DNA from: an uncultured Alphaproteobacteria bacterium
GTDB taxonomy: Bacteria; Pseudomonadota; Alphaproteobacteria; UBA11222
Length of the DNA: 64,000 bases
Direction: 5' to 3'
NCBI GenBank assembly: GCA_947085295.1
Contig: CAMTVX010000044.1
Coordinates: 3,269-67,268 of the forward strand
Shown here: positions 1 to 64,000 of the stretch, in pieces
How the letters are laid out: each line of letters begins with the position of its first letter
How positions within the stretch are numbered: position 1 is the stretch's first letter
The notes under the pieces: generated by a model
The model's database searches: none
What the model was told of the DNA's origin: nothing
The model's input: only the letters and a program-made list of their open reading frames with translations
Made by a program: the position numbers and the translations under genes

Positions 1-455
1 TCCGCCGCCGTCTTCTTGTCCGGCGCAAGAATATTTTGCCCCCATCCCATGCCGCTGGCGAAAATACCAAATGACGTCAGCATCTCCATGGAAGACGCCG
101 GAATGATGCCCGAAGGCGGTGATGGCGCCAACAAAACCATGCGCGAACCATGCCCGCGTGCGGCCAGCATCTGACACAGCAGCCCGCCCATCGAATGGCC
201 CATCAGAATGATTTCGCCATCCAGCGTCGCAATCAGCGCCTCAAGATCGCGCCGGTAATCTTTCAGGCCGGTGCGGGCAAGCGCCGTCGGAACCTGGCGA
301 TCCGGGACTTCGCCATGATGGCGCAAATCCGGCGCGACACAGCGATAGCCGCGCGCCTCAAAATAACCCTGGAAATTTTCAAACGCCCAGCCACCGCCAA
401 ACGCCCCATGCACCATCAGGATGGTCGACTTGCCCCTGGATTTTTTACCGTTCAT
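1..455 (-). CDS. Alpha/beta-fold hydrolase, N-terminal part (runs off the window edge; not in the ORF track)
   Basis: Manual translation from ATG at 455: MNGKKSRGKSTILMVHGAFGGGW...APDLRHHG...ILMGHSMGGLL, with the HG oxyanion motif and GxSxG nucleophile elbow. ATGA overlap with the rppH stop (452-455). Confidence 0.85.
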   Translation of the reverse strand, partial: MNGKKSRGKSTILMVHGAFGGGWAFENFQGYFEARGYRCVAPDLRHHGEVPDRQVPTALARTGLKDYRRDLEALIATLDGEIILMGHSMGGLLCQMLAARGHGSRMVLLAPSPPSGIIPASSMEMLTSFGIFASGMGWGQNILAPDKKTAA

Positions 456-997
456 GCGCGCGCCATGCGTTGCAGGGCTATGGCGTGTGGGCGGAACTCA
501 TCGACAATGCGGGCATAAACGTCGCGCTTGAAAGCCACCACCAGATCGCACACATCGTCAATGTCCACCCATTTCCAGGCGTCAAATTCCGGATGCGCGG
601 TCGCGATATTGATTTCACTGTCGGCGCCTTCGAAACGTAGCGCAAACCATTTCTGGGCTTGTCCACGATATCTGCCTGCCCATTTCATATCCGCAATTTC
701 CTTCGGTAAATCATAGCAATGCCATTGTCGGCTTTCGGCAATGATCGAAGCATTATTTGTGCCAACTTCTTCCAGCATTTCACGCATGACGGCCTGCGTC
801 GGGGTTTCGCCCGGGTCAATACCGCCCTGTGGCAATTGCCAGGGCTTGTCTATCAGCCTGGCAATCACATCATCCGTATCCACATCGTTGCGCCGTCCGG
901 CAAATATCTGTCCGTGCCGGTTCAGCAAAAAAATACCGGCGCATGGCCGGTAATTATCCGGTAACTGGTCGCTGACGAATTGTTTTAACCCGCTCAT
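452..997 (-). CDS. rppH: RNA pyrophosphohydrolase (Nudix)
   Basis: YRPCAGIFLLN, WQLPQGGIDPGETPTQAVMREMLEEVG Nudix box, YRGQAQKWF. Start placed at ATG 997 (ATGA overlap with the upstream gene). Confidence 0.93.
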   Translation of the reverse strand: MSGLKQFVSDQLPDNYRPCAGIFLLNRHGQIFAGRRNDVDTDDVIARLIDKPWQLPQGGIDPGETPTQAVMREMLEEVGTNNASIIAESRQWHCYDLPKEIADMKWAGRYRGQAQKWFALRFEGADSEINIATAHPEFDAWKWVDIDDVCDLVVAFKRDVYARIVDEFRPHAIALQRMARA

Positions 998-2163
998 TTT
1001 CTGTCTTCGGCAATTAATGCTGTAACCGGCACCAGATTTATTCCTTTTGCGTTTAACTGTTCCGCCCACAAACCAATGCGTTCAATCGTCAATGGAAATG
1101 GCGATCCAACGGCGGCAGCAAAACCTTCTGCAACGGCCTTTTTTTCCAGCTCCACCAGTTTTGCGTCAATGCCTGTGACGGTCAAATCTGTATCCAATTG
1201 CAGCATCGCGGAAACAAATGGCATATCAATCTGTCTGGCGACATCAGAAATTTTGCTGCGTGACGCCGACTGATTATCCACAATCATCAGTCCACGTCCC
1301 TTCAGTTCCGCCATAACCGGACCAAGCGCTGTTTCGGCGGTGGAGAATTTTCCCCCAAAAAAGTTAATAACCCCTGCATAGCCGGAAAAGCGTGACATCA
1401 GCCATTCCAGCCGGTTGGTGTTTTCTTCCGCAGACAGGCTGGTCAGCAGCGCATGCGGGCCGGGATCATTCTCCGGGTAATTATAGGGTTCCATCGGCAG
1501 TTCCAGCAGCACTTCATGGCCCGACGCGCGGGCCTGCGTCACCCATTCCTGTAAACGCTCGCCATAGGGGGTAAAGGCCAAAGAAACCGGCGCTGGCAGA
1601 CGCTGTACCGCAAGGCGCGTCGGCACCTCGCTTAATCCCATGCCACTGATTACCACGGCAATCCGGGGCCGCCCGTCGGCCGGTGGGGCCGGGTGCGCAT
1701 AGACATGCCAGGCCCGCGCGCCATCCTCGGCGATACGCGGCAATGGCCCGACAACGGTCTGTTCCACCAGCATGGGATCGGGCACCGGCGCCAGGCTGAT
1801 TTTTCCATCCGGCGAAACCGTAACCGGCAATGTCCGGCGATCTGTGGGCACGGCAGGCCTGGTTGTCGACACGGGTGTGCTCGCGGCCATGTCCGGCTTC
1901 GTCGGCGCCATTAATTCTTCGACCTGGAATTCTTCGATCTGGCCGTTGCCTGTTGCATCCAGCGTCAGGGAAACGCTGGGAATGGCAGTGCCGCCATTAC
2001 CCCCCAGCGCCAGCCAGCCAACCACACCACCCAGAATCGCCAGCAAAAGGAAGCTGGCGATAAGAACCGGACCCGGCCCGGAACGGGGCGCATCATCCCC
2101 CGCTTCTGGTATTGCATTTCTGGACGGGCCGGGGCGTCCGCGCCGGGCAGGTTTACGCGCCAA
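994..2163 (-). CDS. Divergent polysaccharide deacetylase family protein (YibQ-like) with N-terminal membrane anchor
   Basis: PRIAVVISGMG, VSLAFTPYG, GHEVLLELPMEP, GVINFFGGKF motifs; canonical position after ctpA. Confidence 0.88.
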   Translation of the reverse strand: MARKPARRGRPGPSRNAIPEAGDDAPRSGPGPVLIASFLLLAILGGVVGWLALGGNGGTAIPSVSLTLDATGNGQIEEFQVEELMAPTKPDMAASTPVSTTRPAVPTDRRTLPVTVSPDGKISLAPVPDPMLVEQTVVGPLPRIAEDGARAWHVYAHPAPPADGRPRIAVVISGMGLSEVPTRLAVQRLPAPVSLAFTPYGERLQEWVTQARASGHEVLLELPMEPYNYPENDPGPHALLTSLSAEENTNRLEWLMSRFSGYAGVINFFGGKFSTAETALGPVMAELKGRGLMIVDNQSASRSKISDVARQIDMPFVSAMLQLDTDLTVTGIDAKLVELEKKAVAEGFAAAVGSPFPLTIERIGLWAEQLNAKGINLVPVTALIAEDRK

Positions 2164-2189
2164 TTTTGACCATCAATAAATGTTTCCCG

Positions 2190-3554
2190 TTAATTTACTG
2201 TCCGCTGTGCCATCAGGGACATGCCACGCAACAGATCCAGCGCATAGCTTAGCTGATAATCAGCAGGTGCTGTTTCACCGGAGACTTTATCTGATTCGGG
2301 ACCGCCTACGGGAGTGTCTTTTGCGGGGGCCTGACCTGGCGCAACAACTGGCGCGTCCTTGCTTGCGGGTTTTTCGTCTGTGGGCTTTTTCACGCCGCCT
2401 TCCAGATGGCTGCGTAAATCCGCTTCGCTGCGCAGACGCTTAGGCTCAACCACTTCGAGTTTTGCCTGTTCAACCTTGATGTCCGGTTCAATGCCGGTTG
2501 CCTGAATGGAACGCCCGGACGGTGTGAAATATTTGGCGGTGGTCATGCGCAAGGCGCCCTTGCCGCTCAGCGGAATGATTGTCTGAACTGATCCCTTGCC
2601 GAAACTTGTCGTGCCCAGCACGATGCCGCGATGATGATCCTGCAATGCACCCGCGACAATTTCTGACGCGCTGGCTGAACCGCCATTGATAATGACGATA
2701 ACGGGCTTGCCTTCGGTCAGATCGCCCTTGGTGGCGCTGTAACGCTGAATGTCATCGGGGTGACGGCCGCGCGTGGAAACAATTTCACCGCGTTCCAGAA
2801 ATGTATCGCTAACCGAAATCGCCTGATCCAAAAGCCCGCCAGGATTGTTACGCAAATCCAGAACCACGCCCTGGAAATTGGCGCCGATCTCTTTTTTCAG
2901 TTTCACAAGGTTTTCCACCACGCCGTCATTGGTATGTTCGTTGAAAGCGGTGATGCGAATATAGACCACATCCTTTTCACGCCTGGCGCGAACCGATTGC
3001 ACGGTGATTACGGCGCGCTTCAGCACAACATCAAATGGTTCCGCCGTGCCTTCACGAACGACAACAAGCTTTATTTCCGTATTTACCGGGCCGCGCATCA
3101 AATCAACGGCCTCTTTCAGGTTCATGCCCATAACCTGCTTGCCATCCAGATGCGTAATATAATCACCGGACTGAATACCGGCCTTGGCGGCGGGGGTATC
3201 GTCTATGGGTGTCACGACCTTGACGACACCATTTTCCATGGTGACTTCGATGCCAAGACCGCCAAATTCACCGCGCGTCTGCACCTGCATATCGCGATAG
3301 GCGTCGGCGTTCAGAAAACTCGAATGCGGGTCCAGTGAGGACAGCATGCCATTGATGGCTGCTTCGACAAGTTCATTGTCCTTGGACTCAACCACATGAT
3401 CGTTGCGCACCCGTTCGAATATATCTCCGAACAGATTAAGCTGTTCATATGTTTCCGCGCTGGCGGCGAATGCCGCACCGGATGGCGTCAACAGGATAGC
3501 CAGCATTGCGCCCGATAGCCATAAGCGCATTTTACCTTTTGATTGCATGAACAT
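2190..3554 (-). CDS. ctpA: S41 C-terminal processing peptidase (PDZ domain)
   Basis: LDPHS, GLGIEV PDZ loop, DLRNNPGGLL, SASASEIVAGALQDH, TSFGKGSVQ motifs. Confidence 0.95.
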   Translation of the reverse strand: MFMQSKGKMRLWLSGAMLAILLTPSGAAFAASAETYEQLNLFGDIFERVRNDHVVESKDNELVEAAINGMLSSLDPHSSFLNADAYRDMQVQTRGEFGGLGIEVTMENGVVKVVTPIDDTPAAKAGIQSGDYITHLDGKQVMGMNLKEAVDLMRGPVNTEIKLVVVREGTAEPFDVVLKRAVITVQSVRARREKDVVYIRITAFNEHTNDGVVENLVKLKKEIGANFQGVVLDLRNNPGGLLDQAISVSDTFLERGEIVSTRGRHPDDIQRYSATKGDLTEGKPVIVIINGGSASASEIVAGALQDHHRGIVLGTTSFGKGSVQTIIPLSGKGALRMTTAKYFTPSGRSIQATGIEPDIKVEQAKLEVVEPKRLRSEADLRSHLEGGVKKPTDEKPASKDAPVVAPGQAPAKDTPVGGPESDKVSGETAPADYQLSYALDLLRGMSLMAQRTVN

Positions 3555-4783
3555 TAGCCACTTACCTTCTTTTCGCTGACTTTCAACCAGGGCATAGGAT
3601 TGAACGGTTTCCCATCCTTGCGGAATTCGACATACAGATCACGCAGATCTGACCCACCATCGGCGCCAGAAAGCGCAGCCTCTTCGCCCTTTGGACCGGT
3701 TCCCATCCGCCCAATCGGCTGTCCTTGTGTCACATTCTGTCCAACGACACCATGCACCAATGACAGCCCCGAGAGTAATATATGGTATCCCTCTCCCGCT
3801 TCCAGGATCAATAATTGACCATAAGCGCGAAATGGTCCTGCAAACACTATTTTTCCATCAAATGGGGCGATCACTTCAGCACTTTCGCGGGTGCGGATGC
3901 TCATACCCCTGCGGGTCGTACCGGAATTATCCCTCGCGCCAAAATTTGCGACAATCTTGCCCCGGGCGGGCATTGTCAGCATACCCATGGCCGCGCTGAA
4001 TAATACAGGGCGCGACGTTTCAGGTGCAGGCGGAGCGGGGGAAAGCAGTGCATATTCCTGCGCTTCCGGCTTTTCTTCGGGGGCGGCTGCCGACGGTAGG
4101 GCCTGCGGTCTGGGGCGCGGCTGTCCGCCGGGTTTTGTTTCTGTATCGGCTGTATTATTCAGCCGGGTCAGCAAATCACCCGCGTCCCTGGCGTTTTTTG
4201 CCAGCGCGGTCATGGCGTCGGCTTTTGCGGCGGCTGCTTCTATAAGTGCCGATTGCTGGCCATTTTGCGCAATCAGCAGGCCGGTCAGCGCCTTTTGCTC
4301 TTCCTGAAGCTCCTCCAGCCGGGATACGTGCAGATCGCGCTCTTCCGTCATGACGGCTTCCAGTTGATCAATTTCGGTCAGGTTTTCGCGCAGAACCGCT
4401 GCTTCCTGATCAACCCCCTTGATTACCGCCCCCAGCAGGGTGGCGCCGCGTACATGCGTGATCGCCGCATCCGTGCGCACCAGCAGCAGCGCAGGCGGTT
4501 GGCGCCCCAGCCTTTGCATGGCCGCCAATATTTGCGACAGATCACCGCGCTGCGCGTCAAACCGGGCCAGTTGGCTGCGCCGCCGCAATTTCAGTTCATC
4601 CAGCCGGCTTTCACTATCCAGAACGTCCTGTTCGCGCGCCTGGATCAGCATGGCGGTCTGCACCAGTTTTGCATTGAGTTCAGGTTCCGTATTTTCAGGT
4701 TCCGATTGCGCCATGACCGATACGCCCCATAACGGACCGCAAAGGGCCGCCGTTAGTGACACTCTGATCAAGAAATTGCGCAA
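3554..4783 (-). CDS. envC: Murein hydrolase activator EnvC family (coiled coil plus M23 domain)
   Basis: Long coiled coil followed by PARGKIVANFG...APFDGKIVFAGPFRAYGQLLILE...LYVEFRKDGKPFNP; upstream of ctpA. TTG start. Confidence 0.85.
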   Translation of the reverse strand: MRNFLIRVSLTAALCGPLWGVSVMAQSEPENTEPELNAKLVQTAMLIQAREQDVLDSESRLDELKLRRRSQLARFDAQRGDLSQILAAMQRLGRQPPALLLVRTDAAITHVRGATLLGAVIKGVDQEAAVLRENLTEIDQLEAVMTEERDLHVSRLEELQEEQKALTGLLIAQNGQQSALIEAAAAKADAMTALAKNARDAGDLLTRLNNTADTETKPGGQPRPRPQALPSAAAPEEKPEAQEYALLSPAPPAPETSRPVLFSAAMGMLTMPARGKIVANFGARDNSGTTRRGMSIRTRESAEVIAPFDGKIVFAGPFRAYGQLLILEAGEGYHILLSGLSLVHGVVGQNVTQGQPIGRMGTGPKGEEAALSGADGGSDLRDLYVEFRKDGKPFNPMPWLKVSEKKVSG

Positions 4784-4876
4784 GAATCAAAACCTGTTTT
4801 GCCGTGAACGATTCACGCGGGATTATCCGTAAAATACTGTCTGCGCCGCAACAAGTCCACCCGCGCAATATATCCG

Positions 4877-7800
4877 CTACACTGCGGGGGATGATTGGCC
4901 AGAATGGTTACCAGACGGTAAATTTGTTCCGCCCGCAGCTTTTGCCGGTCTTAACAGGATGGTCAGGCACAGAATATAGAACATCAGAACAAGGCGCGGC
5001 TGATCGAACGTGCTTACCGTCATCCCCGTTATCAGAAAGCCTGTCAGGGACGCCAGCAGCACCGCCGCAAGCCTGTCTCCCGCTGCAATCTGACGCGCCA
5101 GCGCCGCAAGTGTAAGCGCCAATAAGGCCCCCACCGCCAGCAATCCCAGCCACCCCTGATCGATCAACAGGCCCACGGCCAGATTTTTTGTGTGCCAGAA
5201 CAAATGTGCGTCTGACGTCCAGAACCAGTGATCGGAAAGCCGGTCAAACTCGCCATTCGCAACGAGATTGATTTCATTTTCTTTCGTAATACTGATTGCG
5301 TCGATATCAACGCCATGCAGGGGCGCGTTATTAACCCAAAACGATAATCTGGTTGGGCGGGGAAAAACCAGGCCAGAGACAGACCCGGCATACCCAATTT
5401 CACCGGTCTTTATTATCCCCCTGTAAGTTTGCCACCCCTCCCCATTCTCCTGAACCTGAAATATAGCATAGGTGCAATTATACGAGCTAATCAGCCATTT
5501 ATCACATAATGCAACTGTCAGGGAGGCGTTTGGCTCGGATGTGCGAAGTCTGACGCTCACTTGATAGGTGTTATCCGCATCGATGTGGATTGCCTGCCCC
5601 ATATACTGGGGCAGGCCGGACCACATCCGCATGAAACCATCATCCCCGTCACGGATAAAATCTGTGCGGGATGACCGCAGCTCAATTGTCCTGCTTTCTT
5701 GGCTAAGTCGTGGAAAACTGCCAAGGCCCATGCCTAAAAATTTTGTGGCAAGGGTATCGTCGCGCATGCTCAATGCGGCGCGCCAATGATTATACCGGGT
5801 TTCAGCGTCCGGCATGGTCCCCTCAAATCTTTCTCCCATATAGGTCCGGGAAAGCATGGGCAGGCCCACCATCGAAATCAGAACAACAGCACCTGATCCC
5901 AAAGCGACGGTAATAAATCCACGACGCCAGCCCGGGCGGCTCGCCAACAGCCCCAGCATGCCTACGCCAAAAGCAATCACTACCGCGATGAGGGGGCCGC
6001 GAGAGGCCGTGGCCATCAAAGTGTAGAATGATAGTAGCCCCATGCCTATGGTAACCGGCAATAGCGCCCACCAGCGGCGATCAAGCAATAACATAGCCAG
6101 CAGCGGCATGGTTGTCGCCAGCCATACATCGATGGGACCATCTCCGGTATGCAAGCTGGAAAATGTTGCAGCGATCCGGTGGTCAGAATTCCATTCAAAC
6201 AATCCCGCAAAAATCCAGTGTTCGTACACCCCAACCACGCTGACACCAAAAAGGCCCAGCAAAAGACCCCGCAACAACAGGTGCGTGGCGTCGCTGTCCT
6301 GTGCGATGGCGCGCCTTAGCGGGTTGAACAGCAGCAGCGCCCACACAAACCCCTTGCCGACCCGCAAGCTGTTATAGGGGCTAAAATAGTCAGCAAATGA
6401 ATTGGGCGTTATGGGCGGCGGCGGCCAAAGCTGTAACAGTGTGCTGAGCAGGTATGACACGGCCAGAAGCGTCAAAACCAGTTTCAGGTTTCTCGAAAGC
6501 GGCGGCAGCGGCTCTGCGCCGTTTTCACGCAGCGCAAGAACGCCCGCTGTTAACAGAACAAGGGCGTCAAATTCATCAAAGAAAAACCGGCCTGACCAGG
6601 GCGCAAGATCAAAGACCGGCAACATTGCAGGTACTATAATCAGCCAGAGTCCCGGCCGACGCCACAGGAAAATGGCGTACAGTGTAAAAGCCGCCGCTAT
6701 AGGCAGGCGCAGGACCGGAAAATCCACCACGAACCAGATAGTGATCGCCAGTAAAGACAATACGTAGGGAATCCGCGCGCGCCGCTGCGTCACAAAATGC
6801 ATTGCAGACTGAGCGTTGATTTTAGCGAAAGGCCTGTCTTGCGGCGCAGCTTCTACATTGCTTTCCGGTATTGACAAATCTGAGCCTAGCCGGACCGCCC
6901 ACTCACAGATGCGCTGCGTCAACGTCACCGCCGCGACGGCTATCAGGATATTGGTAAGATCTGGCCGCAGTCCCGTAGTGATGAGGCCCCCTGCTTCTAT
7001 TATGCCTGCAAATATGATTGCCCAAAATGCGCTATATATCAGGGGCCGTCTTTCTCCCGGCGCATTGCCATTAAGTGACTGGATAGCCCAGATGAAAACA
7101 CCCAACGGCGCATAGCTGACAGCAATGCTCATCAGGCTGGAAAAGGCTTCTTGTTCAGTCGTGAAATAATAGTAATAGAAAGGCATCCAGTGCATGGATG
7201 CGAGTACGTCTTCGATTTTGCCTTGCCCCGCGAAACCGGCATGCCACCCCCGCAAAACCGGCAGTATCGCCAGATAGAGTGGCGCAGCAAGCCAGATACC
7301 GGCCTTCAGCCAGGGGGTGAGGCGTAGCATGATCCTGGGTAGCAAATCTGTAATCTGGTGACCAAGCGCTGCGCCAAGCATCGCAACAGCAAAACTGCTG
7401 GCTTCCACGCGCCCCGAATACTGAAGCCATTGCAGCGCTTCGATCCCGCAGGTAAGCGCAAAGGCCGCCAGAACCGCCGAGGAAACACTGCGATTCCAGA
7501 TCAACCTAATCGCCATACCCAGCGGGAGTATGAGCGCAATTTGCAAAATCAGCGACGCCAGGCCGCGGATGCCGAATAAATTCTCCGGCGCCCATACGAA
7601 CGCCTTCGGGTCGGCCAACCGCGTTGCAATTTCATCCGCACTGACCAGAAAATCAAACGGGAACAGCGCAATAAAAATGTACCCCAGCAGATAAAGTCCA
7701 AGCGCTGCGGTTAATGTTTTGGGACCCCCGGACAGGGCATTGCGTATCGCTGTTACAATCTGCCTGCCCCACAACGCCCAGCCAAGGATACCGATACCGG

Positions 7801-9595
7801 TGCCCACAATTTCCGCAACCATATCATTGAGCGAGTAAGTGCGCGGCGCGGCCCAAACCTGTAAAAACTCAATGCAAACCGCCAGACCAATACCAACGAA
7901 CGCTGCGAAGATGGCCCCGCTCAGCCCCAGTCGGCTGGTGGCGCCATAGGCGAAAAATCCGATTGGCACATAAAGAATGAGATTGGCTACCAAATCGGCA
8001 CGGTTACGAAGGCCCAGGCCATACCATTTGAGATAGGAAAAATTCCCGAACATGTAACCAGCCGGCGCATCGCGGTATTCGAAGGGAAGCAGACTGCCAT
8101 ACAGGACAAATATTGCGGACAGACATGCTAGCATGGCCAACGCGCCGTATGGAATCGGCGCTGGCCGCTGCGTCGCAAAATTCATTACTGTGTGCGCGTT
8201 GCGTTTAGTTAAAGGTCTGTCTTGCGGCGCAGCTTCTAGATTGCTATCAGATATTGGACTTTCCAATAATAGCACATCTGGCCCCACCCGGGCCGCCCAC
8301 TCGCAGATGCGCTGCGTCAACGTCACCGCCGCGACGGCTATCAGGATATTAGTAAGGTCTGGCCGCAGTCCCGTAGTGATGAGGCCCCCTGCTTCTATTA
8401 TGCCTGCAAATATGATTGCCAAAAATGCGCTATATATCAGGGGCGGCCTTTCTTCCGGGGCTTTGCCATTAAAGATCCGGATCGCCCATATGAAAATGCC
8501 CAAAGGGGCATAGCTGATGGCAAGACTCAACAAGCTGGAAAAGGCATGTGGTACAGTGATGAAGTAGTAATAGTGGAAAGGCATCCAATGCATGGATGCG
8601 AGCACGTCTTCGATTTTGCTTTGGCCGGCGAAACCGGCATGCCACCCGCGCAAAACAGGCAGTATCGCCAGATAGAGCGGCGCAGCAAGCCAGATACCCG
8701 CTTTCAACCAGGGTGCAAGGCGCAGCATGATCTTCGGTAGCAAATCTGTAATCTGATGACCGAGCGCCGCGCCAAGCATCGCAACAGCAAAACTGCTGGC
8801 TTCAACGCGCCCTGAATACTGAAGCCATTGCAGCGCTTCGATCCCGCTGGTGAGCACAAAGGCCGCCAGGACAGCGGAGGCAACACCACGATTCCAGACA
8901 AGCTTAATCGCCATGCCCAATGGCATCATGAGCGCAATTTTCAAAATTAGGGACGCCAGGCCGTGGATCTCGAATAAATTCTCCGGCACCCATGCGAATG
9001 CATTCGGGTCGGCCAGCCGCATTGCGACCTCATCCGCACTAACCAGAAAATCGAACGGGAACAGCGCAATGAAACTGTAAACCAGCAGGTATAAACCAAG
9101 CCCCGCAGTCAATGTTTTGGGGCCACCGGACAGGGTGTTCTGCACCGCGCTTACGATCAGCCTGCCCCACAGCCCCCAGCCAAGGATACCGGCACCGGCG
9201 CCTATGATGTTTGCAACGATATCATTTAGAGAAGCCGTGCGAGGCGCGGCCCATATCTGCAAAAATTCAATACAGATAGCCAGGCTGGCGCCAAGTAACG
9301 CCGCCAAGATTGCCCCGCCTGACTTCTGGCGGCTCGTAGCGCCAAAGGCGAAAAATCCGATTGGCACATAAAGAATGAGATTGGTTACCCAATCGACTTG
9401 GTTATAATTTTCAGGGTTCGTCCAATTGAGATAGGAGAAATTCCCGAACGTGTACCCCGGCGGCGCATCGCGGTATTCAAAAGGAAGCAGGCTGCCATAT
9501 AGGACAAACAGTGCTGACAGGCATGCCAGCGTGGCAAGTATACCGTATGGAATCGATCGATTCTCTGACACGGCGCCCCCTGGATCAACACGCAT
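4877..9595 (-). CDS. Large polytopic membrane protein: tandemly duplicated VanZ-like region plus O-antigen ligase/Wzy_C-like region with a soluble beta-rich insert
   Basis: VanZ-like motifs (NLILYVPIGF...IEFLQ...SLNDIVAN) occur twice in near-identical ~460-aa units. C-terminal half has ASRGP, RYNHWRAALSM..LGMGLGSFP and HTKNL..LLIDQGWLG, which are O-antigen-ligase-like motifs. Confidence 0.7.
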   Translation of the reverse strand: MRVDPGGAVSENRSIPYGILATLACLSALFVLYGSLLPFEYRDAPPGYTFGNFSYLNWTNPENYNQVDWVTNLILYVPIGFFAFGATSRQKSGGAILAALLGASLAICIEFLQIWAAPRTASLNDIVANIIGAGAGILGWGLWGRLIVSAVQNTLSGGPKTLTAGLGLYLLVYSFIALFPFDFLVSADEVAMRLADPNAFAWVPENLFEIHGLASLILKIALMMPLGMAIKLVWNRGVASAVLAAFVLTSGIEALQWLQYSGRVEASSFAVAMLGAALGHQITDLLPKIMLRLAPWLKAGIWLAAPLYLAILPVLRGWHAGFAGQSKIEDVLASMHWMPFHYYYFITVPHAFSSLLSLAISYAPLGIFIWAIRIFNGKAPEERPPLIYSAFLAIIFAGIIEAGGLITTGLRPDLTNILIAVAAVTLTQRICEWAARVGPDVLLLESPISDSNLEAAPQDRPLTKRNAHTVMNFATQRPAPIPYGALAMLACLSAIFVLYGSLLPFEYRDAPAGYMFGNFSYLKWYGLGLRNRADLVANLILYVPIGFFAYGATSRLGLSGAIFAAFVGIGLAVCIEFLQVWAAPRTYSLNDMVAEIVGTGIGILGWALWGRQIVTAIRNALSGGPKTLTAALGLYLLGYIFIALFPFDFLVSADEIATRLADPKAFVWAPENLFGIRGLASLILQIALILPLGMAIRLIWNRSVSSAVLAAFALTCGIEALQWLQYSGRVEASSFAVAMLGAALGHQITDLLPRIMLRLTPWLKAGIWLAAPLYLAILPVLRGWHAGFAGQGKIEDVLASMHWMPFYYYYFTTEQEAFSSLMSIAVSYAPLGVFIWAIQSLNGNAPGERRPLIYSAFWAIIFAGIIEAGGLITTGLRPDLTNILIAVAAVTLTQRICEWAVRLGSDLSIPESNVEAAPQDRPFAKINAQSAMHFVTQRRARIPYVLSLLAITIWFVVDFPVLRLPIAAAFTLYAIFLWRRPGLWLIIVPAMLPVFDLAPWSGRFFFDEFDALVLLTAGVLALRENGAEPLPPLSRNLKLVLTLLAVSYLLSTLLQLWPPPPITPNSFADYFSPYNSLRVGKGFVWALLLFNPLRRAIAQDSDATHLLLRGLLLGLFGVSVVGVYEHWIFAGLFEWNSDHRIAATFSSLHTGDGPIDVWLATTMPLLAMLLLDRRWWALLPVTIGMGLLSFYTLMATASRGPLIAVVIAFGVGMLGLLASRPGWRRGFITVALGSGAVVLISMVGLPMLSRTYMGERFEGTMPDAETRYNHWRAALSMRDDTLATKFLGMGLGSFPRLSQESRTIELRSSRTDFIRDGDDGFMRMWSGLPQYMGQAIHIDADNTYQVSVRLRTSEPNASLTVALCDKWLISSYNCTYAIFQVQENGEGWQTYRGIIKTGEIGYAGSVSGLVFPRPTRLSFWVNNAPLHGVDIDAISITKENEINLVANGEFDRLSDHWFWTSDAHLFWHTKNLAVGLLIDQGWLGLLAVGALLALTLAALARQIAAGDRLAAVLLASLTGFLITGMTVSTFDQPRLVLMFYILCLTILLRPAKAAGGTNLPSGNHSGQSSPAV
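4888..4933 (-). repeat. Relic copy of the rlmH 3' end (attR-like); 46-bp imperfect direct repeat of 9695-9740
   Basis: GGGATGATTGGCCAGAATGGTTACCAGACGGTAAATTTGTTCCGCC vs GGGATGATTGGCCAGAATGCTTACCGCACGGTAAATTTGTTCCGCC, 43/46 identical. In the rlmH frame it reads AEQIYRLVTILANHP vs AEQIYRAVSILANHP. Confidence 0.93.
6775..9555 (-). repeat. Intragenic tandem duplication, two units of ~1.39 kb (about 6775-8157 and 8158-9555)
   Basis: Anchor CCGTATGGAATCG at 9543 and 8145 (offset 1398); CGTAGGGAATC at 6763 vs CGTATGGAATC at 8146 (offset 1383). Long stretches are nearly identical at DNA level, e.g. 7141-7450 vs 8540-8850. Confidence 0.95.
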
Positions 9596-9679
9596 TCAGA
9601 ACTACCTGTGATTATTGCAAAGGCCGAAAAACAACGAGCTGTAACAATTTACGGGCGCACCAGCCATCATTTATTCGCC

Positions 9680-10180
9680 TCACGCACGATGATAGGGATG
9701 ATTGGCCAGAATGCTTACCGCACGGTAAATTTGTTCCGCCAGCATCATGCGCACCAGCATATGCGGCCAGGTCATTGCCCCCAGCGATAGTTGCATATGC
9801 GCGCGGGCCGTTACCTGATCGCTTAACCCGTCCGCGCCCCCGATGACGAATACAAGATTGCGGCCGCCCTGATCCTTGTGTTGCCCCAGCCATTCTGCGA
9901 ATTTCTCACTGGATAGCGCGCGGCCCCGGCCGTCCAGCGCCACCAGCGTTGCACCTTCCGGCACCTGGGCCAGCAGCAGTTCGCCCTCACGCACCTTGCG
10001 CTGGGTGGCATCGGTCTGGGCGCTGCGCCTGCTGCGGTCTTCGACCTCGCGCAGCACCATCGGGCCAAACCCAAGGCGGGCGCCCATCAATTCTGCATTT
10101 TTCAGATAGCTGTTGGCAGCGGCCGTTTCATCGGCGGCGGCTTTCTGCCCCCGGCCAACAGCCGCAATCGTGATGCGCAT
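9680..10180 (-). CDS. rlmH: 23S rRNA pseudouridine-1915 N3-methyltransferase
   Basis: LDGRGRALSSEKFA, FVIGGADGL, LSLGAMTWPHMLVRMMLAEQIYRA..ILANHPYHR signature; follows rsfS. Confidence 0.95.
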   Translation of the reverse strand: MRITIAAVGRGQKAAADETAAANSYLKNAELMGARLGFGPMVLREVEDRSRRSAQTDATQRKVREGELLLAQVPEGATLVALDGRGRALSSEKFAEWLGQHKDQGGRNLVFVIGGADGLSDQVTARAHMQLSLGAMTWPHMLVRMMLAEQIYRAVSILANHPYHRA

Positions 10181-10188
10181 GGATGATT

Positions 10189-10599
10189 CTAGACGGCGCG
10201 CAGGCCGAACCCATTTGCCGGCTCAATATGCGATGGCATGGTCACCGACCATAATTTTTCGAGATTATAAAACTCCCGCACTTCCGGCCGGAAGACGTGA
10301 ATGATCACGTCCACCGCATCGACGACAACCCAGTCACCCTGACGCAGGCCCTCGACGCGGCAATTGTCGCCATAAACCTGTTTGATTTTTTCCGCTACAT
10401 GCCCGGCAATCGTTCCGACATGGCGCGAAGATGTACCACTGGCGATAACCAGATAATCGGCAATGCTGGATTTTCCTTCCAGCTCAATAGAAACAATATC
10501 AACGGCTTTATCATCGTCCATTGAATTTAGCACTAGCCGCATAAGCTCCTCCGGATTGGGATGGGCTGTACGGTGTGCGACGGCGCTATCTTGGGTCAG
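10189..10599 (-). CDS. rsfS: Ribosome silencing factor (Iojap)
   Basis: DDDKAVDIVSIEL, IADYLVIASGTSSRHV, WVVVDAVDVIIHVFRPEVREFYNLEKLW. Frame is open to a CTG at 10599 preceded by AGAGGA; the ORF track starts at ATG 10542. Confidence 0.93.
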   Translation of the reverse strand: MTQDSAVAHRTAHPNPEELMRLVLNSMDDDKAVDIVSIELEGKSSIADYLVIASGTSSRHVGTIAGHVAEKIKQVYGDNCRVEGLRQGDWVVVDAVDVIIHVFRPEVREFYNLEKLWSVTMPSHIEPANGFGLRAV

Positions 10600-10686
10600 T
10601 GGGTTCCTCTGGGTTTGGTTAAGGATGTCTTACCCCCATAGAATAGGGATTACCGGGCGCATTTGCAAAATAATTACATGGTAAAC

Positions 10687-11277
10687 TCATTTTCGCCCCG
10701 CCCGGATGGCGGTGGAGCTGGCCGGGTGCAGGCGGCAGGGGAGGAAGATCCACGCCGGGGCGGGCTGGCTGGCCAGACGGGTGGCGGACGCCAGCGGCAA
10801 CCGGGCATCGGCGTAGCGCTGCGCCGCCTTGCCGTGCAGGGCCTTTATTCCGCTGCCTGGGCGGTCCAGAACGGCTATGGGCATCAGGCGCATGATCTGG
10901 CTCCAGGCCCGCCAGCGGGGCAATTGCACCAGATTATCGGCCCCCATCAGCCAGACAAACTGTACCCCCGGCCAGCGGCGTTGCAGGGCGGTCAGGGTGT
11001 CTATGGTGTAGGTGGTGCGCAAACGCTGTTCTACCGTGCTGACCACGATGCGAGGGTGGCCCGCTATTTTTTTTGCAGATTTTACGCGATCCTGCAGGCT
11101 GGCCATACCCGCCGCCGGTTTTAGCGGGTTTTGCGAGCTGACCAGCCACCAGACCCGGTCAAGCTGCAAACGTTTCAGGGCGATCAGGCTGATATGGCGA
11201 TGCCCGGCATGGGCCGGATTGAAGGATCCACCCAGCAGGCCAACCCGCATACCGGGATATAGAAGTTCACGGCTCAT
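10687..11277 (-). CDS. nadD: Nicotinate-nucleotide adenylyltransferase
   Basis: GLLGGSFNPAHAGH, TYTIDTL, FVWLMGADNL motifs. Confidence 0.95.
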   Translation of the reverse strand: MSRELLYPGMRVGLLGGSFNPAHAGHRHISLIALKRLQLDRVWWLVSSQNPLKPAAGMASLQDRVKSAKKIAGHPRIVVSTVEQRLRTTYTIDTLTALQRRWPGVQFVWLMGADNLVQLPRWRAWSQIMRLMPIAVLDRPGSGIKALHGKAAQRYADARLPLASATRLASQPAPAWIFLPCRLHPASSTAIRAGRK

Positions 11278-11327
11278 GGGAGTTAAAGCATCGTGCAGCC
11301 TGGTGACGCCGCCAATCCACCCACAAT

Positions 11328-11454
11328 GTCATCGCGAGCGAAGCGTGGCGATCCACCAGCCTTCGCAAGAAGGCTACGGCTGGCAAAGGAGCGCCAAACT
11401 CGGTCCTTACCGTGTGACTCTGGATTGCCACGGCGCTATGCGCCTCGCAATGAC
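11328..11454. repeat. Intergenic palindromic (REP/RPE-like) element with a nested second hairpin
   Basis: GTCATCGCGAG (11328) pairs with CTCGCAATGAC (11444-11454); CGTGGCGATCCA pairs with TGGATTGCCACG; internal CCAGCCTTCGCAAGAAGGCTACGGCTGG hairpin. Confidence 0.8.
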
Positions 11455-11492
11455 GCAGGAGAGGGCGCGATTTCGTCAATCTCTATCACCCA

Positions 11493-12842
11493 TTACGTCC
11501 GCGTCTGGCCGTTGCCGCGCACCACATATTTGTAGCTGGTCAATTGCGCCGCGCCCACCGGGCCGCGCGCATGCAGTTTGCTGGTGGAAATGCCGATCTC
11601 TGCCCCCATGCCGAATTCGCCGCCATCGGCGAACTGGGTTGAGGCATTGTGCATGACAATGGCGCTGTCGATCTGGGACAGGAAACGCTCGGCTGTCGGC
11701 CCATCATCGGTGATGATGGATTCGGTATGTTGCGATCCATAGCGCTGAATATGCGCGATGGCTTCATCCACGCCGTCCACGATGCGAACGGAAATGATGG
11801 CGTCGAGATATTCCGTCGTCCAGTCAGCCTCGGACACCGGTTTGACGCGCGCATCAAAAGCCTGCACATCTGGCCCGCCGCGCACTTCGCAGCCTGCGCC
11901 GATCAGATCGGCCACCAGCACCGGCAGATGGGTTACGGCACAGCGGCGATCCACCAGCAGGGTTTCCGCAGCACCGCAAATTCCGGTACGGCGCATTTTG
12001 GCATTGATCACAATTTTGCGCGCCATTTCCAGATCGGCCTTGCCATCCACATAGACATGCACAAGACCATCCAGATGCCCCATCACCGGCACGCGGGCGT
12101 CGCGCGTCACGCGCTCGGTCAGGCTGCGCCCGCCGCGCGGTACGATGACATCGATATATTGCGTCATGTTGCCCAGCATATAACCGACAGCGGCGCGATC
12201 AATGGTCGGCACCCGCTGCACCGCGCCTTCGGGAATCTTGGCGGCGTTCAGGCCTTCCAGAATACATTCATGAATGGCGCGGCTGGAATGATAGCTTTCC
12301 GACCCGCCGCGCAAAATCACCGCATTGCCCGCCCGCAGACACAGTGCAGCGGCATCCGCTGTCACATTGGGGCGGCTTTCATAAATGATGCCGATCACAC
12401 CCAGCGGCACGCTGACCCGCTCAATATGCAACCCATTGGGGCGATCCCATCCGGTCAGCACCTGACCCACCGGATTGGGCATGCCGGCAATTTCATCCAT
12501 ACTGCGCACCATTGCAGCAATGCGCGCATCATCCAGTTTCAGGCGGTCTAGCATGGAGGCGGGCAGGTTTGCGGCCTGTGCTGCGGCCATATCCTTGTCA
12601 TTGGCTTTCAGGATCAGATCGACATTGGCGCGCATCGATGCGGCGGCGCAGTACAATGCGGATTCCATTGCCTTGCCGTCACGATTGGCCAAATGGGCTG
12701 CCGCTTCGCGCGCGCGGCGGCCGATTTCATCCATGATGGTTGCGATTTCGATAGCGGAAAGTTCGCGCGCGGGTTTGGCGGTTGCGCCATCGGGCTTACG
12801 CTGCGGTTCCCGGCGAGCGTCGTTAATGTCGGTGATGGTCAT
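11493..12842 (-). CDS. proA: Gamma-glutamyl phosphate reductase
   Basis: [63 protein letters not shown] motifs. Confidence 0.97.
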
Positions 12843-13990
12843 GCGTGTTTGCCTCCGCCCGTTAAAACCAGATCATCCCGGTGGATCATTTCCGTGCGCC
12901 CACGATAGCCCAGCAGGCGTTCGATTTCACCGCTTTTATGTCCCGCGATCTGGCGCGCGTCCCTGGCCGTATAGGCGCACAGGCCACGCGCGATTTCCAT
13001 GCCGTTCGGCGCCAGCACAATTACCGCGTCGCCCCGGCTGAATTCCCCGGTTACCTCAAACACCCCGGCGGGTAGCAGGCTTTTTCCGGCCAGCAGCGCA
13101 TCGACCGCGCCCGCATCCAGCAGCAGGCGTCCCGCAGGTTCCAGCACGCCCGCAATCCACTGCTTGCGCGCAGCAGCGGGCGAGCCGTGCGCCAGAAACC
13201 AGGTGCAGCGCGCACCTTCCTGTAGCGCGCGTAGCGGATGCAGAATGCGGCCATTGGCAATGGCCATCGCACAGCCAGCCCCGGTTGCGATCCTGGCCGC
13301 CGCCAGTTTGGTGATCATGCCGCCGGTTCCCACAGAGGAACCGGAACCGCCCGCCATCGCTTCGATCTCCGGCGTAATGACAGGGACTTCGGCAAAATGC
13401 TGTGCCGCAGGATCACGGCCCGGATCGGCCGTATACAGACCATCTATGTCTGAGAGCAGCACCATACAGTCCGCGCTGATCATCTGCGCCACGCGGGCCG
13501 CCAGCCGGTCATTATCGCCATAGCGGATTTCGCTGGTCGCCACGGTGTCATTTTCATTGACCACCGGCACTGCGCCCAGTTTCAGCAGCGTGTTAAATGT
13601 ATTGCGCGCATTCAGATAGCGCCGCCTTTGTTCGGTGTCTTCCAGCGTGAGCAAAATCTGCGCGCAGGGCAATTGCTTTGCGGCCAGCGCCGCCTGATAG
13701 GCATGCGCCAGATGCACCTGTCCGGCCGCCGCCGCCGCCTGGCTTTCCTCCAGCCGCAACACTTTGCCGCGCAGGCCCAGAATGCCGCGCCCCAGCGCAA
13801 TCGCGCCCGATGACACCAGCACCACCTGCGCGCCACCCGCGCGCAATTGCGCCACATCATCAATCAGCGCCCGCAGCCATTTATCGCGCAGGGTTCCGCT
13901 TTCGGCATCGGTTAACAGCGCCGATCCAATCTTGATGACGATGCGTTTTGCTTTCGACAGCCGTTTGGCTGTGCCCGCCGCGCCGTTCAT
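12839..13990 (-). CDS. proB: Glutamate 5-kinase with PUA domain
   Basis: [41 protein letters not shown]; start at ATG 13990 overlapping the obg stop. Confidence 0.97.
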
Positions 13991-15030
13991 GGGCTCCACT
14001 GCGCCACAGGTTCGGGATTATTTTCAACCGCCGCGCCAATGCGCGCGCGTTTGATGGCGGCGTGTAATTCGCGCAATACTTCCTGCACGCCCTGTCCGGT
14101 TGCGCCGGAAATGGTCATCACTGACTGGCCGCTGGCTTTTTCCAGCGCGGCTTTTTTTCTGCGAATTTGTTCGGGCGTCAGCGCATCGCATTTATTCAGC
14201 ACCAGCAGTTCCGGCTTGGCCGCCAGTTCGGGGCTGTATTCCTGCAATTCATGTCGGATGGTGCGATAGGCTTTGGTGATTTTTTCCTGCGTGCCGTCAA
14301 TCAGATGCAGATTGATGCGGCAACGTTCCACATGCCCCAGAAAGCGGGTGCCCAGCCCCGCACCTTCATGCGCGCCCGCAATCAGGCCGGGAATATCGGC
14401 CATGACAAATTCCTCGCCGTCGCAATAGACGACGCCCAGTTGCGGATGCAGCGTGGTGAACGGATAATCGGCAATCTTGGGCCGCGCGCGGCTGACCGCC
14501 GCCAGAAATGTCGATTTACCCGCATTGGGCAAACCCAGCAGGCCCGCATCGGCAATCAGTTTCAGGCGCAGCCAGACCCATAGCTCGACCGATTCCTGCC
14601 CCGGATTGGCATGACGCGGGGCCTGATTGGCGGGGCCCTTGAAACGGGCATTGCCCCAGCCGCCATTGCCACCTTTCAGCAGACGGATTTTTTGTCCGGG
14701 TACGGTCATATCCGCCAGCAGGGTTTCTTCGTCCGCGTCCCAGATTTGCGTACCTGCGGGAACTTTCAACACCACATCCGCGCCATTGGCGCCGGTGCGG
14801 TTGCGGCCCATGCCGTGAATGCCGATGCCCGCCTTGAAATGCTGCTGATAGCGAAAATCGATCAGCGTGTTCAGCCCGTCCAGGCATTCAACATAGACAT
14901 GCCCGCCATTGCCGCCATCGCCGCCATCGGGTCCGCCGAACTCAATAAATTTCTCACGCCGGAACGACACCGCGCCCGCGCCGCCATTCCCCGCCTTGAG
15001 ATAGATTTTCGCCTGATCAAGAAATTTCAT
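13987..15030 (-). CDS. obgE: Obg/CgtA GTPase
   Basis: [59 protein letters not shown] motifs. Confidence 0.98.
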
Positions 15031-15047
15031 CGATATACTGCTCTAAA

Positions 15048-15080
15048 ATAAAAAAGGGAGATGGCGATCCATCTCCCTTT
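15048..15080 (-). terminator. Rho-independent terminator between rpmA and obgE
   Basis: Minus-strand RNA AAAGGGAGAUGG-AUCG-CCAUCUCCCUUU followed by UUUAUUUU. Confidence 0.8.
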
Positions 15081-15116
15081 CAGATCGCCACCATCTGGAT
15101 GGCGGTGCATCCAGTA

Positions 15117-15386
15117 TTATTCAGCCGCTACCTGCATCGGGACAACCGATATGCACGGACGTCCGCCCTTGCTGTTGCAAAACAATACATGGCCTTCGGT
15201 CACTGCAAAAATCGTATGGTCGCGGCCCATGCCGACATTTTCACCCGGGTGCCATTGTGTGCCGCGCTGGCGCACAATGATGTTGCCGGAGATGACATGT
15301 TCGCCACCGAATTTTTTTACGCCCAGTCTACGGCCTGCACTGTCACGACCATTGCGTGAGGAACCGCCTGCTTTTTTATGTGCCAT
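15117..15386 (-). CDS. rpmA: 50S ribosomal protein L27
   Basis: [29 protein letters not shown]. Confidence 0.99.
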
Positions 15387-15402
15387 GTTTCAAATTCCTC
15401 GC

Positions 15403-15717
15403 TTAGGCCGCTTTAATATCGGTTACGTGCAGCACCGTCTGTAACTGACGATGGCCGTTCTTGCGACGGTATTTATGGCGGCGCTTTTTCTTGAACACCA
15501 GAATTTTCGGATCGCGGGCCTGCGCCACGATCTGGGCGGTGACCGAAGCGCCCGCAACCAGCGGCGCGCCAATGGTGATCTTGCCCGCATCATCGACCAG
15601 CAATACCTGATCAAAAATGATGTTCTGGCCCGCTTCGCCCTCAAGCTTTTCGACGCGCAGCACGTCGCCAGATGCGACTTTGTACTGCTTTCCGCCGGTT
15701 TTAATTACTGCGTACAT
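15403..15717 (-). CDS. rplU: 50S ribosomal protein L21
   Basis: [14 protein letters not shown]...[17 protein letters not shown]; true start ATG 15717. Confidence 0.99.
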
Positions 15718-15836
15718 GCTTGCTACCCATATTCCTGCGCTATTGGCACCCGAATTTCCCAAAAACATGAGATAATTCAACGACCTGAGGGCCGCCCACA
15801 CCAATTTGCGCAGGCGTTCCCTGTAAAGTGGCGCGG

Positions 15837-15864
15837 ACTATAGCCGTTGCGGATTTTAAGTCAA
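15837..15864 (-). promoter_or_regulatory. Putative sigma70 promoter of rplU-rpmA
   Basis: Minus strand TTGACT-16 nt-TATAGT followed by a GC-rich discriminator (CCGCGCCA), typical of stringently controlled promoters. Confidence 0.65.
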
Positions 15865-15987
15865 GCAGGGAACGCAAGATTAACGCTAACAGTCCTGACC
15901 ACCCGCCCATGCGCGATAGTTAGATACATATACGCATTTTGCGCGATATTATCTTGCATAAGATCAACCCGTCTTTCGGAGAATGGC

Positions 15988-16932
15988 GTGCCCGACCGAG
16001 CCATCCTGCCCCTCGCCGCCGATGATGCGGCCCCGCATTATGCGGATTGGCTGGCGCATCTGGCGCATGCGCGGCGGCTGAGTGCGCATACGGTAGCGGC
16101 TTATGGCCGGGATGTGCGGGATTTTTTTGGGTTTTTGCAGGCGCATCTGGGGGGGCAGGCCGGCCTTGCGGAATTGCGCGCCCTGCAAATTTCGGATTTC
16201 CGGGCCTGGCTGGCGCATCGGCGCGGTGATGGGCTGAACTCCGCGTCGCTGGCGCGGGCGATTTCGGCGTTGCGCAATTTTTTCCGTTTTCTGCACAAAA
16301 CCGGGGTGCTGGAAAATACCGCTATTGGCGGCCTGCGCGGCCCGAAAATTCCGCACGGCGTGCCCAAACCGCTGAGCGCACCGCAGGCACTGCGCACGGT
16401 TGCGGATGCGGGCGATCTGGCGGGGGAACCCTGGATCGGCCTGCGCGATGTGGCGGTGTTGAGCTTGCTGTATGGCTGCGGTTTGCGGGTGTCGGAGGCG
16501 CTGGGCCTGAACCGCAGCGCCGCGCCATTTGGCGATACGCTGCGCATTCTGGGCAAGGGCGGCAAGGAACGCATGGCCCCCGTGCTGCCAGTGGTGGCGC
16601 AGGCGGTGCAGGATTATCTGGCGCACTGCCCGTATAAACTGACTGCCAGCGATCCGCTGTTCGTCGGCGCGCGCGGCAAGCGGTTAAGCCCGCGCATTGT
16701 GCAGTTGGGCATGCAGCGGATGCGCGGCGCGCTGGGTCTGCCCGACAGCGCCACGCCGCATGCGCTACGTCACAGCTTCGCCACCCATCTGCTGTCGGCG
16801 GGCGGTGATCTGCGCACCATTCAGGAATTGCTGGGCCATGCCAGCCTGACCAGCACCCAACGCTACACCGAAGTAGACGCGGCGCGGCTGCTGGAAGTGT
16901 ATGGCGCCGCCCATCCCCGCGCGCGGGGATGA
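15988..16932 (+). CDS. xerC: Tyrosine recombinase XerC
   Basis: N-terminal SAM-like domain (LSAHTVAAYGRD) and complete catalytic set: LLYGCGLRVSE, GKGGKER, PHALRHSFATHLL, QELLGH, TQRY. GTG start after GGAG. Confidence 0.88.
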   Translation: MPDRAILPLAADDAAPHYADWLAHLAHARRLSAHTVAAYGRDVRDFFGFLQAHLGGQAGLAELRALQISDFRAWLAHRRGDGLNSASLARAISALRNFFRFLHKTGVLENTAIGGLRGPKIPHGVPKPLSAPQALRTVADAGDLAGEPWIGLRDVAVLSLLYGCGLRVSEALGLNRSAAPFGDTLRILGKGGKERMAPVLPVVAQAVQDYLAHCPYKLTASDPLFVGARGKRLSPRIVQLGMQRMRGALGLPDSATPHALRHSFATHLLSAGGDLRTIQELLGHASLTSTQRYTEVDAARLLEVYGAAHPRARG

Positions 16933-16947
16933 ACGGCCAAAGCAAGT

Positions 16948-18180
16948 CTAGTCTTTCGGTGGCTTGCCAACGGCTTTGGATTCGACCAGCGCGTCAATGT
17001 CGCTGGTTGAGTAGCCGTATTTCGCCAGCACTTCGTATGCGTCGCCGCCCTTGCGGGGCGGGTGCAGGCGGAACTTGGCCGGCGTCTTGGAGAAATTCAC
17101 CGGATGCTTGGTGGTGAAATAGCCGCCTTCGGTGGGGTGTTCGCGCCGGGTGAAGAATTTGACGTCCACCAGATGCGGATCCTGCTGCAAATCTTCCAGC
17201 CGGTTGATGCGCATGCAGGGAATGTCATGCTCATCCAGCAGGGTCATCCATTCCTGGGTGGTCCTGCTTTGTGTCACTTCGCCGATCAGCGCGTACAGGC
17301 TGTCGATATTCTTGGTGCGATCCTCGAAACTTGTGCCGCGCCATTTGTCCCACAGTTCCGGCTGGCCGGAAATTTCAAAGAACAGCGGCCAGTGCTTGTC
17401 CGTATACGGAACAATGCCGATATAGCCATCCTTGCTTTTGAACGGCTTGCGGTTCGGCGTCAGAATGCGGGTATAACCCCACTGACCCTGCGGCGGATCA
17501 TAGGCATGACCGTAAAAATGCTCGGCCAGGGTAAAGCCAACCAGTGCCTCCAGCATCGGCACTTCAACAAATTGCCCCTCGCCGGTGCGCTGATGGTGAA
17601 ACAGCGCGGCCAGCGTTGCGTACATCATATGCAGGCCGGTCGCCTTGTCCGCCACGATCGAGGGTAAAAAGCGCGGCTGTTCGATCTTGTCGGTCTTGGG
17701 CAGCAGATCGGCAATGCCCGATGCGCCCTGCACCAGATCGTCATAGGCCTGACGGCCCGCATAGGCGCCGCCCGCACCGAACCCCACCGCATGCACATAA
17801 ATGATATCCGGCTTGATCTTGATCATATCGTCATAGGTGAAGCCCAGCCGCGCCAGCCCGTCCGGGCGGACATTGGTCATAAAAATATCGCAGTCGGCGA
17901 TCATCTTGCGGAACACTTCCTTGGCCTTGTCCTTGGTCAGGTCCAGCACCACGGAGGTCTTGTTGCGGTTGAGCGTGAGGAAAATCGGCCCCAGATCGCC
18001 ATGCGGGCTTGGCCCGGCGGTGCGCATCAGATCGCCCACGGGGGTTTCCACCTTGGTGGTTTCCGCGCCCATATCCGCCAGCAACTGCGTCGCATACGGC
18101 CCCAGCACCACGCTGGTCATATCCAGTATCTTGACGCCGGTCAGCGGACCATTGCTTGTGTCTATTTTGCTCTGCGCCAT
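16948..18180 (-). CDS. Family III CoA-transferase (CaiB/BaiF)
   Basis: PLTGVKILDMTSVVLGPYATQLLADMGAE, NRNKTSVVLDL, AYDDLVQGASG. Confidence 0.93.
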   Translation of the reverse strand: MAQSKIDTSNGPLTGVKILDMTSVVLGPYATQLLADMGAETTKVETPVGDLMRTAGPSPHGDLGPIFLTLNRNKTSVVLDLTKDKAKEVFRKMIADCDIFMTNVRPDGLARLGFTYDDMIKIKPDIIYVHAVGFGAGGAYAGRQAYDDLVQGASGIADLLPKTDKIEQPRFLPSIVADKATGLHMMYATLAALFHHQRTGEGQFVEVPMLEALVGFTLAEHFYGHAYDPPQGQWGYTRILTPNRKPFKSKDGYIGIVPYTDKHWPLFFEISGQPELWDKWRGTSFEDRTKNIDSLYALIGEVTQSRTTQEWMTLLDEHDIPCMRINRLEDLQQDPHLVDVKFFTRREHPTEGGYFTTKHPVNFSKTPAKFRLHPPRKGGDAYEVLAKYGYSTSDIDALVESKAVGKPPKD

Positions 18181-18320
18181 GTGAGGCCTCTCCCTGCTTT
18201 TGTTTCTAGAGTTATAGTTTTGTTGGCCCGAATATGCCCGTATTGCCGGAATTTCGCAAGGCTTTGGCTTGGTAAAAGCGCATGCTAGGCTTGCCCCAAA
18301 CCAAAACGGGAGAAAACAGC

Positions 18321-19811
18321 ATGGGCGCACGCACAGGGGCACAATATATTGCGGGGCTGAAAGACGGGCGCCGTATTCATGTGAATGGCGAACTGGTGCG
18401 CGATGTGACGCAATATCCGGGCTTTCGCGGCGTGGTGGGCGAACTGGCGCGCCATTATGACCGGCATCATGATGCGGATCTGCGCGATGCGCTTACCTTT
18501 GCCTCGCCCAAAGACGGGGCGCGGGTCAGCAATTCCTTTCTGGCGGGCACGGACCGGGCCTTGATGGAGGCGCGGGTGGCGGGGGACCGGGCGCGTTCGC
18601 AGTATACGTATGGGCTGATGGGGCGGCTGCCGGATTTCATGAATGCCTGGGTTACCGATATGGCGATGGTCCCGCATGTGCTGGGTGCGCGCGACAAGAA
18701 ATTCGCTGATAACGCCACCGCCTATTATGAACATTGCCGCGACAAGGATGTGTGCATGACGCACACCCTGGTGGACCCGCAGATCGACCGCACCAAAGGC
18801 CCCGATGCGCAAGCCTCCATGCGGATTGTCAAGGAAACCAGCGCCGGGATTATCGTCAATGGCGCGCGCATGCTGTCCACGCTGGCCCCCGTCAGTGACG
18901 AATTGCTGGTTGGCCCGTTCATGCCGCGCAAGCCGGGCGAAGAGGCCTATTGCGCCGCCTTCGCCGTGCCGGTGGCCACCGAGGGGCTGCGCTTTGTCGC
19001 ACGTGAAACTTATGATCACGGGCGCAGTGCGTTTGACCGGCCTCTGTCCGGGCGCTTTGACGAAGGCGATGCGATTGCGTTTTTCGATCATGTCCTGATC
19101 CCGTGGGAGCGGGTGTTCGTGGCGGGCGATATCCGTGCCTATAATTCGCTGCTTGTCGCCTTTCCCGGTCATGTCGGTTTGCAGGCGGTCATTCGCGGCA
19201 CCGAGAAACTGCGCTTTATGACCGGGCTGGCCTGCAAGCTGGCCACGGTCAGCGGGCGCGATAAAATGCCCCGTTATCAGGAAATGCTGGGCGAACTGGT
19301 CGGCTATGTGCAGATCGCCGAAGGGCTGATCCTGGCTGCGGCCAACGAAACCCTGCGCCGCATTGAGGCCACAAAGGAATTGCTGGGCGGCAAGGCCGAT
19401 TACAGCCAGAGCTTTGAAGTGGCGCGCGGTGTGCATCCGTTCCACAGCTTTGTCGGCGGCGCGGCCATGCGGCAGTTTTTCCCGATGGTCAATACGATGG
19501 TCTGCGACGTGATCCGCCGGATTGGATCGAGCGGTTTTGTGATGACGCCAACCGAAGGCGATTTCGACAATGCGGAAATCGCGGCTTCATTGCAGGCCGT
19601 GCTGGCCGGGCCCGAAATGGAAGCCCGAAAAAAAGTGCGCCTGCAAAAGCTGGCCTGGGATGCCGTCGCCACCGAATTTGGCAGCCGCCAGGAACATTAC
19701 GAAATATTTTTCAGTGGCGATCCCTATGCCGTGCGCATCCAGCAGTTCGGCGCGCCGGAACGCGGGCGCTGCGAAGCGCTGGTCGAGAGGCTGCTGGGCG
19801 AGGGCGCTTAG
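18321..19811 (+). CDS. 4-hydroxyphenylacetate 3-hydroxylase family (HpaB-like) flavin-dependent oxygenase component
   Basis: RTGAQYIAGLKDGR, MGRLPDFMN, THTLVDPQIDR, GIIVNGARMLST, RFDEGDA..FDHVLIPWERVF, EFGSRQEHYE. Confidence 0.88.
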   Translation: MGARTGAQYIAGLKDGRRIHVNGELVRDVTQYPGFRGVVGELARHYDRHHDADLRDALTFASPKDGARVSNSFLAGTDRALMEARVAGDRARSQYTYGLMGRLPDFMNAWVTDMAMVPHVLGARDKKFADNATAYYEHCRDKDVCMTHTLVDPQIDRTKGPDAQASMRIVKETSAGIIVNGARMLSTLAPVSDELLVGPFMPRKPGEEAYCAAFAVPVATEGLRFVARETYDHGRSAFDRPLSGRFDEGDAIAFFDHVLIPWERVFVAGDIRAYNSLLVAFPGHVGLQAVIRGTEKLRFMTGLACKLATVSGRDKMPRYQEMLGELVGYVQIAEGLILAAANETLRRIEATKELLGGKADYSQSFEVARGVHPFHSFVGGAAMRQFFPMVNTMVCDVIRRIGSSGFVMTPTEGDFDNAEIAASLQAVLAGPEMEARKKVRLQKLAWDAVATEFGSRQEHYEIFFSGDPYAVRIQQFGAPERGRCEALVERLLGEGA

Positions 19812-19829
19812 CACCCCCTTTCACAGCCG

Positions 19830-20606
19830 CTATTCATGCCTGAATTTCGCCGGGCGTTTTTCCACGAACGCTGCCATGCCTTCGCTTTGGTCTTTTGTGG
19901 CGAATTGCGAATGGAACAAACGCCGCTCAAATCGCACCCCTTCGCTTAAGCTCACCTCATAGGCGCGGTTGATGGATTCCTTGGTCATCATGGCGATGGG
20001 CAGGGATTTCTCGGCGATGACGGCGGCGACTTTCAATGCCTCGTTTACCAGATCGGCGGCCGGAATAATGCGGCTGACCAGCCCGGCGCGTTCAGCCTCG
20101 ACCGCATCCATCATGCGCCCGGTCAGGCACATTTCCATGGCTTTGGATTTGCCGACAAAGCGGGTCAGGCGTTGCGTGCCGCCTGCGCCCGGCATGACGC
20201 CCAGATTGATTTCCGGCTGGCCGAATTTGGCGGTGTCGGCGGCCAGAATGAAATCACACATCATCGCCAGCTCACAGCCGCCGCCCAGCGCAAAGCCCGC
20301 AACAGCGGCAATCACCGGCTTGCGGGCGCGCGATGCGCGTTCCCAATTGGATGTGATGAAATCTTCCATGAACACGCCCATATAGGTTTTGGGCTGCATT
20401 TCCTTGATGTCCGCACCCGCAGCAAAGGCGCGCTCGCTGCCGGTGATGACCATGCAGCCAATACCGTTATCGGCCTCGAACGCGTCAATCGCCTGGGTCA
20501 GTTCATCCATCAGCGCCTTGCACAGCGCGTTCAGCGCGGCCGGCCGGTTCAGCCGGATCAGCCCGACGCGGCCATGGGTTTCGACGATGATATTTTCATA
20601 TGCCAT
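19830..20606 (-). CDS. Enoyl-CoA hydratase
   Basis: [43 protein letters not shown]; canonical neighbour of mutM. Confidence 0.95.
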
Positions 20607-20649
20607 GCGGATGCTCCTGTTTTGTTTAATGCTGTATAGCACGAAACTT

Positions 20650-20701
20650 TCAGCGCTGACAGCCGGGGCAGTATGAGATGAAATTCATCCAATTGCAGAA
20701 T
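20650..20701 (-). repeat. Relic copy of the mutM 3' end (attR-like), counterpart of 21379-21429
   Basis: Minus strand TTC ATC TCA TAC TGC CCC GGC TGT CAG CGC TGA = [10 protein letters not shown] vs mut[11 protein letters not shown]. 21/31 nt identical over 20650-20680 vs 21379-21409, plus ATTGCAGAAT (20692) vs ATTGCACAAT (21420) at 9/10. Confidence 0.8.
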
Positions 20702-21086
20702 CACGGATCACATTTTCCCGCAAAAAACCAATCAACCCCGTTTCATCCAATGTGCCCGCTGCAAGGTTCAGTATTGCCTGTGCGGCGTTTTCTTCGCTGG
20801 CGGTAAAGCGCAAGCCGTTCAGTTCCAAAAACAAAACGCCCACCACAAAGCCGGTGCGTTTATTGCCATCGACAAAGGGGTGATTGCGCACAATGCCCGC
20901 AATATAGGCGGCGGCCAGATCAATCCTGTCGGCGGTTTCAGCGTAAGCAAATATCTGCTGTGGCCGGGCGAGTGCGGATTTCAGCAATCCCCCATCGCGC
21001 AATCCCACCGCGCCGCCAAACACTGCGAGCAGCCGGTCATGCAACGCCAGCGCGTCGCATTCCTCAATCCAGACCGGCGCGCTCAT
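20685..21086 (-). CDS. Death-on-curing (Doc/Fic) toxin
   Basis: G.RDGGLLKSALARP, HPFVDGNKRTG Doc motif. Confidence 0.92.
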   Translation of the reverse strand: MSAPVWIEECDALALHDRLLAVFGGAVGLRDGGLLKSALARPQQIFAYAETADRIDLAAAYIAGIVRNHPFVDGNKRTGFVVGVLFLELNGLRFTASEENAAQAILNLAAGTLDETGLIGFLRENVIRDSAIG

Positions 21087-21310
21087 TTGGCCAGGGTATG
21101 CAGCGTGTTGCGATAGCGATCAATAATGTCTTCGGCCTTTGCCATTTTCTGCTCGAACGCCGGATCATAGGGGGTCAGCCGGTAGGTTCCATCCGCCGCC
21201 TCGATCAGGAACAGCGGCGCACCGTCTTTGGTGTGCAGCCGGTTGATAACTTCCCTGGGCAGCACGACGCCCAGCGAGTTGCCGAATTTGCGAACCTTGA
21301 GCTCAATCAT
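21083..21310 (-). CDS. AbrB/MazE-family antitoxin
   Basis: LKVRKFGNSLGVVLPREVI swapped-hairpin signature; ATGA overlap with doc. Confidence 0.9.
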   Translation of the reverse strand: MIELKVRKFGNSLGVVLPREVINRLHTKDGAPLFLIEAADGTYRLTPYDPAFEQKMAKAEDIIDRYRNTLHTLAK

Positions 21311-21325
21311 GACGCCTCTCCCATT

Positions 21326-21349
21326 ACGTTATCACCAATGTAATAACAT
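21326..21349. promoter_or_regulatory. Palindromic operator upstream of the antitoxin (autoregulation)
   Basis: ACGTTATCAC-CAAT-GTAATAACAT, 8 of 10 arm positions complementary, directly upstream of the AbrB RBS. Confidence 0.55.
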
Positions 21350-21378
21350 TCGGGGTGGAATGCAAGAGAAACTGGCCC

Positions 21379-22191
21379 CTATCGCTGACAGGTGGCGCAG
21401 AAGAAGCTGGAGCGGCCGGATTGCACAATGCGGGTGATGGGTTTTTGGCAAGCCTTGCAGGGCTGCCCTTCGCGACCGTAAACATCAAAACCGTGCTGGA
21501 AATACCCCAGACTGCCATCGGCGGCGGCGTAATCGCGCAGGGTGGAGCCGCCCGCCGCAATGGCGTCCGTCAGCACTGCCCGAATGGCCTGCGATAATTT
21601 TTCCGCCCGTGCACCCTTTAGCGTACCGGCCAGACGGCGCGGCGACAGCCCGGCGCGAAACAGCGCCTCGCACACATAAATATTGCCAAGCCCGGCGATC
21701 AGGCGCTGATCGAGCAGCGCCGCCTTGAGAGGTGTGCGCCGCCCGGCAAACTTGTCCGCCAGATGCGCGCCGCTAAGTTCATTGCCCAATGGTTCAATGC
21801 CCAGACCAGACAGAAAACGGTTTTGCGCAAGCGCGTCCGGCGCGATCAGTTCCATAAACCCAAACCGACGCGGATCACTATACACCAGCCGCACACCGTC
21901 GCTAAGGTGAAGCACCACATGGTCATGCAGTTTGGGTTCAGGATCAAAACTATAGCGCCCGGTCATGCCCAGGTGTGAGAGCAGGACGCCGCCCCCCTCC
22001 AGCGCGATCAGCAGATATTTCGCCCGCCGGTCCACCCCCACAATGGTCTGCCCGGTGAGCGCGTGCGCAAAGCCATCGCCAAACGCAAACCGCAAATCCG
22101 GGCGGTTAAGATCAACCCGCAATATCCGCCGCCCGGTCAGGCGCGGCGCTAATCCCCGGCGGATGGTTTCAACTTCAGGTAATTCAGGCAT
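21379..22191 (-). CDS. mutM: Formamidopyrimidine-DNA glycosylase
   Basis: [41 protein letters not shown]-terminal zinc finger. Confidence 0.98.
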
Positions 22192-22274
22192 GGGCTGTTG
22201 TAGCGCAAGCTTGACGGTTGAGCTATAGTCTGGACAGATCGAAGGTCGGAGAAGTTTTAAGGGCTAAGTCTACA

Positions 22275-22487
22275 ATGGCGAAGAAACAAAAATTCTCGGC
22301 AAGCGTCTGGCGCGAAGGCAAATGGCATATCGCCCAGTGCCTCGAGGTCGATGTCGTCAGTCAGGGGACGAGTGAGTCGGCTGCGCTGAAAAACCTGGCT
22401 GACGCGCTGGCGCTGCACTTTAGTCCGCCGATGGCCACCCGGGCGCCGAGAGTGCTGCCGATAGAGGTTAAGGCGCGTGCCGCTTAA
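22275..22487 (+). CDS. HicB-family antitoxin (short, no DNA-binding domain)
   Basis: VWREGKWHIAQCLEVDVVSQGTSESAALKNLADALALH HicB-like fold; overlaps the hicA start. Confidence 0.8.
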   Translation: MAKKQKFSASVWREGKWHIAQCLEVDVVSQGTSESAALKNLADALALHFSPPMATRAPRVLPIEVKARAA

Positions 22488-22698
22488 AAGCCTGCCGTTC
22501 CGGGAAATCCGGCGAAGGTTATTAGCAGCGGGATGGACCGAGGCCGGACAGACCGGCAGTCACGTAAAATTCGCCCGGCGTGTTGGGAATGGTTTACGCA
22601 CCACCATTGTACCCAAACATCGTGAAGTAGCGCTTGGCACACTACGTGGCATTCTGCGGCAGGCCTGAATCAGCCCCGACGATTTTGAACGGCTGTAA
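22477..22698 (+). pseudogene. HicA-family toxin with an in-frame TGA at 22666-22668
   Basis: GWTEAGQTGSHVKF...VPKHREVALGTLRGILRQA*ISPDDFERL*; the frame continues in HicA-like fashion to TAA 22696-22698. Confidence 0.78.
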
Positions 22699-22736
22699 AA
22701 AAGCTGGAATAACAGCAGGGCCGTCTCCCTCTCGTA

Positions 22737-24365
22737 TCAGCGCAACTCAAACCCCTCATAGCCCTTCGCCGCCACGTCCGCCAATATTTCGCGGTATGCC
22801 ACATTGCCGCCCGCCCAGATCTGGAAGGTGCGGGCTTTGCCCGGCACGTTGGATCCGGTGTACCAGCTATCGGTTTTGGCGAGTAATGTGGCGTCGGCTA
22901 CTTCGGCGACATGCTTGACCCAATCATCTTCCGCGGTCTTGCTGGGCTGGGTGCGGGCCAATTGATTGTCGCGCATATGGCGGATGAGATCGGTTACCCA
23001 TTCGACATTCAGTTCCGCGCAACGCGGAATATTGCACAGCGCCGAATTGCCCTGCGGGCCGACCAGCGTGAACAGATTGGGAAAGCCCGCACTTTGCAGG
23101 CCCAGATAGCTGCGTGGGCCGTTGGCCCATTTGTCTTTCAGTTTTACGCCGTTCTCGCCGCTAATATCGATGCGCGTAATGCCGCCGGTTACCGCGTCAA
23201 ACCCGGTGGCGTAGATGATCATGTCGAGTTCATATTCGTGATCGCTGGTCTTGATGCCCGTTGGCGTGATGCGCGCAATCGGGGTTTCGCTGATATCCAC
23301 GAGGGTCACATTGGGCTGATTGTACACCTCGTAATATCTGGTCTCCAGCGGCACGCGGCGGGTGCCGAAGCCATGATCTTTCGGAATAAGTTTTTCTGCG
23401 ATTTTGGGATCTCTGACGCGGCTACGGATTTTGCGGGCGACAAAGTCAGAGATCAGATCATTGGCTTTCTGGTTGGTGAGAATATCCCCAAACGCGCCCA
23501 GCCACAGGCTGAACCCAGGCCCCGGATACAGCTTTTCAAACAGCGCCTCGCGTTCTTCAGCCGATACTTCAAGCGCGGATCGCGGGTCGGAATCATGCAC
23601 CATGCTGGCGAAAGAGGTTTTGCATTTATTGAACATTTCCGGATAGCTGGCCTTGATTTTGGCCTGTTCTTGCGCGCTGATAGGGCCGTTGCCGAGTGGC
23701 GAGCACCAGTTGGGCCGACGCTGAAACACGCTCAGATGCCCGGCGGTTTTGGCGACTTCCTGAATCACCTGCACGCCGGTGGCGCCGGTGCCGATAATGC
23801 CCACACGTTTGCCCGCATAGCCCACATCCGCGCCACCCCATCCTTTAGGGTCGGCTGGCCAGTTGAAGGTGTGAAACGCGGTTCCCTTGAAGGTTTCCAT
23901 GCCGGGAATTTGGGGCATCATCGGCGCAGATAGCGGCCCCAGCGCCGTGATCAGATAACGTGCGCGGGCGCGCTCACCGGTGTCGGCTTCAACCTCCCAG
24001 CAATTGGCGGCGGCGTCAAAACTTGCAGCGCGCACCCGCGTGTTAAACTGGATGTCCTTACGCAGATCGAATTTATCCGCAACATGATTGAGATAACGCA
24101 GGGTTTCCGGCTGCGGCGAATAATGCTCGCTCCAGTCCCATTCCTGCAAGAGTTCCTTCGAAAACGAATAGGCATAGGATTCGCTCTCAGAATCAAAACG
24201 GCATCCCGGATAACGGTTCCAGAACCAGGTGCCACCCACGCCGCTGGCCGCCTCGATCACCCGCACCGACAGCCCCAATTCGCGCAGCCGGTAAAGCTGA
24301 TACAGGCCGGTAACGCCTGCGCCGATGATGATGGCGTCATAATGTTGGGCTGCGGTGCTGGACAT
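22737..24365 (-). CDS. Baeyer-Villiger monooxygenase (type I flavoprotein)
   Basis: GAGVTG and GTGATG Rossmann motifs, GGTWFWNRYPGCRFD, fingerprint FKGTAFHTFNWP (FxGxxxHxxxWP), ATGFDA. Confidence 0.93.
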   Translation of the reverse strand: MSSTAAQHYDAIIIGAGVTGLYQLYRLRELGLSVRVIEAASGVGGTWFWNRYPGCRFDSESESYAYSFSKELLQEWDWSEHYSPQPETLRYLNHVADKFDLRKDIQFNTRVRAASFDAAANCWEVEADTGERARARYLITALGPLSAPMMPQIPGMETFKGTAFHTFNWPADPKGWGGADVGYAGKRVGIIGTGATGVQVIQEVAKTAGHLSVFQRRPNWCSPLGNGPISAQEQAKIKASYPEMFNKCKTSFASMVHDSDPRSALEVSAEEREALFEKLYPGPGFSLWLGAFGDILTNQKANDLISDFVARKIRSRVRDPKIAEKLIPKDHGFGTRRVPLETRYYEVYNQPNVTLVDISETPIARITPTGIKTSDHEYELDMIIYATGFDAVTGGITRIDISGENGVKLKDKWANGPRSYLGLQSAGFPNLFTLVGPQGNSALCNIPRCAELNVEWVTDLIRHMRDNQLARTQPSKTAEDDWVKHVAEVADATLLAKTDSWYTGSNVPGKARTFQIWAGGNVAYREILADVAAKGYEGFELR

Positions 24366-24435
24366 GAAATTTCCTCTTTGGGGTGGAATGAACTGAGCAG
24401 TTCAATCTAAAGCGATCTTGCGCTATGGTCCAGAC

Positions 24436-25167
24436 ATGACATCAACCACACATTTTGGCTTCAGAGAAGTTCCCGAGGGCGACAAGCAGCGCCTGGTGGG
24501 CGGCGTGTTTGATGCAGTTGCGTCGCGTTATGATCTGATGAATGACGTGCTGTCGGGGGGTATGCACCGGCTGTGGAAGGCCGCGATGGTCGATTGGTTG
24601 CGCCCGCGCGCGGGAATGCGGTTGATTGATGTGGCGGGCGGCACCGGCGATATTGCGGGCCGGGTGCTGGAGCGGGTGCATAGACAGGCCGATATTACCG
24701 TGTGCGATATTAATGTCAGTATGCTGACGCAAGGGCGCAAACGCGCGCCCGATGCTCCCATTCACTGGCTGGCGGGGGATGCGGAGGCGCTACCCTGCCC
24801 GGATCGGTCGTTTGACGCCTATACGATTGCCTTTGGCATTCGCAATGTCACGCATATCGACGCGGCGCTGCGTGAGGCGCATCGGGTGCTGAAACCGGGC
24901 GGGCGGTTTTTGTGCCTCGAATTTTCTTCCGTAAACATGCCGGGGCTGGACACGCTGTATGATTTATATTCGTTCAAACTGATGCCGTTACTGGGCGGGT
25001 TAGTCGGCGGCAACCGGGAGGCGTATCAATATCTGGCGGAAAGCATCCGGCAATTTCCCGATCAGCAGAAATTTGCCGGCATGATTGCCGATGCGGGGTT
25101 TTCACAGGTGGCGTTCCGCAATCAATCGGCGGGCATTGCCGCCATTCATTCCGGCTGGCGGATATAA
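24436..25167 (+). CDS. ubiE: Ubiquinone/menaquinone C-methyltransferase
   Basis: [54 protein letters not shown]. Confidence 0.96.
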
Positions 25168-25175
25168 GCGCGCAG

Positions 25176-26774
25176 ATGTTTGATCCCATTGCCGCATTTG
25201 ACAACAGTCTACGCCTGATCCGGGCGGCGCGTGTGCTGGCGCGCCATGACGCGCTGTTTGCATTTACAGATATGCCTGCGCCACCGCTGGCGATCCGCAT
25301 TGCGTACGGGCTGGCCAGATTGCGCATGCCGTGGGAGCCGCGTATTCCAGCGATTGACAGCGCGCGCCCCGGAGAGCGTCTTGCCGATGCGCTACAGCAA
25401 CTGGGTCCAAGCTATATCAAGCTGGGGCAGATGCTGGCGACGCGCCCGGATGTCATCGGCGATCAGTTGGCGCGCGATCTGATGCGCCTGCAGGACCGGC
25501 TGCCGCCCTTTGCACAGACGCTGGCAGAGGCCATGATTGCGCAGGAACTGGGCGGCGCGCCTGGCGATCATTATGTTGATTTCGGCCCGGCCATTGCAGC
25601 GGCATCTATCGCGCAGGTGCATCAGGCGGGCGTGGCGGATAAGACGGGTACGGACGATACACAAACCATCAAACAGGTGGCGGTAAAAATTCTGCGTCCC
25701 GGTGTGGAAGATGCCTTTGCCCGCGATCTGGAAAGTTTTTTGTGGGCAGCGCAGTTGATCGAACGCACCCAGCCTGGATTGCACCGTTTGCGGCTGACTG
25801 AAGTGGTGCGCATTCTGGCCGAAAGCGTCGCGCTTGAAATGGATTTACGCTACGAGGCGGCGGCGGCATCCGAGCTGGCCGAAAACATGTCGGCGGAAAT
25901 AGCGGCCGGTGAATTTCGCGTACCCGCCATTGACTGGCGGCGCACGGCGCGCCGGGTGCTGACGCTGGAATGGATGGATGGCATTTCCATTGGTGATAAT
26001 GCAGCGCTGGTTGCAGCGGGCCATGATCTGAAAGCCTTGGCCGCGCGCGTGATCACCCTGTTCCTGAAACAGGCCATGCGCGACGGATTTTTTCACGCAG
26101 ACATGCATCAGGGCAATCTGTTTGTGGCGCGGGATGGCGCCATTATTGCGGTTGATTTCGGCATTATGGGGCGGCTCGATCCGCGCAGCCGCCGCTATCT
26201 GGCGGAAATTCTGTATGGTTTGGTGCGCCGGGATTATCGCCGGGTGGCCGAACTGCATTTCGAAGCTGGTTTTGTTACGCGCGACAAATCGGTGGATGCG
26301 TTTGCCCAGGCGCTGCGCTCGGTGGGCGAGCCGATCTTTGGCCTGCGCGCCAGTGAAATTTCCATGAGCCGCCTGCTGGCGCAACTGTTCCGCGTGACCG
26401 AAACTTTTGCCATGCGCACCCAGCCGCAATTGCTGCTGCTGCAAAAAACCATGGTCGTGGTGGAAGGCGTGGCGCGCGGCTTAAACCCGGATGTGGATTT
26501 CTGGGAAGTTTCAGAACCCGTGATCAAGGAATGGATCAGCGATCATCTGGGCCCAGAAGCGCGCCTGATGGAAGCAGCCGAAGGCGCGGCCGCGCTGGCC
26601 CGCGCCCTGCCAAACCTGCCACATCTGATCGAACGCGCCGAACGCGCCGCCGCCCGGTTTTACGGCGAAGAAACCCGCGATGAAGATCACCCGCCCGCAA
26701 ACAACCGCTTCGCCAATACCGGCTGGTGGGTTGCAGGCGCGGCGATCATAGCATTGTTGTTAAGCTGGGTTTAA
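25176..26774 (+). CDS. ubiB: Ubiquinone biosynthesis kinase-like protein
   Basis: LGPSYIKLGQMLATRPD, AAASIAQVH, VAVKILRPG, FFHADMHQGN, DFGIMG. Confidence 0.96.
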   Translation: MFDPIAAFDNSLRLIRAARVLARHDALFAFTDMPAPPLAIRIAYGLARLRMPWEPRIPAIDSARPGERLADALQQLGPSYIKLGQMLATRPDVIGDQLARDLMRLQDRLPPFAQTLAEAMIAQELGGAPGDHYVDFGPAIAAASIAQVHQAGVADKTGTDDTQTIKQVAVKILRPGVEDAFARDLESFLWAAQLIERTQPGLHRLRLTEVVRILAESVALEMDLRYEAAAASELAENMSAEIAAGEFRVPAIDWRRTARRVLTLEWMDGISIGDNAALVAAGHDLKALAARVITLFLKQAMRDGFFHADMHQGNLFVARDGAIIAVDFGIMGRLDPRSRRYLAEILYGLVRRDYRRVAELHFEAGFVTRDKSVDAFAQALRSVGEPIFGLRASEISMSRLLAQLFRVTETFAMRTQPQLLLLQKTMVVVEGVARGLNPDVDFWEVSEPVIKEWISDHLGPEARLMEAAEGAAALARALPNLPHLIERAERAAARFYGEETRDEDHPPANNRFANTGWWVAGAAIIALLLSWV

Positions 26775-26818
26775 GGTGATATCGCTAATGCTGATATTCT
26801 AAAACAGGGAGTGCGACA

Positions 26819-27037
26819 ATGGCCGAGCGTAAATCTGCGCTTAAACGGGCTCCGGATCGTCCTGAACTTCAGCGGTTGTTAGCGCAAGCCAGGACAGCGG
26901 TTATCACCGACGAGATGCTTCAGGAACAGCGGGTAAGCTTTGTGTATGGCAATGCGCCTGTCGGATCAGGGACTACCAGGGAATCAGCGCGGCGGGCAAC
27001 CAAGAGCATTCTTCTAAATCCACCTGAAATGACATAA
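26819..27037 (+). CDS. Small protein upstream of Fic; possible antitoxin
   Basis: 72 aa with GGAG RBS; contains EQRVSFVYGN. Function inferred from position only. Confidence 0.5.
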   Translation: MAERKSALKRAPDRPELQRLLAQARTAVITDEMLQEQRVSFVYGNAPVGSGTTRESARRATKSILLNPPEMT

Positions 27038-27073
27038 CGGAAGGGAGAAGCGGTAAAACACCGGGTTCGTTCC

Positions 27074-27679
27074 ATGCTGGTTTTAGAAGAAGAATATCCA
27101 GAATTATATCATCGTATTCAGGATCAAAACCTGATCCGTCAGTACGATTTGATGACCAATTGCATTGAAATCGGCATCAAGCAGGGGCCAATAGCCTTCG
27201 ACAAATCCATGTTGTGGGCGCTCAATCATGTCGCTGTTGCAAATATTTCAGCATTCGGCGGAAGATTCCGCCAGGAACCCATATATGTTGGTGACCACAA
27301 ACCACCGCATTTCAGGGAAGTGGCGGACTGGATGGACCGATTCATCTCTACTGTCCATGAAAACTGGTACATTTGGTCCCCAACGGAATTAGCGGCGTAC
27401 GGATTATGGCGCCTGAACTGAATTCATCCGTTTGTTGAGGGCAATGGCAGAACAGCCCGCGCGACTTGCTATTATCTTCTCTGTGTCCGCAATGGTTCGT
27501 TATTGCCCGGCCGCAAAATTCTTCCTGAGCGGATTAGAGAAAACCGTGCTGGATATGAGCGGGCGCTGCATGCCGCTGATGAAGCATGGGAAAGTGGCCA
27601 TCTCGACTTCACAGATATGGAAGATTATCTGGCTGTCCTGGTGCAGGCGCAGCTTGATGATGATGGCATGCCGCATTAA
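27074..27679 (+). pseudogene. Fic-domain protein interrupted by an in-frame TGA at 27419-27421
   Basis: ...YGLWRLN*IHPFVEGNGRTARA... continues in frame to TAA 27677-27679; the stop sits at the usual Trp position before the Fic motif HPFxxGNGR. Confidence 0.88.
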
Positions 27680-27793
27680 GGGGCACGCCAAACCAAATCT
27701 AATCGCTTGAGGGATTGCTGCGTCCCCCTTTCAATTTACATACACATATAGTAGATTTCCCTAAACCCCACAATTAACGTCTGGATAGGGCTG

Positions 27794-29002
27794 ATGTTAT
27801 CGGGCAAGCGCATTCTACTCATTATCGGCGGCGGCATTGCGGCCTATAAGAGCCTGGATCTGATCCGCAGGCTGCGGGCGCAGAACGCCAGTGTGCGCTG
27901 TATTCTGACGGCGGGTGGGGCGCAGTTTGTAACCCCATTATCGGTGGCCAGCCTGTCCGGCGACAAGGTTTATACCGAACTGTTCGATCTGATGAACGAA
28001 GCCGAAATGGGGCATATTCAGCTATCGCGCGACGCGGATTTATTGGTGGTGGCGCCCGCGACCGCTGATCTGATGGCGCGCATGGCGCAGGGTCTGGCCA
28101 ATGATCTGGCCACCACCGCGCTGCTGGCGACCGACAAGCCGGTGCTGATTGCGCCCGCCATGAATGTGCGCATGTGGGGCCATGCCGCGACGCGGCGTAA
28201 TCTGGCAACCCTGCGTGGCGACGGCGTTACGCTCATCGGTCCCAATGAGGGGGACATGGCCTGTGGTGAATATGGGCCGGGGCGGATGGCGGAACCGGAC
28301 GAGATTGTGAACGCTGTAACAGCAATGCTTGCGCCTGCCTCCCGGCCGCTGAGCGGATTGCGCGCGCTGGTCACTTCCGGCCCAACGCATGAACCGATTG
28401 ATCCGGTGCGCTATATCGCCAATCGTTCGTCGGGCAAGCAGGGCCATGCGATTGCGGCGGCGCTTAGCGCGCTGGGCGCGGAAACTGTTTTAGTGTCGGG
28501 CCCGGTGCAGGAAGCACCGCCCTCTGGCGTGACCGTACGCAAGGTGGAAACCGCCTGTGAAATGCTGGCCGCATGCAAGGATGCCGGGCGTTTTGACATC
28601 GCCATCTGCGCCGCCGCTGTCGCCGACTGGCGCGCCGAAACGGCATCCAGCGGAAAGATCAAAAAGCGCAATGATGGCAGCGCGCCCAAACTGGCGCTGA
28701 CCGAAAACCCGGATATTTTAAAGACACTCAGCGCTGCAAATCCGGCGCGCCCGCGCCTTGTGATCGGCTTTGCGGCCGAAACCAGCGATGTGATCAAACA
28801 TGCGAAAGAAAAACGCGCGCGCAAGGGCTGTGACTGGATCATCGCCAATAATGTGTCGCCGGAAACCGGCATTATGGGCGGTGATTTTAATACCGTGCAT
28901 TTGCTGACCGGCGATGGCGTAGAGGATTGGCAGCCCATGAGCAAGACCGAAGTGGCGCGCCGTCTGGCAGGCCGCATTGCCGAACATTTCGCGAAACGCT
29001 GA
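27794..29002 (+). CDS. coaBC: Bifunctional phosphopantothenoylcysteine decarboxylase/synthetase
   Basis: [58 protein letters not shown]. Confidence 0.97.
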
Positions 29003-29451
29003 TGCTGACGGTTTCATTTCTCCGATTGCCGCATAACCCGGATTTACCGCTGCCGGCCTATGCCACGCCGGGCGCGGCGGGGCTTGATCTTTGCGCGGCG
29101 GTGGCCGCCGATGATCCGTTAATTCTGCCGCCCGGCGAACGGGCGCTGATCCCTACCGGGCTGGCCATTGCGTTGCCGCCGGGATATGAGGCGCAGGTGC
29201 GGCCGCGCTCCGGCCTGGCGCTTAAACATGGCATTACGGTGCTGAATTCACCCGGTACCATTGACAGTGATTACCGGGGCGAGATCGGGGTTATCCTTCT
29301 GAACACCGGCAAGGTCGCCTTTACCATCGCGCGCGGCGAACGAATTGCGCAAATGGTGATCGCGGGTTTTGTGCAGGCCCGGTTGCTGGAAGTTTCTGAC
29401 CTGCCTGAAACCGGGCGTGGCGCCGGTGGCTTTGGTTCTACAGGTTCATAA
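29002..29451 (+). CDS. dut: dUTP pyrophosphatase
   Basis: [48 protein letters not shown]. Confidence 0.98.
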
Positions 29452-29466
29452 AGGGTTGCTGGATTT

Positions 29467-29919
29467 ATGCTTCGGTTGACAAAAAAAATGCGTTACGCGC
29501 TGGAGGCAGTGGTGGATATCGCCTACAATGCCAGACCGGAACCGGTGCAATCGCGTGAAATCACCCAGCGTCAGGGCATTCCGCAACGCTATCTGGAACA
29601 GGTGATGCAGCAACTGGTGCACGCCAATATTCTGAAAGGTGTACGCGGGCCGCGTGGTGGCTATACGCTGGCGCGCGAACGCAGACGGATCAGCGTGGGT
29701 GAAATTATTCGCGTTATCGGCGATACCGAAGACAATGAAGCCGAAAAATCCGAAACGGTGTCAGCGTTAGGTCAGACGGTCATCAATCCCCTATGGGACG
29801 AAATGCAGGCTGAAATGATGCGCCGCTTTGACGGCATTACCGTAGAAGATTTATGCAAGCGCGCCGACAAATCCAATGTCGCGCCCGAACAGCGCAAACA
29901 GGCTGATTTCAACATTTAA
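29467..29919 (+). CDS. Rrf2-family transcriptional regulator (cysteine-metabolism context)
   Basis: [26 protein letters not shown]; lacks the IscR Cys triad; upstream of cysK. Confidence 0.9.
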
Positions 29920-29942
29920 TTTATGAGATGGAGACAACCAGC

Positions 29943-30899
29943 ATGAGCGAGAAAAAACCCGGCCGTGGCCGCGTCTATAACAGCATCACCGAAACCATTG
30001 GGGATACGCCGCTGGTGCGGCTGCAACGGCTGCCAAAAGAGGCGGGCGTTGAGGCGGATATATTACTGAAGCTGGAATTTTTTAATCCGCTGGCCAGCGT
30101 CAAGGACCGCATTGGTGTGGCCATGATCGAGGATATGGAAGCCAAGGGAAGGCTGAAACCCGATACCGTGATCATTGAACCGACATCGGGTAATACCGGA
30201 ATTGCACTGGCGTTCACCTGTGCCGCCAAGGGCTATAAATTAATTCTGGTGATGCCGGACAGCATGTCGATTGAACGGCGCAAAATGTTTGCGCTGCTGG
30301 GGGCGCAACTGGAACTGACGCCTGCCGCAAAGGGCATGCGCGGCGCCATTGCACGGGCCGAGGAATTGCTGGCGCAGCATCCCGGATCGGTGATGCCGCA
30401 GCAATTTGAAAATCCGGCCAACCCAGCTATTCACCGGCGCACCACGGCGGAAGAAATCTGGAATGATACGGGCGGCAAGGTCGATGTGGTCATCTCAGGC
30501 GTTGGCACCGGGGGCACATTTACCGGTGTGGGTTCCGTGTTGAAGGCGCGCAAGCCGGGTCTGAAAATGATCGCCGTTGAACCCGAAGACAGCCCCGTGC
30601 TGTCGGGCGGCGCGCCCGGCCCGCATAAAATTCAGGGCATTGGGGCAGGGTTCATTCCCGACAATCTGGACCGATCGCTGGTCGATGAAGTGATCACTAT
30701 CGGCAATGAAAATTCGTTTGAGATGGCCCGCAAACTGGCCCGCATGGAAGGCATTCCCGGTGGCATTTCATCGGGCGCGGCGGTAGCTGCGGCGCTGGAA
30801 GTTGGCGCGCGGCCGGACATGAAGGGCAAAACCATTGTGGTGATCATTCCATCTTTCGCGGAACGCTATTTGTCGACCGCATTGTTCGAGGGTCTGTGA
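29943..30899 (+). CDS. cysK: Cysteine synthase A
   Basis: [44 protein letters not shown]. Confidence 0.97.
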
Positions 30900-31696
30900 G
30901 CCTTACCGACGAACAGATTGAGCGTTACGCGCGCCACATCATGCTGCCGGAAGTGGGCGGAGCAGGGCAGGCGCGGTTGCTATCCTCGAAAGTGCTACTG
31001 GTCGGCGCAGGTGGTCTGGGGTCGCCATTGGCGCTGTATCTGGCGGCGGCGGGCGTGGGGACCATTGGCATTGTCGATGATGACACGGTGTCGCTATCCA
31101 ATTTACAGCGCCAGATCGCGCACAAGACCCGCGATATTGGCAGGCTGAAAACCGACAGCGCGGCCGAAAGCATCGCCGATATCAATCCAGATGTGAAAGT
31201 GGTGCGCCATGCGGTGCGGCTGGATATCACGAATGTCCGTGAACTGATTAACGGCTATGATCTGGTGGCCGATGGCTGCGATAATTTCGCCACCAAATTC
31301 CTGCTCAATGACGCCTGCTTTTTGATGCGAAAGCCGCTGGTCGCAGCAGCGCTTGGCCGCTTTGAAGGACAGCTTTCCACCTATCGCGCCTTTGAGGGGG
31401 AAAAGCCCTGCTATCGCTGTATTTTTCCCGAACCGCCACCCGCCGACAGTATGCCCAACTGTGCTGAAACCGGCACGCTTGGGCTGGTTGCTGGCGTAAT
31501 GGGAACATTACAGGGGATTGAGGTGGTGAAAGAACTGCTTGGCATCGGTGAAAGCATGGCCGGGCAATTGCTGATCTACGACGCGCTCGACACGATTTTT
31601 CGCAAGATCAAAGTGCGCCCCGATCCGCAATGCAGATTGTGCGGGGCGCAGCCCGCGATCACCGCACTGGATGCGGCGGAATATAGACCGGGTTAA
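30896..31696 (+). CDS. moeB: MoeB/ThiF/HesA family adenylyltransferase
   Basis: [30 protein letters not shown] and CRLC zinc sites. Confidence 0.88.
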
Positions 31697-32676
31697 AGCA
31701 TGCTGGGTATCACGCGGTCAGGCGGCGCGTGGCCGTCAACAAAAGTCTTGATATTGATGATGACCTTTTCGCCCATATCGATGCGGCCCTCGATGGTGGC
31801 CGATCCCATATGCGGCAGCAGCAGCACATTCTTCAGGCCCAGCAGTTTCGGGTTCACCGCCGGTTCATGTTCGAACACATCAAGGCCCGCGCCTGCGATC
31901 TTGCCGCCGATCAGCATCCGGGTCAGCGCATTTTCATCAATGATTTCGCCGCGCGCCGTGTTGACGATATAGGCATGGGGTTGCAGCAATTGCAGGCGCC
32001 GCGCCGACAGCAGGTGAAATGTCGCTGGTGTATGCGGGCAATTCACCGAAATAATATCCATGCGCGCCAGCATCTGATCAAGGCTTTCCCAATAGGTCGC
32101 CTCCAGCGCTTCTTCGATGGCGGGGTTGACCTTGTGGCGGTTGTGATAATGAATTTGCAGACCAAAGGCGCGGGCGCGTTTCGCCACCGCCTGACCGATT
32201 CGGCCCATGCCGATAATGCCCAGCCGCTTGCCATAAATTCGTCGTCCCAGCAGCCCGGTGGGTGACCAGCCGCCCCATTCACCGCCGCGCAGCAAATCCA
32301 GTCCTTCGGTAATACGGCGTGGCACGGACAATATCAGCGCCATGGTCATATCGGCGGTGTCTTCGGTCAACACGCCCGGCGTATTGGTGACGATCATGCC
32401 GCGCGATCGCGCCGATTCCACATCAATATGGTCCACACCGGTGCCGAAATTGGCGATCAGTTTCAGTTTTTCCCCGGCCTGGGCCAGAAGTCGGCTATCC
32501 AGCCGGTCGGTCAGCGTCGGAACCAGCACATCCGCAACCTTTAGCGCCTCTGCCAGTTCTGACGGGGTCATGGGTTTATCGTCAAGATTCAGCCTTGCAT
32601 CGAACAGTTCACGCATGCGCGTTTCGATCGCGTCGGGCAGTTTTCGCGTCACAATGACGAGGGGTTTTGTGGTCAT
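31693..32676 (-). CDS. D-isomer-specific 2-hydroxyacid dehydrogenase (glyoxylate/glycerate reductase-like)
   Basis: ANFGTGVDHID, NTPGVLTEDTAD, GIIGMGRIG, NTARGE, GLDVFEHEP, LPHMGSAT. Confidence 0.95.
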   Translation of the reverse strand: MTTKPLVIVTRKLPDAIETRMRELFDARLNLDDKPMTPSELAEALKVADVLVPTLTDRLDSRLLAQAGEKLKLIANFGTGVDHIDVESARSRGMIVTNTPGVLTEDTADMTMALILSVPRRITEGLDLLRGGEWGGWSPTGLLGRRIYGKRLGIIGMGRIGQAVAKRARAFGLQIHYHNRHKVNPAIEEALEATYWESLDQMLARMDIISVNCPHTPATFHLLSARRLQLLQPHAYIVNTARGEIIDENALTRMLIGGKIAGAGLDVFEHEPAVNPKLLGLKNVLLLPHMGSATIEGRIDMGEKVIINIKTFVDGHAPPDRVIPSML

Positions 32677-32838
32677 TTGCCTGCTACCTGAAGTTATCCG
32701 CCTGACGCGGCCATGAGTATATCCTGTCTATCTAGCAGAACTTGGCCCATGAGACAAACTACCGCATTGACCGCCCGGCCGCTTGCGGGCAATAAGCACC
32801 TTATGCGATTTGCTTATTTGCAACCAGAACGGTTTTTG

Positions 32839-33375
32839 ATGATCAGGCCGGTCCTTATTATATTGGCGTTACTGTTTGCCTCGTCAGCACAGGCGGAACC
32901 ATCAGTGGCCACCGGGACAGTAGCTGAACAGTCCGGCGTCGGTCTGTCCGGTTTGCCGATCCCGCGTTTTGTCAGCATTACCGCCGCACGCGTCAATCTG
33001 CGCATGGGGCCGGGAAGGCAATATCCTATCGCCTGGATCCTGCAACGCCGCCATCTTCCGGTAGAAATTGTGGAAGAATTTGAGCATTGGCGAAAAATCC
33101 GTGAACGCTCCGGCGAAGTGGGCTGGGTGCACAAAACTATGTTGAGCGGCAAGCGCATGGGGCTGGTCATCAATGGCAGCAAAACCGGGGAACTGACACC
33201 CGCCTATGCCGAAGCCAGTGAGAGCAAGCCAATTATGATGGCCGAAGCGGGCGCGATCGGCGAGATCAGCCAATGTCAGGGGGAATGGTGCGCCATCCGA
33301 TTCGAAAAACGCAATGCCTGGATGCGCCGCGATACGCTGTGGGGTGTCTATCCCGGTGAGGAGTTTGAGGAGTAG
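32839..33375 (+). CDS. Secreted tandem bacterial SH3-domain protein (DUF1058-like)
   Basis: SGLPIPRFVS, VNLRMGPG, WRKIRERSGEVGWVH, LWGVYPGE; signal peptide. Start uncertain. Confidence 0.85.
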   Translation: MIRPVLIILALLFASSAQAEPSVATGTVAEQSGVGLSGLPIPRFVSITAARVNLRMGPGRQYPIAWILQRRHLPVEIVEEFEHWRKIRERSGEVGWVHKTMLSGKRMGLVINGSKTGELTPAYAEASESKPIMMAEAGAIGEISQCQGEWCAIRFEKRNAWMRRDTLWGVYPGEEFEE

Positions 33376-33429
33376 GTAATACCAGCGGCCCGAAGATTTC
33401 AGGTCTGCCCATGCCATCCCCTATTGTTT

Positions 33430-33517
33430 TCATTACCCGGCTTGACCGGGTAATCCATACCACGCGCGAAGGCCTGCGTTTGTGGCTCCTGGATTGCCCG
33501 GACAAGCCGGGTAATGA
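33430..33517. repeat. Intergenic palindromic (REP/RPE-like) element between convergent genes; probable bidirectional terminator
   Basis: Perfect 15-bp inverted repeat TCATTACCCGGCTTG / CAAGCCGGGTAATGA with inner arms CCGGGTAATCCA / TGGATTGCCCGG. Confidence 0.85.
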
Positions 33518-33561
33518 CAGTTTTTGTTCAACCTAAAAGCATCGCGCTCCAGACGCGCTGC

Positions 33562-35166
33562 TTACGCAGCGCTTGGGGCGGCGGCGCGGACATCCTCGCC
33601 GACATGATCGACAAATTTTTCGAAGTTCGCGACAAACATGGCGACCAGTTTTTTGGCCTGTGCATCATAGGCTGCCTTGTCGGCCCAGGTGCTGCGCGGA
33701 TCCAGGATGGAATTATCCACACCCGGTACGGCAACCGGCACCTGAAAACCGAAATTCGGATCCAGACGCATGCCTGATTTGGCCAGCGATCCATCCAGAG
33801 CGGCGGCCAGCAGCGCACGGGTTTCCCTGATGGGCATACGCTTGCCGGCGCCATAGGCGCCGCCGGTCCAGCCGGTGTTTACCAGCCAGCAATCCACCTG
33901 TTGCGCCGCAATTTTGTCGCGCAGCAGATTGCCGTATTCGCTGGGATGGCGCGGCATGAACGGGCCGCCAAAACAGGTGGAGAAAGTGGCCGAAGGTTCG
34001 GTCACGCCCTTTTCCGTACCCGCAACGCGCGCGGTGTACCCGGACAGGAAATGATACATCGCCTGGCTTGGGGTTAATTTTGCAATCGGCGGCAGAATGC
34101 CAAACGCATCAGCGGTCAGCATGATGATGTTTTTCGGGCTGCCTTTGGCCACGCCGGTTCGGCTGGCATTTGGGATATAGGTGGTGGGATAGGCGCCGCG
34201 TGAATTTTCCGCATAGCTGTCATCATCCAGATCAAGCTTGCGCGTAACCGGATCAATCACAACATTTTCCAGCACCGTTCCGAACATGCGTGTCGTGGCG
34301 TAAATTTCCGGTTCGGCCTCTGGCGACAGACGGATCATCTTGGCGTAACAGCCACCTTCGAAATTGAACACCGCGCCATCGGTCCAGCCATGTTCATCGT
34401 CACCAATCAGGGTGCGGCTGGCATCTGCCGAAAGTGTTGTCTTGCCGGTGCCTGACAGGCCGAAGAAAATCGCTGAATCGCCATTGGGGCCGACATTCGC
34501 CGAGCAATGCATTGGCATGATGCCACGTGCGGGCAACAGATAATTCAGAATGGTGAAAACCGATTTCTTGATTTCACCGGCATAGCTGGTCCCCACGATC
34601 AGCACAGTGCGTTCCGCAAAATTAACGGCGATCATGGTTTCGCAACGCCCGCCATGTCTGGCGGGATTGGCTTCGAAATCCGGCAGATGCAGAATGGTGA
34701 ATTCCGGGGCAAAGGCCGCCAGTTCCTGTAGTTCCGGCTCCACCAGCAAATGCCGGATAAACAACGAATGCCAGGCGTGCTGGGTAATGATGCGCACATT
34801 CAAACGCGATTTGGGATCGGCGCCGCCATACAGATCCTGCACCCACAATTCCTTGTCTTCGGTGTAGGCCAGCATATCCTTGTGCAGGGCTGCAAAATGT
34901 TCCGGCGTCATCGCCTTGTTATTTTCCCACCACACATTTTTTTCCGTCGTGGCGTCACGAACCGTAAATTTGTCCTGTGCCGAACGGCCGGTATGGGTAC
35001 CGGTGCGTACCACCAGCGGGCCACCTTCAGCGATCAGGCCTTCGTTACGCGCCACCGCCATCTGATACAAGGTGGCGGGGCAATCATTCCAGTGCACCAG
35101 CCGGGCTTTGGAGATACCCTGTTTTTCGATACCGGATTTGCTGACAAAGCGTCCTGAATGTTTCAC
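33562..35166 (-). CDS. pckA: Phosphoenolpyruvate carboxykinase (ATP)
   Basis: [53 protein letters not shown]. Confidence 0.98.
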
Positions 35167-35472
35167 TCTTCTCTCCCTGACACCGTGGTCGTTGTTCGCG
35201 CCACGGTCGATCGTATATTGGTTAAGTTATTAAAGAAGGCAGGTCCCGGATTAGCGGCTGGCCCCGAATAATAATTATGCAATGCCCGTATAGCGCTTCA
35301 TTCCCATATTAAAAAAGCATCGCGCAAAATAATAGCCCATCAGGTCTTCTGCAAGTAAGATTAGTGGTGTGGGACATCTATGCCCGGATTTTTTTGATTT
35401 TACAGTAATCGTGGTCACATTAACGCAGAATAATTTAATAATTTGCTAAACTTTACCATAACCCTTTGTCTG

Positions 35473-36222
35473 TTAAGGGTTTTTTGCGCGGGCCTGCTGG
35501 GCGAGGCGGACCAGTTCCTGGCGTAACTGCACGGCGGTAAAAGCCATCTCAGCGAACGGCAACCGCACCAATGTACCCCCCAGCGCCAGGTCGCAGCCTT
35601 CCACATCACATCCCACCATACGCCAGGGTCCGGGGGTTAGTCCCAACAGCTTCTCCGCATAGAGGGTGATACTGTCAGAATGATCCGTGTTCATATGGGC
35701 CAGAATGCCAGGTTCGGCCGCTGCTATTTCTGCTGTTTTATCCTTTGAAAGCAGTAAAACTGATCCTTCTATCCAGTTAATATGGCCAAATCCCGCCACT
35801 AAATGTGCGCGATCCGGTTCCAGGCGGTAAAAACTGAAATCGCCAAAATCGACATAGGTGGCGCCAGACGGATGTCTGGCGAGAAAGCGATCACGCAAAA
35901 GGGTTGTTTTATCCGCCGATACGGGCAGGATTGATCCAACAAGCGTGAGCCGGGCGCCGGTCAGCGGATCCTCTCGTGCGCCGGTCGCGTCGTATAACAG
36001 GGACGCACGGGGGTCGCGCAGCAGGTTGCCCGTATGCACCGCCAGCTTCGATAGGAGTAGAAGCGGTGTTGCGTCCGGGCAGGTGGCGCTCAGCACCAGG
36101 CTGCAATAAGGCGCGCCATTTTCAGCCAGAATCGTCGCGAGCGTCGCCGTGCGCGCGCCGCGAATAAGTGCGCGGGCCTGTGTGGCAAGTTGGGTGGAAT
36201 TGGCGGCGGTTTCAGGTGGCAT
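35473..36222 (-). CDS. HugZ-like pyridoxamine 5'-phosphate oxidase-family protein with DUF2470-like C-terminus
   Basis: ATLAT, PYCSLV, LSKLAVHTGNL..DPRASLL, HLVAGFG, HMNTDHSD. Confidence 0.88.
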   Translation of the reverse strand: MPPETAANSTQLATQARALIRGARTATLATILAENGAPYCSLVLSATCPDATPLLLLSKLAVHTGNLLRDPRASLLYDATGAREDPLTGARLTLVGSILPVSADKTTLLRDRFLARHPSGATYVDFGDFSFYRLEPDRAHLVAGFGHINWIEGSVLLLSKDKTAEIAAAEPGILAHMNTDHSDSITLYAEKLLGLTPGPWRMVGCDVEGCDLALGGTLVRLPFAEMAFTAVQLRQELVRLAQQARAKNP

Positions 36223-36329
36223 GTATTATATATAAACCAAATACATGAAATCAGCTATATTTCGCCACAATTTCGGCATAGTTGCATCCAACCTTTACCC
36301 AGGTTTCAACAAATGGGGTACTATCTGAT

Positions 36330-37043
36330 ATGCCAATGATTGCGCTTGTAGATGATGACCAGAATATTCTGACTTCGGTGACGATAGCGCTGGAGGCCGA
36401 GGGTTTTCATGTGCGCACCTATACCGATGGTGCAACGGCCCTGACTGCGCTGGACGCCAATCCGCCTGACATGGCGGTGCTGGATATTAAAATGCCGCGC
36501 ATGGATGGCATGGAGTTACTGCGCCGTTTGCGAGTCAAAGGTAGTTTCCCGGTTATCTTCCTGACTTCCAAGGACGATGAAATGGATGAAGTTCTGGGTC
36601 TGAAAATGGGCGCAGATGATTATATCCGCAAACCGTTTTCGCAGCGCCTGCTGATCGAACGCATTCGCGCCGTATTACGCCGCGCAGATAGCAATGCCGA
36701 GCGTGGCGAGGCCGACGCAGAAGACGCCAAGGCTCTGGTGCGGGGCAAACTGGTGCTTGACCCGCAGCGCCACGCCTGCACCTGGGATGGCGAGGATGTC
36801 ACGCTGACGGTTACGGAATTTCTTCTGTTGCAGGCGCTGGCCCAGCGGCCGGGTCATGTCAAAAGCCGTGATCAGTTAATGGATGTGGCCTATGATGATC
36901 AGGTCTATGTCGATGACCGCACCATTGACAGCCATATCAAAAGGCTGCGCAAAAAATTCAAGGTCGTGGATGATTCCTTTTCCGCTATCGAGACCCTGTA
37001 TGGGGTTGGCTATCGTTACAATGAAGCCGGAACCCGCAACTGA
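36330..37043 (+). CDS. chvI: OmpR-family response regulator ChvI
   Basis: [56 protein letters not shown]; divergent from pckA. Confidence 0.95.
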
Positions 37044-37123
37044 ATATCACCCGCTATTGTAAAGAGATATTTGTCCGCCTGAGGCAGGGATGGCGGCGGC
37101 GTTCGTCTGTTCCGGCCAGGCGG

Positions 37124-38701
37124 GTGCGCAGGCGCAGACCATTTTCATCGCTGACCCGGCAAATTCTGATCGTGAATGTTGTAGGGCTGGGGCTGTTTGT
37201 GGGCGGCGCGCTGTATCTCAATCAGTTTCGCAGCGGCTTGATTGAAACCCGTATTTCCTCATTGACAACGCAGGCTGAAATTATCGCCAGCGCCATCGCA
37301 TTTACTTCTGCGCGTGGTCTTGATGTAACCCAGATCAACCCGGCTATTGCGGCGCAAATTCTGAACCGTCTGGTTTTGCCGACACAGACCCGCGCCCGGC
37401 TGTTTCGTGATGATGGCCTGTTAATTGTGGATAGCCGACAGAAGATTTTACCTGAACCGGTGCGAAGTTTTGCTCTTGAAGAGCCCCGCATCAGTCAACA
37501 GATCGCAGACACGATCGAACGGCTTTATAACAGCGTGTACAAAAAACTGACCGCATGGCGACGCCCGCTTTATCGTGAAATCGAGGATACGCGAGGCAGT
37601 GAGTTTGTTGAAGTAACGCTGGCCCTGCAGGGATATCCTGCGAATACAGTGCGTGAAAACAGCATGGGCGAGCCGATTTTGAGCGTCGCTGTTCCGGTGC
37701 AGCGGTTCAAGATGGTATTGGGTGGCCTGATGCTGACTACTGAGGCGGGCGACATTGATGAAATTGTGCGCGCCGAACGGCGTTCCATTCTGGAAGTATT
37801 TCTGGTTGCGCTGTTGATCGGCGTGATCATGTCTGTGGTGATGGCGGGCACGATTGTACGCCCGATCCGGCAGCTTGCGGATGCCGCTGAAAATGTGCGC
37901 AACCGCAAGGGGGGGCGTTCCACCATTCCGGACTTCAGCAAACGCAATGATGAAATTGGTGATCTGTCGGCGGTGCTCGCGGACATGACGGCCGCACTTT
38001 ATGACCGCATCGACGCCAATGAACATTTTGCCGCCGATGTCGCGCATGAAATCAAAAATCCGTTGAGTTCGATCAGTAGTGCCGTCGAAAGCATGCCGCG
38101 CGCCAAGGATCAGGAAACCCGCGACAAACTGCTGGCCATCCTGCAGGATGATGTGCGCCGGATGGATCGCCTGATCAGTGATATTTCACAGGCGTCGCGG
38201 CTGGACGCGCAACTGTCGCGCGCGCCTGTTGAGCCGGTGGAGCTGGCCAGCCTGCTGGGCGCGCTGATCGAGATCTATTCAGAAACCCGTGACGACATCC
38301 CGAAAATTCGCCTTGAAATACCCTCCAGTGAAAAGTTTACAGTGCTGGGAGGTGAAGGACGCATCGGTCAGGTGATGCGCAATCTGCTCGAAAATGCCGC
38401 ATCATTCAGCCCGTCAGACGGCGTGATTACAGTAAGCCTGATGCGTCAGGCAAAAAATGTGCTGGTCCATATAGATGATGAGGGGCCAGGTATTCCCGAA
38501 GAAAATATTGAAACAATTTTTGAGCGTTTTTATACCGCGCGCCCACTGGGCGAGGCGTTCGGGCGTCATTCAGGACTTGGGCTTGGCATTTCACGCCAGA
38601 TTACCGAAGCCTATGGTGGTAGTCTGACGGCTGAAAACCGGCGGGATGCGAACGGAAATATTCTTGGTGCGCGATTTACCGTTAAGCTGCTGCTGCTGTG
38701 A
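37124..38701 (+). CDS. chvG: Sensor histidine kinase ChvG/ExoS
   Basis: FSSLTRQIL..N, YLNQFRSGLI, HAMP (RNDEIGDLS), FAADVAHEIKNPL, HSGLGLGIS. Start uncertain. Confidence 0.93.
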   Translation: MRRRRPFSSLTRQILIVNVVGLGLFVGGALYLNQFRSGLIETRISSLTTQAEIIASAIAFTSARGLDVTQINPAIAAQILNRLVLPTQTRARLFRDDGLLIVDSRQKILPEPVRSFALEEPRISQQIADTIERLYNSVYKKLTAWRRPLYREIEDTRGSEFVEVTLALQGYPANTVRENSMGEPILSVAVPVQRFKMVLGGLMLTTEAGDIDEIVRAERRSILEVFLVALLIGVIMSVVMAGTIVRPIRQLADAAENVRNRKGGRSTIPDFSKRNDEIGDLSAVLADMTAALYDRIDANEHFAADVAHEIKNPLSSISSAVESMPRAKDQETRDKLLAILQDDVRRMDRLISDISQASRLDAQLSRAPVEPVELASLLGALIEIYSETRDDIPKIRLEIPSSEKFTVLGGEGRIGQVMRNLLENAASFSPSDGVITVSLMRQAKNVLVHIDDEGPGIPEENIETIFERFYTARPLGEAFGRHSGLGLGISRQITEAYGGSLTAENRRDANGNILGARFTVKLLLL

Positions 38702-38706
38702 TTGCG

Positions 38707-39156
38707 CTATCGCGACAGCATCGCGCTTTGTAGCAATACGGTGGCGTCTGAGCGGCCTAAAACTTCATTGGTTACAGTCTGCATCTGGTTTTTAATCGCG
38801 ATCACATTCGCTGGCGTGCGGGCATCCTGAAAAGTCGCCGCCCATTTGCTGAGCGTTTCAACATAACCAGCGCTTAATTTTATGCGATTCTCGGCAACCG
38901 CCCGCATGGTTTCATCACTGGCGACATCGAGCACAAAATCCAGAAATATCGTGCCAGCCTTTTTGTTGTTTTTTATTACGGGAATATTCAATGGCGGTTG
39001 CGGAAAATAATCCGGTGCGATCGGCAGAATTTCTCCCTCGCCCTCTTTGCCATGCGATGCAGGTTCAGCGTGTGATATGGACGACAGGGGCATGACCATC
39101 AGGCAGATCAACACACAGGCTGCCAGGCGTCGCCTTAAATCTGGATGTTCACCCAT
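38707..39156 (-). CDS. Small secreted/periplasmic protein, FliL-like
   Basis: Signal peptide, His/Gly/Glu linker, PLNIPVIK, then helical region; resembles alphaproteobacterial FliL-like hypothetical proteins. Confidence 0.45.
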   Translation of the reverse strand: MGEHPDLRRRLAACVLICLMVMPLSSISHAEPASHGKEGEGEILPIAPDYFPQPPLNIPVIKNNKKAGTIFLDFVLDVASDETMRAVAENRIKLSAGYVETLSKWAATFQDARTPANVIAIKNQMQTVTNEVLGRSDATVLLQSAMLSR

Positions 39157-39283
39157 TTGCGTGGTCCCAAAATATGCAATGCGCAGTTGACGATGCCGGT
39201 GGTGGCTGTTACGGCGTTTACAAAATATAATGCGTAAGGGATAAACGAATGGTTATTCCTGAAAGCGCTGTTTTTACAGGTAT

Positions 39284-39313
39284 TTTCAGGGCCATTTCAG
39301 GGCCATTTCAGGG
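39284..39313 (+). repeat. 11-bp tandem repeat (TTTCAGGGCCA) x2.7 immediately before a start codon
   Basis: TTTCAGGGCCA TTTCAGGGCCA TTTCAGGG at 39284-39313; ATG at 39316. Confidence 0.9.
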
Positions 39314-39315
39314 GG

Positions 39316-40038
39316 ATGCGTATGCAAGCATATGTGGAACGGGACTTCCTGCCGCGCTGGCTGTGGCTGTTTGCCGCGCCTGCTGTTCTGCCCGTGCTGT
39401 ATCTTACGCGCTATGTTGATCTGGACTTCTATCTGCAATGGATGGAGGGCGAGCGCGGAATTATAGAAAACCTGGCCCCGCTGCTGTTGCTGCCAGCAAT
39501 TTTCTGTGGTGTTGCGCTTCTGCGCTATCGCCGGGTTTTTCCGCAGCCCTGGATCGCCGTCTGGTTTTTGCTGCATGGTCTGGGCGCATTTTATTTTGCC
39601 GGCGAAGAAATTAGCTGGGGTCAGCATTTTTTCGCATGGGAAACCCCCGAAGCAATCGGCGCTGTCAATGATCAGAATGAAACCAATCTGCATAATATGA
39701 GTAGCTGGCTGGACCAAAAGCCACGCGTTGCGCTTTGGCTGTGGGCGGTAACGGGTGGGTTTCTTGCGCCGCTGCTGATTGCCGCCGGGCTGCTGCAAAC
39801 CGGTGGGCCGGAAAATTGGCGCTATTGGATTTTGCCGCCGCGCGCCTGCATGGCGGTGGGGTTGTTGGTGGGGTGTGTACGCCTGCCTGAATATCTGTCT
39901 TTCCATATGGGAGTGCTGCCGCCATTTCCTTTCGATATCCGGGCAAGCGAATTGCAGGAACTTTTCTTAACCATGTTTTTGAGTTTTTACCTGGTATCAG
40001 TGTGGCGCAGGGCCGTCGCCATATCCGCTAAAATGTGA
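39316..40038 (+). CDS. Uncharacterised polytopic membrane protein with a GEEISWGQ...NxQxExNxHN motif
   Basis: About 6-7 hydrophobic segments; polar motif YFAGEEISWGQH..VNDQNETNLHN. Confidence 0.7.
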   Translation: MRMQAYVERDFLPRWLWLFAAPAVLPVLYLTRYVDLDFYLQWMEGERGIIENLAPLLLLPAIFCGVALLRYRRVFPQPWIAVWFLLHGLGAFYFAGEEISWGQHFFAWETPEAIGAVNDQNETNLHNMSSWLDQKPRVALWLWAVTGGFLAPLLIAAGLLQTGGPENWRYWILPPRACMAVGLLVGCVRLPEYLSFHMGVLPPFPFDIRASELQELFLTMFLSFYLVSVWRRAVAISAKM

Positions 40039-40082
40039 CGGATTAACTTGCCCGGACGGGTATGGATGATCATCTCTCAAAT

Positions 40083-40418
40083 ATGACAAATATTGGTAAT
40101 ATAGCCGTTTCCGGTATTCGCGCCGCAAGTGTACGCTTCGCGGCCCATGCCGAGAATATCGCCAACGCCAACAGTGCGGGCTATACCGCATTGCGACCGG
40201 AGCAGATTTCCACAGCGGCGGGGCCGGTTGTGCGTGTCACCAGGGCGGACAAAGCCCGTCCCGATGGGCAGCAGAACGAAGATGCAACGCCGTCAGACGT
40301 TGATCTGGCCAGCGAATTTACGCGCCTTATCGCAGTCAAATATGATTATAAAGCCGCAGTGAAGCTGCTGCGCACCGAGCAGGAGATAAGCGGCGCGCTG
40401 CTGGATATTCTGGCCTGA
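40083..40418 (+). CDS. Short flagellar basal-body rod/hook-like protein (FlgC-like N- and C-terminal motifs)
   Basis: IAVSGIRAA..R...AENIANANSAGY; C-terminal SDVDLASEFTRLI..Y.AAVKLL.T..EI..ALLDILA. Confidence 0.8.
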   Translation: MTNIGNIAVSGIRAASVRFAAHAENIANANSAGYTALRPEQISTAAGPVVRVTRADKARPDGQQNEDATPSDVDLASEFTRLIAVKYDYKAAVKLLRTEQEISGALLDILA

Positions 40419-40425
40419 TAGTGGT

Positions 40426-41061
40426 TTATTTCTGAAACTCGCGCAGTTTGGCGGCGATCTGTTCGACGCCGGTGCCAAATCCGAAATGCGCCAGAAACCT
40501 GCCATCCCGGCCCATCACATAGATAATGTTGGAATGATCCATCAGATAGTTATCTGATGCTTTTTCCGCATCAACCTTGTTGAAATAAACGCGGTATGCT
40601 TTGGCGGCGGCGGCGATCTCGTCTGTCGTTCCGGTCAGGGCGGTCGCATTCGGGTGGAAGTTCGTCATGTAATCGCCCAGCGCCGCAACCGTATCGCGCG
40701 CCGGATCAATGGTGATGAACAGTATCTGAATATCCTTGATTTTAGCCGGATCGCCAGCGGCCAGCAGATCCAGCGCCGCACCCATATTCTGCAATTCGGC
40801 CGGGCACACATCCGGGCAGGACGCATAGCCGAAATAAACCAGTGTCAGGTGGCCGGTCAGCGCCGCTTCTGTGACACGGTTGCCGCGATGATCCGATAAT
40901 GCAAACGGGCCGCCGATTGTTGCTGTGCCGCTCTGGCGTACCGGGGTGCTTGCTGATTCGAATGCAGGCGCAGACAAATGCCGCCACCAGGTGCCCGCAA
41001 GCACCAGTAACGCCAGACCAATAATCACAAAAATCGATATGCGAAGGGTGGATGCAGACAT
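40426..41061 (-). CDS. SCO1/SenC copper chaperone
   Basis: IGGPFALSDH, YFGYASCPDVCP (CxxxC), ITIDPARD, YLMDHS. Confidence 0.95.
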   Translation of the reverse strand: MSASTLRISIFVIIGLALLVLAGTWWRHLSAPAFESASTPVRQSGTATIGGPFALSDHRGNRVTEAALTGHLTLVYFGYASCPDVCPAELQNMGAALDLLAAGDPAKIKDIQILFITIDPARDTVAALGDYMTNFHPNATALTGTTDEIAAAAKAYRVYFNKVDAEKASDNYLMDHSNIIYVMGRDGRFLAHFGFGTGVEQIAAKLREFQK

Positions 41062-41112
41062 GTATCCCTTATATACTAGCCGAAAAGGAAAGTGAATGTG
41101 GGGAATCAGAAG

Positions 41113-41751
41113 ATGGGACATATGGCTGTAGGCAAATTAGCGCTGCTGACCGCCATGCTCGTTTGCTTCGCTGGCGGCGTTTTTGCACAGGCGACAAATC
41201 ATCGGGACGAGGCGACTGAAAAGCGTAACTATGGTGATCCATTGCCGGGTGATTCAGGCGAGGCGGCGCCAGAGCGCATGACGATTATCGAGGCCGCGCA
41301 GTCCGGCGGCGTGGCCGAGGCGAGGGGCGCTTTTCTGCTGGGTGAAAGCGTGAACAGCCGTACGCTGCGCGGGGCGCCTGCACTTCTGATCGCGGCCCAG
41401 TCCGGCAACATTTCTGTAATGCGCTTTTTGCTGGAAAAAGGGGCTAATCCGGATCTGTTTGAAAAATCCACCGGGAAAACAGCGCTGATCGCGGCGGCCC
41501 AGGCTGGTGAGAGTAGTATGGTTCGCATGCTGCTGGAGCATAAGGCCAACCCCAACCATCAGGATCGGCAGGGTGAATCCGCCCTGATAAAAGCCGCGCG
41601 TCTGGGTGCGGTTGATGTCGTGCGGTCTTTGCTTGGGGCTGATCTTGATGTAAATGCGACCGATTATGCAGGGCAGACCGCCCTGTGGTATGCCCGGGAT
41701 GCGCGCCATGAAAGGGTCGCCCAAATGATTGAGGAGGCAGGCGGTAACTAG
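41113..41751 (+). CDS. Secreted ankyrin-repeat protein
   Basis: Signal peptide; repeats G.PALLIAAQ.G, GKTALIAAAQ.G, GESALIKAARLG, GQTALWYA. Confidence 0.88.
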   Translation: MGHMAVGKLALLTAMLVCFAGGVFAQATNHRDEATEKRNYGDPLPGDSGEAAPERMTIIEAAQSGGVAEARGAFLLGESVNSRTLRGAPALLIAAQSGNISVMRFLLEKGANPDLFEKSTGKTALIAAAQAGESSMVRMLLEHKANPNHQDRQGESALIKAARLGAVDVVRSLLGADLDVNATDYAGQTALWYARDARHERVAQMIEEAGGN

Positions 41752-41798
41752 CCATGGCGCCTGTGGGTAAGAAGGCTCTTTCTAAAAATCTACCCGGA

Positions 41799-42284
41799 TT
41801 ATTTCCGTCGGCGGCGTTTTTTTTTGGCATTTTTATCCATCAACGCTTCTATTCCGGGTGATGTCTGGCCGCTACCAATTGCCAGCCGTATGATATTCCA
41901 GCCTGCCTCATACGCATATCTGGCATCGAACCCCAGCGTTTGAATAAGCTGTAGCCCCATTCCCCCCACCTGATCCGGGGGAATGTCTCTGGCTATGGTT
42001 GGTTCTGCATGGATCGGGTCAAACGGGGGGGCCTGATCCCGGTAATCCAGCATGATCAGCGCGTCACGATAGCCAAGTGAAATGTGCACCGGGCGGTTGC
42101 TTTCCTCACAATATCCGTGCTTTATCGTGTTTGTGAACAGCTCTTCTATCACGAGAACAAGTCGCAGGATCTGCACTTCTGTCAGCCCGGCATTGCGCGC
42201 CCAGCCTTCGGCATGCGCACAGGCATCGCTGCTGGCGGCATTTGTGGCAACAAAGGTGGCGTTGCTCTCGTGGATCAGGGGCAT
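41799..42284 (-). CDS. RsbW-like anti-sigma factor / Ser kinase (HATPase_c_2)
   Basis: LVIEELFTNTIKHGY N-box, DQAPPFDP, GGMGLQLI G-box. Confidence 0.85.
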   Translation of the reverse strand: MPLIHESNATFVATNAASSDACAHAEGWARNAGLTEVQILRLVLVIEELFTNTIKHGYCEESNRPVHISLGYRDALIMLDYRDQAPPFDPIHAEPTIARDIPPDQVGGMGLQLIQTLGFDARYAYEAGWNIIRLAIGSGQTSPGIEALMDKNAKKKRRRRK

Positions 42285-42313
42285 GTGACAGACAATAAAG
42301 AGGAATCATTTGG

Positions 42314-42790
42314 ATGAAGCCGATCATAACCGTTTCATTAAAAAGCGTCACCTTCTGTCTCGGGGCAGCTTTGCTGGCCGTAGCACTAGGCGGCGCGCCA
42401 TCAGCGCTGGCCGCAGACTCGATAGGGCTTGTCAAAACCAGTTCAGGCGCCGTGAGCATTAATCGCGACGGCCAGAAAGTTGACGCTGCTGCCGGCGCAA
42501 AACTGTATCAGTCCGATCAGGTTGTTACGGGCAATGACGGCGCTGTTGGCATGACCTTCATCGATAATAGCCGCCTGTCACTGGGGGCCAATAGTGCGCT
42601 GGCGCTGGAAAGGTTCCGCTTCAACACCACCACGCATGAAGGTGAGTTCATCAGTTCCGTGCAAAAGGGAACGCTGGCCGCCGTATCTGGCAAAATCGCC
42701 AAGCAGACGCCAGAGGCCATGAAGGTACGTACACCCTCGGCAATTCTGGGGGTGCGTGGCACCAAATTCCTGGTTTCGGTGGAGAAATAA
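42314..42790 (+). CDS. Secreted stand-alone FecR-domain protein
   Basis: Signal peptide; IGLVKTSSG, LYQSDQVVTG, FIDNSRLSLGANS, VRTPSAILGVRGT. Confidence 0.88.
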   Translation: MKPIITVSLKSVTFCLGAALLAVALGGAPSALAADSIGLVKTSSGAVSINRDGQKVDAAAGAKLYQSDQVVTGNDGAVGMTFIDNSRLSLGANSALALERFRFNTTTHEGEFISSVQKGTLAAVSGKIAKQTPEAMKVRTPSAILGVRGTKFLVSVEK

Positions 42791-42794
42791 GAAA

Positions 42795-43376
42795 ATGACG
42801 CTGAAAAACTTTTTATATACGGGTGCGCTGGCTGTCACACTATCCGGCTGTGCGGGCGATATGTTTGTTGTATTGCCCCATGAAGATGGCAGCGTCGGGT
42901 CCGTGGTCGTGCACCAGAATGGCAAGGACACCGTGCTGGACAAGGCCAATAGCGCCGTGAAAGCAGGCGACAGCAAAACCTTCACACTTGCCAGCAAGGA
43001 TATTGAGCAGCGTTTTGGCAGGGCGCTTACCGGCCTGCCGCCCGCTGCACGCAGCTACACCCTGTATTTCAAGGAAGGCACGGTTACGCTTGAGGACGGA
43101 TCGGCGCCGGTGATGGAAGAAATGCGTAAGGATGTGGCCTCACGCAAAGCAGGTGAAATCATGGTCATTGGCCACACGGACCGGGTTGGCACACTCACCA
43201 ATAATGACCTGCTGGCCTATGGGCGCGCGGTGGCCGTTAGCGATCTTTTGATTGCGGGCGGCATAAATCGCGACACGGTGATTATTGCGGGCCGTGGAGA
43301 ACGCGAACCCATAGTGGCAACCGATGATGAAGTCGAAGAACCACGCAATCGCCGGGTCGAAATCAGCGTCCGGTAA
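42795..43376 (+). CDS. OmpA-family lipoprotein
   Basis: Lipobox LSGC; LYFKEG, VIGHTDRVG, NDLLAYGRA, GRGEREP, NRRVEI. Confidence 0.9.
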   Translation: MTLKNFLYTGALAVTLSGCAGDMFVVLPHEDGSVGSVVVHQNGKDTVLDKANSAVKAGDSKTFTLASKDIEQRFGRALTGLPPAARSYTLYFKEGTVTLEDGSAPVMEEMRKDVASRKAGEIMVIGHTDRVGTLTNNDLLAYGRAVAVSDLLIAGGINRDTVIIAGRGEREPIVATDDEVEEPRNRRVEISVR

Positions 43377-43403
43377 AACATTTCAGGAATAAAACAACAC
43401 ATT

Positions 43404-46238
43404 ATGTCTGACACCAAAGACGAAAAAACTTCGGGCTATAAAGACACCATCTTTCTGCCGCAAACCGATTTTCCCATGCGCGCGGGCCTGCCGCAACGCG
43501 AACCCGAATGGCTGGCGCGCTGGCAGGCGATGGATCTGCATGGACGGCTGCGCAGCGATGCAAAGGGCCGCGAGAAATTCATTCTGCATGATGGCCCGCC
43601 CTATGCGAACGGCCATCTGCATATGGGTCATGCGCTGAATAAAATTCTGAAAGACATCATCAATCGTTCACGCCAGATGATGGGGTATGACGCATTTTAT
43701 GTACCGGGCTGGGACTGTCATGGCCTGCCGATCGAATGGATGATCGAGGAAAAATACCGCAAGGCCGGCAAGAACAAGGACGAAGTGCCGCTGGTTGAAT
43801 TCCGCAAGGAATGCCGCGAGTTTGCAGCAGGCTGGATTGACGTGCAGCGCGCGGAATTCAAGCGCCTGGGCGTGCTGGGCGACTGGGATCATCCGTACAC
43901 CACCATGGCCTATGATTCCGAGGCGCAGATCGTGCGCGAGTTTATCAAATTCGTGATGAATGGCGGGCTGTATCGCGGTTCCAAACCGGTGCTGTGGTCG
44001 GTGGTCGAAAAAACCGCGCTGGCCGAAGCCGAGGTCGAATATCACGATCATGTGTCGAACACGATCTGGGTGAAGTTTCCGGTTGTTACGGCCCCCCACG
44101 AGGTGAAAGGGGAAGAGGCGTGGCATAACACCAGTGTAGTCATCTGGACCACCACGCCGTGGACGATTCCCGCAAATCGCGCCATCGCGTTTTCATCGCG
44201 TATTTCCTATGGGCTGTATCAGATCAACGGCGGTGAAAAACTGGTGCTGGCTGATGCGCTGGCCGAACAGGTTAAGGCAGATGCTAAAATCGAAGCCTGG
44301 CAGCGCCTGGGCGATGTTCCTGCGGACGCGCTTTCGCAGATTGTTTGCGCGCATCCATTGCGTGGCCAGGGCTTTGAGGTTGACGTGCGGTTATACCCCG
44401 CTGATTTCGTTACTGATGATACCGGCACCGGCTTTGTGCATATTGCGCCCAGTCATGGTACGGACGATTTTGAACTGGGTGTGAAACACGGCATTGACGC
44501 GCCGTTTATGCTGGATGCGGCGGGCGTCTATCTGCCCAATGTGCCGCTGTTTGCGGGCAAGCGCGTGCTGAAGCCCGATGGCAAACAGGGCGATGCGGAC
44601 GCCGCCGTCATGGGGGCGCTGCGTGATGCGGGGCGGCTGCTGGCCAATGGAAAATTAAGTCATCAATATCCGCATAGCTGGCGCTCCAAAGCGCCGCTGA
44701 TTTTGCGCAATACGCCGCAATGGTTCATTTCGATGACCACCAATGATCTGCGCAAAAAGGCGCTGGCCGCGATTGATCAGGTGCAATGGATCCCGGAATC
44801 GGGGCGTGCGCGTATTCGTTCCATGATCGAGACGCGCCCGGATTGGGTGGTGTCGCGCCAGCGCGCCTGGGGGGTGCCGCTAACCTGTTTTGTGCATAAA
44901 CATACGGGCGCCCTGTTGCGCGATGACGCGGTCAATGCGCGCATTATTGCAGCCGTGGAAAAAGATGGCTGTGACGTGTGGTTCACCCAGCCTGCGGAAA
45001 CTTTTCTGGCCCCGGAATATCGCAGCGAGGACTATGAAATGGTGCGCGATATTCTGGATGTGTGGTTCGATAGCGGTTCCACGCACGCCTTTGTGCTGGA
45101 AAGCCGCCCGGAACTGCAATCGCCCGCTGATCTCTATCTGGAAGGCACCGATCAGCATCGCGGCTGGTTTCATTCGTCCTTGCTGGAAAGCTGCGGCACC
45201 CGTGGCGTTGCGCCCTATAAGGCGGTGCTGACGCATGGCTTTCTGCTGGCCGAGGATGGCCGCAAAATGTCCAAGTCGCTGGGCAATGATCTTTCGCCGA
45301 TCAAGGTCAGCGATCAAAGCGGCGCGGAAATTCTGCGGCTGTGGGCGGCCAGCTCGGATTACGCGAACGAAATCCGATTTGGTCAGGAAGTTCTGAAAAC
45401 CAACACCGACGCTTATCGCAAGCTGCGCAACACGCTGCGCTTTATGCTGGGTACGTTAACGGCATTTGACGCGACGGCAACGGTGCCGGTGGCGCAAATG
45501 CCGGAACTGGAACGCTGGGTGCTGCACCGGCTGCATGAACTGGATGCGCTGGTGCGTCAGGCCTATGTGGATTACGATTTTGCGCGTCTGCATACGGCGG
45601 TGTTTAATTTTTGCGCATCGGATTTGTCGGCGCTGTATTTCGACATTCGCAAGGATGCGCTGTATTGCGATGCGCCGGACAGTTTGCGCCGCCGTGCCTG
45701 TCTGACAGTGATTGATCAGGCGTTTATGTGCCTGACCGCCTGGCTGGCCCCGATCCTGTGTTTCACCATGGAAGAAGCCTGGACCAGCCGGTTTCCCGGT
45801 GACACGCACAGTGTGCATCTGCGCCAGTTTCCGAATATTCCGGCGCAATGGCATGATGCGGCTCTGGCGGAAAAATGGACAAAGGTGCGCGCGCTGCGCC
45901 ATGTGGTGACCGGGGCGCTGGAACTGGAACGGCGCGAAAAGCGAATCGGCGCCAGCCTTGAAGCCGCGCCGCAAATCCATGTCAGCGACAAGGCCGTTCT
46001 GGACGCCATGCGCGGGCTGGATATCAACGAAATCGCCATCACCTCCGGCGCGGTGCTCATAGACGGGGCGATCCCATCGGGCGCCTTCACGCTGGTCGAA
46101 GTGGCGGGTGTGGGCGTCGTGAACGCCCTGGCGCAGGGCGATAAATGCCAGCGCTGCTGGATGATCCTGCCTGAAGTCGGCACGGTGACGGGTCACACGG
46201 ATGTGTGCCGACGCTGTGCGGACGCGATCGCTGTATGA
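43404..46238 (+). CDS. ileS: Isoleucyl-tRNA synthetase (type 1)
   Basis: LHDGPPYANGHLHMGH, PGWDCHGLPIE, WTTTPWT, KMSKSLGN, C-terminal CQRCW zinc site. Confidence 0.99.
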   Translation: MSDTKDEKTSGYKDTIFLPQTDFPMRAGLPQREPEWLARWQAMDLHGRLRSDAKGREKFILHDGPPYANGHLHMGHALNKILKDIINRSRQMMGYDAFYVPGWDCHGLPIEWMIEEKYRKAGKNKDEVPLVEFRKECREFAAGWIDVQRAEFKRLGVLGDWDHPYTTMAYDSEAQIVREFIKFVMNGGLYRGSKPVLWSVVEKTALAEAEVEYHDHVSNTIWVKFPVVTAPHEVKGEEAWHNTSVVIWTTTPWTIPANRAIAFSSRISYGLYQINGGEKLVLADALAEQVKADAKIEAWQRLGDVPADALSQIVCAHPLRGQGFEVDVRLYPADFVTDDTGTGFVHIAPSHGTDDFELGVKHGIDAPFMLDAAGVYLPNVPLFAGKRVLKPDGKQGDADAAVMGALRDAGRLLANGKLSHQYPHSWRSKAPLILRNTPQWFISMTTNDLRKKALAAIDQVQWIPESGRARIRSMIETRPDWVVSRQRAWGVPLTCFVHKHTGALLRDDAVNARIIAAVEKDGCDVWFTQPAETFLAPEYRSEDYEMVRDILDVWFDSGSTHAFVLESRPELQSPADLYLEGTDQHRGWFHSSLLESCGTRGVAPYKAVLTHGFLLAEDGRKMSKSLGNDLSPIKVSDQSGAEILRLWAASSDYANEIRFGQEVLKTNTDAYRKLRNTLRFMLGTLTAFDATATVPVAQMPELERWVLHRLHELDALVRQAYVDYDFARLHTAVFNFCASDLSALYFDIRKDALYCDAPDSLRRRACLTVIDQAFMCLTAWLAPILCFTMEEAWTSRFPGDTHSVHLRQFPNIPAQWHDAALAEKWTKVRALRHVVTGALELERREKRIGASLEAAPQIHVSDKAVLDAMRGLDINEIAITSGAVLIDGAIPSGAFTLVEVAGVGVVNALAQGDKCQRCWMILPEVGTVTGHTDVCRRCADAIAV

Positions 46239-46726
46239 AACCTTCTGTCAGGCTGGGCCTGTGGGTGGCCCTGGGAATTGGGGTCGCTGACTGGTTGAGC
46301 AAATACTATATTCTGTACGTGCTTAATCTGCCGACGCGGCAAAATATCCAAATTTTGCCATTTTTCGACCTTACTATGGTATGGAACCGGGGCGTCAGCT
46401 TCGGCATGTTACAGGCGGACAGTCCGTATGGGCGGATGGCGCTGATTGGGTTTACGCTGGCCATCAGCGTCTCTGTACTGGTGTGGTTATGGCGCAATGA
46501 TGATATACTCAGTGCCATTGCCCTGGGTGGAATACTTGGCGGGGCGCTTGGAAATATTTATGACCGGCTAATGTATGGCGCAGTTGTGGATTTTTTCGAC
46601 TTTCACATGATGGGCATTCATTGGTATGTATTCAACGTCGCCGACGCGGGAATCAGTGTCGGCGTCACCCTGCTTCTGATCCGAACTTTCTGGATCGGGG
46701 ACGCGGTCAACAAGGCGGATAAATGA
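46235..46726 (+). CDS. lspA: Lipoprotein signal peptidase
   Basis: ADWLSK, VWNRGVSFG, GGALGNIYDR, VVDF, FNVADAGI. Confidence 0.96.
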   Translation: MKPSVRLGLWVALGIGVADWLSKYYILYVLNLPTRQNIQILPFFDLTMVWNRGVSFGMLQADSPYGRMALIGFTLAISVSVLVWLWRNDDILSAIALGGILGGALGNIYDRLMYGAVVDFFDFHMMGIHWYVFNVADAGISVGVTLLLIRTFWIGDAVNKADK

Positions 46727-47304
46727 TTATGAAATCTGGTAATATGGCGCCTGTCGCGGTCATCATTTGTATCGCTGCTATAGGCCTTGGTGGGTGCACC
46801 AGCGCCAAGCGGGCTTTTGGCATGCAAAAGGTTGCGCCCGATGAATTTACCGTGGTCACCAAACCACCATTGGTATTGCCGCCGGATTATTCCCTGCGTC
46901 CGCCACAGCCGGGTGCGCCAAACCCGACACAGCTTACGCCCGGCGCCACCGCAGAGACCGCATTGTTTGGCCGTGAGGGATTAAGCGATAACGCCATGGG
47001 TTATACCAGTGGTGAAACCGTTCTGCTGGATACTACCGGCGGGGCAGGGGCCAACCCAAATATCCGGCAGGTTCTGAACGCAGAAACCGCCAGTCTGATT
47101 GAAAAAGACAGCTCTATCGCCGACACCATCCTGTTCTGGCAGGAGCCTGAAAAAGAGGCAGCCAATGTCATTGATCCGGTCAAGGAAGCTGAACGCCTGA
47201 AAGGCGGCAAACCGACCGAAAAGACCGACGAAAAAACGGCGCAAGCAGCCAAAAAGCCTGAGGCCAAACCAAAGAAAAAAGGTTGGTTCGAAGGATTGTT
47301 CTGA
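46723..47304 (+). CDS. DUF3035-like lipoprotein
   Basis: Lipobox LGGC; PDEFTVVTKPPLVLPPDYSLRPPQPG; canonical position after lspA. Confidence 0.85.
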   Translation: MIMKSGNMAPVAVIICIAAIGLGGCTSAKRAFGMQKVAPDEFTVVTKPPLVLPPDYSLRPPQPGAPNPTQLTPGATAETALFGREGLSDNAMGYTSGETVLLDTTGGAGANPNIRQVLNAETASLIEKDSSIADTILFWQEPEKEAANVIDPVKEAERLKGGKPTEKTDEKTAQAAKKPEAKPKKKGWFEGLF

Positions 47305-47324
47305 CAGGCGGCGGGAATAGCGGG

Positions 47325-48677
47325 ATGATGAGATTTTTGCGCCCGATCGCTGCACTTGCTGCGTTGCTGTTATTTTTCCTCGACACAGCAGTAGCACGCC
47401 CCTGGGTGCAGCCTGAGAGCTTTACCCTTGAAAATGGCATGCAGGTGATTGTGCTGCCCGATCACCGCGCGCCGGTGGTCACCCATATGGTGTGGTACCG
47501 GGTTGGTTCCGCAGATGAGCCGCCGGGAAAATCCGGCATCGCGCATTTTCTGGAACATCTGATGTTCAAGGGTACCGCGAAAATTCCGCCCGGCGAATAT
47601 TCTAAAATTGTTGCCCGGCTGGGCGGCAATGACAATGCGTTTACATCCTATGATTTTACCGCGTATTTTCAGCGTGTGGCGCTGGAAAAACTGCCGCAGG
47701 TCATGGAAATGGAAGCTGACCGCATGGCCAATCTGCGTCTTGAAGATGCGGTGGTGCTGCCGGAGCGTGATGTGATTCTGGAAGAACGCAATTCCCGCAC
47801 CGACAATAATCCCGCCGCACTGTTTTCCGAACAGGTAGAGGCCGCGCAGTTTCTGTCGCATCCTTATGGACGCCCCGTGATTGGCTGGCGGCACGAGATC
47901 GCGCAGCTTACCACCCAGGACGCGCTGGATCATTACCGCCGCCATTATGGCCCGGACAATGCCTATCTGATTGTGGCGGGTGATATTACCGCCGCCACCT
48001 TGCGCCCGTTGGCCGAGAAATATTATGGCCCGGTAAAATCGCGCGGCATTCCAGTGCGCATGCGTCCTCAGGAACCGCCGCAACTTGCCGCCCGCCGCCT
48101 GGAAATGTCGGATGATCGCGTGGCCGAACCCAACTGGCAGCGCAGCTATCTTGCGCCCAGCCATAATACACCCGCAGATGGCGACCCGGATGCGTTGCAG
48201 GTTCTGTCGCAAGTTCTGGGTGGCGGCGCAACCAGCCGCCTGTATCGGACACTGATAATCGAAAAGGCCATCGCCACATCGGCGGCCACATCCTATCAGA
48301 GCAGCGCTATGGATTACGGGCAGTTTTATGTGCAGGCGACACCGCGTGTCGGGCAGACGGTTGCGGCGCTGGAAAGCGAAATTGAAAATGTGCTGGCGCA
48401 AATGCTGAAGGATGGCGTGACGGGCGATGAAGTGGATCGCGCCAAACGTCAGATGATCGCATCCGCCGTTTACGCACAGGACAATCAGCAAACCATGGCG
48501 CAGATTTTTGGCGAAGTGCTGGCGACAGGCCGCAGTATTGAAGATATTGTGGGCTGGCCCGACCGCATTCAGACCGTCACGCCGGAACGTGTGAATGCCG
48601 CAGCAAAAGCTGTATTTCGGGCGGAAAATTCCGTCACCGGCGTTTTATTGCCCAGTAATAAATCGGGGAAGAAATAA
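47325..48677 (+). CDS. M16 (insulinase/pitrilysin) zinc peptidase, catalytic subunit
   Basis: GIAHFLEHLMFKGT (HxxEH), NAFTSYD, ERDVILEER. Confidence 0.95.
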   Translation: MMRFLRPIAALAALLLFFLDTAVARPWVQPESFTLENGMQVIVLPDHRAPVVTHMVWYRVGSADEPPGKSGIAHFLEHLMFKGTAKIPPGEYSKIVARLGGNDNAFTSYDFTAYFQRVALEKLPQVMEMEADRMANLRLEDAVVLPERDVILEERNSRTDNNPAALFSEQVEAAQFLSHPYGRPVIGWRHEIAQLTTQDALDHYRRHYGPDNAYLIVAGDITAATLRPLAEKYYGPVKSRGIPVRMRPQEPPQLAARRLEMSDDRVAEPNWQRSYLAPSHNTPADGDPDALQVLSQVLGGGATSRLYRTLIIEKAIATSAATSYQSSAMDYGQFYVQATPRVGQTVAALESEIENVLAQMLKDGVTGDEVDRAKRQMIASAVYAQDNQQTMAQIFGEVLATGRSIEDIVGWPDRIQTVTPERVNAAAKAVFRAENSVTGVLLPSNKSGKK

Positions 48678-50005
48678 TGCGCGCGCGCATGGACCGGATC
48701 ATCGCCCTGTGTCTGGTTGGACTGTGCCTGTTTTTGGTGCGACCCGCGAATGCCGTTAATATTCAGCGCGTGATCAGCCCCGGCGGCATCGAGGCCTGGC
48801 TTGTGGAACAGCACACCATCCCCCTCATTGCTATGGATTTCGCATTCCGGGGTGGCTCGAAACTTGATCCGGACGACAAGGTCGGCATGGCCCGGCTGGC
48901 CGCCGCGACCATTGATGAAGGCGCGGGCGATCTGGATAGTCAGGCGTTTCAGAAACGACTGGAAGAACTGGCGATCAAGCTTGGCTTTCAAACCGATCAG
49001 GATGCGTTTCGGGGCGGCCTGCAAACGCTGACAGAAAATTGCGACGAAGCATTCCGGCTGACCCGGCTGGCATTAAGCGCGCCGCGCTTTGATGCGGAAC
49101 CGGTCGCGCGTATCAAGGCGCAATTGCTGGCGAACCTGCAACAGGCCGAAGAAGACCCCGACGCCATTGCCGGCAAGGCATGGTTTGCCGCCGCCTTTCC
49201 CGATCATCCCTATGGCCGTCCGTCTGAGGGCGAGACCGATCATATCAAACGCATCAGCGCCGATGATCTGCGTCAGTTTTCCGCACGGCAATTTACCCGC
49301 GATCAATTATTGATTGCGGTGGTCGGCGATATTGACGCGGTGCGTCTGGGGCAGTTGCTGGATGCGACATTTGGCGATCTTCCCAAAAGTTTAGATCAGC
49401 CCGATGCGACGCCCGTCATACCTGTGGTTAACAAAACCATCGTGATCAAACGCGACATTCCCCAGACCGTGATGATGTTCGGCCTGCCCGGCCTGTTGCG
49501 CAAGGACCCGGATTTTATTCCGGCAACTGTAATGAATTATATTCTGGGCAGTGGCGGGTTTAATTCCCGCCTGATGGTGGAAATCAGGGAAAAGCGCGGT
49601 CTGGCTTATTCCGTGTACACACATTTGTCGCCGCTTGCGCAATCCGGCCTGTTTTTTGGCGGCGTTGCGACACAGAATGATCGCGCCAATGATACAGTCG
49701 CGCTGTTGCGCCACGAACTGGCCCGGATGCGCGACGAAGGTGTAACGCCCAAAGAGCTTGACGACGCAAAGACCTATCTGACCGGGTCATACCCGCTGCG
49801 CTTTGACAGCAACGCCAAAATCTCGGAACAATTGCTGGGCCTGCAACTGGAAAATATCGGGATCGATTATATTGACCGGCGCAATGATCTGGTGCGCGCG
49901 GTTACTCTGGAAGATGTGAACCGTACGGCCAGAGAACTGTTGAACCCTGATAATTTACTGCTGGTTTCGGTTGGTCAACCCAGCGGCACAAATCCCGTAA
50001 AGTGA
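48677..50005 (+). CDS. M16 peptidase, non-catalytic partner subunit
   Basis: Lacks HxxEH; ILGSGGFNSRLM.EIREKRGLAYSV. Confidence 0.92.
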   Translation: MRARMDRIIALCLVGLCLFLVRPANAVNIQRVISPGGIEAWLVEQHTIPLIAMDFAFRGGSKLDPDDKVGMARLAAATIDEGAGDLDSQAFQKRLEELAIKLGFQTDQDAFRGGLQTLTENCDEAFRLTRLALSAPRFDAEPVARIKAQLLANLQQAEEDPDAIAGKAWFAAAFPDHPYGRPSEGETDHIKRISADDLRQFSARQFTRDQLLIAVVGDIDAVRLGQLLDATFGDLPKSLDQPDATPVIPVVNKTIVIKRDIPQTVMMFGLPGLLRKDPDFIPATVMNYILGSGGFNSRLMVEIREKRGLAYSVYTHLSPLAQSGLFFGGVATQNDRANDTVALLRHELARMRDEGVTPKELDDAKTYLTGSYPLRFDSNAKISEQLLGLQLENIGIDYIDRRNDLVRAVTLEDVNRTARELLNPDNLLLVSVGQPSGTNPVK

Positions 50006-50015
50006 GAGGGTGTTG

Positions 50016-51308
50016 ATGAGCTACACGCAAAATATCGACGGCTGTTTCGGCGCGGACCGGCTGACCAGAGCGGATTTCGATACTGTTCTGGCCAGCACCG
50101 CGCCAGCCCTGACGAAATTGCGCGCGCAGCATGGCGATGGTTCGCTGCCGCTGTTGCGCCTGCCCGAAGCGCGCGATGATCTGGCGTCATGCGAAAAACT
50201 GGCCGCGCATCTTGTGAAGGATACCAGCAATCTGGTCCTGCTTGGCACCGGCGGGTCCAGTCTGGGCGCACAGGCGCTGGCGCAAACGGTGGATAAATAT
50301 CGCCCCATCGGATTGCCCCGCGAAGGCGAGCCACGCTTTCACTTTCTCGATAATCTTGATCCGTTTGCGATGGACGCGGTGTTGGGCCAGCTTGACTTGC
50401 GCACGACGCGCTTTCTGGTGATTTCCAAATCCGGCAATACGGCGGAAACCATGAGCCAGGCCCTGTCTGTGATCGCGGCGCTGGAGGCGGCCGGCGGTGG
50501 CAAATATATGAAACATCATTTCGGCGTGATTACCGAACCTGGTGATCGGGCCACGCGCCGATTGGCGGCGCAATATGACATTCCGGTAGTCGATCATCCG
50601 CAAGGTGTGGGCGGGCGTTATTCGGTGCTGAGCAGTGTCGGCATGGTGCCCGCTTTTTGTCTGGGGCTGGATGGCGCAGCGATACGCGCTGGCGCCGCGT
50701 CGGTGCTGGCCCCGGTTTTGGCGGGCGCGCAGCCCGGTGATATTCCGGCGGCTGTGGGTGCGGCGCTGACTATCGCGTGTGAAAATAAACTGGGTGCGCG
50801 TTCCCAGGTGGTGATGCCGTATGGGGATCGTCTGGAACGTTTCGCCATGTGGCATCGCCAGATTTGGGCCGAAAGTCTGGGCAAGGATGGCAAGGGCACC
50901 ACGCCGATCGCAGCGCTTGGCCCGGTGGACCAGCACAGCCAGTTGCAATTATATCTGGGTGGTCCGCGCGATAAGCTGTACACGATTTTCACGCAAGGGC
51001 TTGCGGGCAAAGGGCCGCGCATAGTCAGCGCCGATCCGGAACTGGCCTATCTGAATGGCCGCACCGTGGGTGATCTGGCCGATGCCGAACAACGCGCCAC
51101 CATTGATACGCTGATCGCCAATGCGCGCCCCATTCGCACATTTAATGTGCCGACACCGGATGCGCACACCATTGGCGCGCTGTTCATGCATTTCATGCTG
51201 GAAACCATTATCGCCGCGCATGTGCTGGGCGTTGATCCGTTTGATCAGCCCGCCGTCGAACAGGGCAAGGTGCTGGCGAAAAAATATTTGCAGGAGATGC
51301 GGGGATGA
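50016..51308 (+). CDS. pgi: Glucose-6-phosphate isomerase (short type)
   Basis: [54 protein letters not shown]. Confidence 0.93.
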
Positions 51309-53077
51309 AGCTGCGCCGCCTGCCGGAAGATATCGTCAATCGCATTGCCGCAGGCGAAGTGATTGAACGCCCGGCAAGTGCTGCAAAAGAACTGATCGAA
51401 AACGCCATTGACGCGGGCGCGTCGCGCATCGACATCGCCATCGGTGGCGGCGGGCGAGAACTGATTTCGGTCAGCGACGACGGCAAGGGCATGACACCAG
51501 ACGAGTTGACGCTATGCATTGAGCGCCACGCCACGTCAAAACTTGATGACAATGACCTGTTCAATATTTCCAGCCTGGGTTTTCGCGGCGAGGCGCTGCC
51601 GTCCATTGGTTCTGTCAGCCGTCTGATGATTACCAGCCGGACGGCACAAGCAAAAGACGGGGCCTGGATGATCGCCGTAACCGGCGGCGCGATCAGCGCG
51701 CCACAACCTGCCGCAGGACGCCCCGGTACGACCGCCGAAGTGCGCGATCTGTTTTTCGCCACGCCGGCGCGCCTGAAATTTCTGAAAAGCGAGACGGCCG
51801 AACAGGGGGCCATTACCGACATGGTGAAACGCCTGGCGATGGCGCACCCGCAGATCAGTTTCAGCCTGACGCATAATGGGCGGCGTACGCTTGATCTTGC
51901 CAGCGAACAGGGCGATTTTCTGGATGCCAGGACCGCGCGCCTGCGCGCCATCATGGGGCGCGAGTTTGGCGAAAACAGCATTGCGGTGGATGCAGTGCGC
52001 GATGGCATACAACTGACCGGGCGCGCGGGATTGCCGACATACAATCGTGGTACGGCGCAAATGCAATATCTGTTCGTCAATGGACGCCCGGTGCGCGACA
52101 AGCTGCTGCATGGCGCGGTGCGCGGCGCCTATCAGGATTTTCTGGCCCGCGACCGGCATCCTGCACTTGTGTTGTTCCTGACGATTGATCCGCATCAGGT
52201 GGATGTGAATGTGCATCCCGCCAAGGCCGAAGTACGGTTCCGGGATTCAGGCATCATCCGTGGATTGATTGTTTCTGGCCTGCGTCATGCGCTGGCAGAT
52301 GGCGGACACCGTTCATCAACCACAACATCACTGGCCGCACTTGGCGCGATGCGCCCCGGAAGTTTGCCGCTTTCCCGCCCGGGACAGGGACAGATTGATG
52401 CGGCGATGCAGTTTCAGGCGCCTGACCAGAATTTCGGGTTTTCAGAACCCTCTGCACGCTTTGAAATGCCGGATTTTACCGCGCAAAACATGACGGATTA
52501 TCCGCTGGGCGTGGCGCGCGGCCAATTGCACAGCACTTATATTATCGCGCAGACAGATAGCGGTATTGTCATTGTCGATCAGCACGCCGCCCATGAACGC
52601 CTTGTGCTGGAGCGCATGAAACAGCATCTGCAAACCGGACATGCGCCGGGGCAAATGCTGTTGCTGCCCGAAGTGGTGGAAATGGATGAAGATGCGGTGG
52701 CGGCACTAGCGGAACGCGCGGATGAGCTGGCCACGCTGGGCCTGGTGCTGGAACCGTTCGGCCCCGGTGCGGTGGTGGTGCGCGAAACCCCGGCACTGCT
52801 GGGCGAGTGTGATATTGCTGGATTGCTGCGCGATCTGGCCGATGATATCAGCGAATGGGGGGCCACCCATTCGCTGAAAGAAAGACTGGAAGATGTCTGC
52901 GCCTCGATGGCCTGTCATGGCAGCGTGCGCGCGGGACGGCAATTAACCGCCATTGAAATGAACGCGCTGCTGCGTGAAATGGAAACCACGCCACATTCCG
53001 GCCAATGCAATCACGGCCGCCCGACCTATGTTGAACTGAAACTGGCGGACATCGAAAAACTGTTCGGGCGGCGCTAA
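51305..53077 (+). CDS. mutL: DNA mismatch repair protein
   Basis: [54 protein letters not shown]. Confidence 0.98.
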
Positions 53078-53078
53078 A

Positions 53079-54938
53079 TCAATCCAGTTCGAACGCGTCC
53101 TTGTAATCCAGCTTTAGTGCGGGATCCTGCTCGACCTTGCGCAGGATGCAGTTGCCCACGGCCAGCAGATCAAGCTCTGATCCCATCAGACAGCGGAACG
53201 CGTCTTCGGGCGTGCACACAATCGGTTCGCCGCGTACATTGAAGCTGGTATTCACCACCACCGGGCAGCCGGTCAACGCATAAAACCGCGATATCAGCGC
53301 GTGATACATAGGATTGGTTTGGGCGTGCACGGTTTGAATGCGCGCCGAATAATCCACATGCGTGACGGCGGGAATGTCTGAGCGAGGAACATTCAGCTTG
53401 TCTATGCCGAACAGTTTGTTTTCTTCTTCCGTCATTTTGCGGCGCTTGCCCGCCACCACATCGGCCACCAGCAGCATGTAGGGACTATCGCCATCCTGCT
53501 CAAACCACTCGCCAACATGTTCGCGCAGCACGGACGGCGCAAAGGGACGGAAACTTTCGCGATATTTGACTTTCAGATTAAGTGTTTTCTGCATCGCGGG
53601 CGAACGCGCATCGCCCAGGATGGAACGGCCGCCCAGTGCGCGCGGACCAAATTCCATACGTCCCTGAAACCAGCCAACCGCATCGCCATTGGCAATGGCC
53701 TGGGCAGTGGTTTCAATCATCGCGTCCTGTGTCATCACTTCAAATTTTGCGCCCGCCGTGCGCAATCGCCGTTCAATATCGTCCTGCGCATATACGGGGC
53801 CCAGATAGCTGCCCTGCATGCGATCGTCAGACATTCTCAGCGGCCCGCTGCTTGCCGGTAATGGCAAGCGCGGTTGATCCTTGTACAGATGATAGCCTGC
53901 CAGCGCCGCGCCCAGGGCGCCACCCGCGTCGCCCGCCGCTGGCTGCACCCAGATATTTTCAAAGGCGCCATCGCGCAGAATCTTGCCGTTGGCAACGCAG
54001 TTCAAGGCCACGCCGCCCGCCATGCACAGGTTTTTCTGGCCGGTTTCCTTTGCCAGCGCCCGTGTAAGGCGCAGCACCACTTCCTCGACCACCGCCTGGA
54101 TTGATGCCGCCATATCCATATGAAAATCGGTAAGCTGCTGCTCCGGCCCGCGTACCGGTTGCCCGAACAGATCAGCAAACTTCTGATTGGTCATGGTCAG
54201 GCCAGTGCAATAATCAAAATAGGATTGATCAAGACGGAACGAGCCGTCGGGTTTCAAATCCATCAGATGATCAAAAAATTTCTGCGCATACCGGGGTGTG
54301 CCATAGGGCGCAAGGCCCATCACCTTATATTCGCCGGAATTGACCTTGAAGCCGATATAATAGGTGGCGGCGGAATAAAGCAGGCCCAGCGAATGCGGAA
54401 AATGCATTTCCTTGAATACTTCAAGCGAATTGCCGCGCCCTATCGCTGCCGAACAGGACGCCCATTCGCCGACACCATCCAGCGTCAGTACGGCGGCCTC
54501 TTCAAACGGCGACGGGAAGAACGCGCTGGCCGCGTGGCTCAAATGATGTTCGCTGAACAGCAGTTGGTTTTCCCAGTCAAATTTTTCATCAAATTTTTTG
54601 AATTCACCGCGCAGCAGATCTTTCTGAAACAGTTTTTCGCGCAGCCATAACGGGATCGCCATACGAAACGACTTAAACCCACGTGGCGCAAACGCCAGAT
54701 AGGTTTCCAGCAGGCGTTCAAATTTCAAAAATGGTTTGTCGTAAAAGGTGACAAAATCCACATCCCCCAGGCCGATGCCGCCCTCGGAAAGACAATATTC
54801 CACAGCGTTGGCAGGAAACCGCGCGTCGTGTTTTTTGCGGGTGAAACGCTCTTCCTGCGCGGCCGCAACAATGCGTCCGCCATCGACCAGCGCCGCAGCG
54901 CTATCATGATAATAGGCTGATATGCCAAGGATACGCAT
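53079..54938 (-). CDS. CmcH/NodU-family O-carbamoyltransferase (SxtI-like)
   Basis: ILGISAYYHDSAAAL, AAQEERFTRKKHD, EHHLSHAASAF, EYKVMGLAPYG, EFGPRALGGRS, RESFRPFAP, NTSFNVRGEPIV. Confidence 0.93.
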   Translation of the reverse strand: MRILGISAYYHDSAAALVDGGRIVAAAQEERFTRKKHDARFPANAVEYCLSEGGIGLGDVDFVTFYDKPFLKFERLLETYLAFAPRGFKSFRMAIPLWLREKLFQKDLLRGEFKKFDEKFDWENQLLFSEHHLSHAASAFFPSPFEEAAVLTLDGVGEWASCSAAIGRGNSLEVFKEMHFPHSLGLLYSAATYYIGFKVNSGEYKVMGLAPYGTPRYAQKFFDHLMDLKPDGSFRLDQSYFDYCTGLTMTNQKFADLFGQPVRGPEQQLTDFHMDMAASIQAVVEEVVLRLTRALAKETGQKNLCMAGGVALNCVANGKILRDGAFENIWVQPAAGDAGGALGAALAGYHLYKDQPRLPLPASSGPLRMSDDRMQGSYLGPVYAQDDIERRLRTAGAKFEVMTQDAMIETTAQAIANGDAVGWFQGRMEFGPRALGGRSILGDARSPAMQKTLNLKVKYRESFRPFAPSVLREHVGEWFEQDGDSPYMLLVADVVAGKRRKMTEEENKLFGIDKLNVPRSDIPAVTHVDYSARIQTVHAQTNPMYHALISRFYALTGCPVVVNTSFNVRGEPIVCTPEDAFRCLMGSELDLLAVGNCILRKVEQDPALKLDYKDAFELD

Positions 54939-54950
54939 TTGAATACCGGC

Positions 54951-55100
54951 CTAAAATAGCGTGTAGATAAACGGTGCGATGGCAGAGCCCTGACTTAACA
55001 CAATCAGCCCGCCGAACAGCGCCATCATCAGCATCACAGGCGCCAGCCAATATTTTTTTCTGGCCCGCATGAACGCCCAAAGTTCTTTAATAAAAGACAT
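54951..55100 (-). CDS. DUF5989/SxtK-like 49-aa membrane peptide (not in the ORF track)
   Basis: Manual translation MSFIKELWAFMRARKKYWLAPVMLMMALFGGLIVLSQGSAIAPFIYTLF*. Confidence 0.88.
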   Translation of the reverse strand: MSFIKELWAFMRARKKYWLAPVMLMMALFGGLIVLSQGSAIAPFIYTLF

Positions 55101-55108
55101 GTTACCCC

Positions 55109-55528
55109 TCAGAACTGATTTTTTAATGATGCCGGCGGCGGACCCGGCGGATCACGCCTGATCCAGTAGCTTTGCGCGGCGGGGTCAAATTTCAGATTTA
55201 ACGGCCGCGCTCCAAACAGGCGCATCAGCCAACCAGTTGGCGTGACGGTAAAATAAAACAACAAGCCCATGATAATCGGACTGACAATGGCGTTTAGCAG
55301 CATGCCAAATTTGAACCATAGCCGGTTGAGTGGCGCGAGCAATCGGGGAGCGATCAGCGTTACAGCCAGAAACGAAACCGAAACAGCAAGCCAATAGATC
55401 AAAAGGCTGCTGGCGTTCCACCATGCCAATCCCGATATCAGTGCGAAAAACCCCGCAAAGACAAATCCAAAAGAGCGTTCGGATCCTATCTTGACGTCGT
55501 GGGCGGCGCCTACATTTTCATGCGTCAT
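55109..55528 (-). CDS. SxtJ-like membrane protein
   Basis: SERSFGFVFA, PLNRLWFKFG.LL..IVSPII, TPTGWLMR, QSYWI.R, QF* terminus. Confidence 0.88.
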   Translation of the reverse strand: MTHENVGAAHDVKIGSERSFGFVFAGFFALISGLAWWNASSLLIYWLAVSVSFLAVTLIAPRLLAPLNRLWFKFGMLLNAIVSPIIMGLLFYFTVTPTGWLMRLFGARPLNLKFDPAAQSYWIRRDPPGPPPASLKNQF

Positions 55529-55544
55529 ATATACAAATTCACCT

Positions 55545-55592
55545 TGTCAAAACTACGCTGTCAAAACTACGCTTTACTACGCTTTCAAAACT
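55545..55592 (+). repeat. 14-bp perfect tandem duplication plus partial copies upstream of sxtJ
   Basis: TGTCAAAACTACGC x2 (55545-55572), then TTTACTACGCTTTCAAAACT. Confidence 0.9.
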
Positions 55593-55625
55593 TTGCACTG
55601 TATCAATAGATATTACAGTATTCGG

Positions 55626-56432
55626 TTATAATACAGGGAAAGCTGTTAAAAGTTCGTGACCGGTTTGTAATAACCAGCGCTTGTTGGCTTCCAGTATCAG
55701 GCAGGTAAGTTTCCCGGTGGCATGCGCCCCCGTATCAATTCCAATTCGGTTGGGCTTGATTTCGACCGCATTACAGACTGTGTGGCCATGCACGACAATG
55801 GCGCCGAAGTCATTGTTATAATTCAGAAAAGGCCCGCGAATCCAAATCAGATCCTGTTCCTGCTGCCTGTCAAGCGGCACCCCGGGCCGCACCCCGGCAT
55901 GGGCAAAGAAATAGCCGCCGGCCTGGTGACAGGGCTTCAGATTTTGCAAAAAAGCCAGTTCCCTGGGCAGCAATGCTTCAGAAAGTAATTGTGCTGCGCG
56001 CGCCAGTTGCCCGGACTGGCCGAACTCCGAAGGAACGGTGATCCCAAATTCCCGCAATACCGCGTCCCCCCCGATATTCAACCAGGCAGAACCGCTGTAG
56101 GCATCATCAAGAAAGCTGAGCAGCATGGCCTCGTGATTGCCGCGTAAATGCAGCTTGTTAAATCCAGCGGGCTCATCGTCCATCGCCAGCGCCATCACCC
56201 CCCGGCTGTCAGGGCCGCGATCAACATAGTCCCCCAGATAGATCAGATGGTTGCGCGCCCATCCGCGCGATGCCGCGTCTTTGGCAATCATCGCATGCAA
56301 TTGCCGCAACAGATCCGCGCGACCGTGCACATCCCCCACGGCATAGATACGTTCACCGGCCGGGACTGTAATTGTGGGGCTGCGGGCGTTGCCACCAAAC
56401 AGGGTTTTCAAACGGGTGAGATTAATGGGCAT
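55626..56432 (-). CDS. Metallophosphoesterase (PphA/ApaH-like Ser/Thr phosphatase family)
   Basis: GDVHG, GDYVDRG, LRGNHE, FAHAG, VHGHT, GIDTGA. Confidence 0.93.
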   Translation of the reverse strand: MPINLTRLKTLFGGNARSPTITVPAGERIYAVGDVHGRADLLRQLHAMIAKDAASRGWARNHLIYLGDYVDRGPDSRGVMALAMDDEPAGFNKLHLRGNHEAMLLSFLDDAYSGSAWLNIGGDAVLREFGITVPSEFGQSGQLARAAQLLSEALLPRELAFLQNLKPCHQAGGYFFAHAGVRPGVPLDRQQEQDLIWIRGPFLNYNNDFGAIVVHGHTVCNAVEIKPNRIGIDTGAHATGKLTCLILEANKRWLLQTGHELLTAFPVL

Positions 56433-56542
56433 GGTCGTGATTTATACACATTCTGACGAAAAATACCAACGGCAGCCTTAACCATCTGGCAACCATCATC
56501 TGCGACTATGGAATGCACCTTTTATTAACTTCGCGGTCTTTC

Positions 56543-57796
56543 ATGCCTGCTGCACCAATACAAGTTTCCGGCACAAGTTCAACGCCCCCTCCTGGCAGTC
56601 ATGAGGAAGCGCTGCGGGACTATGCGTCCAGGTTGACCAATCGCAAAGAGGGGCGGCGCGCCGTTCATGTGCGCCTGTCGAAATTATCCCCAGGCAACCA
56701 GCTGGAGCACCATATTCGCATTGTTATGAACACGTTTGAGCCATTTCTGCGAAAGTTTAATGGACAGCTGTTTCGACTATGGAACAATGACATCATTGTT
56801 GGCGTCAAGGGCGCGGAAGTAACTGACATTGATGATTACGTCATCAAGCTACGTTTTTTATTTTCCGAGGATCCCCTGCTTACCCTTGAAGAACATTCCG
56901 ACCAGCAGTTTTACCATTGGTATGACATGGAGCTCGACCATCTGGCGTTTATGACGCTGGCGCAGACTTTTAGCGTTGACGCGGCAAAACATCATCAGAG
57001 AATGACGTCGACCCATGCGGCAAAGTCCAATGGCCAAAAAAACCCCACGCCACATGGCAACCTGTCGCCAATGACACCCATGCTGCTCGACCGCTTTGAG
57101 ACAGCGCTGCATGGCGCGGATCTCAGCCCAATGATCGAGCGGCAGATGATATTTGCGTATACGGAACAGGGCAAGCTAAAGCCGGTATTATGCGAACATT
57201 TTGTTTCAATTCGGGTCTTGCAGCAGAAAATTCTACCCGGAGTTGATTGCCTGAGTGATCGCTGGTTGTTTCAGCGCCTGTGTCAGAAACTGGACATGCG
57301 CATGCTCTCGGCGTTGCCGGAAATTTCACAAAGAGTAACAGTTCCGATCACCATCAATATCAGTATCAGCACGATTTTATCCCCTGAGTTTCTGAAATTC
57401 GATTTGGCTATGCGCAAAATCACCCAGCAGACCATGATCCTGGAAGTACAAAGCATTGATTTGTTTGCTGACATGGGCGCATACATTTTTGCCCGCGATT
57501 TTGCACATGAACGCGGCTACGGGATGGCGCTGGATGGACTTAATCCCCTGACGTTCCCATATATGGATCGCGCAAAACTAAAACTCGACTTCGAAAAAAT
57601 TATGTGGAGTCCGGATATTTCAAAAGATTTTAATTCGACGCGCAGAGAGGTATTTGCAAAGGCAATTCAGCATTCTGACCCAGGTCGTATTATTCTCTCG
57701 CGCTGTGACAATCAGGATGCGGTTGATTTTGGCCGTGAAGTTGGGATCAGCCTGTTTCAGGGCCGACATCTGGATCGGACACTGGCAGTAAGCTGA
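56543..57796 (+). CDS. Degenerate GGDEF-like plus EAL-like domain protein
   Basis: C-terminal EAL-fold pattern (ITINIS, ILEV, ALDG, KIMW, LFQG) with the catalytic motifs replaced. Confidence 0.7.
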   Translation: MPAAPIQVSGTSSTPPPGSHEEALRDYASRLTNRKEGRRAVHVRLSKLSPGNQLEHHIRIVMNTFEPFLRKFNGQLFRLWNNDIIVGVKGAEVTDIDDYVIKLRFLFSEDPLLTLEEHSDQQFYHWYDMELDHLAFMTLAQTFSVDAAKHHQRMTSTHAAKSNGQKNPTPHGNLSPMTPMLLDRFETALHGADLSPMIERQMIFAYTEQGKLKPVLCEHFVSIRVLQQKILPGVDCLSDRWLFQRLCQKLDMRMLSALPEISQRVTVPITINISISTILSPEFLKFDLAMRKITQQTMILEVQSIDLFADMGAYIFARDFAHERGYGMALDGLNPLTFPYMDRAKLKLDFEKIMWSPDISKDFNSTRREVFAKAIQHSDPGRIILSRCDNQDAVDFGREVGISLFQGRHLDRTLAVS

Positions 57797-57817
57797 CGAA
57801 TCTGCGAATATGCCCGC

Positions 57818-58576
57818 ATGACGATATCTGACACCCATGTTATTCGTGTGCGTGGCCTGACAAAGCAGTTCGACGCCGTGCTGGCCGTGGACGCCATTGA
57901 TTTTGACGTTGCCAAAGGATCGATTACCGCCCTGCTGGGTGGGAATGGCGCGGGCAAAACCACGACGATCGCCATGATTCTGGGCCTTGTGGAACCGACG
58001 GCCGGCACGATAGAGGTTTTGGGCGCGCGCGTACCCGAACACTATCATCGCGTATTGCCGCGTATGAATTTCGAAAGCCCATATGTGGATTTGCCGCACC
58101 GCCTGACGGTCGCGCAAAATCTGAATGTATTCGCCATGCTGTATGGGGTTTCGGATCGTCGTGGACGCATAGCCGAACTGGCGGCGGATCTGGAATTAAA
58201 GGAATTACTGAACCGTCCGACCGGGCAGTTATCCGCCGGGCAGAAAACCCGTGTTTCGCTGGCGAAATCCCTGATCAATGCACCGGAGTTGTTATTACTG
58301 GATGAACCGACGGCCTCGCTGGACCCCGATACTGCGGATTGGGTGCGCAGCTATCTGGAAAATTATTGCGCCACGCGGGGCGCGACGATTTTGCTCGCCT
58401 CGCACAATATGGCAGAAGTCGAGCGCATGTGCGATGTGGTTCTGATGATGCGCACCGGGCGTATTGTGGATTCCGGCGCGCCCGAAGCGCTGATTGCCCG
58501 CTATGGGCGAAACACCATGGAAGAAGTTTTTCTGGATATTGCGCGCGGCACCGGCAAGGGGGCCGCTTTGGCGTAA
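57818..58576 (+). CDS. ABC transporter ATP-binding protein
   Basis: GGNGAGKTT Walker A, LSAGQ signature, LLLLDEPT, SHNMAE. Confidence 0.95.
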   Translation: MTISDTHVIRVRGLTKQFDAVLAVDAIDFDVAKGSITALLGGNGAGKTTTIAMILGLVEPTAGTIEVLGARVPEHYHRVLPRMNFESPYVDLPHRLTVAQNLNVFAMLYGVSDRRGRIAELAADLELKELLNRPTGQLSAGQKTRVSLAKSLINAPELLLLDEPTASLDPDTADWVRSYLENYCATRGATILLASHNMAEVERMCDVVLMMRTGRIVDSGAPEALIARYGRNTMEEVFLDIARGTGKGAALA

Positions 58577-58593
58577 CACCCCGCCCGGATGGT

Positions 58594-59022
58594 TCAGTTT
58601 TCCGGTTCGACCCAGGGGATGGCGGCGATTTCAATGCCTTCCTCGCGCAATTCCCTGACTTCCTGCAATGTGGCGTCGCCATAGATATTACCGGCTTCAC
58701 GTTCGCCATAATGGATTTTACGGGCTTCTTCAGGGAATTTTTCGCCAACATGATCGGCGTTCTGTTCAATATGCGTGCGTACTTCGCGCAGGAACTGGCG
58801 CATTTGCGCCTGACCCAGCGCCGCTTTGTCCGGCAGGCGGTCCCGTCGGCTATTGCCCTTTGCGGCAATATTAGGGGCCATGACGGCCTTGTCGATTTTT
58901 GTTGAACTACATATCGGACAGCTGAGCTTGCGCCCAGTCAGTTGTGTTTCATAGGCGGTGCTATTGGCGAACCAGCCTTCAAACACATGTTCCTTGTCAC
59001 AGATGAGGTCATAATGGATCAT
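58594..59022 (-). CDS. DUF1178 family protein
   Basis: MIHYDLIC...H.FEGWF, CPIC, VGEKFPEEARKIHYGE, IYGDAT. Confidence 0.9.
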   Translation of the reverse strand: MIHYDLICDKEHVFEGWFANSTAYETQLTGRKLSCPICSSTKIDKAVMAPNIAAKGNSRRDRLPDKAALGQAQMRQFLREVRTHIEQNADHVGEKFPEEARKIHYGEREAGNIYGDATLQEVRELREEGIEIAAIPWVEPEN

Positions 59023-59062
59023 ACGCGTATAGATGGCATGTCATGCCGGGTTGGGCAAGTGG

Positions 59063-60166
59063 TCAAGCCGCTGATCGCCCGGCCGATTTGCTACGGGTAC
59101 GCCATTGTTCGATGACCCCTGTGGCCCTTTCCACTGTCATCGTATCGAAAAGCTGGCAAACCGCCTGTAATCTTGCAGCGGGTACGGCCTTGCCGGTACG
59201 GGCGCGCTCCAGTAACAGGGTAATGGTTGCAAATTGTGAACGATCGGCCCCGATCGCCCGACATGCCACGGCCATGCCCTGGCCTTCTCCCTCAAATGCC
59301 AGGCTGGTAATCGTACGTGCATCCAGCTCGCATAAAAGCGCCAAACCTTCCAGAAACAGATTGAGACGCTTTTCACGCAGAAACCCGATCACCCGGTTCA
59401 TCGACAGCTCACCCGATGCGCGCATTTTGAAAACCAGCTCGGCGGCCTTGTTATTCACACCCTTATCAGAAACGTAAGGTGAGCCTTGCTGAACTGTTTG
59501 AGCACTGCGGATCGCAGCTTCCAGAATTTCGGGATCAATATCATACTTGCCCTGAATTTCGGTTCTTAGCGCGTCCGTTACAAATACAAACATTTTTTGC
59601 ACCAGTGCCGGTGATAAATCATCACGCGCAATCAGGGGGCGTTGCAGGTTCGTTAGCTGCTTGCTTTCCGACACAAGATATTCCATTGCTGCGCCTGAAA
59701 TTTCAGCGCTTTGATTGCTGACCAGCGCCGTCAAAACGTCTGGCTCTTCTGATTGCACCAGCGCATTGCTGACGGCCGCCGTGATGCCTGAACGCATGGC
59801 GACAGTCAGCCGATGTTCGTGGGTCTTGTTCATTACAATTTCAACAAGATCGCGCTCGTCCAGCAGGGGACTTTGGCTGATCACGGGCGCTGAAACTGAA
59901 ATCTCATCGGTGGCAAGAGCCTGCATCAGCAATTTTGGCGCGCGCGGACTGGATGCCAGTTGATGCGCCAGATTGGCCCGCATCTGAGTTTCAAATTCAC
60001 GTGACAGATGTATCAGGATATGACCGGCAACTTCTTTTTCTTCCGGGTTAAGCTGGCGCGGCGCTAGCAGGCAAATATCGGTCAGGCACTGTGACAGCGC
60101 CAGCCGTGCGGCGGGGTCCGGGTCACGCGCCAGTTCGATAAGATCGTTTAGAGAAGTCTGCTCCAT
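59063..60166 (-). CDS. DUF2336 domain protein
   Basis: APKLLMQALATDEISVSAPVISQSPLLDERDLVEIV, HRLTVAMR, VSNALV helical-repeat pattern. Confidence 0.85.
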   Translation of the reverse strand: MEQTSLNDLIELARDPDPAARLALSQCLTDICLLAPRQLNPEEKEVAGHILIHLSREFETQMRANLAHQLASSPRAPKLLMQALATDEISVSAPVISQSPLLDERDLVEIVMNKTHEHRLTVAMRSGITAAVSNALVQSEEPDVLTALVSNQSAEISGAAMEYLVSESKQLTNLQRPLIARDDLSPALVQKMFVFVTDALRTEIQGKYDIDPEILEAAIRSAQTVQQGSPYVSDKGVNNKAAELVFKMRASGELSMNRVIGFLREKRLNLFLEGLALLCELDARTITSLAFEGEGQGMAVACRAIGADRSQFATITLLLERARTGKAVPAARLQAVCQLFDTMTVERATGVIEQWRTRSKSAGRSAA

Positions 60167-60221
60167 GTGGCTGAATTTACCGCCGATGCCTTACCATTGC
60201 GTAAATTTAGTCCAAAATTCG

Positions 60222-61067
60222 TTAACCGGACCGGGCAATATTTAGTTGAATATCAACATCATGGGTCAATGCAGGTACCTGGGCGCGGGCCTTTGCCACT
60301 TTTTCCGGGTCAATTTCAGCCAGAATAAATCCCACTTCCTGACCGGCGTCGGCCAACACCTCTCCCCAGGGGGCAATAATCAGACTGTGGCCATAGGTTT
60401 TGCGGCCATCTCCACTGTGGGTGCCGGTCTGGGCCGGGGCTAGAACAAAACATCCGGTTTCTATGGCTCTGGCGCGCAATAAAATATGCCAGTGGGCCTC
60501 GCCCGTGGTTTTGGTAAACGCTGCCGGAATGGTTATAAAATCCGCCCCTGCCTTGGCAAGTGACCGGTATAAATGCGGGAACCGCAGATCATAACAAATG
60601 CTTAATCCCAAACGTCCCCAGGGCAGATCGTGAAGTACTGCGCATTGGCCGGGAACAAAGCTTTTCGATTCCCGATAGCGTTCGCCATTGGGCAGATCCA
60701 CATCGAACATGTGAATTTTGTCATAGCTGGTGGCAATCTGCCCCCTGGGGTCCAACAGGAAGCAGCGATTGGCAACCCTGTCATCGGCCACCCGGATCGG
60801 AATCGAACCGATCAGCAGCCATGCCTGCAATTCCGCTGCCAGGGCGCGAAATGCGGCCAGCGCCGGATCTTCATCCTGGGCAAAAGTACTGGCGCGGATG
60901 ACATCGACAGTCATGCGGGTAACCATCGAGGTTACTTCCGGGGTGGTGATAAAGCGCGCCCCCTGTGCCGCCGCCTGCCGCGCCAGCGCCGTAACCGTAG
61001 CGATATTTTCAGCAATCACCGCGCTGGAATTCAGTTGCAGACAGGCCGCCGTAAAAATCTGACCCAT
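60222..61067 (-). CDS. Carbon-nitrogen hydrolase (Nit1-like)
   Basis: TTPEV, YDKIHMFDV, GLSICYDLRFP (Glu-Lys-Cys triad), TYGHSLII.PWG. Confidence 0.95.
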   Translation of the reverse strand: MGQIFTAACLQLNSSAVIAENIATVTALARQAAAQGARFITTPEVTSMVTRMTVDVIRASTFAQDEDPALAAFRALAAELQAWLLIGSIPIRVADDRVANRCFLLDPRGQIATSYDKIHMFDVDLPNGERYRESKSFVPGQCAVLHDLPWGRLGLSICYDLRFPHLYRSLAKAGADFITIPAAFTKTTGEAHWHILLRARAIETGCFVLAPAQTGTHSGDGRKTYGHSLIIAPWGEVLADAGQEVGFILAEIDPEKVAKARAQVPALTHDVDIQLNIARSG

Positions 61068-61085
61068 TCAGAGGATCCTTATAAA

Positions 61086-61343
61086 TCAACCCGCCAGCAT
61101 CGCATCCAGTTTACCCGCAGCATCCAGCGCATACAGATCATCGCACCCGCCGACATGCGAGTCATTAATAAAAATTTGCGGAACCGTATATCCGCCATTG
61201 GCGCGATCCGTCATTTCGGGCCGCGCGCCCGGAACGGTGTCGACGTCAATTTCGTCATATTTCACGCCCTTTTGTTGCAATAGCGCCTTGGCGCGGTGAC
61301 AATAGGGGCAAAACATTGAACTGTAGATGGTTATTCTGGGCAT
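61086..61343 (-). CDS. grxC: Glutaredoxin 3
   Basis: CPYC, TVPQIFI, HVGGCDDLYAL. Confidence 0.96.
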   Translation of the reverse strand: MPRITIYSSMFCPYCHRAKALLQQKGVKYDEIDVDTVPGARPEMTDRANGGYTVPQIFINDSHVGGCDDLYALDAAGKLDAMLAG

Positions 61344-61388
61344 TCTGATCGGGTCCATAAGCAATCCTGAGCTTTCTATATATAGGCG

Positions 61389-62141
61389 CTAACCGGGCCG
61401 GACAACCCGCGCCAGACATAACATATCGACACGTGCGGCCCCGGCTTTTCGCACCGCTCTGGCGCAGGCCTCGGCAGTGGCCCCTGTTGTTAGCACATCA
61501 TCAATCAACACAATCTTACGATCCGCCAGCAGCGCCTCACGGCCCGCCCGCACGGCGATCGCCCCCTGTAGATTACGCTGGCGCGCGTCGCGGTTGAGGC
61601 CGCCCATCGGAGGCGTATGCCGGGTGCGCACCAACGCATCCACCGCAGCCTGTATCGCAGTAATCCGGGCCAGCGCCAGCGCCAGCACGGCGGATTGATT
61701 ATAGCGTCGCCGCAGCAGCCGCTTTCGATGCAGCGGCACAGGTACAATCAGATCCGCGTCGGCCAGTAAATCCGCACCGGCCCGCGCCATCCATGCGGCA
61801 AATGCGGGCGCGCCTTCCATCCTGTCGCCATGTTTGAAGCCCAGGATCATGGCGCGGCTGGCGTCATCATACTGGAATACCGCCCGCGCCCGGTCATATT
61901 CAGGCGGGTCCGCCAGACAGGCGCCGCAGGCATATTCTGTATCTTCCTCTGTGCCAAAAGCAAATGGCAGTCCGCAGCATTGACACAGGGGGCTGCTGAT
62001 AAAATTGATGGCGCTCCAGGCCCCGGCGCTCAATTGTCCCTGGCGATCCACAATTGCGCCGGTCGCCAGACAGCGCGGCGGCAACAGCGCATTCGTCAGC
62101 ATCAGGCCTAGTGGCGCTATTTTTTGTTCCCAGATCCGCAT
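61389..62141 (-). CDS. comF: ComF-family protein (double zinc ribbon plus PRTase)
   Basis: CQCCG, CGAC, VPVPLH..R...RRYNQS, LIDDVLTTGAT. Confidence 0.9.
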   Translation of the reverse strand: MRIWEQKIAPLGLMLTNALLPPRCLATGAIVDRQGQLSAGAWSAINFISSPLCQCCGLPFAFGTEEDTEYACGACLADPPEYDRARAVFQYDDASRAMILGFKHGDRMEGAPAFAAWMARAGADLLADADLIVPVPLHRKRLLRRRYNQSAVLALALARITAIQAAVDALVRTRHTPPMGGLNRDARQRNLQGAIAVRAGREALLADRKIVLIDDVLTTGATAEACARAVRKAGAARVDMLCLARVVRPG

Positions 62142-62204
62142 GGTGCCGTTTTACATCCTGTTCGTGATTGCAGCCAATGCTGTTAGATCATAATAGTATG
62201 ACGC

Positions 62205-63077
62205 ATGACGCAAACTAAATCCGCCAGCAACGCGCCCTTTGACCGTAAATTATTGCGCATGCGCCGCCAGCGCGCGGCAGGCAATCTAGCCAGCCATGAC
62301 TTTCTGCTGCGTGAAGCAGGTGTCCGGCTGCTGGAGCGGGTTGCAGATCAAAGCCGAAAATTTCCACTGGCGTTAAATCTTGGCTGTCACCGGGGCGAGC
62401 TGACACATCTGATGTCCGATCATCCCGGACATGGCATCGAACATCTGATCCAGTGTGACATGGCCCCGGCGATGCTGAACGCAGCGACCGGCCTGCGCCT
62501 GGTGGCGGATGAAGAGTCGCTGCCCTTTGCCGCGCAAAGTTTTGATCTGGTGCTGAGTATCCTCAGTCTGCATCCGGTGAATGATCTGCCCGGCAGCCTT
62601 GTGCAAATTCGTCGCGCGTTGCGGCCGGGCGGAATGTTTGTGGGCAGTATGTTCGGTGGAGAAACCCTGCACGAACTACGCTATTGTCTGGCACAGGCCG
62701 AAATCGCGTGTGAAGGCGGTCTTAGTCCACGCATCGCCCCGATGGTGGATGTGCGTGATGCGGGCGCATTGCTGCAACGCGCGGGCTTTGCGCGCCCGGT
62801 CGCGGATGTGGACACGATCACCGTCAGCTATACCGATCCATTGGCCCTGATGCGGGAATTACGCGGAATGGGTGAAAGCAATATTCTGCATACGCGCAGG
62901 CGAAGTTTTCTGCGCCGTGCAACACTGGCGGCGGCGGTGAAGCTTTATCATGAAAATTTCAGCGCGCCAGATGGCCGGGTTCGGGCGACATTTCAGTTGG
63001 TCAATTTAACCGGCTGGGCTGCGCATGATGAAGTTGCGCGAGCACCCGAAATCAGACGCCAAGTGCCGCAGAAATAA
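62205..63077 (+). CDS. SAM-dependent methyltransferase (BioC/NDUFAF5-like)
   Basis: LNLGCHRG, ADEESLPF, NDLPG.L, PRIAPM, ATFQLV.LTGW; divergent from comF. Confidence 0.9.
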   Translation: MTQTKSASNAPFDRKLLRMRRQRAAGNLASHDFLLREAGVRLLERVADQSRKFPLALNLGCHRGELTHLMSDHPGHGIEHLIQCDMAPAMLNAATGLRLVADEESLPFAAQSFDLVLSILSLHPVNDLPGSLVQIRRALRPGGMFVGSMFGGETLHELRYCLAQAEIACEGGLSPRIAPMVDVRDAGALLQRAGFARPVADVDTITVSYTDPLALMRELRGMGESNILHTRRRSFLRRATLAAAVKLYHENFSAPDGRVRATFQLVNLTGWAAHDEVARAPEIRRQVPQK

Positions 63078-63216
63078 TGCTGAGGACATTGGATATCCCA
63101 CCGCTGACCGACGCCATGGATGCCAATATGGCCACAGAGATGCCACCGACAATCAATCCATATTCGATGGCCGTAGCGCCGGTTTCATCAAGCACAAACT
63201 TCATGAGTTGTTGCAT
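63052..63216 (-). CDS. Flp/type IVb pilin (not in the ORF track)
   Basis: Manual translation MQQLMKFVLDETGATAIEYGLIVGGISVAILASMASVSGGISNVLSIISAALGV*, with the G|ATAIEY prepilin site. Confidence 0.9.
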   Translation of the reverse strand: MQQLMKFVLDETGATAIEYGLIVGGISVAILASMASVSGGISNVLSIISAALGV

Positions 63217-63283
63217 AAACTTTCCTTCGCGTCCGAACTGCTGCGCTATTCCAGAGATGGTGAAACAGTCTAGGACTACAAGA

Positions 63284-63298
63284 TTAATGATTGTTTAC
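63284..63298. promoter_or_regulatory. Putative CtrA-type box upstream of the pilin
   Basis: TTAA-TGATTGT-TTAC, one mismatch to TTAA-N7-TTAA, about 70 bp upstream of the pilin ATG. Confidence 0.45.
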
Positions 63299-63729
63299 GG
63301 TTCAGCCAGAAATGACAGTAACGGCCCGATTAACGGCAAATCCGCCGCTGGCATGGGGTAATCACGTAAGTGTGAGGGGGCTATCCAGGCCAGATTCTGG
63401 CCCTCTTTGGGGTGGCACGCACCCAGCCATTTTCGACACACATAAAGCGGCATCAACAGGTGAAAATCACCATCTTCAGGCCCATATGTGTGCGAGGCAA
63501 AGCCCAGCGGCGTTAAATCCTGCGGCGTCACGATAATGCCGATTTCTTCGTGAAGTTCCCGTATCAGGCAGCCTTCCGGTGTTTCGCCCGCTTCACACTT
63601 GCCGCCAGGAAACTCCCATAAGCCCGCCATCGACCTGCCGGGCGGGCGTTGTGTCAACAGCACATTGTTTTCACTGTCAATCAGCGCGCAGGCGATGACA
63701 AGCACGAGGCGGTTCACGCGGGCTGCCAT
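63295..63729 (-). CDS. mutT: 8-oxo-dGTP diphosphatase
   Basis: LLTQRPPGRSMAGLWEFPGGKCEAGETPEGCLIRELHEEIG, YPMPAAD.PL. Confidence 0.92.
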   Translation of the reverse strand: MAARVNRLVLVIACALIDSENNVLLTQRPPGRSMAGLWEFPGGKCEAGETPEGCLIRELHEEIGIIVTPQDLTPLGFASHTYGPEDGDFHLLMPLYVCRKWLGACHPKEGQNLAWIAPSHLRDYPMPAADLPLIGPLLSFLAEP

Positions 63730-64000
63730 AGATAACGCAGAACAGTGCGCAAGCCACCGCGCGAAGGGAAAGCTTCTTCCCATTGCTCCTGATAAATAAA
63801 CCCGCATTTGGTCAGTACACGGATTGACGTGGAATTTTCCCCAAACACCACTGCGTCAAGCCTGCGGCAACACAGGGTTTCACGGGAATAGTCCTTTATG
63901 GCCCGCAAGGCTTCTGTGGCATAGCCCTGTCCCCAAAAGTCCTGACCTAGCCAGTAGCCAACCTCTATCGGGGCCACGTCCGTCACCAGTCCGATCAGGC
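63714..64000 (-). CDS. RimJ/RimL-type GNAT acetyltransferase, C-terminal part (5' end outside the window)
   Basis: EVGYWLGQDFWGQGYATEA, N.TSIRVLTKCGF. Confidence 0.85.
   Translation of the reverse strand, partial: LIGLVTDVAPIEVGYWLGQDFWGQGYATEALRAIKDYSRETLCCRRLDAVVFGENSTSIRVLTKCGFIYQEQWEEAFPSRGGLRTVLRYLWQPA

Follow-up and report, generated by a model that had tools for sequence, protein, structure and literature searches.

Old insertions within the ends of rlmH and mutM, and an ordinary insertion behind ubiB, in an uncultured alphaproteobacterium

Direct repeats of the end of a target gene are a classic signature of integrase-mediated integration. Cis-mobilizable elements (CIMEs), which are decayed ICEs or IMEs, keep such repeats, attL and attR, in the 3′ end of the gene that they entered (PMC5704250), and staphylococcal SCC enters rlmH (orfX), variants without ccr also being known (PMC13739063, PMC4723332). 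Hotspots of horizontal gene transfer that have no integrase and are bounded by recombining flanks are likewise documented, and the accepted model for them, in which double crossovers take place in the core genes on either side, accounts for turnover of their content, not for first entry (PMC5635113). How genes first come to enter such integrase-free hotspots is poorly documented. In the uptake of foreign DNA, a combination of one homologous and one illegitimate joint has been termed homology-facilitated illegitimate recombination (PMC6382021, PMC8116780).

We have analysed a stretch of 64,000 nt (here called the window) from an uncultured alphaproteobacterium. According to the original prediction, three accessory blocks in it, behind rlmH, mutM and ubiB, were integrase-free cassettes, each made up of a new gene end plus cargo and ending in a relic of the displaced gene end. 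This structure is borne out for rlmH and mutM, in both of which the relic is the ancestral end, and not for ubiB. There is no indication of a shared system or of mobility today, the rlmH insertion being a single old event and the lineages that share the mutM insert having diverged. The features concerned are collected in Table 1.

Insertions at rlmH and mutM

Table 1. Features of the rlmH, mutM and ubiB regions (positions within the window)
Feature	Position	Strand	Remarks
M23 peptidase gene	3554..4783	-	Ancestral 3′ neighbour of rlmH; Pfam Peptidase_M23
Ancestral rlmH-to-M23 intergenic DNA	4784..4885	-	Aligns with empty-site intergenic regions of L086 and L169
VanZ/ligase gene (rlmH cargo)	4877..9595	-	1572-aa membrane protein; VanZ repeats and O-antigen-ligase-like (Wzy_C) module
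Relic of ancestral rlmH 3′ end	4886..4940	-	rlmH frame reads AEQIYRLVTILANHP; lacks ~17-19 nt for YHRx and stop
84-nt spacer	9596..9679	-	Arrived with rlmH insert; kept in occupied loci, missing from empty L086 and L169
Insert-borne rlmH end	9680..9754	-	Last ~75 nt; common to all occupied loci
rlmH (23S rRNA pseudouridine-1915 N3-methyltransferase)	9680..10180	-	166 aa, intact; Pfam SPOUT_MTase 1-164, E = 1e-45
Enoyl-CoA hydratase (ECH) gene	19830..20642	-	Ancestral mutM neighbour; Pfam ECH_1; likely start ATG at 20606
Relic of ancestral mutM end	20648..20671	-	C-P-G-C-Q-R-TGA + 3 nt; 24/24 identical to empty-site L001 mutM end
Doc (Fic/DOC family) toxin gene	20685..21086	-	133 aa; Pfam Fic, E = 6e-20
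AbrB/MazE-type antitoxin gene	21083..21310	-	75 aa; Pfam MazE_antitoxin
Insert-borne mutM end	21379..21399	-	Last 7 codons (C-A-T-C-Q-R-TAG)
mutM/fpg	21379..22191	-	270 aa, intact; Pfam Fapy_DNA_glyco, H2TH, zf-FPG_IleRS
ubiB	25176..26774	+	Aligns to stop codon with L087 and with empty-site contig, end ...LLLSWL and stop
Fic cassette	26775..27724	+	Plain intergenic insertion, outside the gene-end phenomenon
72-aa ORF in Fic cassette	26819-27037	+	
Fic gene	27074-27679	+	Interrupted by TGA at 27419-27421; Pfam Fic match lies beyond this stop codon

Both rlmH and mutM have received one old insertion each, inside the last 60-75 nt of the gene. The incoming DNA comprised, in this order, a homologous copy of the gene end (which now completes the gene), a short spacer and minimal cargo; the host's original end was pushed downstream, and survives as a non-coding relic beside the old intergenic DNA. 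Cassette GC is 50-55%, against 58-62% in the adjacent core genes. In agreement with what had been proposed, a survey of gene content and Pfam domains found no recombinase genes in the cargo blocks, the only cargo being the VanZ/ligase gene at rlmH and the AbrB and Doc pair at mutM.

At rlmH the insertion is genuine, the relic being the ancestral end and the current end (75 nt) insert-borne. When every gene end in the window was compared with its own 10 kb downstream, with shuffled controls, that of rlmH was the only one to exceed the controls (score 75, z = 26.7; the null maximum was 29); the predicted repeat is upheld, with 46/50 positions identical between 4888-4937 and 9695-9744 (offset 4807). 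In the empty-site relatives L086 and L169 the M23 gene lies immediately behind rlmH, and the window relic together with the DNA 3′ of it matches their rlmH end and intergenic region at 139/185 and 134/173 positions, respectively. A diagnostic GTAAGC and CGTGCGTGA are found in the rlmH end of every occupied locus, and GTAACC in the empty-site loci and the relics. The C-terminus of RlmH (...AVSILANHPYHRA and stop) is the same in relatives, and an exact-sequence look-up of the window RlmH returned no identical entry on record. The spacer that now follows the gene has a GC content of 45%.

The cargo protein matches Pfam VanZ (E = 1e-35) and, slightly below the cut-off, Wzy_C (30.8 bits). Its gene in the window has an extra 1398-nt tandem duplication (about 6763-8157 and 8146-9555; repeat families D1-D3), and the protein has 1572 aa against 1092-1107 aa for its homologues in relatives. 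Across the occupied loci the 3′ end of this gene is 0-22 nt from the relic. The proposed overlap, with the last cargo gene reading into the relic, holds in the window, L167 and L168, and not in L081 and L082, where the frame ends before the relic; in L082 the relic itself is intact through the stop codon.

The mutM insertion is genuine as well: the relic is the ancestral end, and the insert brought at least 21 nt of gene end. The predicted position of the relic is confirmed, although its significance on its own score is not: its DNA score is at noise (self-similarity of the DNA by itself missed it), its peptide ranks eighth among 63 genes and the stop-anchored family-wise p is 0.13. We accept it as real because of the comparison with the empty-site relative L001, where mutM ends in the 24-mer CTGCCCCGGCTGTCAGCGCTGAAA, of which the window has a single exact copy, the relic (chance expectation 4.5e-10). 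Immediately behind mutM in L001 and also in L174 is the ECH gene. The new end of mutM differs from that in the empty site and the relic at 6/21 nt, and in the occupied loci L171 and L177 it reads C-P-K-C-Q-R-TAG, with Arg in AGR codons. A diverged extension of the relic to the left, as far as ~20706, is possible, judging from ATCCGTGATTCTGCAAT, which is collinear with ACCCGCATTGTGCAAT of mutM. The Doc stop codon falls 13 nt short of the confirmed relic, so that the overlap proposed here concerns only this diverged, less certain left part. In L177 the relic has decayed. No consensus promoter, which could explain conservation of the relic, was found inside it, and there were no remnants of an MNT/HEPN pair in window positions 22192-22736. 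The sole microhomology seen at the joint is CTGC, the position of which is uncertain.

AbrB and Doc have the layout of a type II toxin-antitoxin (TA) module, a small antitoxin gene followed, with a 4-nt overlap, by the gene for a Doc (Fic-fold) toxin. In its DNA it shares 70.8% identity with TA modules on Acetobacter and Komagataeibacter plasmids (annotated as death-on-curing), and no piece of mutM was found on these plasmid modules. The conserved core of Doc ends at FLRxNV (FLRENV in the window); the tail beyond varies among homologues, and that of the window protein is unlike those of the plasmid homologues. Over its last ~110-200 nt mutM has diverged more than elsewhere (0.73 against 0.84 in comparison with L001; 0.76-0.84 against about 0.9 with L171).

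At both loci, then, it is the relic and not the current end that is matched by the gene end of empty-site relatives (L086 and L169 for rlmH, L001 and L174 for mutM), and these cargo-less relatives have one copy each. Nor is a relic-like tail intrinsic to the cargo, as judged from distant VanZ/ligase genes, plasmid AbrB-Doc modules and the variable Doc tails.

The ubiB site, inheritance and later exchange

The Fic block behind ubiB is a separate, ordinary insertion just behind the stop codon, without a relic. The 17/23 match that had been taken for one lies at noise level in shuffled and cross-gene controls (within the window, one of the three proposed relics, that of rlmH, stands above shuffled controls, and those of mutM and ubiB do not), and there is no relic for Fic to overlap. 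Alignments with L087 and with the empty-site contig revealed no replaced end of ubiB. In an empty-site relative the ubiB stop codon and 6 nt are joined straight to window position 27725, with no copy of the ubiB end ahead of that position; relatives' contigs jump from ubiB to 27725, which the loose end ACGTTGCTGCTTAGCTGGCTTTAGGGAACA adjoins. L087, the only close metagenome locus at ubiB, has HicAB and a different neighbour. Relatives carry G at 27421, giving TGG where the window Fic gene has TGA; recoding of TGA as Trp was considered and rejected, since TGA serves as stop codon for rlmH and other genes, and since this codon is TGG in relatives.

Four sites have variable content without mobility genes: nadD|rsfS, with or without an AbiLi-like cassette; rlmH|M23 and mutM|ECH, each occupied or empty; and the site 3′ of ubiB, with Fic, HicAB or nothing. 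Where relatives have the AbiLi-like cassette, only the last 3-4 codons of nadD are replaced, and there is no relic.

The five lineages with an occupied rlmH locus are monophyletic (UFboot 81) and sister to the empty-site pair (UFboot 96), and the mutM TA insert is common to the window, L171 and L177, with about 80-90% DNA identity; both insertions are therefore old. In a local tree of mutM and ECH, occupied and empty loci are not cleanly separated, so at least one later loss or transfer is needed. Comparison of the lineages shows a mosaic pattern (64-100% identity per 50 nt, one 150-nt block reaching 100%), and the Fic cassette is 98.9% identical in one contig in which the adjacent coaBC is 92.5% identical; these comparisons suggest that later spread took place by exchange through homologous recombination in flanking core genes. 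Between the sister lineages L167 and L168 the cargo protein is also mosaic.

In the fragmentary contigs of the four metagenome runs that hold the window, we found no repeat-to-repeat or excision joint (there is one weak 1405-nt skip, inside the tandem VanZ repeat), a search of contigs being uninformative about rare events. The rlmH and mutM inserts are inherited scars of old events, of a kind that is broadly known, with no sign of current mobility, and the cassettes are not a currently active, self-contained mobile system.

A proxy screen was made of 1,839 genes across all the loci examined. At scores of at least 46 it gave nine same-strand matches downstream, six upstream and one on the opposite strand; once the rlmH clade, which is counted from both sides, is set aside, independent events are too few to claim enrichment. 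The screen did bring to light two more cases, in other Alphaproteobacteria, of cargo bounded by duplicated gene ends without an integrase; the duplications measure ~170 and ~280 nt, and one takes in non-coding DNA. L116 has a tandem duplication of a gene end.

Routes of entry

There are two candidates for the route by which the inserts entered: one-sided homologous recombination with an illegitimate right joint, or integration by an integrase of which decayed att scars are left. The most likely route appears to us to be the first, RecA-dependent and of the homology-facilitated illegitimate type. The donor would have been a genome or replicon with the cargo already behind the same gene. The left crossover would have fallen in the 3′ part of the gene, and the right joint, illegitimate, would have connected the donor's last cargo gene, at its extreme 3′ end, to a point 60-75 nt upstream of the host gene's stop codon, which would have given rise to the gene-end duplication. 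Vertical inheritance would have followed, along with shuffling between relatives, brought about by homologous recombination in core genes of the flanks. The full account, from one-sided gene-end insertion to inheritance and flank recombination, is one that we favour tentatively and at slightly less than even confidence.

Several observations lead us to favour one-sided recombination: the closeness of the cargo 3′ end to the relic, the difference of the Doc tail beyond FLRxNV from those of plasmid homologues, and the ~170- and ~280-nt gene-end duplications around the two other integrase-free cargo blocks. The more diverged 3′ part of mutM fits a donor-derived tract longer than the duplication (although weaker constraint could alternatively account for it), and replacement of the nadD end without a relic is as expected of an illegitimate joint in a gene end. 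Against this route, the donor arrangement, with cargo behind the gene and no relic, was not found; the AGR Arg codons and TAG stop of the new mutM end hint at a distant donor, which would be a poor anchor for RecA; and the lack of foreign signal in RlmH residues 1-137 is a further point against it, as are the uncertain place of the only microhomology (CTGC) at the mutM joint, the incomplete separation of occupied from empty loci in the mutM and ECH tree, and the fact that gene-end repeats are typical of integrases as well.

Those foreign-looking codons would fit an element-borne mimic of the gene end, as expected if the inserts are decayed integrative elements (CIME-like, and at rlmH resembling ψSCC). 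A tyrosine or serine recombinase would have integrated a circle whose attP mimicked the 3′ end of the gene; this we consider possible, though on the unlikely side. That the two copies are attL and attR, and that the integrase and the rest were later deleted while selected or addictive cargo was kept, is given the same limited credence. Direct repeats of the 3′ end of the target gene do flank the cargo, with the element's copy restoring the gene, and CIMEs by definition lack integration and transfer genes while keeping attL and attR (PMC5704250). SCC goes into this very gene, and has ccr-less variants (PMC13739063, PMC4723332). TA modules are plausible last survivors of an element, and this AbrB-Doc module is related to plasmid-borne ones. 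No integrase-bearing version was found, however, among seven rlmH and six mutM lineages, or in about 80 other Alphaproteobacteria (screened by repeats only); erosion would twice have had to halt at the edge of the relic, with the cargo stop as close as it is; and the rlmH and mutM repeat pairs have no common core (as had been noted originally) or inverted-repeat motif. The other integrase-free cases, moreover, have repeats of 170-280 nt, which include non-coding DNA in one of them, and this is unusual for att sites. If the inserts are ordinary decayed islands, their value is chiefly for annotation.

It seems improbable that a short copy of the 3′ end of a core gene serves as a portable, enzyme-free landing pad, with cargo and gene end looping out by way of the flanking repeats and entering other genomes by a single RecA crossover. 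If it did, it would seed integrase-free hotspots, swapping core-gene C-termini as a by-product, and the relics would be readable fossils of the first entry of genes into hotspots. Slightly less probable still are self-perpetuating integrase-free cassettes, in which the repeats would loop the cargo and one gene end out as a circle; equally so is the companion step, re-entry of the circle into other genomes by a single RecA crossover in the short terminal homology. The arrangement of gene end plus cargo between repeats would fit such cassettes, as would the patchy occupancy of mutM on the local tree and the further integrase-free gene-end duplications in other taxa; the relic-less Fic cassette, being far more conserved than its flank elsewhere, indicates that cassette-sized transfer occurs in the group. 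On the other hand, the occupied rlmH loci go back to a single old insertion in a monophyletic group, ubiB has proved not to belong with the other two proposed cases, and the mutM copies, ~70% identical over 21 nt, are too dissimilar for RecA to loop out. The contigs of the runs that hold the window showed neither an excision joint nor that of a circle. The same cargo on the same gene-end fragment, which was to be looked for in other taxa, was never found in a distant taxon or on a plasmid, and none of the distant VanZ/ligase homologues checked adjoins rlmH.

Finally, that the relics reflect chance similarity or local tandem duplication, without foreign DNA, has next to no probability: the mutM and ubiB matches do lie within the noise of shuffled and cross-gene controls, and gene-end tandem duplication is known in L116, but chance holds for ubiB only and is refuted for rlmH and mutM by the empty sites, which match the relics, while new end and relic use different synonymous codons and a different stop codon, and the cargo is missing from sister lineages and has lower GC.

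Comparison with known systems

Since the rlmH and mutM loci keep both entry junctions, and empty-site relatives allow these to be read, they offer concrete templates, each a gene end of 60-75 nt with its cargo, that can be put to the test. They show, too, that a conserved C-terminus of a core protein may be a foreign replacement; the last zinc-finger CxxC of MutM is one such case, and the HPYHR end of RlmH another. This is relevant to the inference of gene trees and to the annotation of 'pseudo' gene fragments.

Homology-facilitated illegitimate recombination, reportedly described originally in Acinetobacter and pneumococcus, resembles the route that we favour in having one homologous anchor (here the core gene) and one illegitimate joint with small deletions or duplications, and in needing no element-encoded enzyme. 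It is known mainly from laboratory transformation assays, whereas here it is inferred from fossil junctions.

With the documented integrase-free hotspots the present loci have in common that TA, defence and envelope genes lie between conserved core genes without mobility genes, and that the flanks are mosaic. Variable accessory content without mobility genes was found at all four sites, and the signs of recombination around them comprise mosaic identity, a mosaic cargo protein and local trees incongruent with occupancy. The hotspot model differs in that it covers turnover, not first entry, and does not predict relics of entry junctions.

The likeness to CIMEs lies in cargo between direct repeats of the 3′ end of the target gene, in the absence of integration and transfer genes and in an element-side copy that keeps the gene intact. 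Repeats like attL and attR are present at rlmH (46/50, about 75 nt in full) and mutM (at least 21-24 nt), and the ubiB site fails in this respect. Unlike CIMEs, the inserts have minimal content (one or two genes), their repeats are diverged, with no sign of continued recombination in the contigs, and the host is an uncultured alphaproteobacterial lineage, not a streptococcus; neither an intact relative of the inserts nor a cognate integrase turned up at rlmH or mutM in the small sample of relatives.

SCC and ψSCC have the same target gene and the same gene end, their cargo may be recombinase-free, and the cargo here, too, has to do with the cell envelope. The Ccr recombinase is absent from the whole rlmH block, and the repeat is the alphaproteobacterial rlmH end. 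The duplication here takes in the last ~75 nt of rlmH, whereas the staphylococcal SCC repeat is roughly the last 15-20 nt. Although it belongs to a different phylum, and concerns single-gene cargo and an old, fixed event, the rlmH insertion site in Alphaproteobacteria is a parallel to that of SCC in staphylococci.

The three blocks and their gene-end repeats

The window (56.8% GC) represents a poorly sampled alphaproteobacterial group, with a best Obg match of 89% in a Lake Baikal MAG (L001, one of the comparison loci from other genomes) and the next at 71% (one-genome-per-species GTDB contigs); the metagenome runs containing window sequence are groundwater-type. Annotation bears out the gene order of the original prediction at the rlmH, mutM and ubiB blocks, and their gene content confirms that all three are free of recombinases.

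Coordinates of the core genes and cargo in the window
Feature	Position	Remarks
rlmH	9680-10180	minus strand
VanZ/VanZ/Wzy_C-like gene, 1572 aa	4877-9595	84 nt from rlmH, 93 nt before M23 peptidase gene
mutM	21379-22191	followed by AbrB-type antitoxin, Doc, enoyl-CoA hydratase
AbrB-type antitoxin	21083-21310	
Doc	20685-21086	
ubiB	25176-26774	followed by 72-aa ORF, Fic gene, coaBC
Fic gene with in-frame TGA	27074-27679	

For each of the 63 genes called in the window, the terminal 60 nt were aligned to the 10 kb downstream; rlmH alone exceeded the shuffled controls, scoring 75 where the highest null score was 29 (z = 26.7). For the proposed mutM and ubiB repeats, other places in the same 60-nt versus 10-kb screen scored higher for both genes; the mutM relic peptide (FFCATCQR* versus SYCPGCQR*) ranked eighth among the 63 genes, and with stop codons anchored its family-wise p was 0.13. 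From the window alone, then, one of the three proposed repeats (rlmH) is significant. Screening covered the window and all comparison loci gathered, and a proxy screen of 1,839 genes gave nine downstream, six upstream and one opposite-strand matches at scores of at least 46, the rlmH clade itself accounting for five of the nine and three of the six. Among the matches outside this clade are two more cargo blocks without an integrase that lie between duplicated gene ends (L016 and L006, discussed with the other gene ends).

Ancestral and incoming ends at rlmH and mutM

All RlmH homologues with 76-90% identity share the C-terminus ...AEQIYR(A/S)V(S/T)ILANHPYHRx*. Occupied contigs (L081, L082/L083, L167, L168) have rlmH, a VanZ/Wzy_C gene of 1092-1107 aa and M23, and empty ones (L086, L169/L170) have M23 directly behind rlmH. 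The empty-site gene ends ...GTAACCATTCTGGCCAATCATCCCTATCA(T/C)CGC.GTTAA, and the intergenic DNA after it (GGTGGACTTGT...CGTGAATCG..CACGGCAAAACAGGTTTTGA) is also found behind the displaced gene end (relic) of the window; relic and downstream DNA are identical to L086 in 139 of 185 columns and to L169 in 134 of 173. Alignment of the window's current rlmH end with the empty sites stops at the stop codon, and the 84-nt spacer has no counterpart there; an end of the type GTAAGC...CATCG(T/C)GCGTGA, plus spacer, is common to all occupied loci. Because the empty sites match the relic and its downstream DNA, while the occupied loci share the other end and spacer, it is the relic that is ancestral, and the end now in use was brought in by the insert.

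About 75 nt are duplicated, from ATGATGCTGGCGG onward. L082 still has a relic that is complete to a stop codon (TEQIYLWETIVANHPYHRR*), and YHRx* has gone by a 17-19-nt deletion in the window, L081, L167 and L168. An overlap of the last cargo gene with the relic, as originally described, is seen in the window, L167 and L168 and not in L081 or L082, where the gene stops before the relic; since only those three read into it, the overlap is secondary. A tree of RsfS, M23, CtpA and the deacetylase, rooted with Parvibaculum-like loci, gave ((window,(L167,L168)),(L081,L082)) (UFboot 81) with (L086,L169) as sister (UFboot 96), so that one insertion event, in the common ancestor of the occupied loci, suffices. 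Beyond this clade the nearest cargo homologues are at most 38% identical, in Gamma- and Betaproteobacteria, and none adjoins rlmH.

In the window the cargo gene contains a 1398-nt tandem duplication (6763-9555, 82-86% identity), this second 466-aa VanZ block being unique to the window, with a single block (1092-1107 aa) in all homologues found. The proteins of L167 (6001-9321) and L168 (2546-5869) are only 78% identical despite their very close sister lineages; residues of about 600-1000 are hypervariable and both ends nearly identical, which looks like the allelic mosaicism typical for surface-polysaccharide genes. The rlmH-cargo spacer of L081 (4197-4481) is longer by some 200 nt, which include a long hairpin repeat rich in GC (CATTGCGAGGAGCGTAGCGACGCGGCAATC ... 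GATCGCCGCGCTTCGCTCGCGATGAC) and resemble a small repeat element.

Empty mutM sites, with the hydratase gene directly behind mutM, occur in L001 (MutM 87%) and L174 (86%). The L001 gene ends ...TTCTTCTGCCCCGGCTGTCAGCGCTGA AATATTCATGCTATA, and its terminal 24-mer CTGCCCCGGCTGTCAGCGCTGAAA has one exact occurrence in the window, at 20648-20671, which is the relic (chance expectation 4.5e-10); the window's current mutM end, TGCGCCACCTGTCAGCGATAG, differs from it. A toxin-antitoxin (TA) pair occupies the site in three lineages: the window, L171/L172/L173 (MutM 92%; L173 is from the same MAG as L081) and L177 (88%). In all three, mutM stops with TAG, the spacers are related and contain a palindromic operator, and the relic precedes the hydratase gene, intact in the window and L171, decayed in L177 (CAGTACGCCGCCTGTCAGCACTGA). 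The new end in L171 and L177 is C-P-K-C-Q-R with TGC/AGR codons, the ancestral one C-P-G-C-Q-R with TGT/CGC codons and a TGA stop; because residues, codons and stop all differ, the new end is a foreign homologue rather than a local duplicate. TA module DNA is about 71% identical to plasmid AbrB-Doc modules of Acetobacter, Komagataeibacter and Sulfitobacter, which lack the mutM piece and have another Doc tail, and within the family the Doc tail past FLRxNV is variable. To the left of the 24-mer match the window has ATCCGTGATTCTGCAAT, collinear with mutM's ACCCGC-ATTGTGCAAT; if this extension is real, the relic would be about 60 nt long and the last seven Doc codons would be read from it in another frame. 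Several relatives have an MNT/HEPN-type nucleotidyltransferase TA pair just upstream of mutM (L171:1497-2199, L174:102-831), of which there is no trace in window 22192-22736, L001 or L177.

The ubiB site and other gene ends

At ubiB the proposed exchange of gene ends did not hold up: the 17/23 match falls within Fic coding DNA and is a chance one, at the level of noise in controls. A relative's contig (metagenome runs X12 and X18) joins ubiB directly to window position 27725, the 30 letters before the joint being ACGTTGCTGCTTAGCTGGCTTTAG GGAACA (...TLLLSWL* plus 6 nt), and window DNA before 27725 has no resemblance to this ubiB-end joint. On these grounds the cassette (26775-27724) is a plain insertion just past the ubiB stop codon. 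The TGA breaking the Fic gene (27419-27421) is specific to the window strain; in contigs of relatives from four metagenome runs, position 27421 is always G and the codon before IHPF is TGG (Trp). Against window 26739-28180, the X12/X18 contig has 11 differences in 961 nt of Fic cassette (98.9%) and 36 in 481 nt of the adjacent coaBC (92.5%), with a break no more than about 30 nt from the right edge of the cassette; this suggests either that a piece of cassette size was transferred recently or that the contig is chimeric. In L087 (UbiB 84%), the one close locus from metagenomes, a HicA/HicB TA pair lies on the opposite strand directly after ubiB (5644-6224) and the neighbour is a different one; DNA 3' of ubiB is thus a recurrent landing place for TA pairs.

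In the Parvibaculum MAG locus L016 (4707-6891), anthrone-oxygenase-like and TetR genes lie behind an AlkB-like 2OG oxygenase gene; a relic of some 170 nt comes next, which repeats the final 55 or so codons of the oxygenase gene and ends in the stop codon. L006 (2560-7820; Astrobacterium formosum) has about 5 kb of cargo (TetR, MFS transporter, cyclase, BKACE) behind a GNAT gene, between direct repeats of about 280 nt that start in its last 32 nt and run into non-coding DNA; neither block has an integrase. L116 (8040-8750) has three tandem copies, at intervals of about 300 nt, of the last 100 or so nt of a 335-aa gene, the first downstream copy ending with the same stop codon. In the window's own clade, an AbiLi-like ATPase and a 183-aa partner lie patchily between nadD and rsfS (L081:1385-3145, L169:718-2475, L086:210-1970, L167:3247-4311), a site that is empty in the window (10543-10686). 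Because nadD ends AKRNV* or AERSS* in the cassette-bearing relatives, as against AGRK*, the cassette has replaced the last three to four codons and left no relic. Gene ends are thus recurrent breakpoints for integrase-free insertions, in numbers too small to show enrichment.

Entry, later exchange and known systems

The rlmH and mutM cases are alike in architecture (new gene end, spacer, minimal cargo, relic abutting the cargo 3' end), and no sequence core common to them was found. Their anatomy, their polarity (with the relic ancestral) and their age are clear, as is the fact that new ends and cargo are foreign (50-55% GC versus 58-62%), and both inserts are old and fixed in clades. The route of entry that we favour would be homologous recombination on one side and an illegitimate joint on the right, for three reasons: at both sites the relic abuts the 3' end of the cargo, where Doc may have lost its native tail; the last 110-200 nt of mutM show unusual divergence, such as a donor tract would have; and the repeats of the other cases are long or absent, unlike att sites. 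Decay of integrative elements that kept attL and attR (CIMEs, or at rlmH a ψSCC, an SCC variant without recombinase) is the main rival: it accounts just as well for the repeats, and the foreign codons of the new mutM end agree with it, but erosion must then have halted at the relic edge twice, and an intact relative was not found among those sampled. The looping-circle model first proposed would be a less probable route and has no positive support.

After entry, lineages appear to exchange DNA by homologous recombination, as argued by the L167/L168 cargo, the Fic-cassette contig, local trees at mutM that are incongruent with occupancy, and mosaic identity between the window and L171 (from 64% up to 100% in 50-nt segments). 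A 150-nt block (20590-20740: Doc 3' end, mutM relic and start of the hydratase gene) is 100% identical to L171 within surroundings at about 89%, which points to recent gene conversion or to functional constraint such as a hydratase promoter; no consensus promoter was found in it.

The original observation is thus upheld at rlmH and mutM, where empty sites match the relics, and not at ubiB. Of its interpretation, the structure of new end plus cargo and the swapped C-termini stand; no sign was found of an active integrase-free system, with no shared core and no excision joint in assembled contigs (which say little on rare events). The loci are further cases of an already known phenomenon, those at rlmH and mutM being of some value as fossil entry junctions, and their pattern of exchange matches the published picture of integrase-free hotspots with recombining flanks (PMC5635113).

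Follow-up and report, generated by a model that had tools for sequence, protein, structure and literature searches.

The 3′ end of rlmH (orfX) is known as an integration target from the SCC and SCCmec elements, which carry ccrAB or ccrC serine recombinases and terminal inverted repeats, and whose site is short (~15 nt) and overlaps the stop codon. In our literature search, integration at rlmH was reported for Staphylococcaceae only. Other described systems are relevant to loci of this kind. CIMEs (cis-mobilizable elements), known from ICESt1/ICESt3 of Streptococcus thermophilus, are what remains of integrative elements that keep their att flanks but have no integrase, while O-antigen and capsule loci are replacement-type flexible islands, in which hypervariable glycan loci lie between conserved flanking genes.

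A sequence-only reading of a 64,000-nucleotide stretch of DNA from an uncultured alphaproteobacterium (here, the window) had proposed that one large gene is inserted at the 3′ end of rlmH between att-like duplications. The site lies in the housekeeping operon nadD-rsfS-rlmH-envC-ctpA (Table 1), and comparison with fifteen related loci confirms a genuine insertion: in four close relatives with empty sites (L010, L011, L013, and L014), rlmH is followed directly by envC. The 46-bp duplication with 3 mismatches was likewise recovered, by a repeat search of the window, as a direct repeat matching at 46 of 50 nt (92%; 4888-4937 versus 9695-9744), and none of 100 dinucleotide-preserving shuffles gave such a match.

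Because the window appears to be metagenome assembled, as its relatives are, and the Logan contigs over the region are short and strain mixed, we considered whether the repeat could be a chance similarity or an assembly artifact. The chance of this is vanishingly small given the shuffles, the same architecture in seven other independent assemblies from other samples, the independent Logan contigs that span both junctions with 0 differences, and the alignment of the downstream copy (here, the relic) to real empty sites.

Table 1. Features at the rlmH-envC interval, in window coordinates.
Feature	Position	Strand	Basis or remarks
rlmH, intact, 166 aa	9680..10180	-	Pfam SPOUT_MTase 155.7 bits, positions 1-154 of 154
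Upstream (working) tail copy	9695..9744	-	Repeat and shuffles; relatives extend the copy to about 9683-9756
Insert-borne spacer/cargo leader, 84 nt	9596..9679	-	Homologous in all occupied loci
Cargo gene, 1572 aa	4877..9595	-	Two VanZ-type modules, a WaaL/Wzy_C-like membrane domain with CBM-like beta-sandwich, 3 C-terminal helices
VanZ module 1, aa 1-466	8198..9595	-	First half of the L002 allele type, 90% aa identity
VanZ module 2, aa 467-932	6800..8197	-	First half of the L003/L008/L009 allele type, 83%
Predicted periplasmic beta-sandwich, CBM4/CBM16-like	5213..5665	-	AF2 model of the L001 orthologue, strands 845-995; window coordinates transferred from that orthologue by adding 466 aa
Relic, read as displaced native rlmH 3′ end	4872..4937	-	Repeat, alignment with relatives, shuffles
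Native rlmH-envC spacer	4784..4871	-	Alignment; conserved in occupied and empty loci
envC-like M23 peptidase, native downstream neighbor of rlmH	3554..4783	-	Translation, Pfam, relatives

Local alignment of the relic with the working rlmH 3′ end scored 80, against a shuffle maximum of 28. Measured from the end of the last codon, the relic begins 62 to 74 nt upstream across the loci and stops at about that codon (scores of 67 to 84 versus shuffle maxima of 25 to 28), the longest homology being that of L007, at 74 nt; the duplicated segment of rlmH is therefore ~62 to 74 nt long and starts ~25 codons ahead of the stop. Read in the rlmH frame, the relic gives AEQIYRLVTILANHP and then a decayed YHR-stop tail. 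It runs unbroken into the native spacer seen at the empty site L011, so that relic and downstream sequence (CATCGTAGCGGATATATTGCGCAGGTGGACTTG) align with tail and spacer there (CATCGTATTTAATACATTGCGCAGATGGACTTG), whereas the sequence that follows the working rlmH stop has no counterpart at empty sites. This continuity indicates that the downstream copy is the displaced native tail and that the last ~62 to 74 nt of today's rlmH, its TGA stop, and the 84-nt spacer came with the insert. The working tail ends in GCG TGA, while the native tails seen end in GGC TAG, GCT TAG, ATT TAA, or CGT TAG, and working copies read GTAAGC where relics and most empty sites read GTAACC.

Both copies of the tail are unusually conserved. 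Synonymous-site conservation in the rlmH tail is 0.76 to 0.86, compared with about 0.5 to 0.6 (~0.55) in the rest of the gene, and the relics of the window and L007 are 95% identical, compared with 57% at four-fold sites. RNA structure was not supported in either the relic or the working tail (Z-scores of -0.04 to -0.84), Rfam had no match in the window, and a consensus scan of both junctions returned 0 promoters and 0 terminators. The native spacer holds the sequence TGGACT-17 nt-TATTTT, which may be a promoter, and two GANTC sites.

We also looked for further traces of rlmH. In L001 and L007, 1,913 and 1,455 of 2,000 shuffles, respectively, scored as well as a longer relic (~100 nt) that would extend the established one upstream; this is not significant, and we therefore rejected the possibility that an entire second copy of rlmH was once present and decayed. 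A candidate third decayed tail copy in the 84-nt leader was rejected as unproven, as it consists of only a 12- to 13-nt match (ATGATGGCTGGCG) that 27 to 585 of 2,000 shuffles equaled. When every gene end in the window was scanned for relics at the protein level, the rlmH relic was the only one recovered.

The one-gene insert is present in eight loci, with identical junctions. In all eight, the rlmH stop is followed by GAATAAA.GATGGCTGG, and the relic is also common to them; the same leader follows the stop in the window, L001, L002, L003, L008, L009, and L012, and in L007 it is present with an extra ~200-nt insertion. Since the eight loci share both insert and junctions, comparison indicates that the insert arose once, as one event in an ancestor shared by this clade of uncultured alphaproteobacteria. 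In a tree of the flanking genes, occupied loci fall on both sides of the ingroup root, and a topology that unites the occupied loci as one clade is rejected (p-AU of 1.5e-80). The flanking genes of occupied lineages are only 0.50 to 0.57 identical at four-fold sites. The impression, formed by eye in the earlier reading, that the insert is AT-rich holds only marginally (54.4% GC for the cargo gene versus 56.8% for the window), and a signal of foreign composition is unsupported: the GC3 of 59.8% is within the range of envC, ctpA, and yibQ, and codon usage is no outlier among the neighboring genes. The insert is old and host-like in composition.

Today the relic provides the tail and stop codon of the cargo gene, whose final 17 residues come from a different reading frame of the relic. 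This much of the earlier claim that the gene has no independent terminus stands, but the run-on does not go back to the insertion. Relatives bear on this directly, for in L001 and L012 the gene ends in RPANPVRENV-stop, 22 nt before the relic, and in L007 it ends in RRMTADG-stop at the relic's first bases. Gene ends before or at the relic edge show that a later deletion of 30 to 45 nt in the sub-clade of the window fused the cargo open reading frame to the relic, so that the fusion is not an original property of the insert. Where cargo homologs lie at unrelated loci, their ends lack the GGTNLP tail.

What did the insertion bring in? The cargo protein matches VanZ (PF04892) in four stretches (Pfam, 123.3 bits versus a threshold of 30.1). 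Its match to Wzy_C (PF04932), at 30.8 bits, lies below the cutoff of 31.7, although precomputed Pfam assignments place PF04932 on cargo orthologs. Among other searches, phmmer against PDB sequences found nothing and NCBIfam returned 0 matches. The AF2 model, made for the L001 orthologue of the cargo (pLDDT of 84.8), has its best fold matches in CBM4 and WaaL (7tpg); for WaaL 7tpg_B, Foldseek gave a target-normalized TM score of 0.58 and an E value of 0.011, and the top matches of the beta-sandwich are CBM4 1gui and CBM16 2zez. As modeled, the cargo joins VanZ to a WaaL-like ligase/polymerase and includes a periplasmic domain that resembles CBMs.

At other loci, its halves occur as a split VanZ and Wzy_C pair that is 47 to 61% identical to the cargo over its full length and adjoins EpsH/EpsI, AsnB, a polysaccharide deacetylase, and glycosyltransferases; a fused betaproteobacterial homolog likewise lies within an exopolysaccharide (EPS) locus. 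Because the two halves form an adjacent pair in exosortase (EpsH/EpsI) exopolysaccharide loci, the cargo most likely acts on a surface glycan. Our literature search found nothing that joins VanZ, exosortase, and O-antigen ligase. The cargo resembles this exosortase (EpsH/EpsI, PEP-CTERM) pair in sequence and, through the betaproteobacterial form, in its fusion; it differs from the pair in that the genes are fused here, the VanZ part is doubled in the window, and the gene stands alone between rlmH and envC, away from any EPS locus.

We next compare the locus with SCC, the parallel drawn in the sequence-only reading. The two share the target gene, insertion at its 3′ end, preservation of the gene, and flanking direct repeats. 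However, the insert consists of a single open reading frame with VanZ and Wzy_C matches only and holds no ccr-like gene, resolvase, or other recombinase (the lack of a ccr-like recombinase had been seen correctly from the sequence), and a repeat search listed no inverted repeats at its two ends. The duplicated segment, at 62 to 74 nt from ~25 codons before the stop, is also far longer than the SCC site and placed differently, the cargo is a single gene, and the insert is ancient and appears fixed, with no excision joint seen in Logan contigs from four runs. Beyond the target gene, the SCC analogy does not hold, and the insert appears to be an old, immobile scar and not an active SCC-like element.

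We think it probable, though well short of certain, that the locus preserves, as a fossil, one ancient integration event. By this account, the comparison shows that incoming DNA entered rlmH ~62 to 74 nt before its stop in the ancestor of the clade, bringing a copy of those last ~62 to 74 nt with a stop codon, the 84-nt leader, and one complete gene. The imported tail now completes rlmH, and the native tail was pushed to the far side of the cargo, where it survives joined to the native rlmH-envC spacer. We infer that the incoming DNA was circular and entered by one crossover inside the shared segment (Campbell type), which could have been catalyzed by a site-specific recombinase, since lost or acting in trans, or by RecA. 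The 30- to 45-nt deletion, allele exchange, doubling of the VanZ module, and replacement by an empty allele followed. As we found no circular intermediate, donor, or recombinase, the crossover is read from the layout of the locus. A decayed integrase-bearing island would have needed very tidy deletions, since the cargo abuts the repeats, with 84 nt on one side and 0 to 22 nt on the other. Two observations sit less easily with this account. The copies were almost identical at the event, and duplication of host sequence fits this equally well as an element-borne copy; and the conservation of the relic above neutral sites is unexplained by a plain fossil.

The near identity of the copies, which differed by only about 1 to 2 nt at origin, suits an alternative in which no recombinase or circle took part. 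Host replication or repair, for example through template switching or staggered-break fill-in, would have duplicated the target while the gene was copied into rlmH, possibly from the cell's own exopolysaccharide locus, and only tail-duplicating insertions would survive because they keep rlmH intact. The tight junctions, with no room for an element backbone, and the absence of a recombinase from the insert are as expected under such an origin, and the same layout recurs at mutM in the same window, where an AbrB-Doc insertion is described below. Yet no duplication flanks the AAA_15/AAA_21 pair that L002 and L007 carry as an insertion between nadD and rsfS, and the GCG TGA of the working tail is unlike every native tail seen, which an imported tail fits at least as well. 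Moreover, we know of no case in which bacterial break repair yields target duplications of 30 to 74 nt, which also counts against it. We regard host repair as rather unlikely and retain ancient integration as the favored account.

Could the insert still move? A compact cargo between direct repeats of the target tail is what one would expect of an integrase-less cassette, CIME- or SCC-like, that a recombinase encoded elsewhere excises and re-integrates by recognizing the rlmH tail, and the synonymous conservation of that tail is like that of many attachment sites. One close relative, L010, also lacks the insert despite flanks that are 96 to 98% identical to those of the occupied L002 and L008. 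All occupied loci, however, have a single set of junctions, and the cargo stop codon lies in the relic, so excision would truncate or alter the gene. No joint skipping 4934-9740 was present in Logan contigs from four runs, although such contigs drop rare variants. The window has a single recombinase gene, which encodes a XerC-like tyrosine recombinase (311 bits versus a cutoff of 335) and lies beside rplU, a position at which it is kept in relatives. A search of 72,556 plasmid records returned 0 cargo homologs, and a search of viral contigs did not recover the junction.

The empty allele of L010 is itself informative. In rsfS, rlmH, envC, and ctpA, this locus is 96 to 98% identical to L008, yet its rlmH tail reads YHRG-stop, and its 41-nt tail and spacer are not present in any sampled locus; the occupied haplotypes have relic tails that are already decayed (CCCCCGCATCGTAG). 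Its empty site is thus no excision product, and because its tail and spacer occur nowhere in near-identical occupied genomes, homologous allele replacement accounts better than excision for the present-day pattern of presence and absence, with the empty allele in at least two lineages. Together with the decay of the relic, which makes mobilization of the insert in trans unlikely, these points leave a still-mobilizable cassette highly improbable.

Exchange of alleles is also apparent among occupied loci. L002 and L008 are 96 to 100% identical in the flanks, whereas their most divergent cargo windows are 54 to 76% identical at the nucleotide level and their cargo proteins 76% overall and 69% in the C-terminal part. 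The beta-sandwich is the most variable part of the cargo between relatives, and L002 and L008 drop there to 54 to 66% nucleotide identity. By this comparison, the cargo locus is seen to be a hypervariable mosaic whose alleles pass from lineage to lineage through homologous recombination within the conserved flanks. The window allele carries a further rearrangement, since relatives have a single module and proteins of 1,092 to 1,107 aa. Its modules 2 and 1 are 71 to 84% identical to each other, begin with different allele types (Table 1), and meet near 8197 at a junction that Logan contigs from three runs span with 0 differences. Comparison of the alleles shows the second VanZ module to be the product of unequal recombination between two divergent alleles.

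The AbrB-Doc insertion, 11 kb away in the same window, lies at the 3′ end of mutM and has the layout seen at rlmH: the native CPGCQR-stop tail of mutM has been moved away from its gene but keeps its connection to the native mutM-ECH spacer. This second relic escapes the protein-level scan of gene ends because it is frameshifted and of insufficient length. With two insertions of the same build in one window, the clade may regularly gain genes through compact cassettes that begin with a gene tail and carry no recombinase. A bolder version, which we hold to be distinctly doubtful, gives the duplicated tail an active role, in which it would travel as a component of cassettes that need no recombinase and are built from the last 30 to 75 nt of a conserved host gene, a short leader, and the cargo. 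It is with equal doubt that we assign such a tail three jobs: it might repair the target gene on entry, bear a nucleotide-level signal (for example, a promoter) that duplication leaves with both the cargo and the downstream gene, and act with the relic as a homology handle for swapping the cassette in or out between lineages. The synonymous conservation of the rlmH tail, the conservation of the relic, and the mutM cassette are all compatible with this version.

Taken together, these findings correct the picture of an alphaproteobacterial SCC: rlmH was struck once, long ago, and nothing appears mobile now. The locus offers instead a worked example, complete with empty sites, of how one gene can enter a housekeeping operon and leave it unbroken, and of how the incoming gene can take its new C-terminus and stop from a displaced gene tail read out of frame. 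It also represents a one-gene hypervariable glycan locus in uncultured alphaproteobacteria, and sequences of these bacteria are also present in groundwater, soil, and aquaculture metagenomes. A sugar-binding-like domain that falls to about 54% nucleotide identity between genomes otherwise about 98% identical is the pattern expected of a surface trait under pressure from phages or grazers.

Among described systems, CIMEs share with this locus a cargo enclosed by duplicate 3′ ends of a gene, an element-side copy that completes the gene, and the absence of an integrase; as in integrative islands generally, direct repeats of the target 3′ end are present and the native end is displaced. The locus differs from CIMEs in that the cargo abuts both repeats, so that there is no spare DNA for arm-type sites, and in that no related integrase-bearing element is known for the rlmH site. 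With O-antigen and capsule replacement islands, it shares near-identical flanks (96 to 100%) around divergent, mosaic glycan-gene alleles, presence/absence polymorphism, and recombination in the flanks, the pattern of a replacement-type hypervariable glycan locus. Unlike those islands, it consists of a single gene, lies inside a housekeeping operon, and bears a recognizable insertion scar.

Between rlmH and envC, the window carries one large gene, here called the cargo, preceded by a short leader. A repeat search of the window recovered a 50-nt direct repeat (92% identity) that pairs the working 3' end of rlmH with a downstream copy, here called the relic. The 46-mer noted in the sequence-only reading has its second copy with 3 mismatches and no match in 100 shuffles, and the final 17 codons and stop of the large ORF lie inside the relic, in a frame differing from that of rlmH. 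The description of a 46-bp rlmH-tail duplication flanking one big gene therefore stands as written.

Features of the window and of related loci (L-numbers, from other assemblies)
Locus	Feature	Position	Strand	Remarks
Window	rlmH	10180-9680	minus	166 aa; SPOUT_MTase match over full length
Window	Leader		minus	84 nt between rlmH and large ORF
Window	Large ORF (cargo)	9595-4877	minus	Single ORF, 1572 aa
Window	Two VanZ modules	6800-9595		Joined at shared IPY motif near 8197
Window	Direct repeat	4888-4937, 9695-9744		Relic and working copy
Window	Conserved rlmH-tail segment	9683-9780
Window	rlmH-envC spacer	4784-4871
Window	envC-like M23 peptidase	4783-3554	minus
Window	XerC-like tyrosine recombinase	15847-16932	plus	TIGR02224, 311 bits, just under 335 cut-off
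Window	AbrB/MazE-type antitoxin and Doc toxin	20650-21378	minus	At mutM 3' end
L001	Relic-to-envC spacer	9372-9638
L002	nadD-rsfS module	3100-4779
L007	nadD-rsfS module	1385-3145
L007	Tandem duplication at rlmH stop and leader insertion	4186-4480		18-nt duplication; ~200-nt insertion
L021	XerC-like gene	8074-9024
L021	Toxin-antitoxin pairs	400-1094, 6208-6953
L023	Empty mutM site	3740-3880
L023	PEP-CTERM-domain protein	5687-6442		Near mutM
L024	Empty mutM site	3740-3870

Related loci were gathered by scanning genome contigs with the large protein and metagenome contigs with RlmH, and by homologue look-ups. Alignment of the rlmH-envC interval across these relatives, as had been proposed, gave eight occupied loci (the window, L001/L012, L002, L003, L007, L008, and L009), all with the gene order rsfS-rlmH-large gene-envC-ctpA, and four empty loci (L010, L011, L013, and L014), in which envC directly follows rlmH. 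The distant relative L015 is likewise empty. The neighborhood varies in other respects. L007 and L002 carry a defence-like two-gene module between nadD and rsfS (a 401- to 403-aa AAA_15/AAA_21 ATPase and a 154- to 183-aa protein) that has no flanking duplication and is absent from the window. L007 has a tandem duplication (GCGCGTGAGGGGAATAAA x2) exactly at the rlmH stop and, in its leader, an extra insertion of ~200 nt that includes a CGTCATTGCGAGGAGCGTAGCGACGCGGCAATCC-type repeat and may be a miniature element. The relic-to-envC spacer of L001/L012 is ~170 nt longer than at other loci, and the spacer of the empty L013 site is ~205 nt, with short inverted repeats; the intergenic slot before envC has taken small insertions repeatedly.

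When the empty sites were aligned against the stretch upstream of envC in occupied loci, the relic was colinear with the native rlmH end and ran unbroken into the native rlmH-envC spacer (relic, ...AATCATCCCCCGCATCGTAGCGGATATATTGCGCAGGTGGACTTGTTGCGG...; corresponding empty site of L011, ...AATCATCCCTATCATCGTATTTAATACATTGCGCAGATGGACTTGTTGCGG...). The last codon and stop of the working copy (GCG TGA) and the next 84 nt (GAATAAATGATGGCTGG...) are common to every occupied locus, and the alignment revealed no counterpart at any empty site. The insert therefore arrived with an rlmH tail of its own, by which the native tail was displaced. In local alignments, the duplicated segment starts 62 to 74 nt upstream of the last codon's end and reaches about that codon, with scores of 67 to 84 versus shuffle maxima of 25 to 28. 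In L001 and L007, the relic seemed to extend to about 100 nt, but this extension failed the shuffle test. The junctions are shared among the occupied loci, which argues for one event at all of them.

The loci are best explained by a single, ancient integration of a tail-leader-gene unit into rlmH through one crossover. The descriptive steps can be read directly from the loci: the unit's own tail completes rlmH, and the native tail is displaced. From the layout we infer the mechanism, in which circular DNA would have integrated through a single crossover inside the shared rlmH-tail segment. The cargo then became a resident, hypervariable glycan gene, and homologous recombination turns over its alleles, among them empty ones.

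Rooted on L013 and L014, a DNA tree of rsfS, rlmH minus its tail, envC, and ctpA divides the ingroup into L011 (empty), L007, and L001/L012 on one side and the window, L009, L003, L008, L002, and L010 (empty) on the other. A tree with all occupied loci in one clade is rejected (p-AU, 1.5e-80). The presence of occupied loci on both sides, together with a four-fold-site identity among occupied lineages of only 0.50 to 0.57, places the insertion before this deep split, with empty alleles now in at least two lineages. In the four flanking genes, L010 has 96 to 98% identity to L008 and L002. Its tail (YHRG-stop) and 41-nt spacer occur in none of the other loci sampled, and in its nearest relatives decay of the relic tail has already set in. 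L010 is therefore not an excision product but received or kept a different empty allele through homologous recombination.

The claim that the big gene lacks an independent terminus holds for the window, but not for L001/L012, whose gene ends (...LRPANPVRENV-stop) 22 nt upstream of the relic, or for L007 (...RRMTADG-stop), whose stop falls within the relic's first bases. In the window, L002, L003, L008, and L009, 30 to 45 nt are missing and the ORF enters the relic for 17 codons (AGGT.L.GNHSGQSSPA.-stop). Homologues at unrelated loci have the same last helix and then unrelated hydrophilic tails; the shared tail there that the earlier reading had named as contrary evidence was not found. Given these other tails and the earlier ends in L001/L012 and L007, the run-on is a secondary deletion within one sub-clade.

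Within the cargo, divergence is pronounced. L002 and L008 are 96 to 100% identical in their flanks versus 54 to 76% (nucleotide) in the most divergent windows inside the gene, with the minimum over the beta-sandwich; at the protein level they share 76% identity over the full length and 69% over the C-terminal part. The differences form a mosaic, with L002 being like L003 at places where L002 and L008 differ. The window's two VanZ modules are 71 to 84% identical to each other (amino acids). In their first halves, module 1 is of L002 type (90%) and module 2 of L003/L008/L009 type (83%). A fresh duplication is ruled out by this divergence and by the resemblance of each module to a different relative's allele; unequal recombination between two alleles would be expected to give such a doubled module. 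The module junction is covered without differences by contigs of three runs. In metagenome run X1, a contig joins 8159 to 9565 (depth, 6.6; 30-nt side; 7 other letters), possibly from a single-module strain co-occurring in the same sample.

Orthologues in the relatives have one VanZ-type module and 1092 to 1107 aa. The nearest proteins outside the clade (47 to 61% identical) occur as two genes with a 4-nt overlap, one for VanZ (443 aa) and one for Wzy_C (~630 aa), which adjoin EpsH/EpsI exosortase, AsnB-type amidotransferase, polysaccharide deacetylase, AAA ATPase, and glycosyltransferase genes. Fused forms are common in Betaproteobacteria (~33% identity), and the one examined lies in an EPS locus. 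The L001 orthologue was modelled with AlphaFold (50 homologues; pLDDT, 84.8; pTM, 0.71). The predicted N-half is all helical and lies in the membrane, a helical membrane domain and a beta-sandwich (residues 845-995) come next, and three helices form the C terminus. Top fold matches of the model were CBM4 (1gui), WaaL O-antigen ligase (7tpg_B; TM, 0.58 on target), and CBM16, all with weak E-values (0.009 or above). We infer that the protein ligates or polymerizes glycans and has a periplasmic domain that binds sugars. Separately, the PEP-CTERM-domain protein of L023 suggests an exosortase system in the clade.

The last ~30 rlmH codons have a synonymous-site identity of 0.76 to 0.86 versus about 0.5 to 0.6 elsewhere in the gene (seven diverged lineages), in occupied and empty lineages alike. 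AT-ending codons are kept (CAA ATT TAC ... GTA ... AAT CAT ... TAT CAT); the distant L015 has GC-ending codons instead and no such conservation. The relic also shows conservation far above neutral expectation: between the window and L007 its identity is 95% versus 57% at four-fold sites. Changes in the L001 relic are concentrated in the stretch between TTTACC and GCCAATCATCCC, both of which are intact. Searches found no RNA structure in the tail or the relic, no Rfam match in the window, and no consensus promoter at either junction. A nucleotide-level signal within the tail segment, duplicated along with it, is possible. The rlmH-envC spacer is likewise conserved far above neutral in the window and all related loci, and contains TGGACT-17 nt-TATTTT and two GANTC (CcrM-type) sites just upstream of the envC TTG start, a candidate cell-cycle-regulated envC promoter.

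The insert holds one ORF, with matches to VanZ and Wzy_C only, and the repeat search of the window found no inverted repeats at its ends. The sole recombinase in the window, the XerC-like gene, adjoins rplU/rpmA, as in relatives such as L021, and is probably housekeeping. The plasmid collection yielded no cargo homologues, and the left junction was not found in viral contigs. In Logan contigs of four metagenome runs, both junctions are spanned and no joint skipping the insert was seen, although contigs would miss rare forms. At 54.4%, against a window value of 56.8%, overall GC marginally bears out the impression that the cargo is more AT-rich than its flanks, but its GC3 (59.8%) and synonymous codon usage lie inside the range of neighboring genes.

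A second insert of the same build, the antitoxin-toxin pair, lies at mutM. L023 and L024 are empty there, with the enoyl-CoA hydratase (ECH) gene directly after mutM, and the window's mutM relic (...TACTGCCCCGGCTGTCAGCGCTGAAAGTTTCGTGCTATA...) aligns with their native tail and spacer. The native tail (...YCPGCQR-stop) is displaced and remains contiguous with the native mutM-ECH spacer; the working tail TGCGCCACCTGTCAGCGATAG (...FCATCQR-stop, TAG) and a ~64-nt leader arrived with the insert, and the Doc ORF stops at the relic. In relatives such as L021, other toxin-antitoxin pairs (FitA/PIN after ECH; MNT/HEPN) occupy slots whose cargo differs in the window. Two compact inserts of like build within 64 kb, both recombinase-less, give more weight to mechanisms that need no integrase in cis, although they do not single one out.

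The att-like reading describes the layout of the rlmH insertion correctly, but it is wrong on kinship with staphylococcal cassette chromosome (SCC) elements and on present mobility. In the literature searched, rlmH is described as an integration target only for the SCC elements of Staphylococcaceae; among the defining features of SCC, the insert shares only this target gene.

Follow-up and report, generated by a model that had tools for sequence, protein, structure and literature searches.

We analysed a 64-kb stretch of DNA from an uncultured alphaproteobacterium (the window) and propose that a ∼730-bp cassette encoding an AbrB/MazE antitoxin and a Doc toxin, equipped with a promoter and an operator of its own, entered the final codons of mutM in a single event in the ancestor of this uncultured alphaproteobacterial group. 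At least 24 terminal nt of mutM would have been left as an imperfect direct repeat on either side of the cassette. The upstream copy would complete MutM, contributing the second CxxC knuckle, the residues QR and a new TAG/TAA stop, and the downstream copy (the relic) would be noncoding and kept for CTGTCA, the putative −35 hexamer of the enoyl-CoA hydratase (ECH) gene promoter. The cassette would since have been inherited vertically, with clean loss in several lineages. Taken as a whole, this account of a single cassette insertion, split repeat roles and vertical inheritance with losses is, in our judgement, probably correct. A preliminary description of this DNA had placed an AbrB-Doc module inside the 3′ terminal codons of mutM, with a displaced zinc-finger end, and both the sequence and the relatives agree with it. 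The features of the locus are as follows.

19830..20606, minus strand: ECH gene (ECH_1, E = 3e-79), the usual downstream neighbour of mutM
20633..20662, minus strand: predicted ECH promoter, −35 CTGTCA, 18-nt spacer, TG-extended −10 TATACA
20650..20673, minus strand: relic of the original mutM end, TAC TGC CCC GGC TGT CAG CGC TGA (YCPGCQR*), geneless
20674..20708, minus strand: possible extension of the relic, comprising the clade-specific Doc tail IRDSAIG* and an 11-nt spacer
20685..21086, minus strand: Doc (death-on-curing, Fic fold) toxin, 133 aa (PF02661, E = 6e-20)
21083..21310, minus strand: AbrB/MazE (SpoVT) type antitoxin, 75 aa, with a 4-nt overlap with doc (ATGA)
21328..21378, minus strand: cassette control region, with a 13-nt left junction, −35 TTGCAT and an inverted-repeat operator
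21379..21402, minus strand: working (upstream) repeat copy, TTC TGC GCC ACC TGT CAG CGA TAG
21379..22191, minus strand: mutM (formamidopyrimidine-DNA glycosylase), 270 aa, intact, ending FFCATCQR then TAG
22275..22668, plus strand: HicB-like (DUF7387) and HicA toxin pair, divergent from mutM

This anatomy is directly observed. The mutM, antitoxin, Doc and ECH genes all lie on the minus strand. MutM has the N-terminal PELPEVE, carries the Fapy_DNA_glyco, H2TH and zf-FPG_IleRS domains (Pfam/NCBIfam profile search), matches the relatives' proteins in length and retains an intact four-Cys zinc finger (CxxC...CxxC) despite the insertion; the working repeat copy provides its stop and the codons for the final two zinc-finger Cys residues. 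The antitoxin gene, directly upstream of doc, gave a product scoring 26.1 bits against PF04014 (cut-off 24.7) and 48.5 bits against TIGR02609 (doc_partner), which is below the cut-off of 55.9. Doc scored 65.1 bits against TIGR01550 (DOC_P1; cut-off 38.65), and alignment shows its catalytic motif HxFx(D/N)(A/G)NKR to be intact in the window (HPFVDGNKR); the pair is presumably active. The cassette −35 (TTGCAT, 21360-21365) is accompanied by the operator GTTATTAC-attg-GTGATAAC at 21328-21347, which covers the −10. This inverted repeat is kept upstream of abrB in most of ∼60 unrelated AbrB-Doc loci, and homology with the cassettes of those loci begins at the −35. The HicB-like/HicA pair constitutes a second toxin–antitoxin (TA) cassette on the opposite side of mutM, where relatives have MNT-HEPN or a restriction-modification gene instead. 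An Rfam scan of the region returned no matches.

A repeat search identified a pair at the mutM end that spans 27 nt with 74% identity at a spacing of 729, and the second CxxCQR* terminus that the preliminary description had reported 729 bp downstream of the mutM end is indeed present at 20650-20673. A 22-nt segment of the relic, CTGCCCCGGCTGTCAGCGCTGA, is identical at 22/22 positions to the mutM 3′ end of the cassette-less locus L084, and the relic matches the mutM end of L164 at 23/24 positions, Tyr codon included. Downstream of it lies colinear intergenic sequence (aagtttcatgcta...) followed by ECH, as in the cassette-less relatives. The relic also occurs in L081, L091, L092, L093, L094, L086, L089, L161 and L163. 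As judged from the sequence, its identity to mutM ends far exceeds chance. Each junction is covered by one error-free contig in public runs, and the architecture recurs in seven other assemblies; chance or an assembly artefact is thus ruled out by the sequence identity and the junction-spanning contigs. No meaningful copies of the relic motif were found elsewhere in the 64-kb window, and none flanks anything. A search of reads and contigs for an excised form yielded no credible example; one 972-nt 'joint' was rejected, since one of its sides was only 20 nt and it probably came from another organism.

MutM ancestry is demonstrable for the 24 nt of the relic only. The preliminary description had extended the relic upstream into an 'ILQ/FIS' segment (ATT CTG CAA ... 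TTC ATC TCA) that overlaps the Doc tail, and here it held for the 24-nt YCPGCQR* end; a mutM origin of the upstream part is suggestive only, judged by its resemblance. The possible extension resembles mutM ATC ACC CGC ATT GTG CAA... out of frame and measures 38 nt vs 39 nt in mutM. Anchored alignment tests of the extension against mutM yielded p values of 0.001-0.09 (window) and 0.007-0.74 (the other cassette variants). Homology to the wider Doc family stops at approximately residue 126.

Seventeen loci, all from metagenome assemblies, were considered, the window and 16 related loci. The 16 comprise seven with cassette and relic, five empty sites, one scar, one site with a RES-Xre pair and two rearranged loci, a presence/absence series that is directly observed. 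AbrB-Doc occupies the window, L081, L086, L089 and L091-L094; L084, L087, L088, L090 and L164 are empty. The preliminary description predicted YCPGCQR-like MutM ends in cassette-less relatives, and four of the five end in (F/Y)CPGCQR-TGA, with DNA nearly identical to the relic. It was also right that mutM and ECH are normally adjacent: the gap is ∼10-135 nt in most loci where both genes were found. Contigs scanned with MutM gave matches of at most 57% identity, which served for synteny and are too distant for junction comparison. The 0.4-1.4 kb inserts that distant relatives occasionally carry between mutM and ECH consist of ordinary genes, with neither a TA pair nor a relic. A general link between the AbrB-Doc family and mutM ends is not supported: ∼60 homologous loci elsewhere have neither mutM nor a CxxCQR flank.

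The right junction is common to all cassette variants. Occupied loci have tight junctions, of 13-24 nt at the left edge of the cassette and 11-20 nt at the right, and in all eight of these loci the repeats enclose no genes but abrB and doc. Working copies end in TAG or TAA at all occupied, scar and replaced loci; every empty locus has TGA. L161 has both repeat copies and no cassette, with deletion endpoints within ∼4 nt of both repeats. A relic without a TA pair superficially speaks against a tie between the two, and the locus is best read as a deletion scar because it is nested inside the occupied clade. L163 carries RES-Xre in place of AbrB-Doc, flanked by a perfect 13-nt repeat, CCCCGGCTGTCAG. 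Its left side reads xGG TAG and its right side, TTTTAATCTGAC, resembles the Doc variant-B end TTCAATCTGAA, so that the RES-Xre pair looks like a replacement in place, within the old cassette. In L086 the His of the Doc catalytic motif is changed to Tyr (YPFVDGNKR), and this toxin is probably inactive.

Cassette DNA identity tracks mutM identity in 21/21 pairs (window vs L089: cassette 82.0%, mutM 78.8%; window vs L081: 89.5% and 88.7%), and on the mutM tree the occupied loci are not monophyletic (AU test p = 0.0002; three or more state changes). The co-divergence is observed directly; together with the non-monophyly of occupied loci it argues for an old insertion with later losses, a direction of change that we infer. 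The history thus appears to comprise a single old insertion, subsequent losses and one replacement: the L161 lineage would have deleted the cassette with both repeats remaining, and in the L163 lineage RES-Xre would have replaced it in place. Alternatively, empty sites could have been acquired from empty-site lineages through homologous recombination that replaced the allele, and the regional mosaicism of the ECH identities (for example 91.8% between the window and L089) is consistent with this.

The relic contains CTGTCA (20657-20662), the predicted −35 of an ECH promoter with a −10, TATACA, at 20633-20638. The corresponding prediction in L084 is CTGTCA-18-TATAAT (10/12 consensus matches, with TG), and that in L093 has 9/12 matches, again with TG. 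A promoter scan of the window called none at the relic because TATACA fails the scan's T6 rule. The conservation pattern was observed directly. CTGTCAGC is invariant in all relics, the last 13 nt of which have 93% mean pairwise identity. Empty-site mutM ends average 89% pairwise identity over 21 nt, with mutM of the same lineages at 78-84%, and working copies in occupied loci average 77%. The relic probably persists because it holds part of the ECH promoter, the invariant CTGTCA being the predicted −35; the promoter function is one that we infer. At empty sites a single stretch would serve both coding and promoter, hence its unusual conservation, and after the duplication each copy would have had one job. 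Drift in the coding copy would have affected synonymous sites and the variable 'xx' of CxxC, and the relic would have retained CTGTCAGC while other parts decayed in some lineages.

How the two copies arose can be explained in more than one way. It is possible, and we put it forward tentatively, that the DNA that came in had the closing codons of another mutM, foreign or allelic, in front of the TA pair, entered by homologous recombination via this short stretch (as a Campbell-type circle or by homology-facilitated illegitimate recombination) and pushed the resident end downstream. The inferred ancestral working copy, CCA AAG TGC CAG AGA TAG, differs from the relic sequence CCC GGC TGT CAG CGC TGA at 9/21 nt and in the stop. 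Working copies differ from the empty-site consensus at 6-9/21 nt (six in the window; four in the RES-Xre locus L163), and in occupied loci the working copy never stops with TGA or has G at xx, K, R or T being found instead. If the extended relic is real, a ∼60-nt duplication fits recombination better than transposition, and a further insertion in the window is bordered by a 46-bp repeat of the 3′ end of a gene. Short linear DNA is documented to integrate by homology-facilitated illegitimate recombination (PMC3240628). The preliminary description had likewise suggested that the module arrived carrying a replacement knuckle, a claim for which the TAG/TAA stops and the K, R or T in place of G speak. 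However, the working copy of L089 equals the end of its empty sister L090 save for a few differences (ACC/GCC, the synonymous TGC/TGT and CCT/CCA, and the stop codon), and the intermediate codons CGA and CGG and the native TGC CAG AGA of the outgroup L162 allow divergence in place. Moreover, the ∼60 other AbrB-Doc loci have no mutM fragment, and no donor arrangement (mutM then TA pair, without relic) occurs among the loci compared. The L089/L090 similarity, the intermediate codons and the native end of L162 mean that duplication in place explains the data equally well. Here a staggered break or template switch would have copied the last 24 nt or more of the target as the cassette entered, and the differences between the copies would have arisen later, each being freed of one constraint. 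This, too, we regard as a possibility to be held tentatively. It accounts for the conservation pattern of empty ends, working copies and relics, and for the stepwise codons CGC, then CGA (window, L160), then AGA; the L163 working copy equals the empty-site sequence up to CAG, and the perfect 13-nt repeat surrounds the cassette of that locus. Yet a target duplication of 24-60 nt exceeds known transposition footprints, and a stop change and three changes in one codon would be needed ancestrally with the relic unchanged. Flanking direct repeats in other family members are at chance level: repeats of at least 9 nt flank 10/42 other AbrB-Doc loci, against ∼8 expected by chance (an estimate).

Readings that invoke a mobile element were given less weight. 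The TA pair may be all that survives of a larger island that encoded an integrase and attached at the 3′ end of mutM, in the way that prophage e14 uses icd, the repeats being attL and attR and the remainder deleted; we consider this unlikely. The locus does have direct repeats containing the target's 3′ end and a restored reading frame, as at icd, TA pairs resist loss, and L163 has another TA pair in this position. But occupied loci retain nothing except the TA pair, their junctions are tight and L163 resembles replacement inside the old cassette rather than new integration. No integrase gene was found in the flanks fetched around the relatives' loci or between the repeats of the eight occupied loci. 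Less likely still is an integron-like arrangement in which the repeat is a recombination site for swaps of small TA cassettes by a recombinase encoded elsewhere, which we regard as most improbable. The four states of the site (AbrB-Doc, RES-Xre, empty, scar), the scar endpoints so close to both repeats and a 10-bp perfect palindrome, TCAGCGCTGA, at the mutM stop would suit it. Against this, the boundaries (TAG|GGGCC and CATAC|TGCC) have, by reading, no GTTRRRY-type core or attC-like fold, the motif flanks nothing else in the 64-kb window, the AbrB-Doc family elsewhere lacks such a flank, and one insertion with one in-place replacement suffices for the data; the flanks fetched contain no integrase call. 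The idea that the mutM-end repeat, palindrome included, is an attachment-like site exchanging promoter-bearing TA cassettes via a recombinase elsewhere is very unlikely. If true, the cassettes would form a minimal system detached from its integrase, and the movement of chromosomal TA pairs that lack mobility genes would be explained. A transposon, insertion sequence or MITE was rejected, as terminal inverted repeats are absent and the repeat is at least 24 nt vs a 2-14 bp target duplication. The VapBC cassette after ECH in L089 has no similar end duplication, and the HicAB and MNT-HEPN cassettes upstream of mutM have none and share a boundary ∼15 nt before the mutM ATG.

How chromosomal TA pairs enter genomes without mobility genes is poorly understood. 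Under the single-insertion account, close relatives give a natural series (empty, occupied, scarred, replaced) that dates one insertion and shows that the addictive effect attributed to the cassette does not prevent its loss. The site illustrates how a stretch serving as both gene end and −35 may split into single-purpose copies after duplication, and is a useful, testable teaching case. Knowledge of MutM, Doc or TA biology is unchanged by it.

Phd-Doc of phage P1 is the prototype of Doc toxin systems. The antitoxin in the window appears to have the AbrB/SpoVT fold and not that of Phd, and the pair resembles Doc systems with AbrB/MazE-type partners (PF02661, TIGR01550, TIGR02609), with which it shares the Fic-fold toxin motif. 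Like Doc systems in general, a widespread two-gene unit, it has a small antitoxin gene upstream, a 4-nt overlap and a palindromic operator over the promoter. Its toxin differs from other Doc toxins in the last 7-10 residues, which are clade-specific and, by resemblance to mutM, may derive from what was once mutM.

Prophage e14 and phage 21 at icd, and islands at tRNA gene 3′ ends, restore the end of their target and leave a displaced copy. As at icd, the insert lies between direct repeats of the 3′ end of a gene, the frame is preserved, the displaced end lies downstream and relatives have empty sites. In contrast, the insert in the window is 0.7 kb and consists of the TA pair only, with neither integrase nor excisionase; the repeat, 24 nt long (possibly ∼60 nt), has already diverged, and the relic seems to be kept for promoter function. 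Chromosomal TA pairs at variable intergenic sites are likewise occupied, empty or degenerate by lineage without mobility genes, and their signs of decay recur here in the His to Tyr change of L086 Doc and the L161 scar. Unlike those pairs, the insertion here is in coding sequence and duplicated the gene end, a duplication not described in the literature covered. Homology-facilitated illegitimate recombination would yield a donor-type end, foreign DNA and a leftover recipient end; the loci compared contain no donor arrangement. The locus is a tidy, fairly ordinary gene-cassette insertion.

At the mutM 3' end of the window, a toxin-antitoxin (TA) cassette separates the gene from its usual neighbour, enoyl-CoA hydratase (ECH), and a second, orphan mutM end (the relic) lies beyond it. 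The arrangement is as follows.

21379-22191, minus strand: mutM, 270 aa, with Fapy_DNA_glyco, H2TH and zf-FPG_IleRS domains
21083-21310, minus strand: AbrB/MazE-type antitoxin, overlapping doc by 4 nt
20685-21086, minus strand: Doc toxin, TIGR01550 at 65 bits (cut-off 38.65), HPFVDGNKR motif intact
20650-20673, minus strand: relic TAC TGC CCC GGC TGT CAG CGC TGA, starting 11 bases past the Doc stop
19830-20606, minus strand: ECH

The working copy that finishes mutM reads TTC TGC GCC ACC TGT CAG CGA TAG; a repeat search of the window places the two mutM-type ends 729 nt apart. The cassette's own -35 (TTGCAT) sits 13 bases past the mutM stop, with an inverted-repeat operator, GTTATTAC-attg-GTGATAAC, downstream of it. 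A 43 nt spacer leads from the relic to the ECH start.

We compared 17 loci including the window, taken from contigs of MutM relatives (74-92% identity, all 270 aa, from searches of a large protein collection) and from metagenome contigs scanned with a Doc alignment. In five empty sites (L084, L087, L088, L090 and L164) ECH follows mutM directly. Four of these end mutM with (TTC/TAT) TGC CCC GGC TGT CA(G/A) CG(C/T) TGA, then aa(c/g)tttcatgcta..., as had been predicted for relatives lacking the TA pair ((Y/F)CPGCQR); the fifth, L090, has TGT CCA GCC TGT CAG CGG TGA (CPACQR). The window relic is identical to the L084 mutM end over 22 nt and matches that of L164 at 23/24 positions, Tyr codon included. 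Past the relic, the window stays colinear with the empty-site intergenic sequence and ECH. This agreement cannot be chance. The TA pair at the mutM end with a displaced second terminus is confirmed, as the preliminary description had it; its wider interpretation is partly supported. The 80 alphaproteobacterial loci retrieved bear out its statement that mutM and ECH are normal neighbours, the gap being ~10-135 nt in most loci with both genes found. An assembly artefact was rejected because each cassette junction is spanned by a single error-free contig in public runs and the same architecture recurs in seven other loci (L081, L086, L089 and L091-L094).

Only 24 nt of the relic are established. 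The preliminary description extended it upstream (ATT CTG CAA as ILQ, then TTC ATC TCA as FIS after a 1-nt shift), into sequence that overlaps the Doc tail. The case for a longer relic is that Doc shares homology with its wider family only as far as about residue 126 and finishes with 7-10 clade-specific residues, that 38 nt separate the end of this homology from the core relic where mutM has 39 nt, and that CGT-G-ATTCTGCAAT resembles mutM CGC-ATTGTGCAAT. Anchored global alignments of the 48 nt that precede the core gave p = 0.001-0.09 in the window, depending on the empty allele and null used, and p = 0.007-0.74 in other cassette variants. For the FIS stretch, homology to the variant-B Doc end, AAT TCA ATC TGA, is the better reading. 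Whether the relic spans ~60 nt, Doc's last codons being old mutM sequence out of frame, we regard as evenly balanced.

At empty sites the ends share 89% identity over 21 nt, compared with 78-84% for mutM in those lineages. For the relics the figure is 93% over the final 13 nt, and for the working copies of occupied loci it is 77% (minimum 57%). A promoter scan of the empty site L084 found CTGTCA-18 nt-TATAAT with an upstream TG (10/12 matches), its predicted -35 lying within the mutM codons TGT CAG. The same layout (CTGTCA-18-TACAAT with TG) falls inside the relic of occupied L093; the window has CTGTCA-18-TATACA with TG, excluded by the scan's T6 rule. Between Doc and ECH, occupied loci conserve the blocks CTGTCAGC(G)CTGAAA and TTTCATGCTAYA and a ribosome-binding site, AGGAGCATC, the remainder being variable. 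We infer that the original stretch was dual-purpose, providing both the last codons of mutM and a predicted ECH -35. An insertion between mutM and ECH would then be tolerated only when this stretch was duplicated, after which each copy would be under one constraint only. Within the relic, CAG CGC TGA and the preceding T (20650-20659) form a perfect 10-bp palindrome (TCAGCGCTGA), kept in empty sites and most relics, which could be a regulator binding site instead of, or besides, part of the -35 region.

Cassette DNA identity tracks mutM identity in every occupied pair (window-L081, 89.5% vs 88.7%; window-L086, 82.0% vs 81.4%; window-L089, 82.0% vs 78.8%). Together with the right junction common to all occupied loci, this argues for a single old insertion rather than recent spread. 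The occupied loci do not form one clade on the mutM tree (AU test p = 0.0002), which has at least three state changes: occupied L089 is sister to empty L090, and empty L088 is nested in a clade with L086 and the window's group. Repeated cassette loss is the simplest reading and could proceed by recombination between the repeat copies or by a swap for an empty allele; ECH identities reveal mosaicism in the region. L161 has no TA pair and keeps both copies (...TGC CAG AGA TAG agtg CCTGTCAGCGCTGA aatttcatgc...). Since it is nested in the occupied clade, we read it as a probable deletion scar. Its copies (L161:3200-3290) lie 4 nt apart, the relic being in frame past the TAG stop (…CQR*SACQR*). In L086 (5117-5524) the catalytic His of Doc is Tyr (RNYPFVDGNKR); this toxin is probably inactivated and heading for loss.

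In L163 the site holds a RES toxin and an Xre/MbcA-ParS-type antitoxin (2859-4175), with a perfect 13-nt repeat, CCCCGGCTGTCAG, on either side. The left end, CAG TGG TAG, is one transition from the CGG TAG of L089, giving a MutM C-terminus of CPGCQW with W for the R of CQR; the right flank, TTTTAATCTGAC, is similar to the end of variant-B Doc, and a comparable -35 stretch (AATTTCCTTGC) is also present. From these three features, RES-Xre most likely took the place of AbrB-Doc in a site already occupied, as opposed to entering a fresh one. RES-Xre comes with a palindromic operator of its own, TGCCATATGGC, in two copies.

The second copy may have been imported, the working mutM end arriving with the cassette DNA, a reading to which we give about a third of the weight. 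The stop is TAG or TAA in every occupied, scarred or replaced locus and TGA in every empty one; the variable position at AbrB-Doc loci is K, R or T, not G; and the working copy that is probably ancestral, CCA AAG TGC CAG AGA TAG, occurs in both major clades (L093/L086 and L160) and departs from the relic at 9/21 nt. Duplication in place followed by drift likewise draws roughly one third. It is favoured by codon intermediates leading from CGC through CGA (window, L160) to AGA, by a native TGC CAG AGA in the outgroup L162, by an L089 working end that resembles its sister L090 except for the stop, and by an L163 working copy that equals the empty-site sequence up to CAG. Relic-type TGT CAG CGx, which the window, L089 and L163 carry in their working copies, fits it too, and suggests that gene conversion between the repeat copies occurs. 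The earlier proposal that the TA module brought a replacement zinc-finger knuckle thus draws support from the stops and the 9/21 divergence, but the codon intermediates and the L090-like end of L089 speak against it. Most of the remainder is shared by two further models, an island that once bore an integrase and has decayed, and an att-type site for cassette exchange.

Elsewhere, ~60 homologous AbrB-Doc loci (45-75% Doc identity; L095-L159) occupy very diverse contexts, most with the operator GTTATTAC-N4-GTGATAAC upstream of abrB. No homologue preceded by a mutM end appeared among them: none has mutM nearby or a CxxCQR flank, and flanking direct repeats do not exceed chance. Terminal inverted repeats, an attC-like core and an integrase were likewise not found for the cassette. 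The nearest outside cassettes (L096-L098, L100) share 86-89% identity with the window in AbrB and only 72-75% in Doc.

A further cassette hotspot lies on the opposite flank of mutM, with HicB-like/HicA (window 22275-22668, plus strand; L087, L163), an MNT-HEPN pair (NTP_transf_2 and NTase_sub_bind; L081, L089, L090, L164) or a gene for a 929-aa MmeI-like methyltransferase/restriction protein (L084). All variants join ~15 nt before the mutM ATG at conserved GCGCTACAAC, and no duplication was seen at these junctions. A FitA-like/PIN (VapBC) pair lies between convergent ECH and hpaB in L089 (5441-6114), its junctions free of duplication, and is absent from L090 and the window. By alignment, window 9695-9740 and 4888-4933 are a 46-bp direct repeat of the rlmH 3' end (43/46 identical) flanking a 4.7-kb gene, a second gene-3'-end insertion with target duplication in the 64 kb.

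The element e14 integrates at the 3' end of icd through its integrase; the insertion architecture here is similar, but an integrase is absent. Within the Doc/AbrB-partner group the TA pair itself is unremarkable, and the site fits the pattern of chromosomal TA modules that are horizontally acquired at fixed positions and then decay (PMC7167474, PMC3184786). A plausible route of insertion is homology-facilitated illegitimate recombination (PMC3240628). What varies from these systems is the position within coding sequence with a duplicated gene end, the apparent division of coding and predicted promoter roles between the copies, and the replacement of one TA pair by a different one in place.
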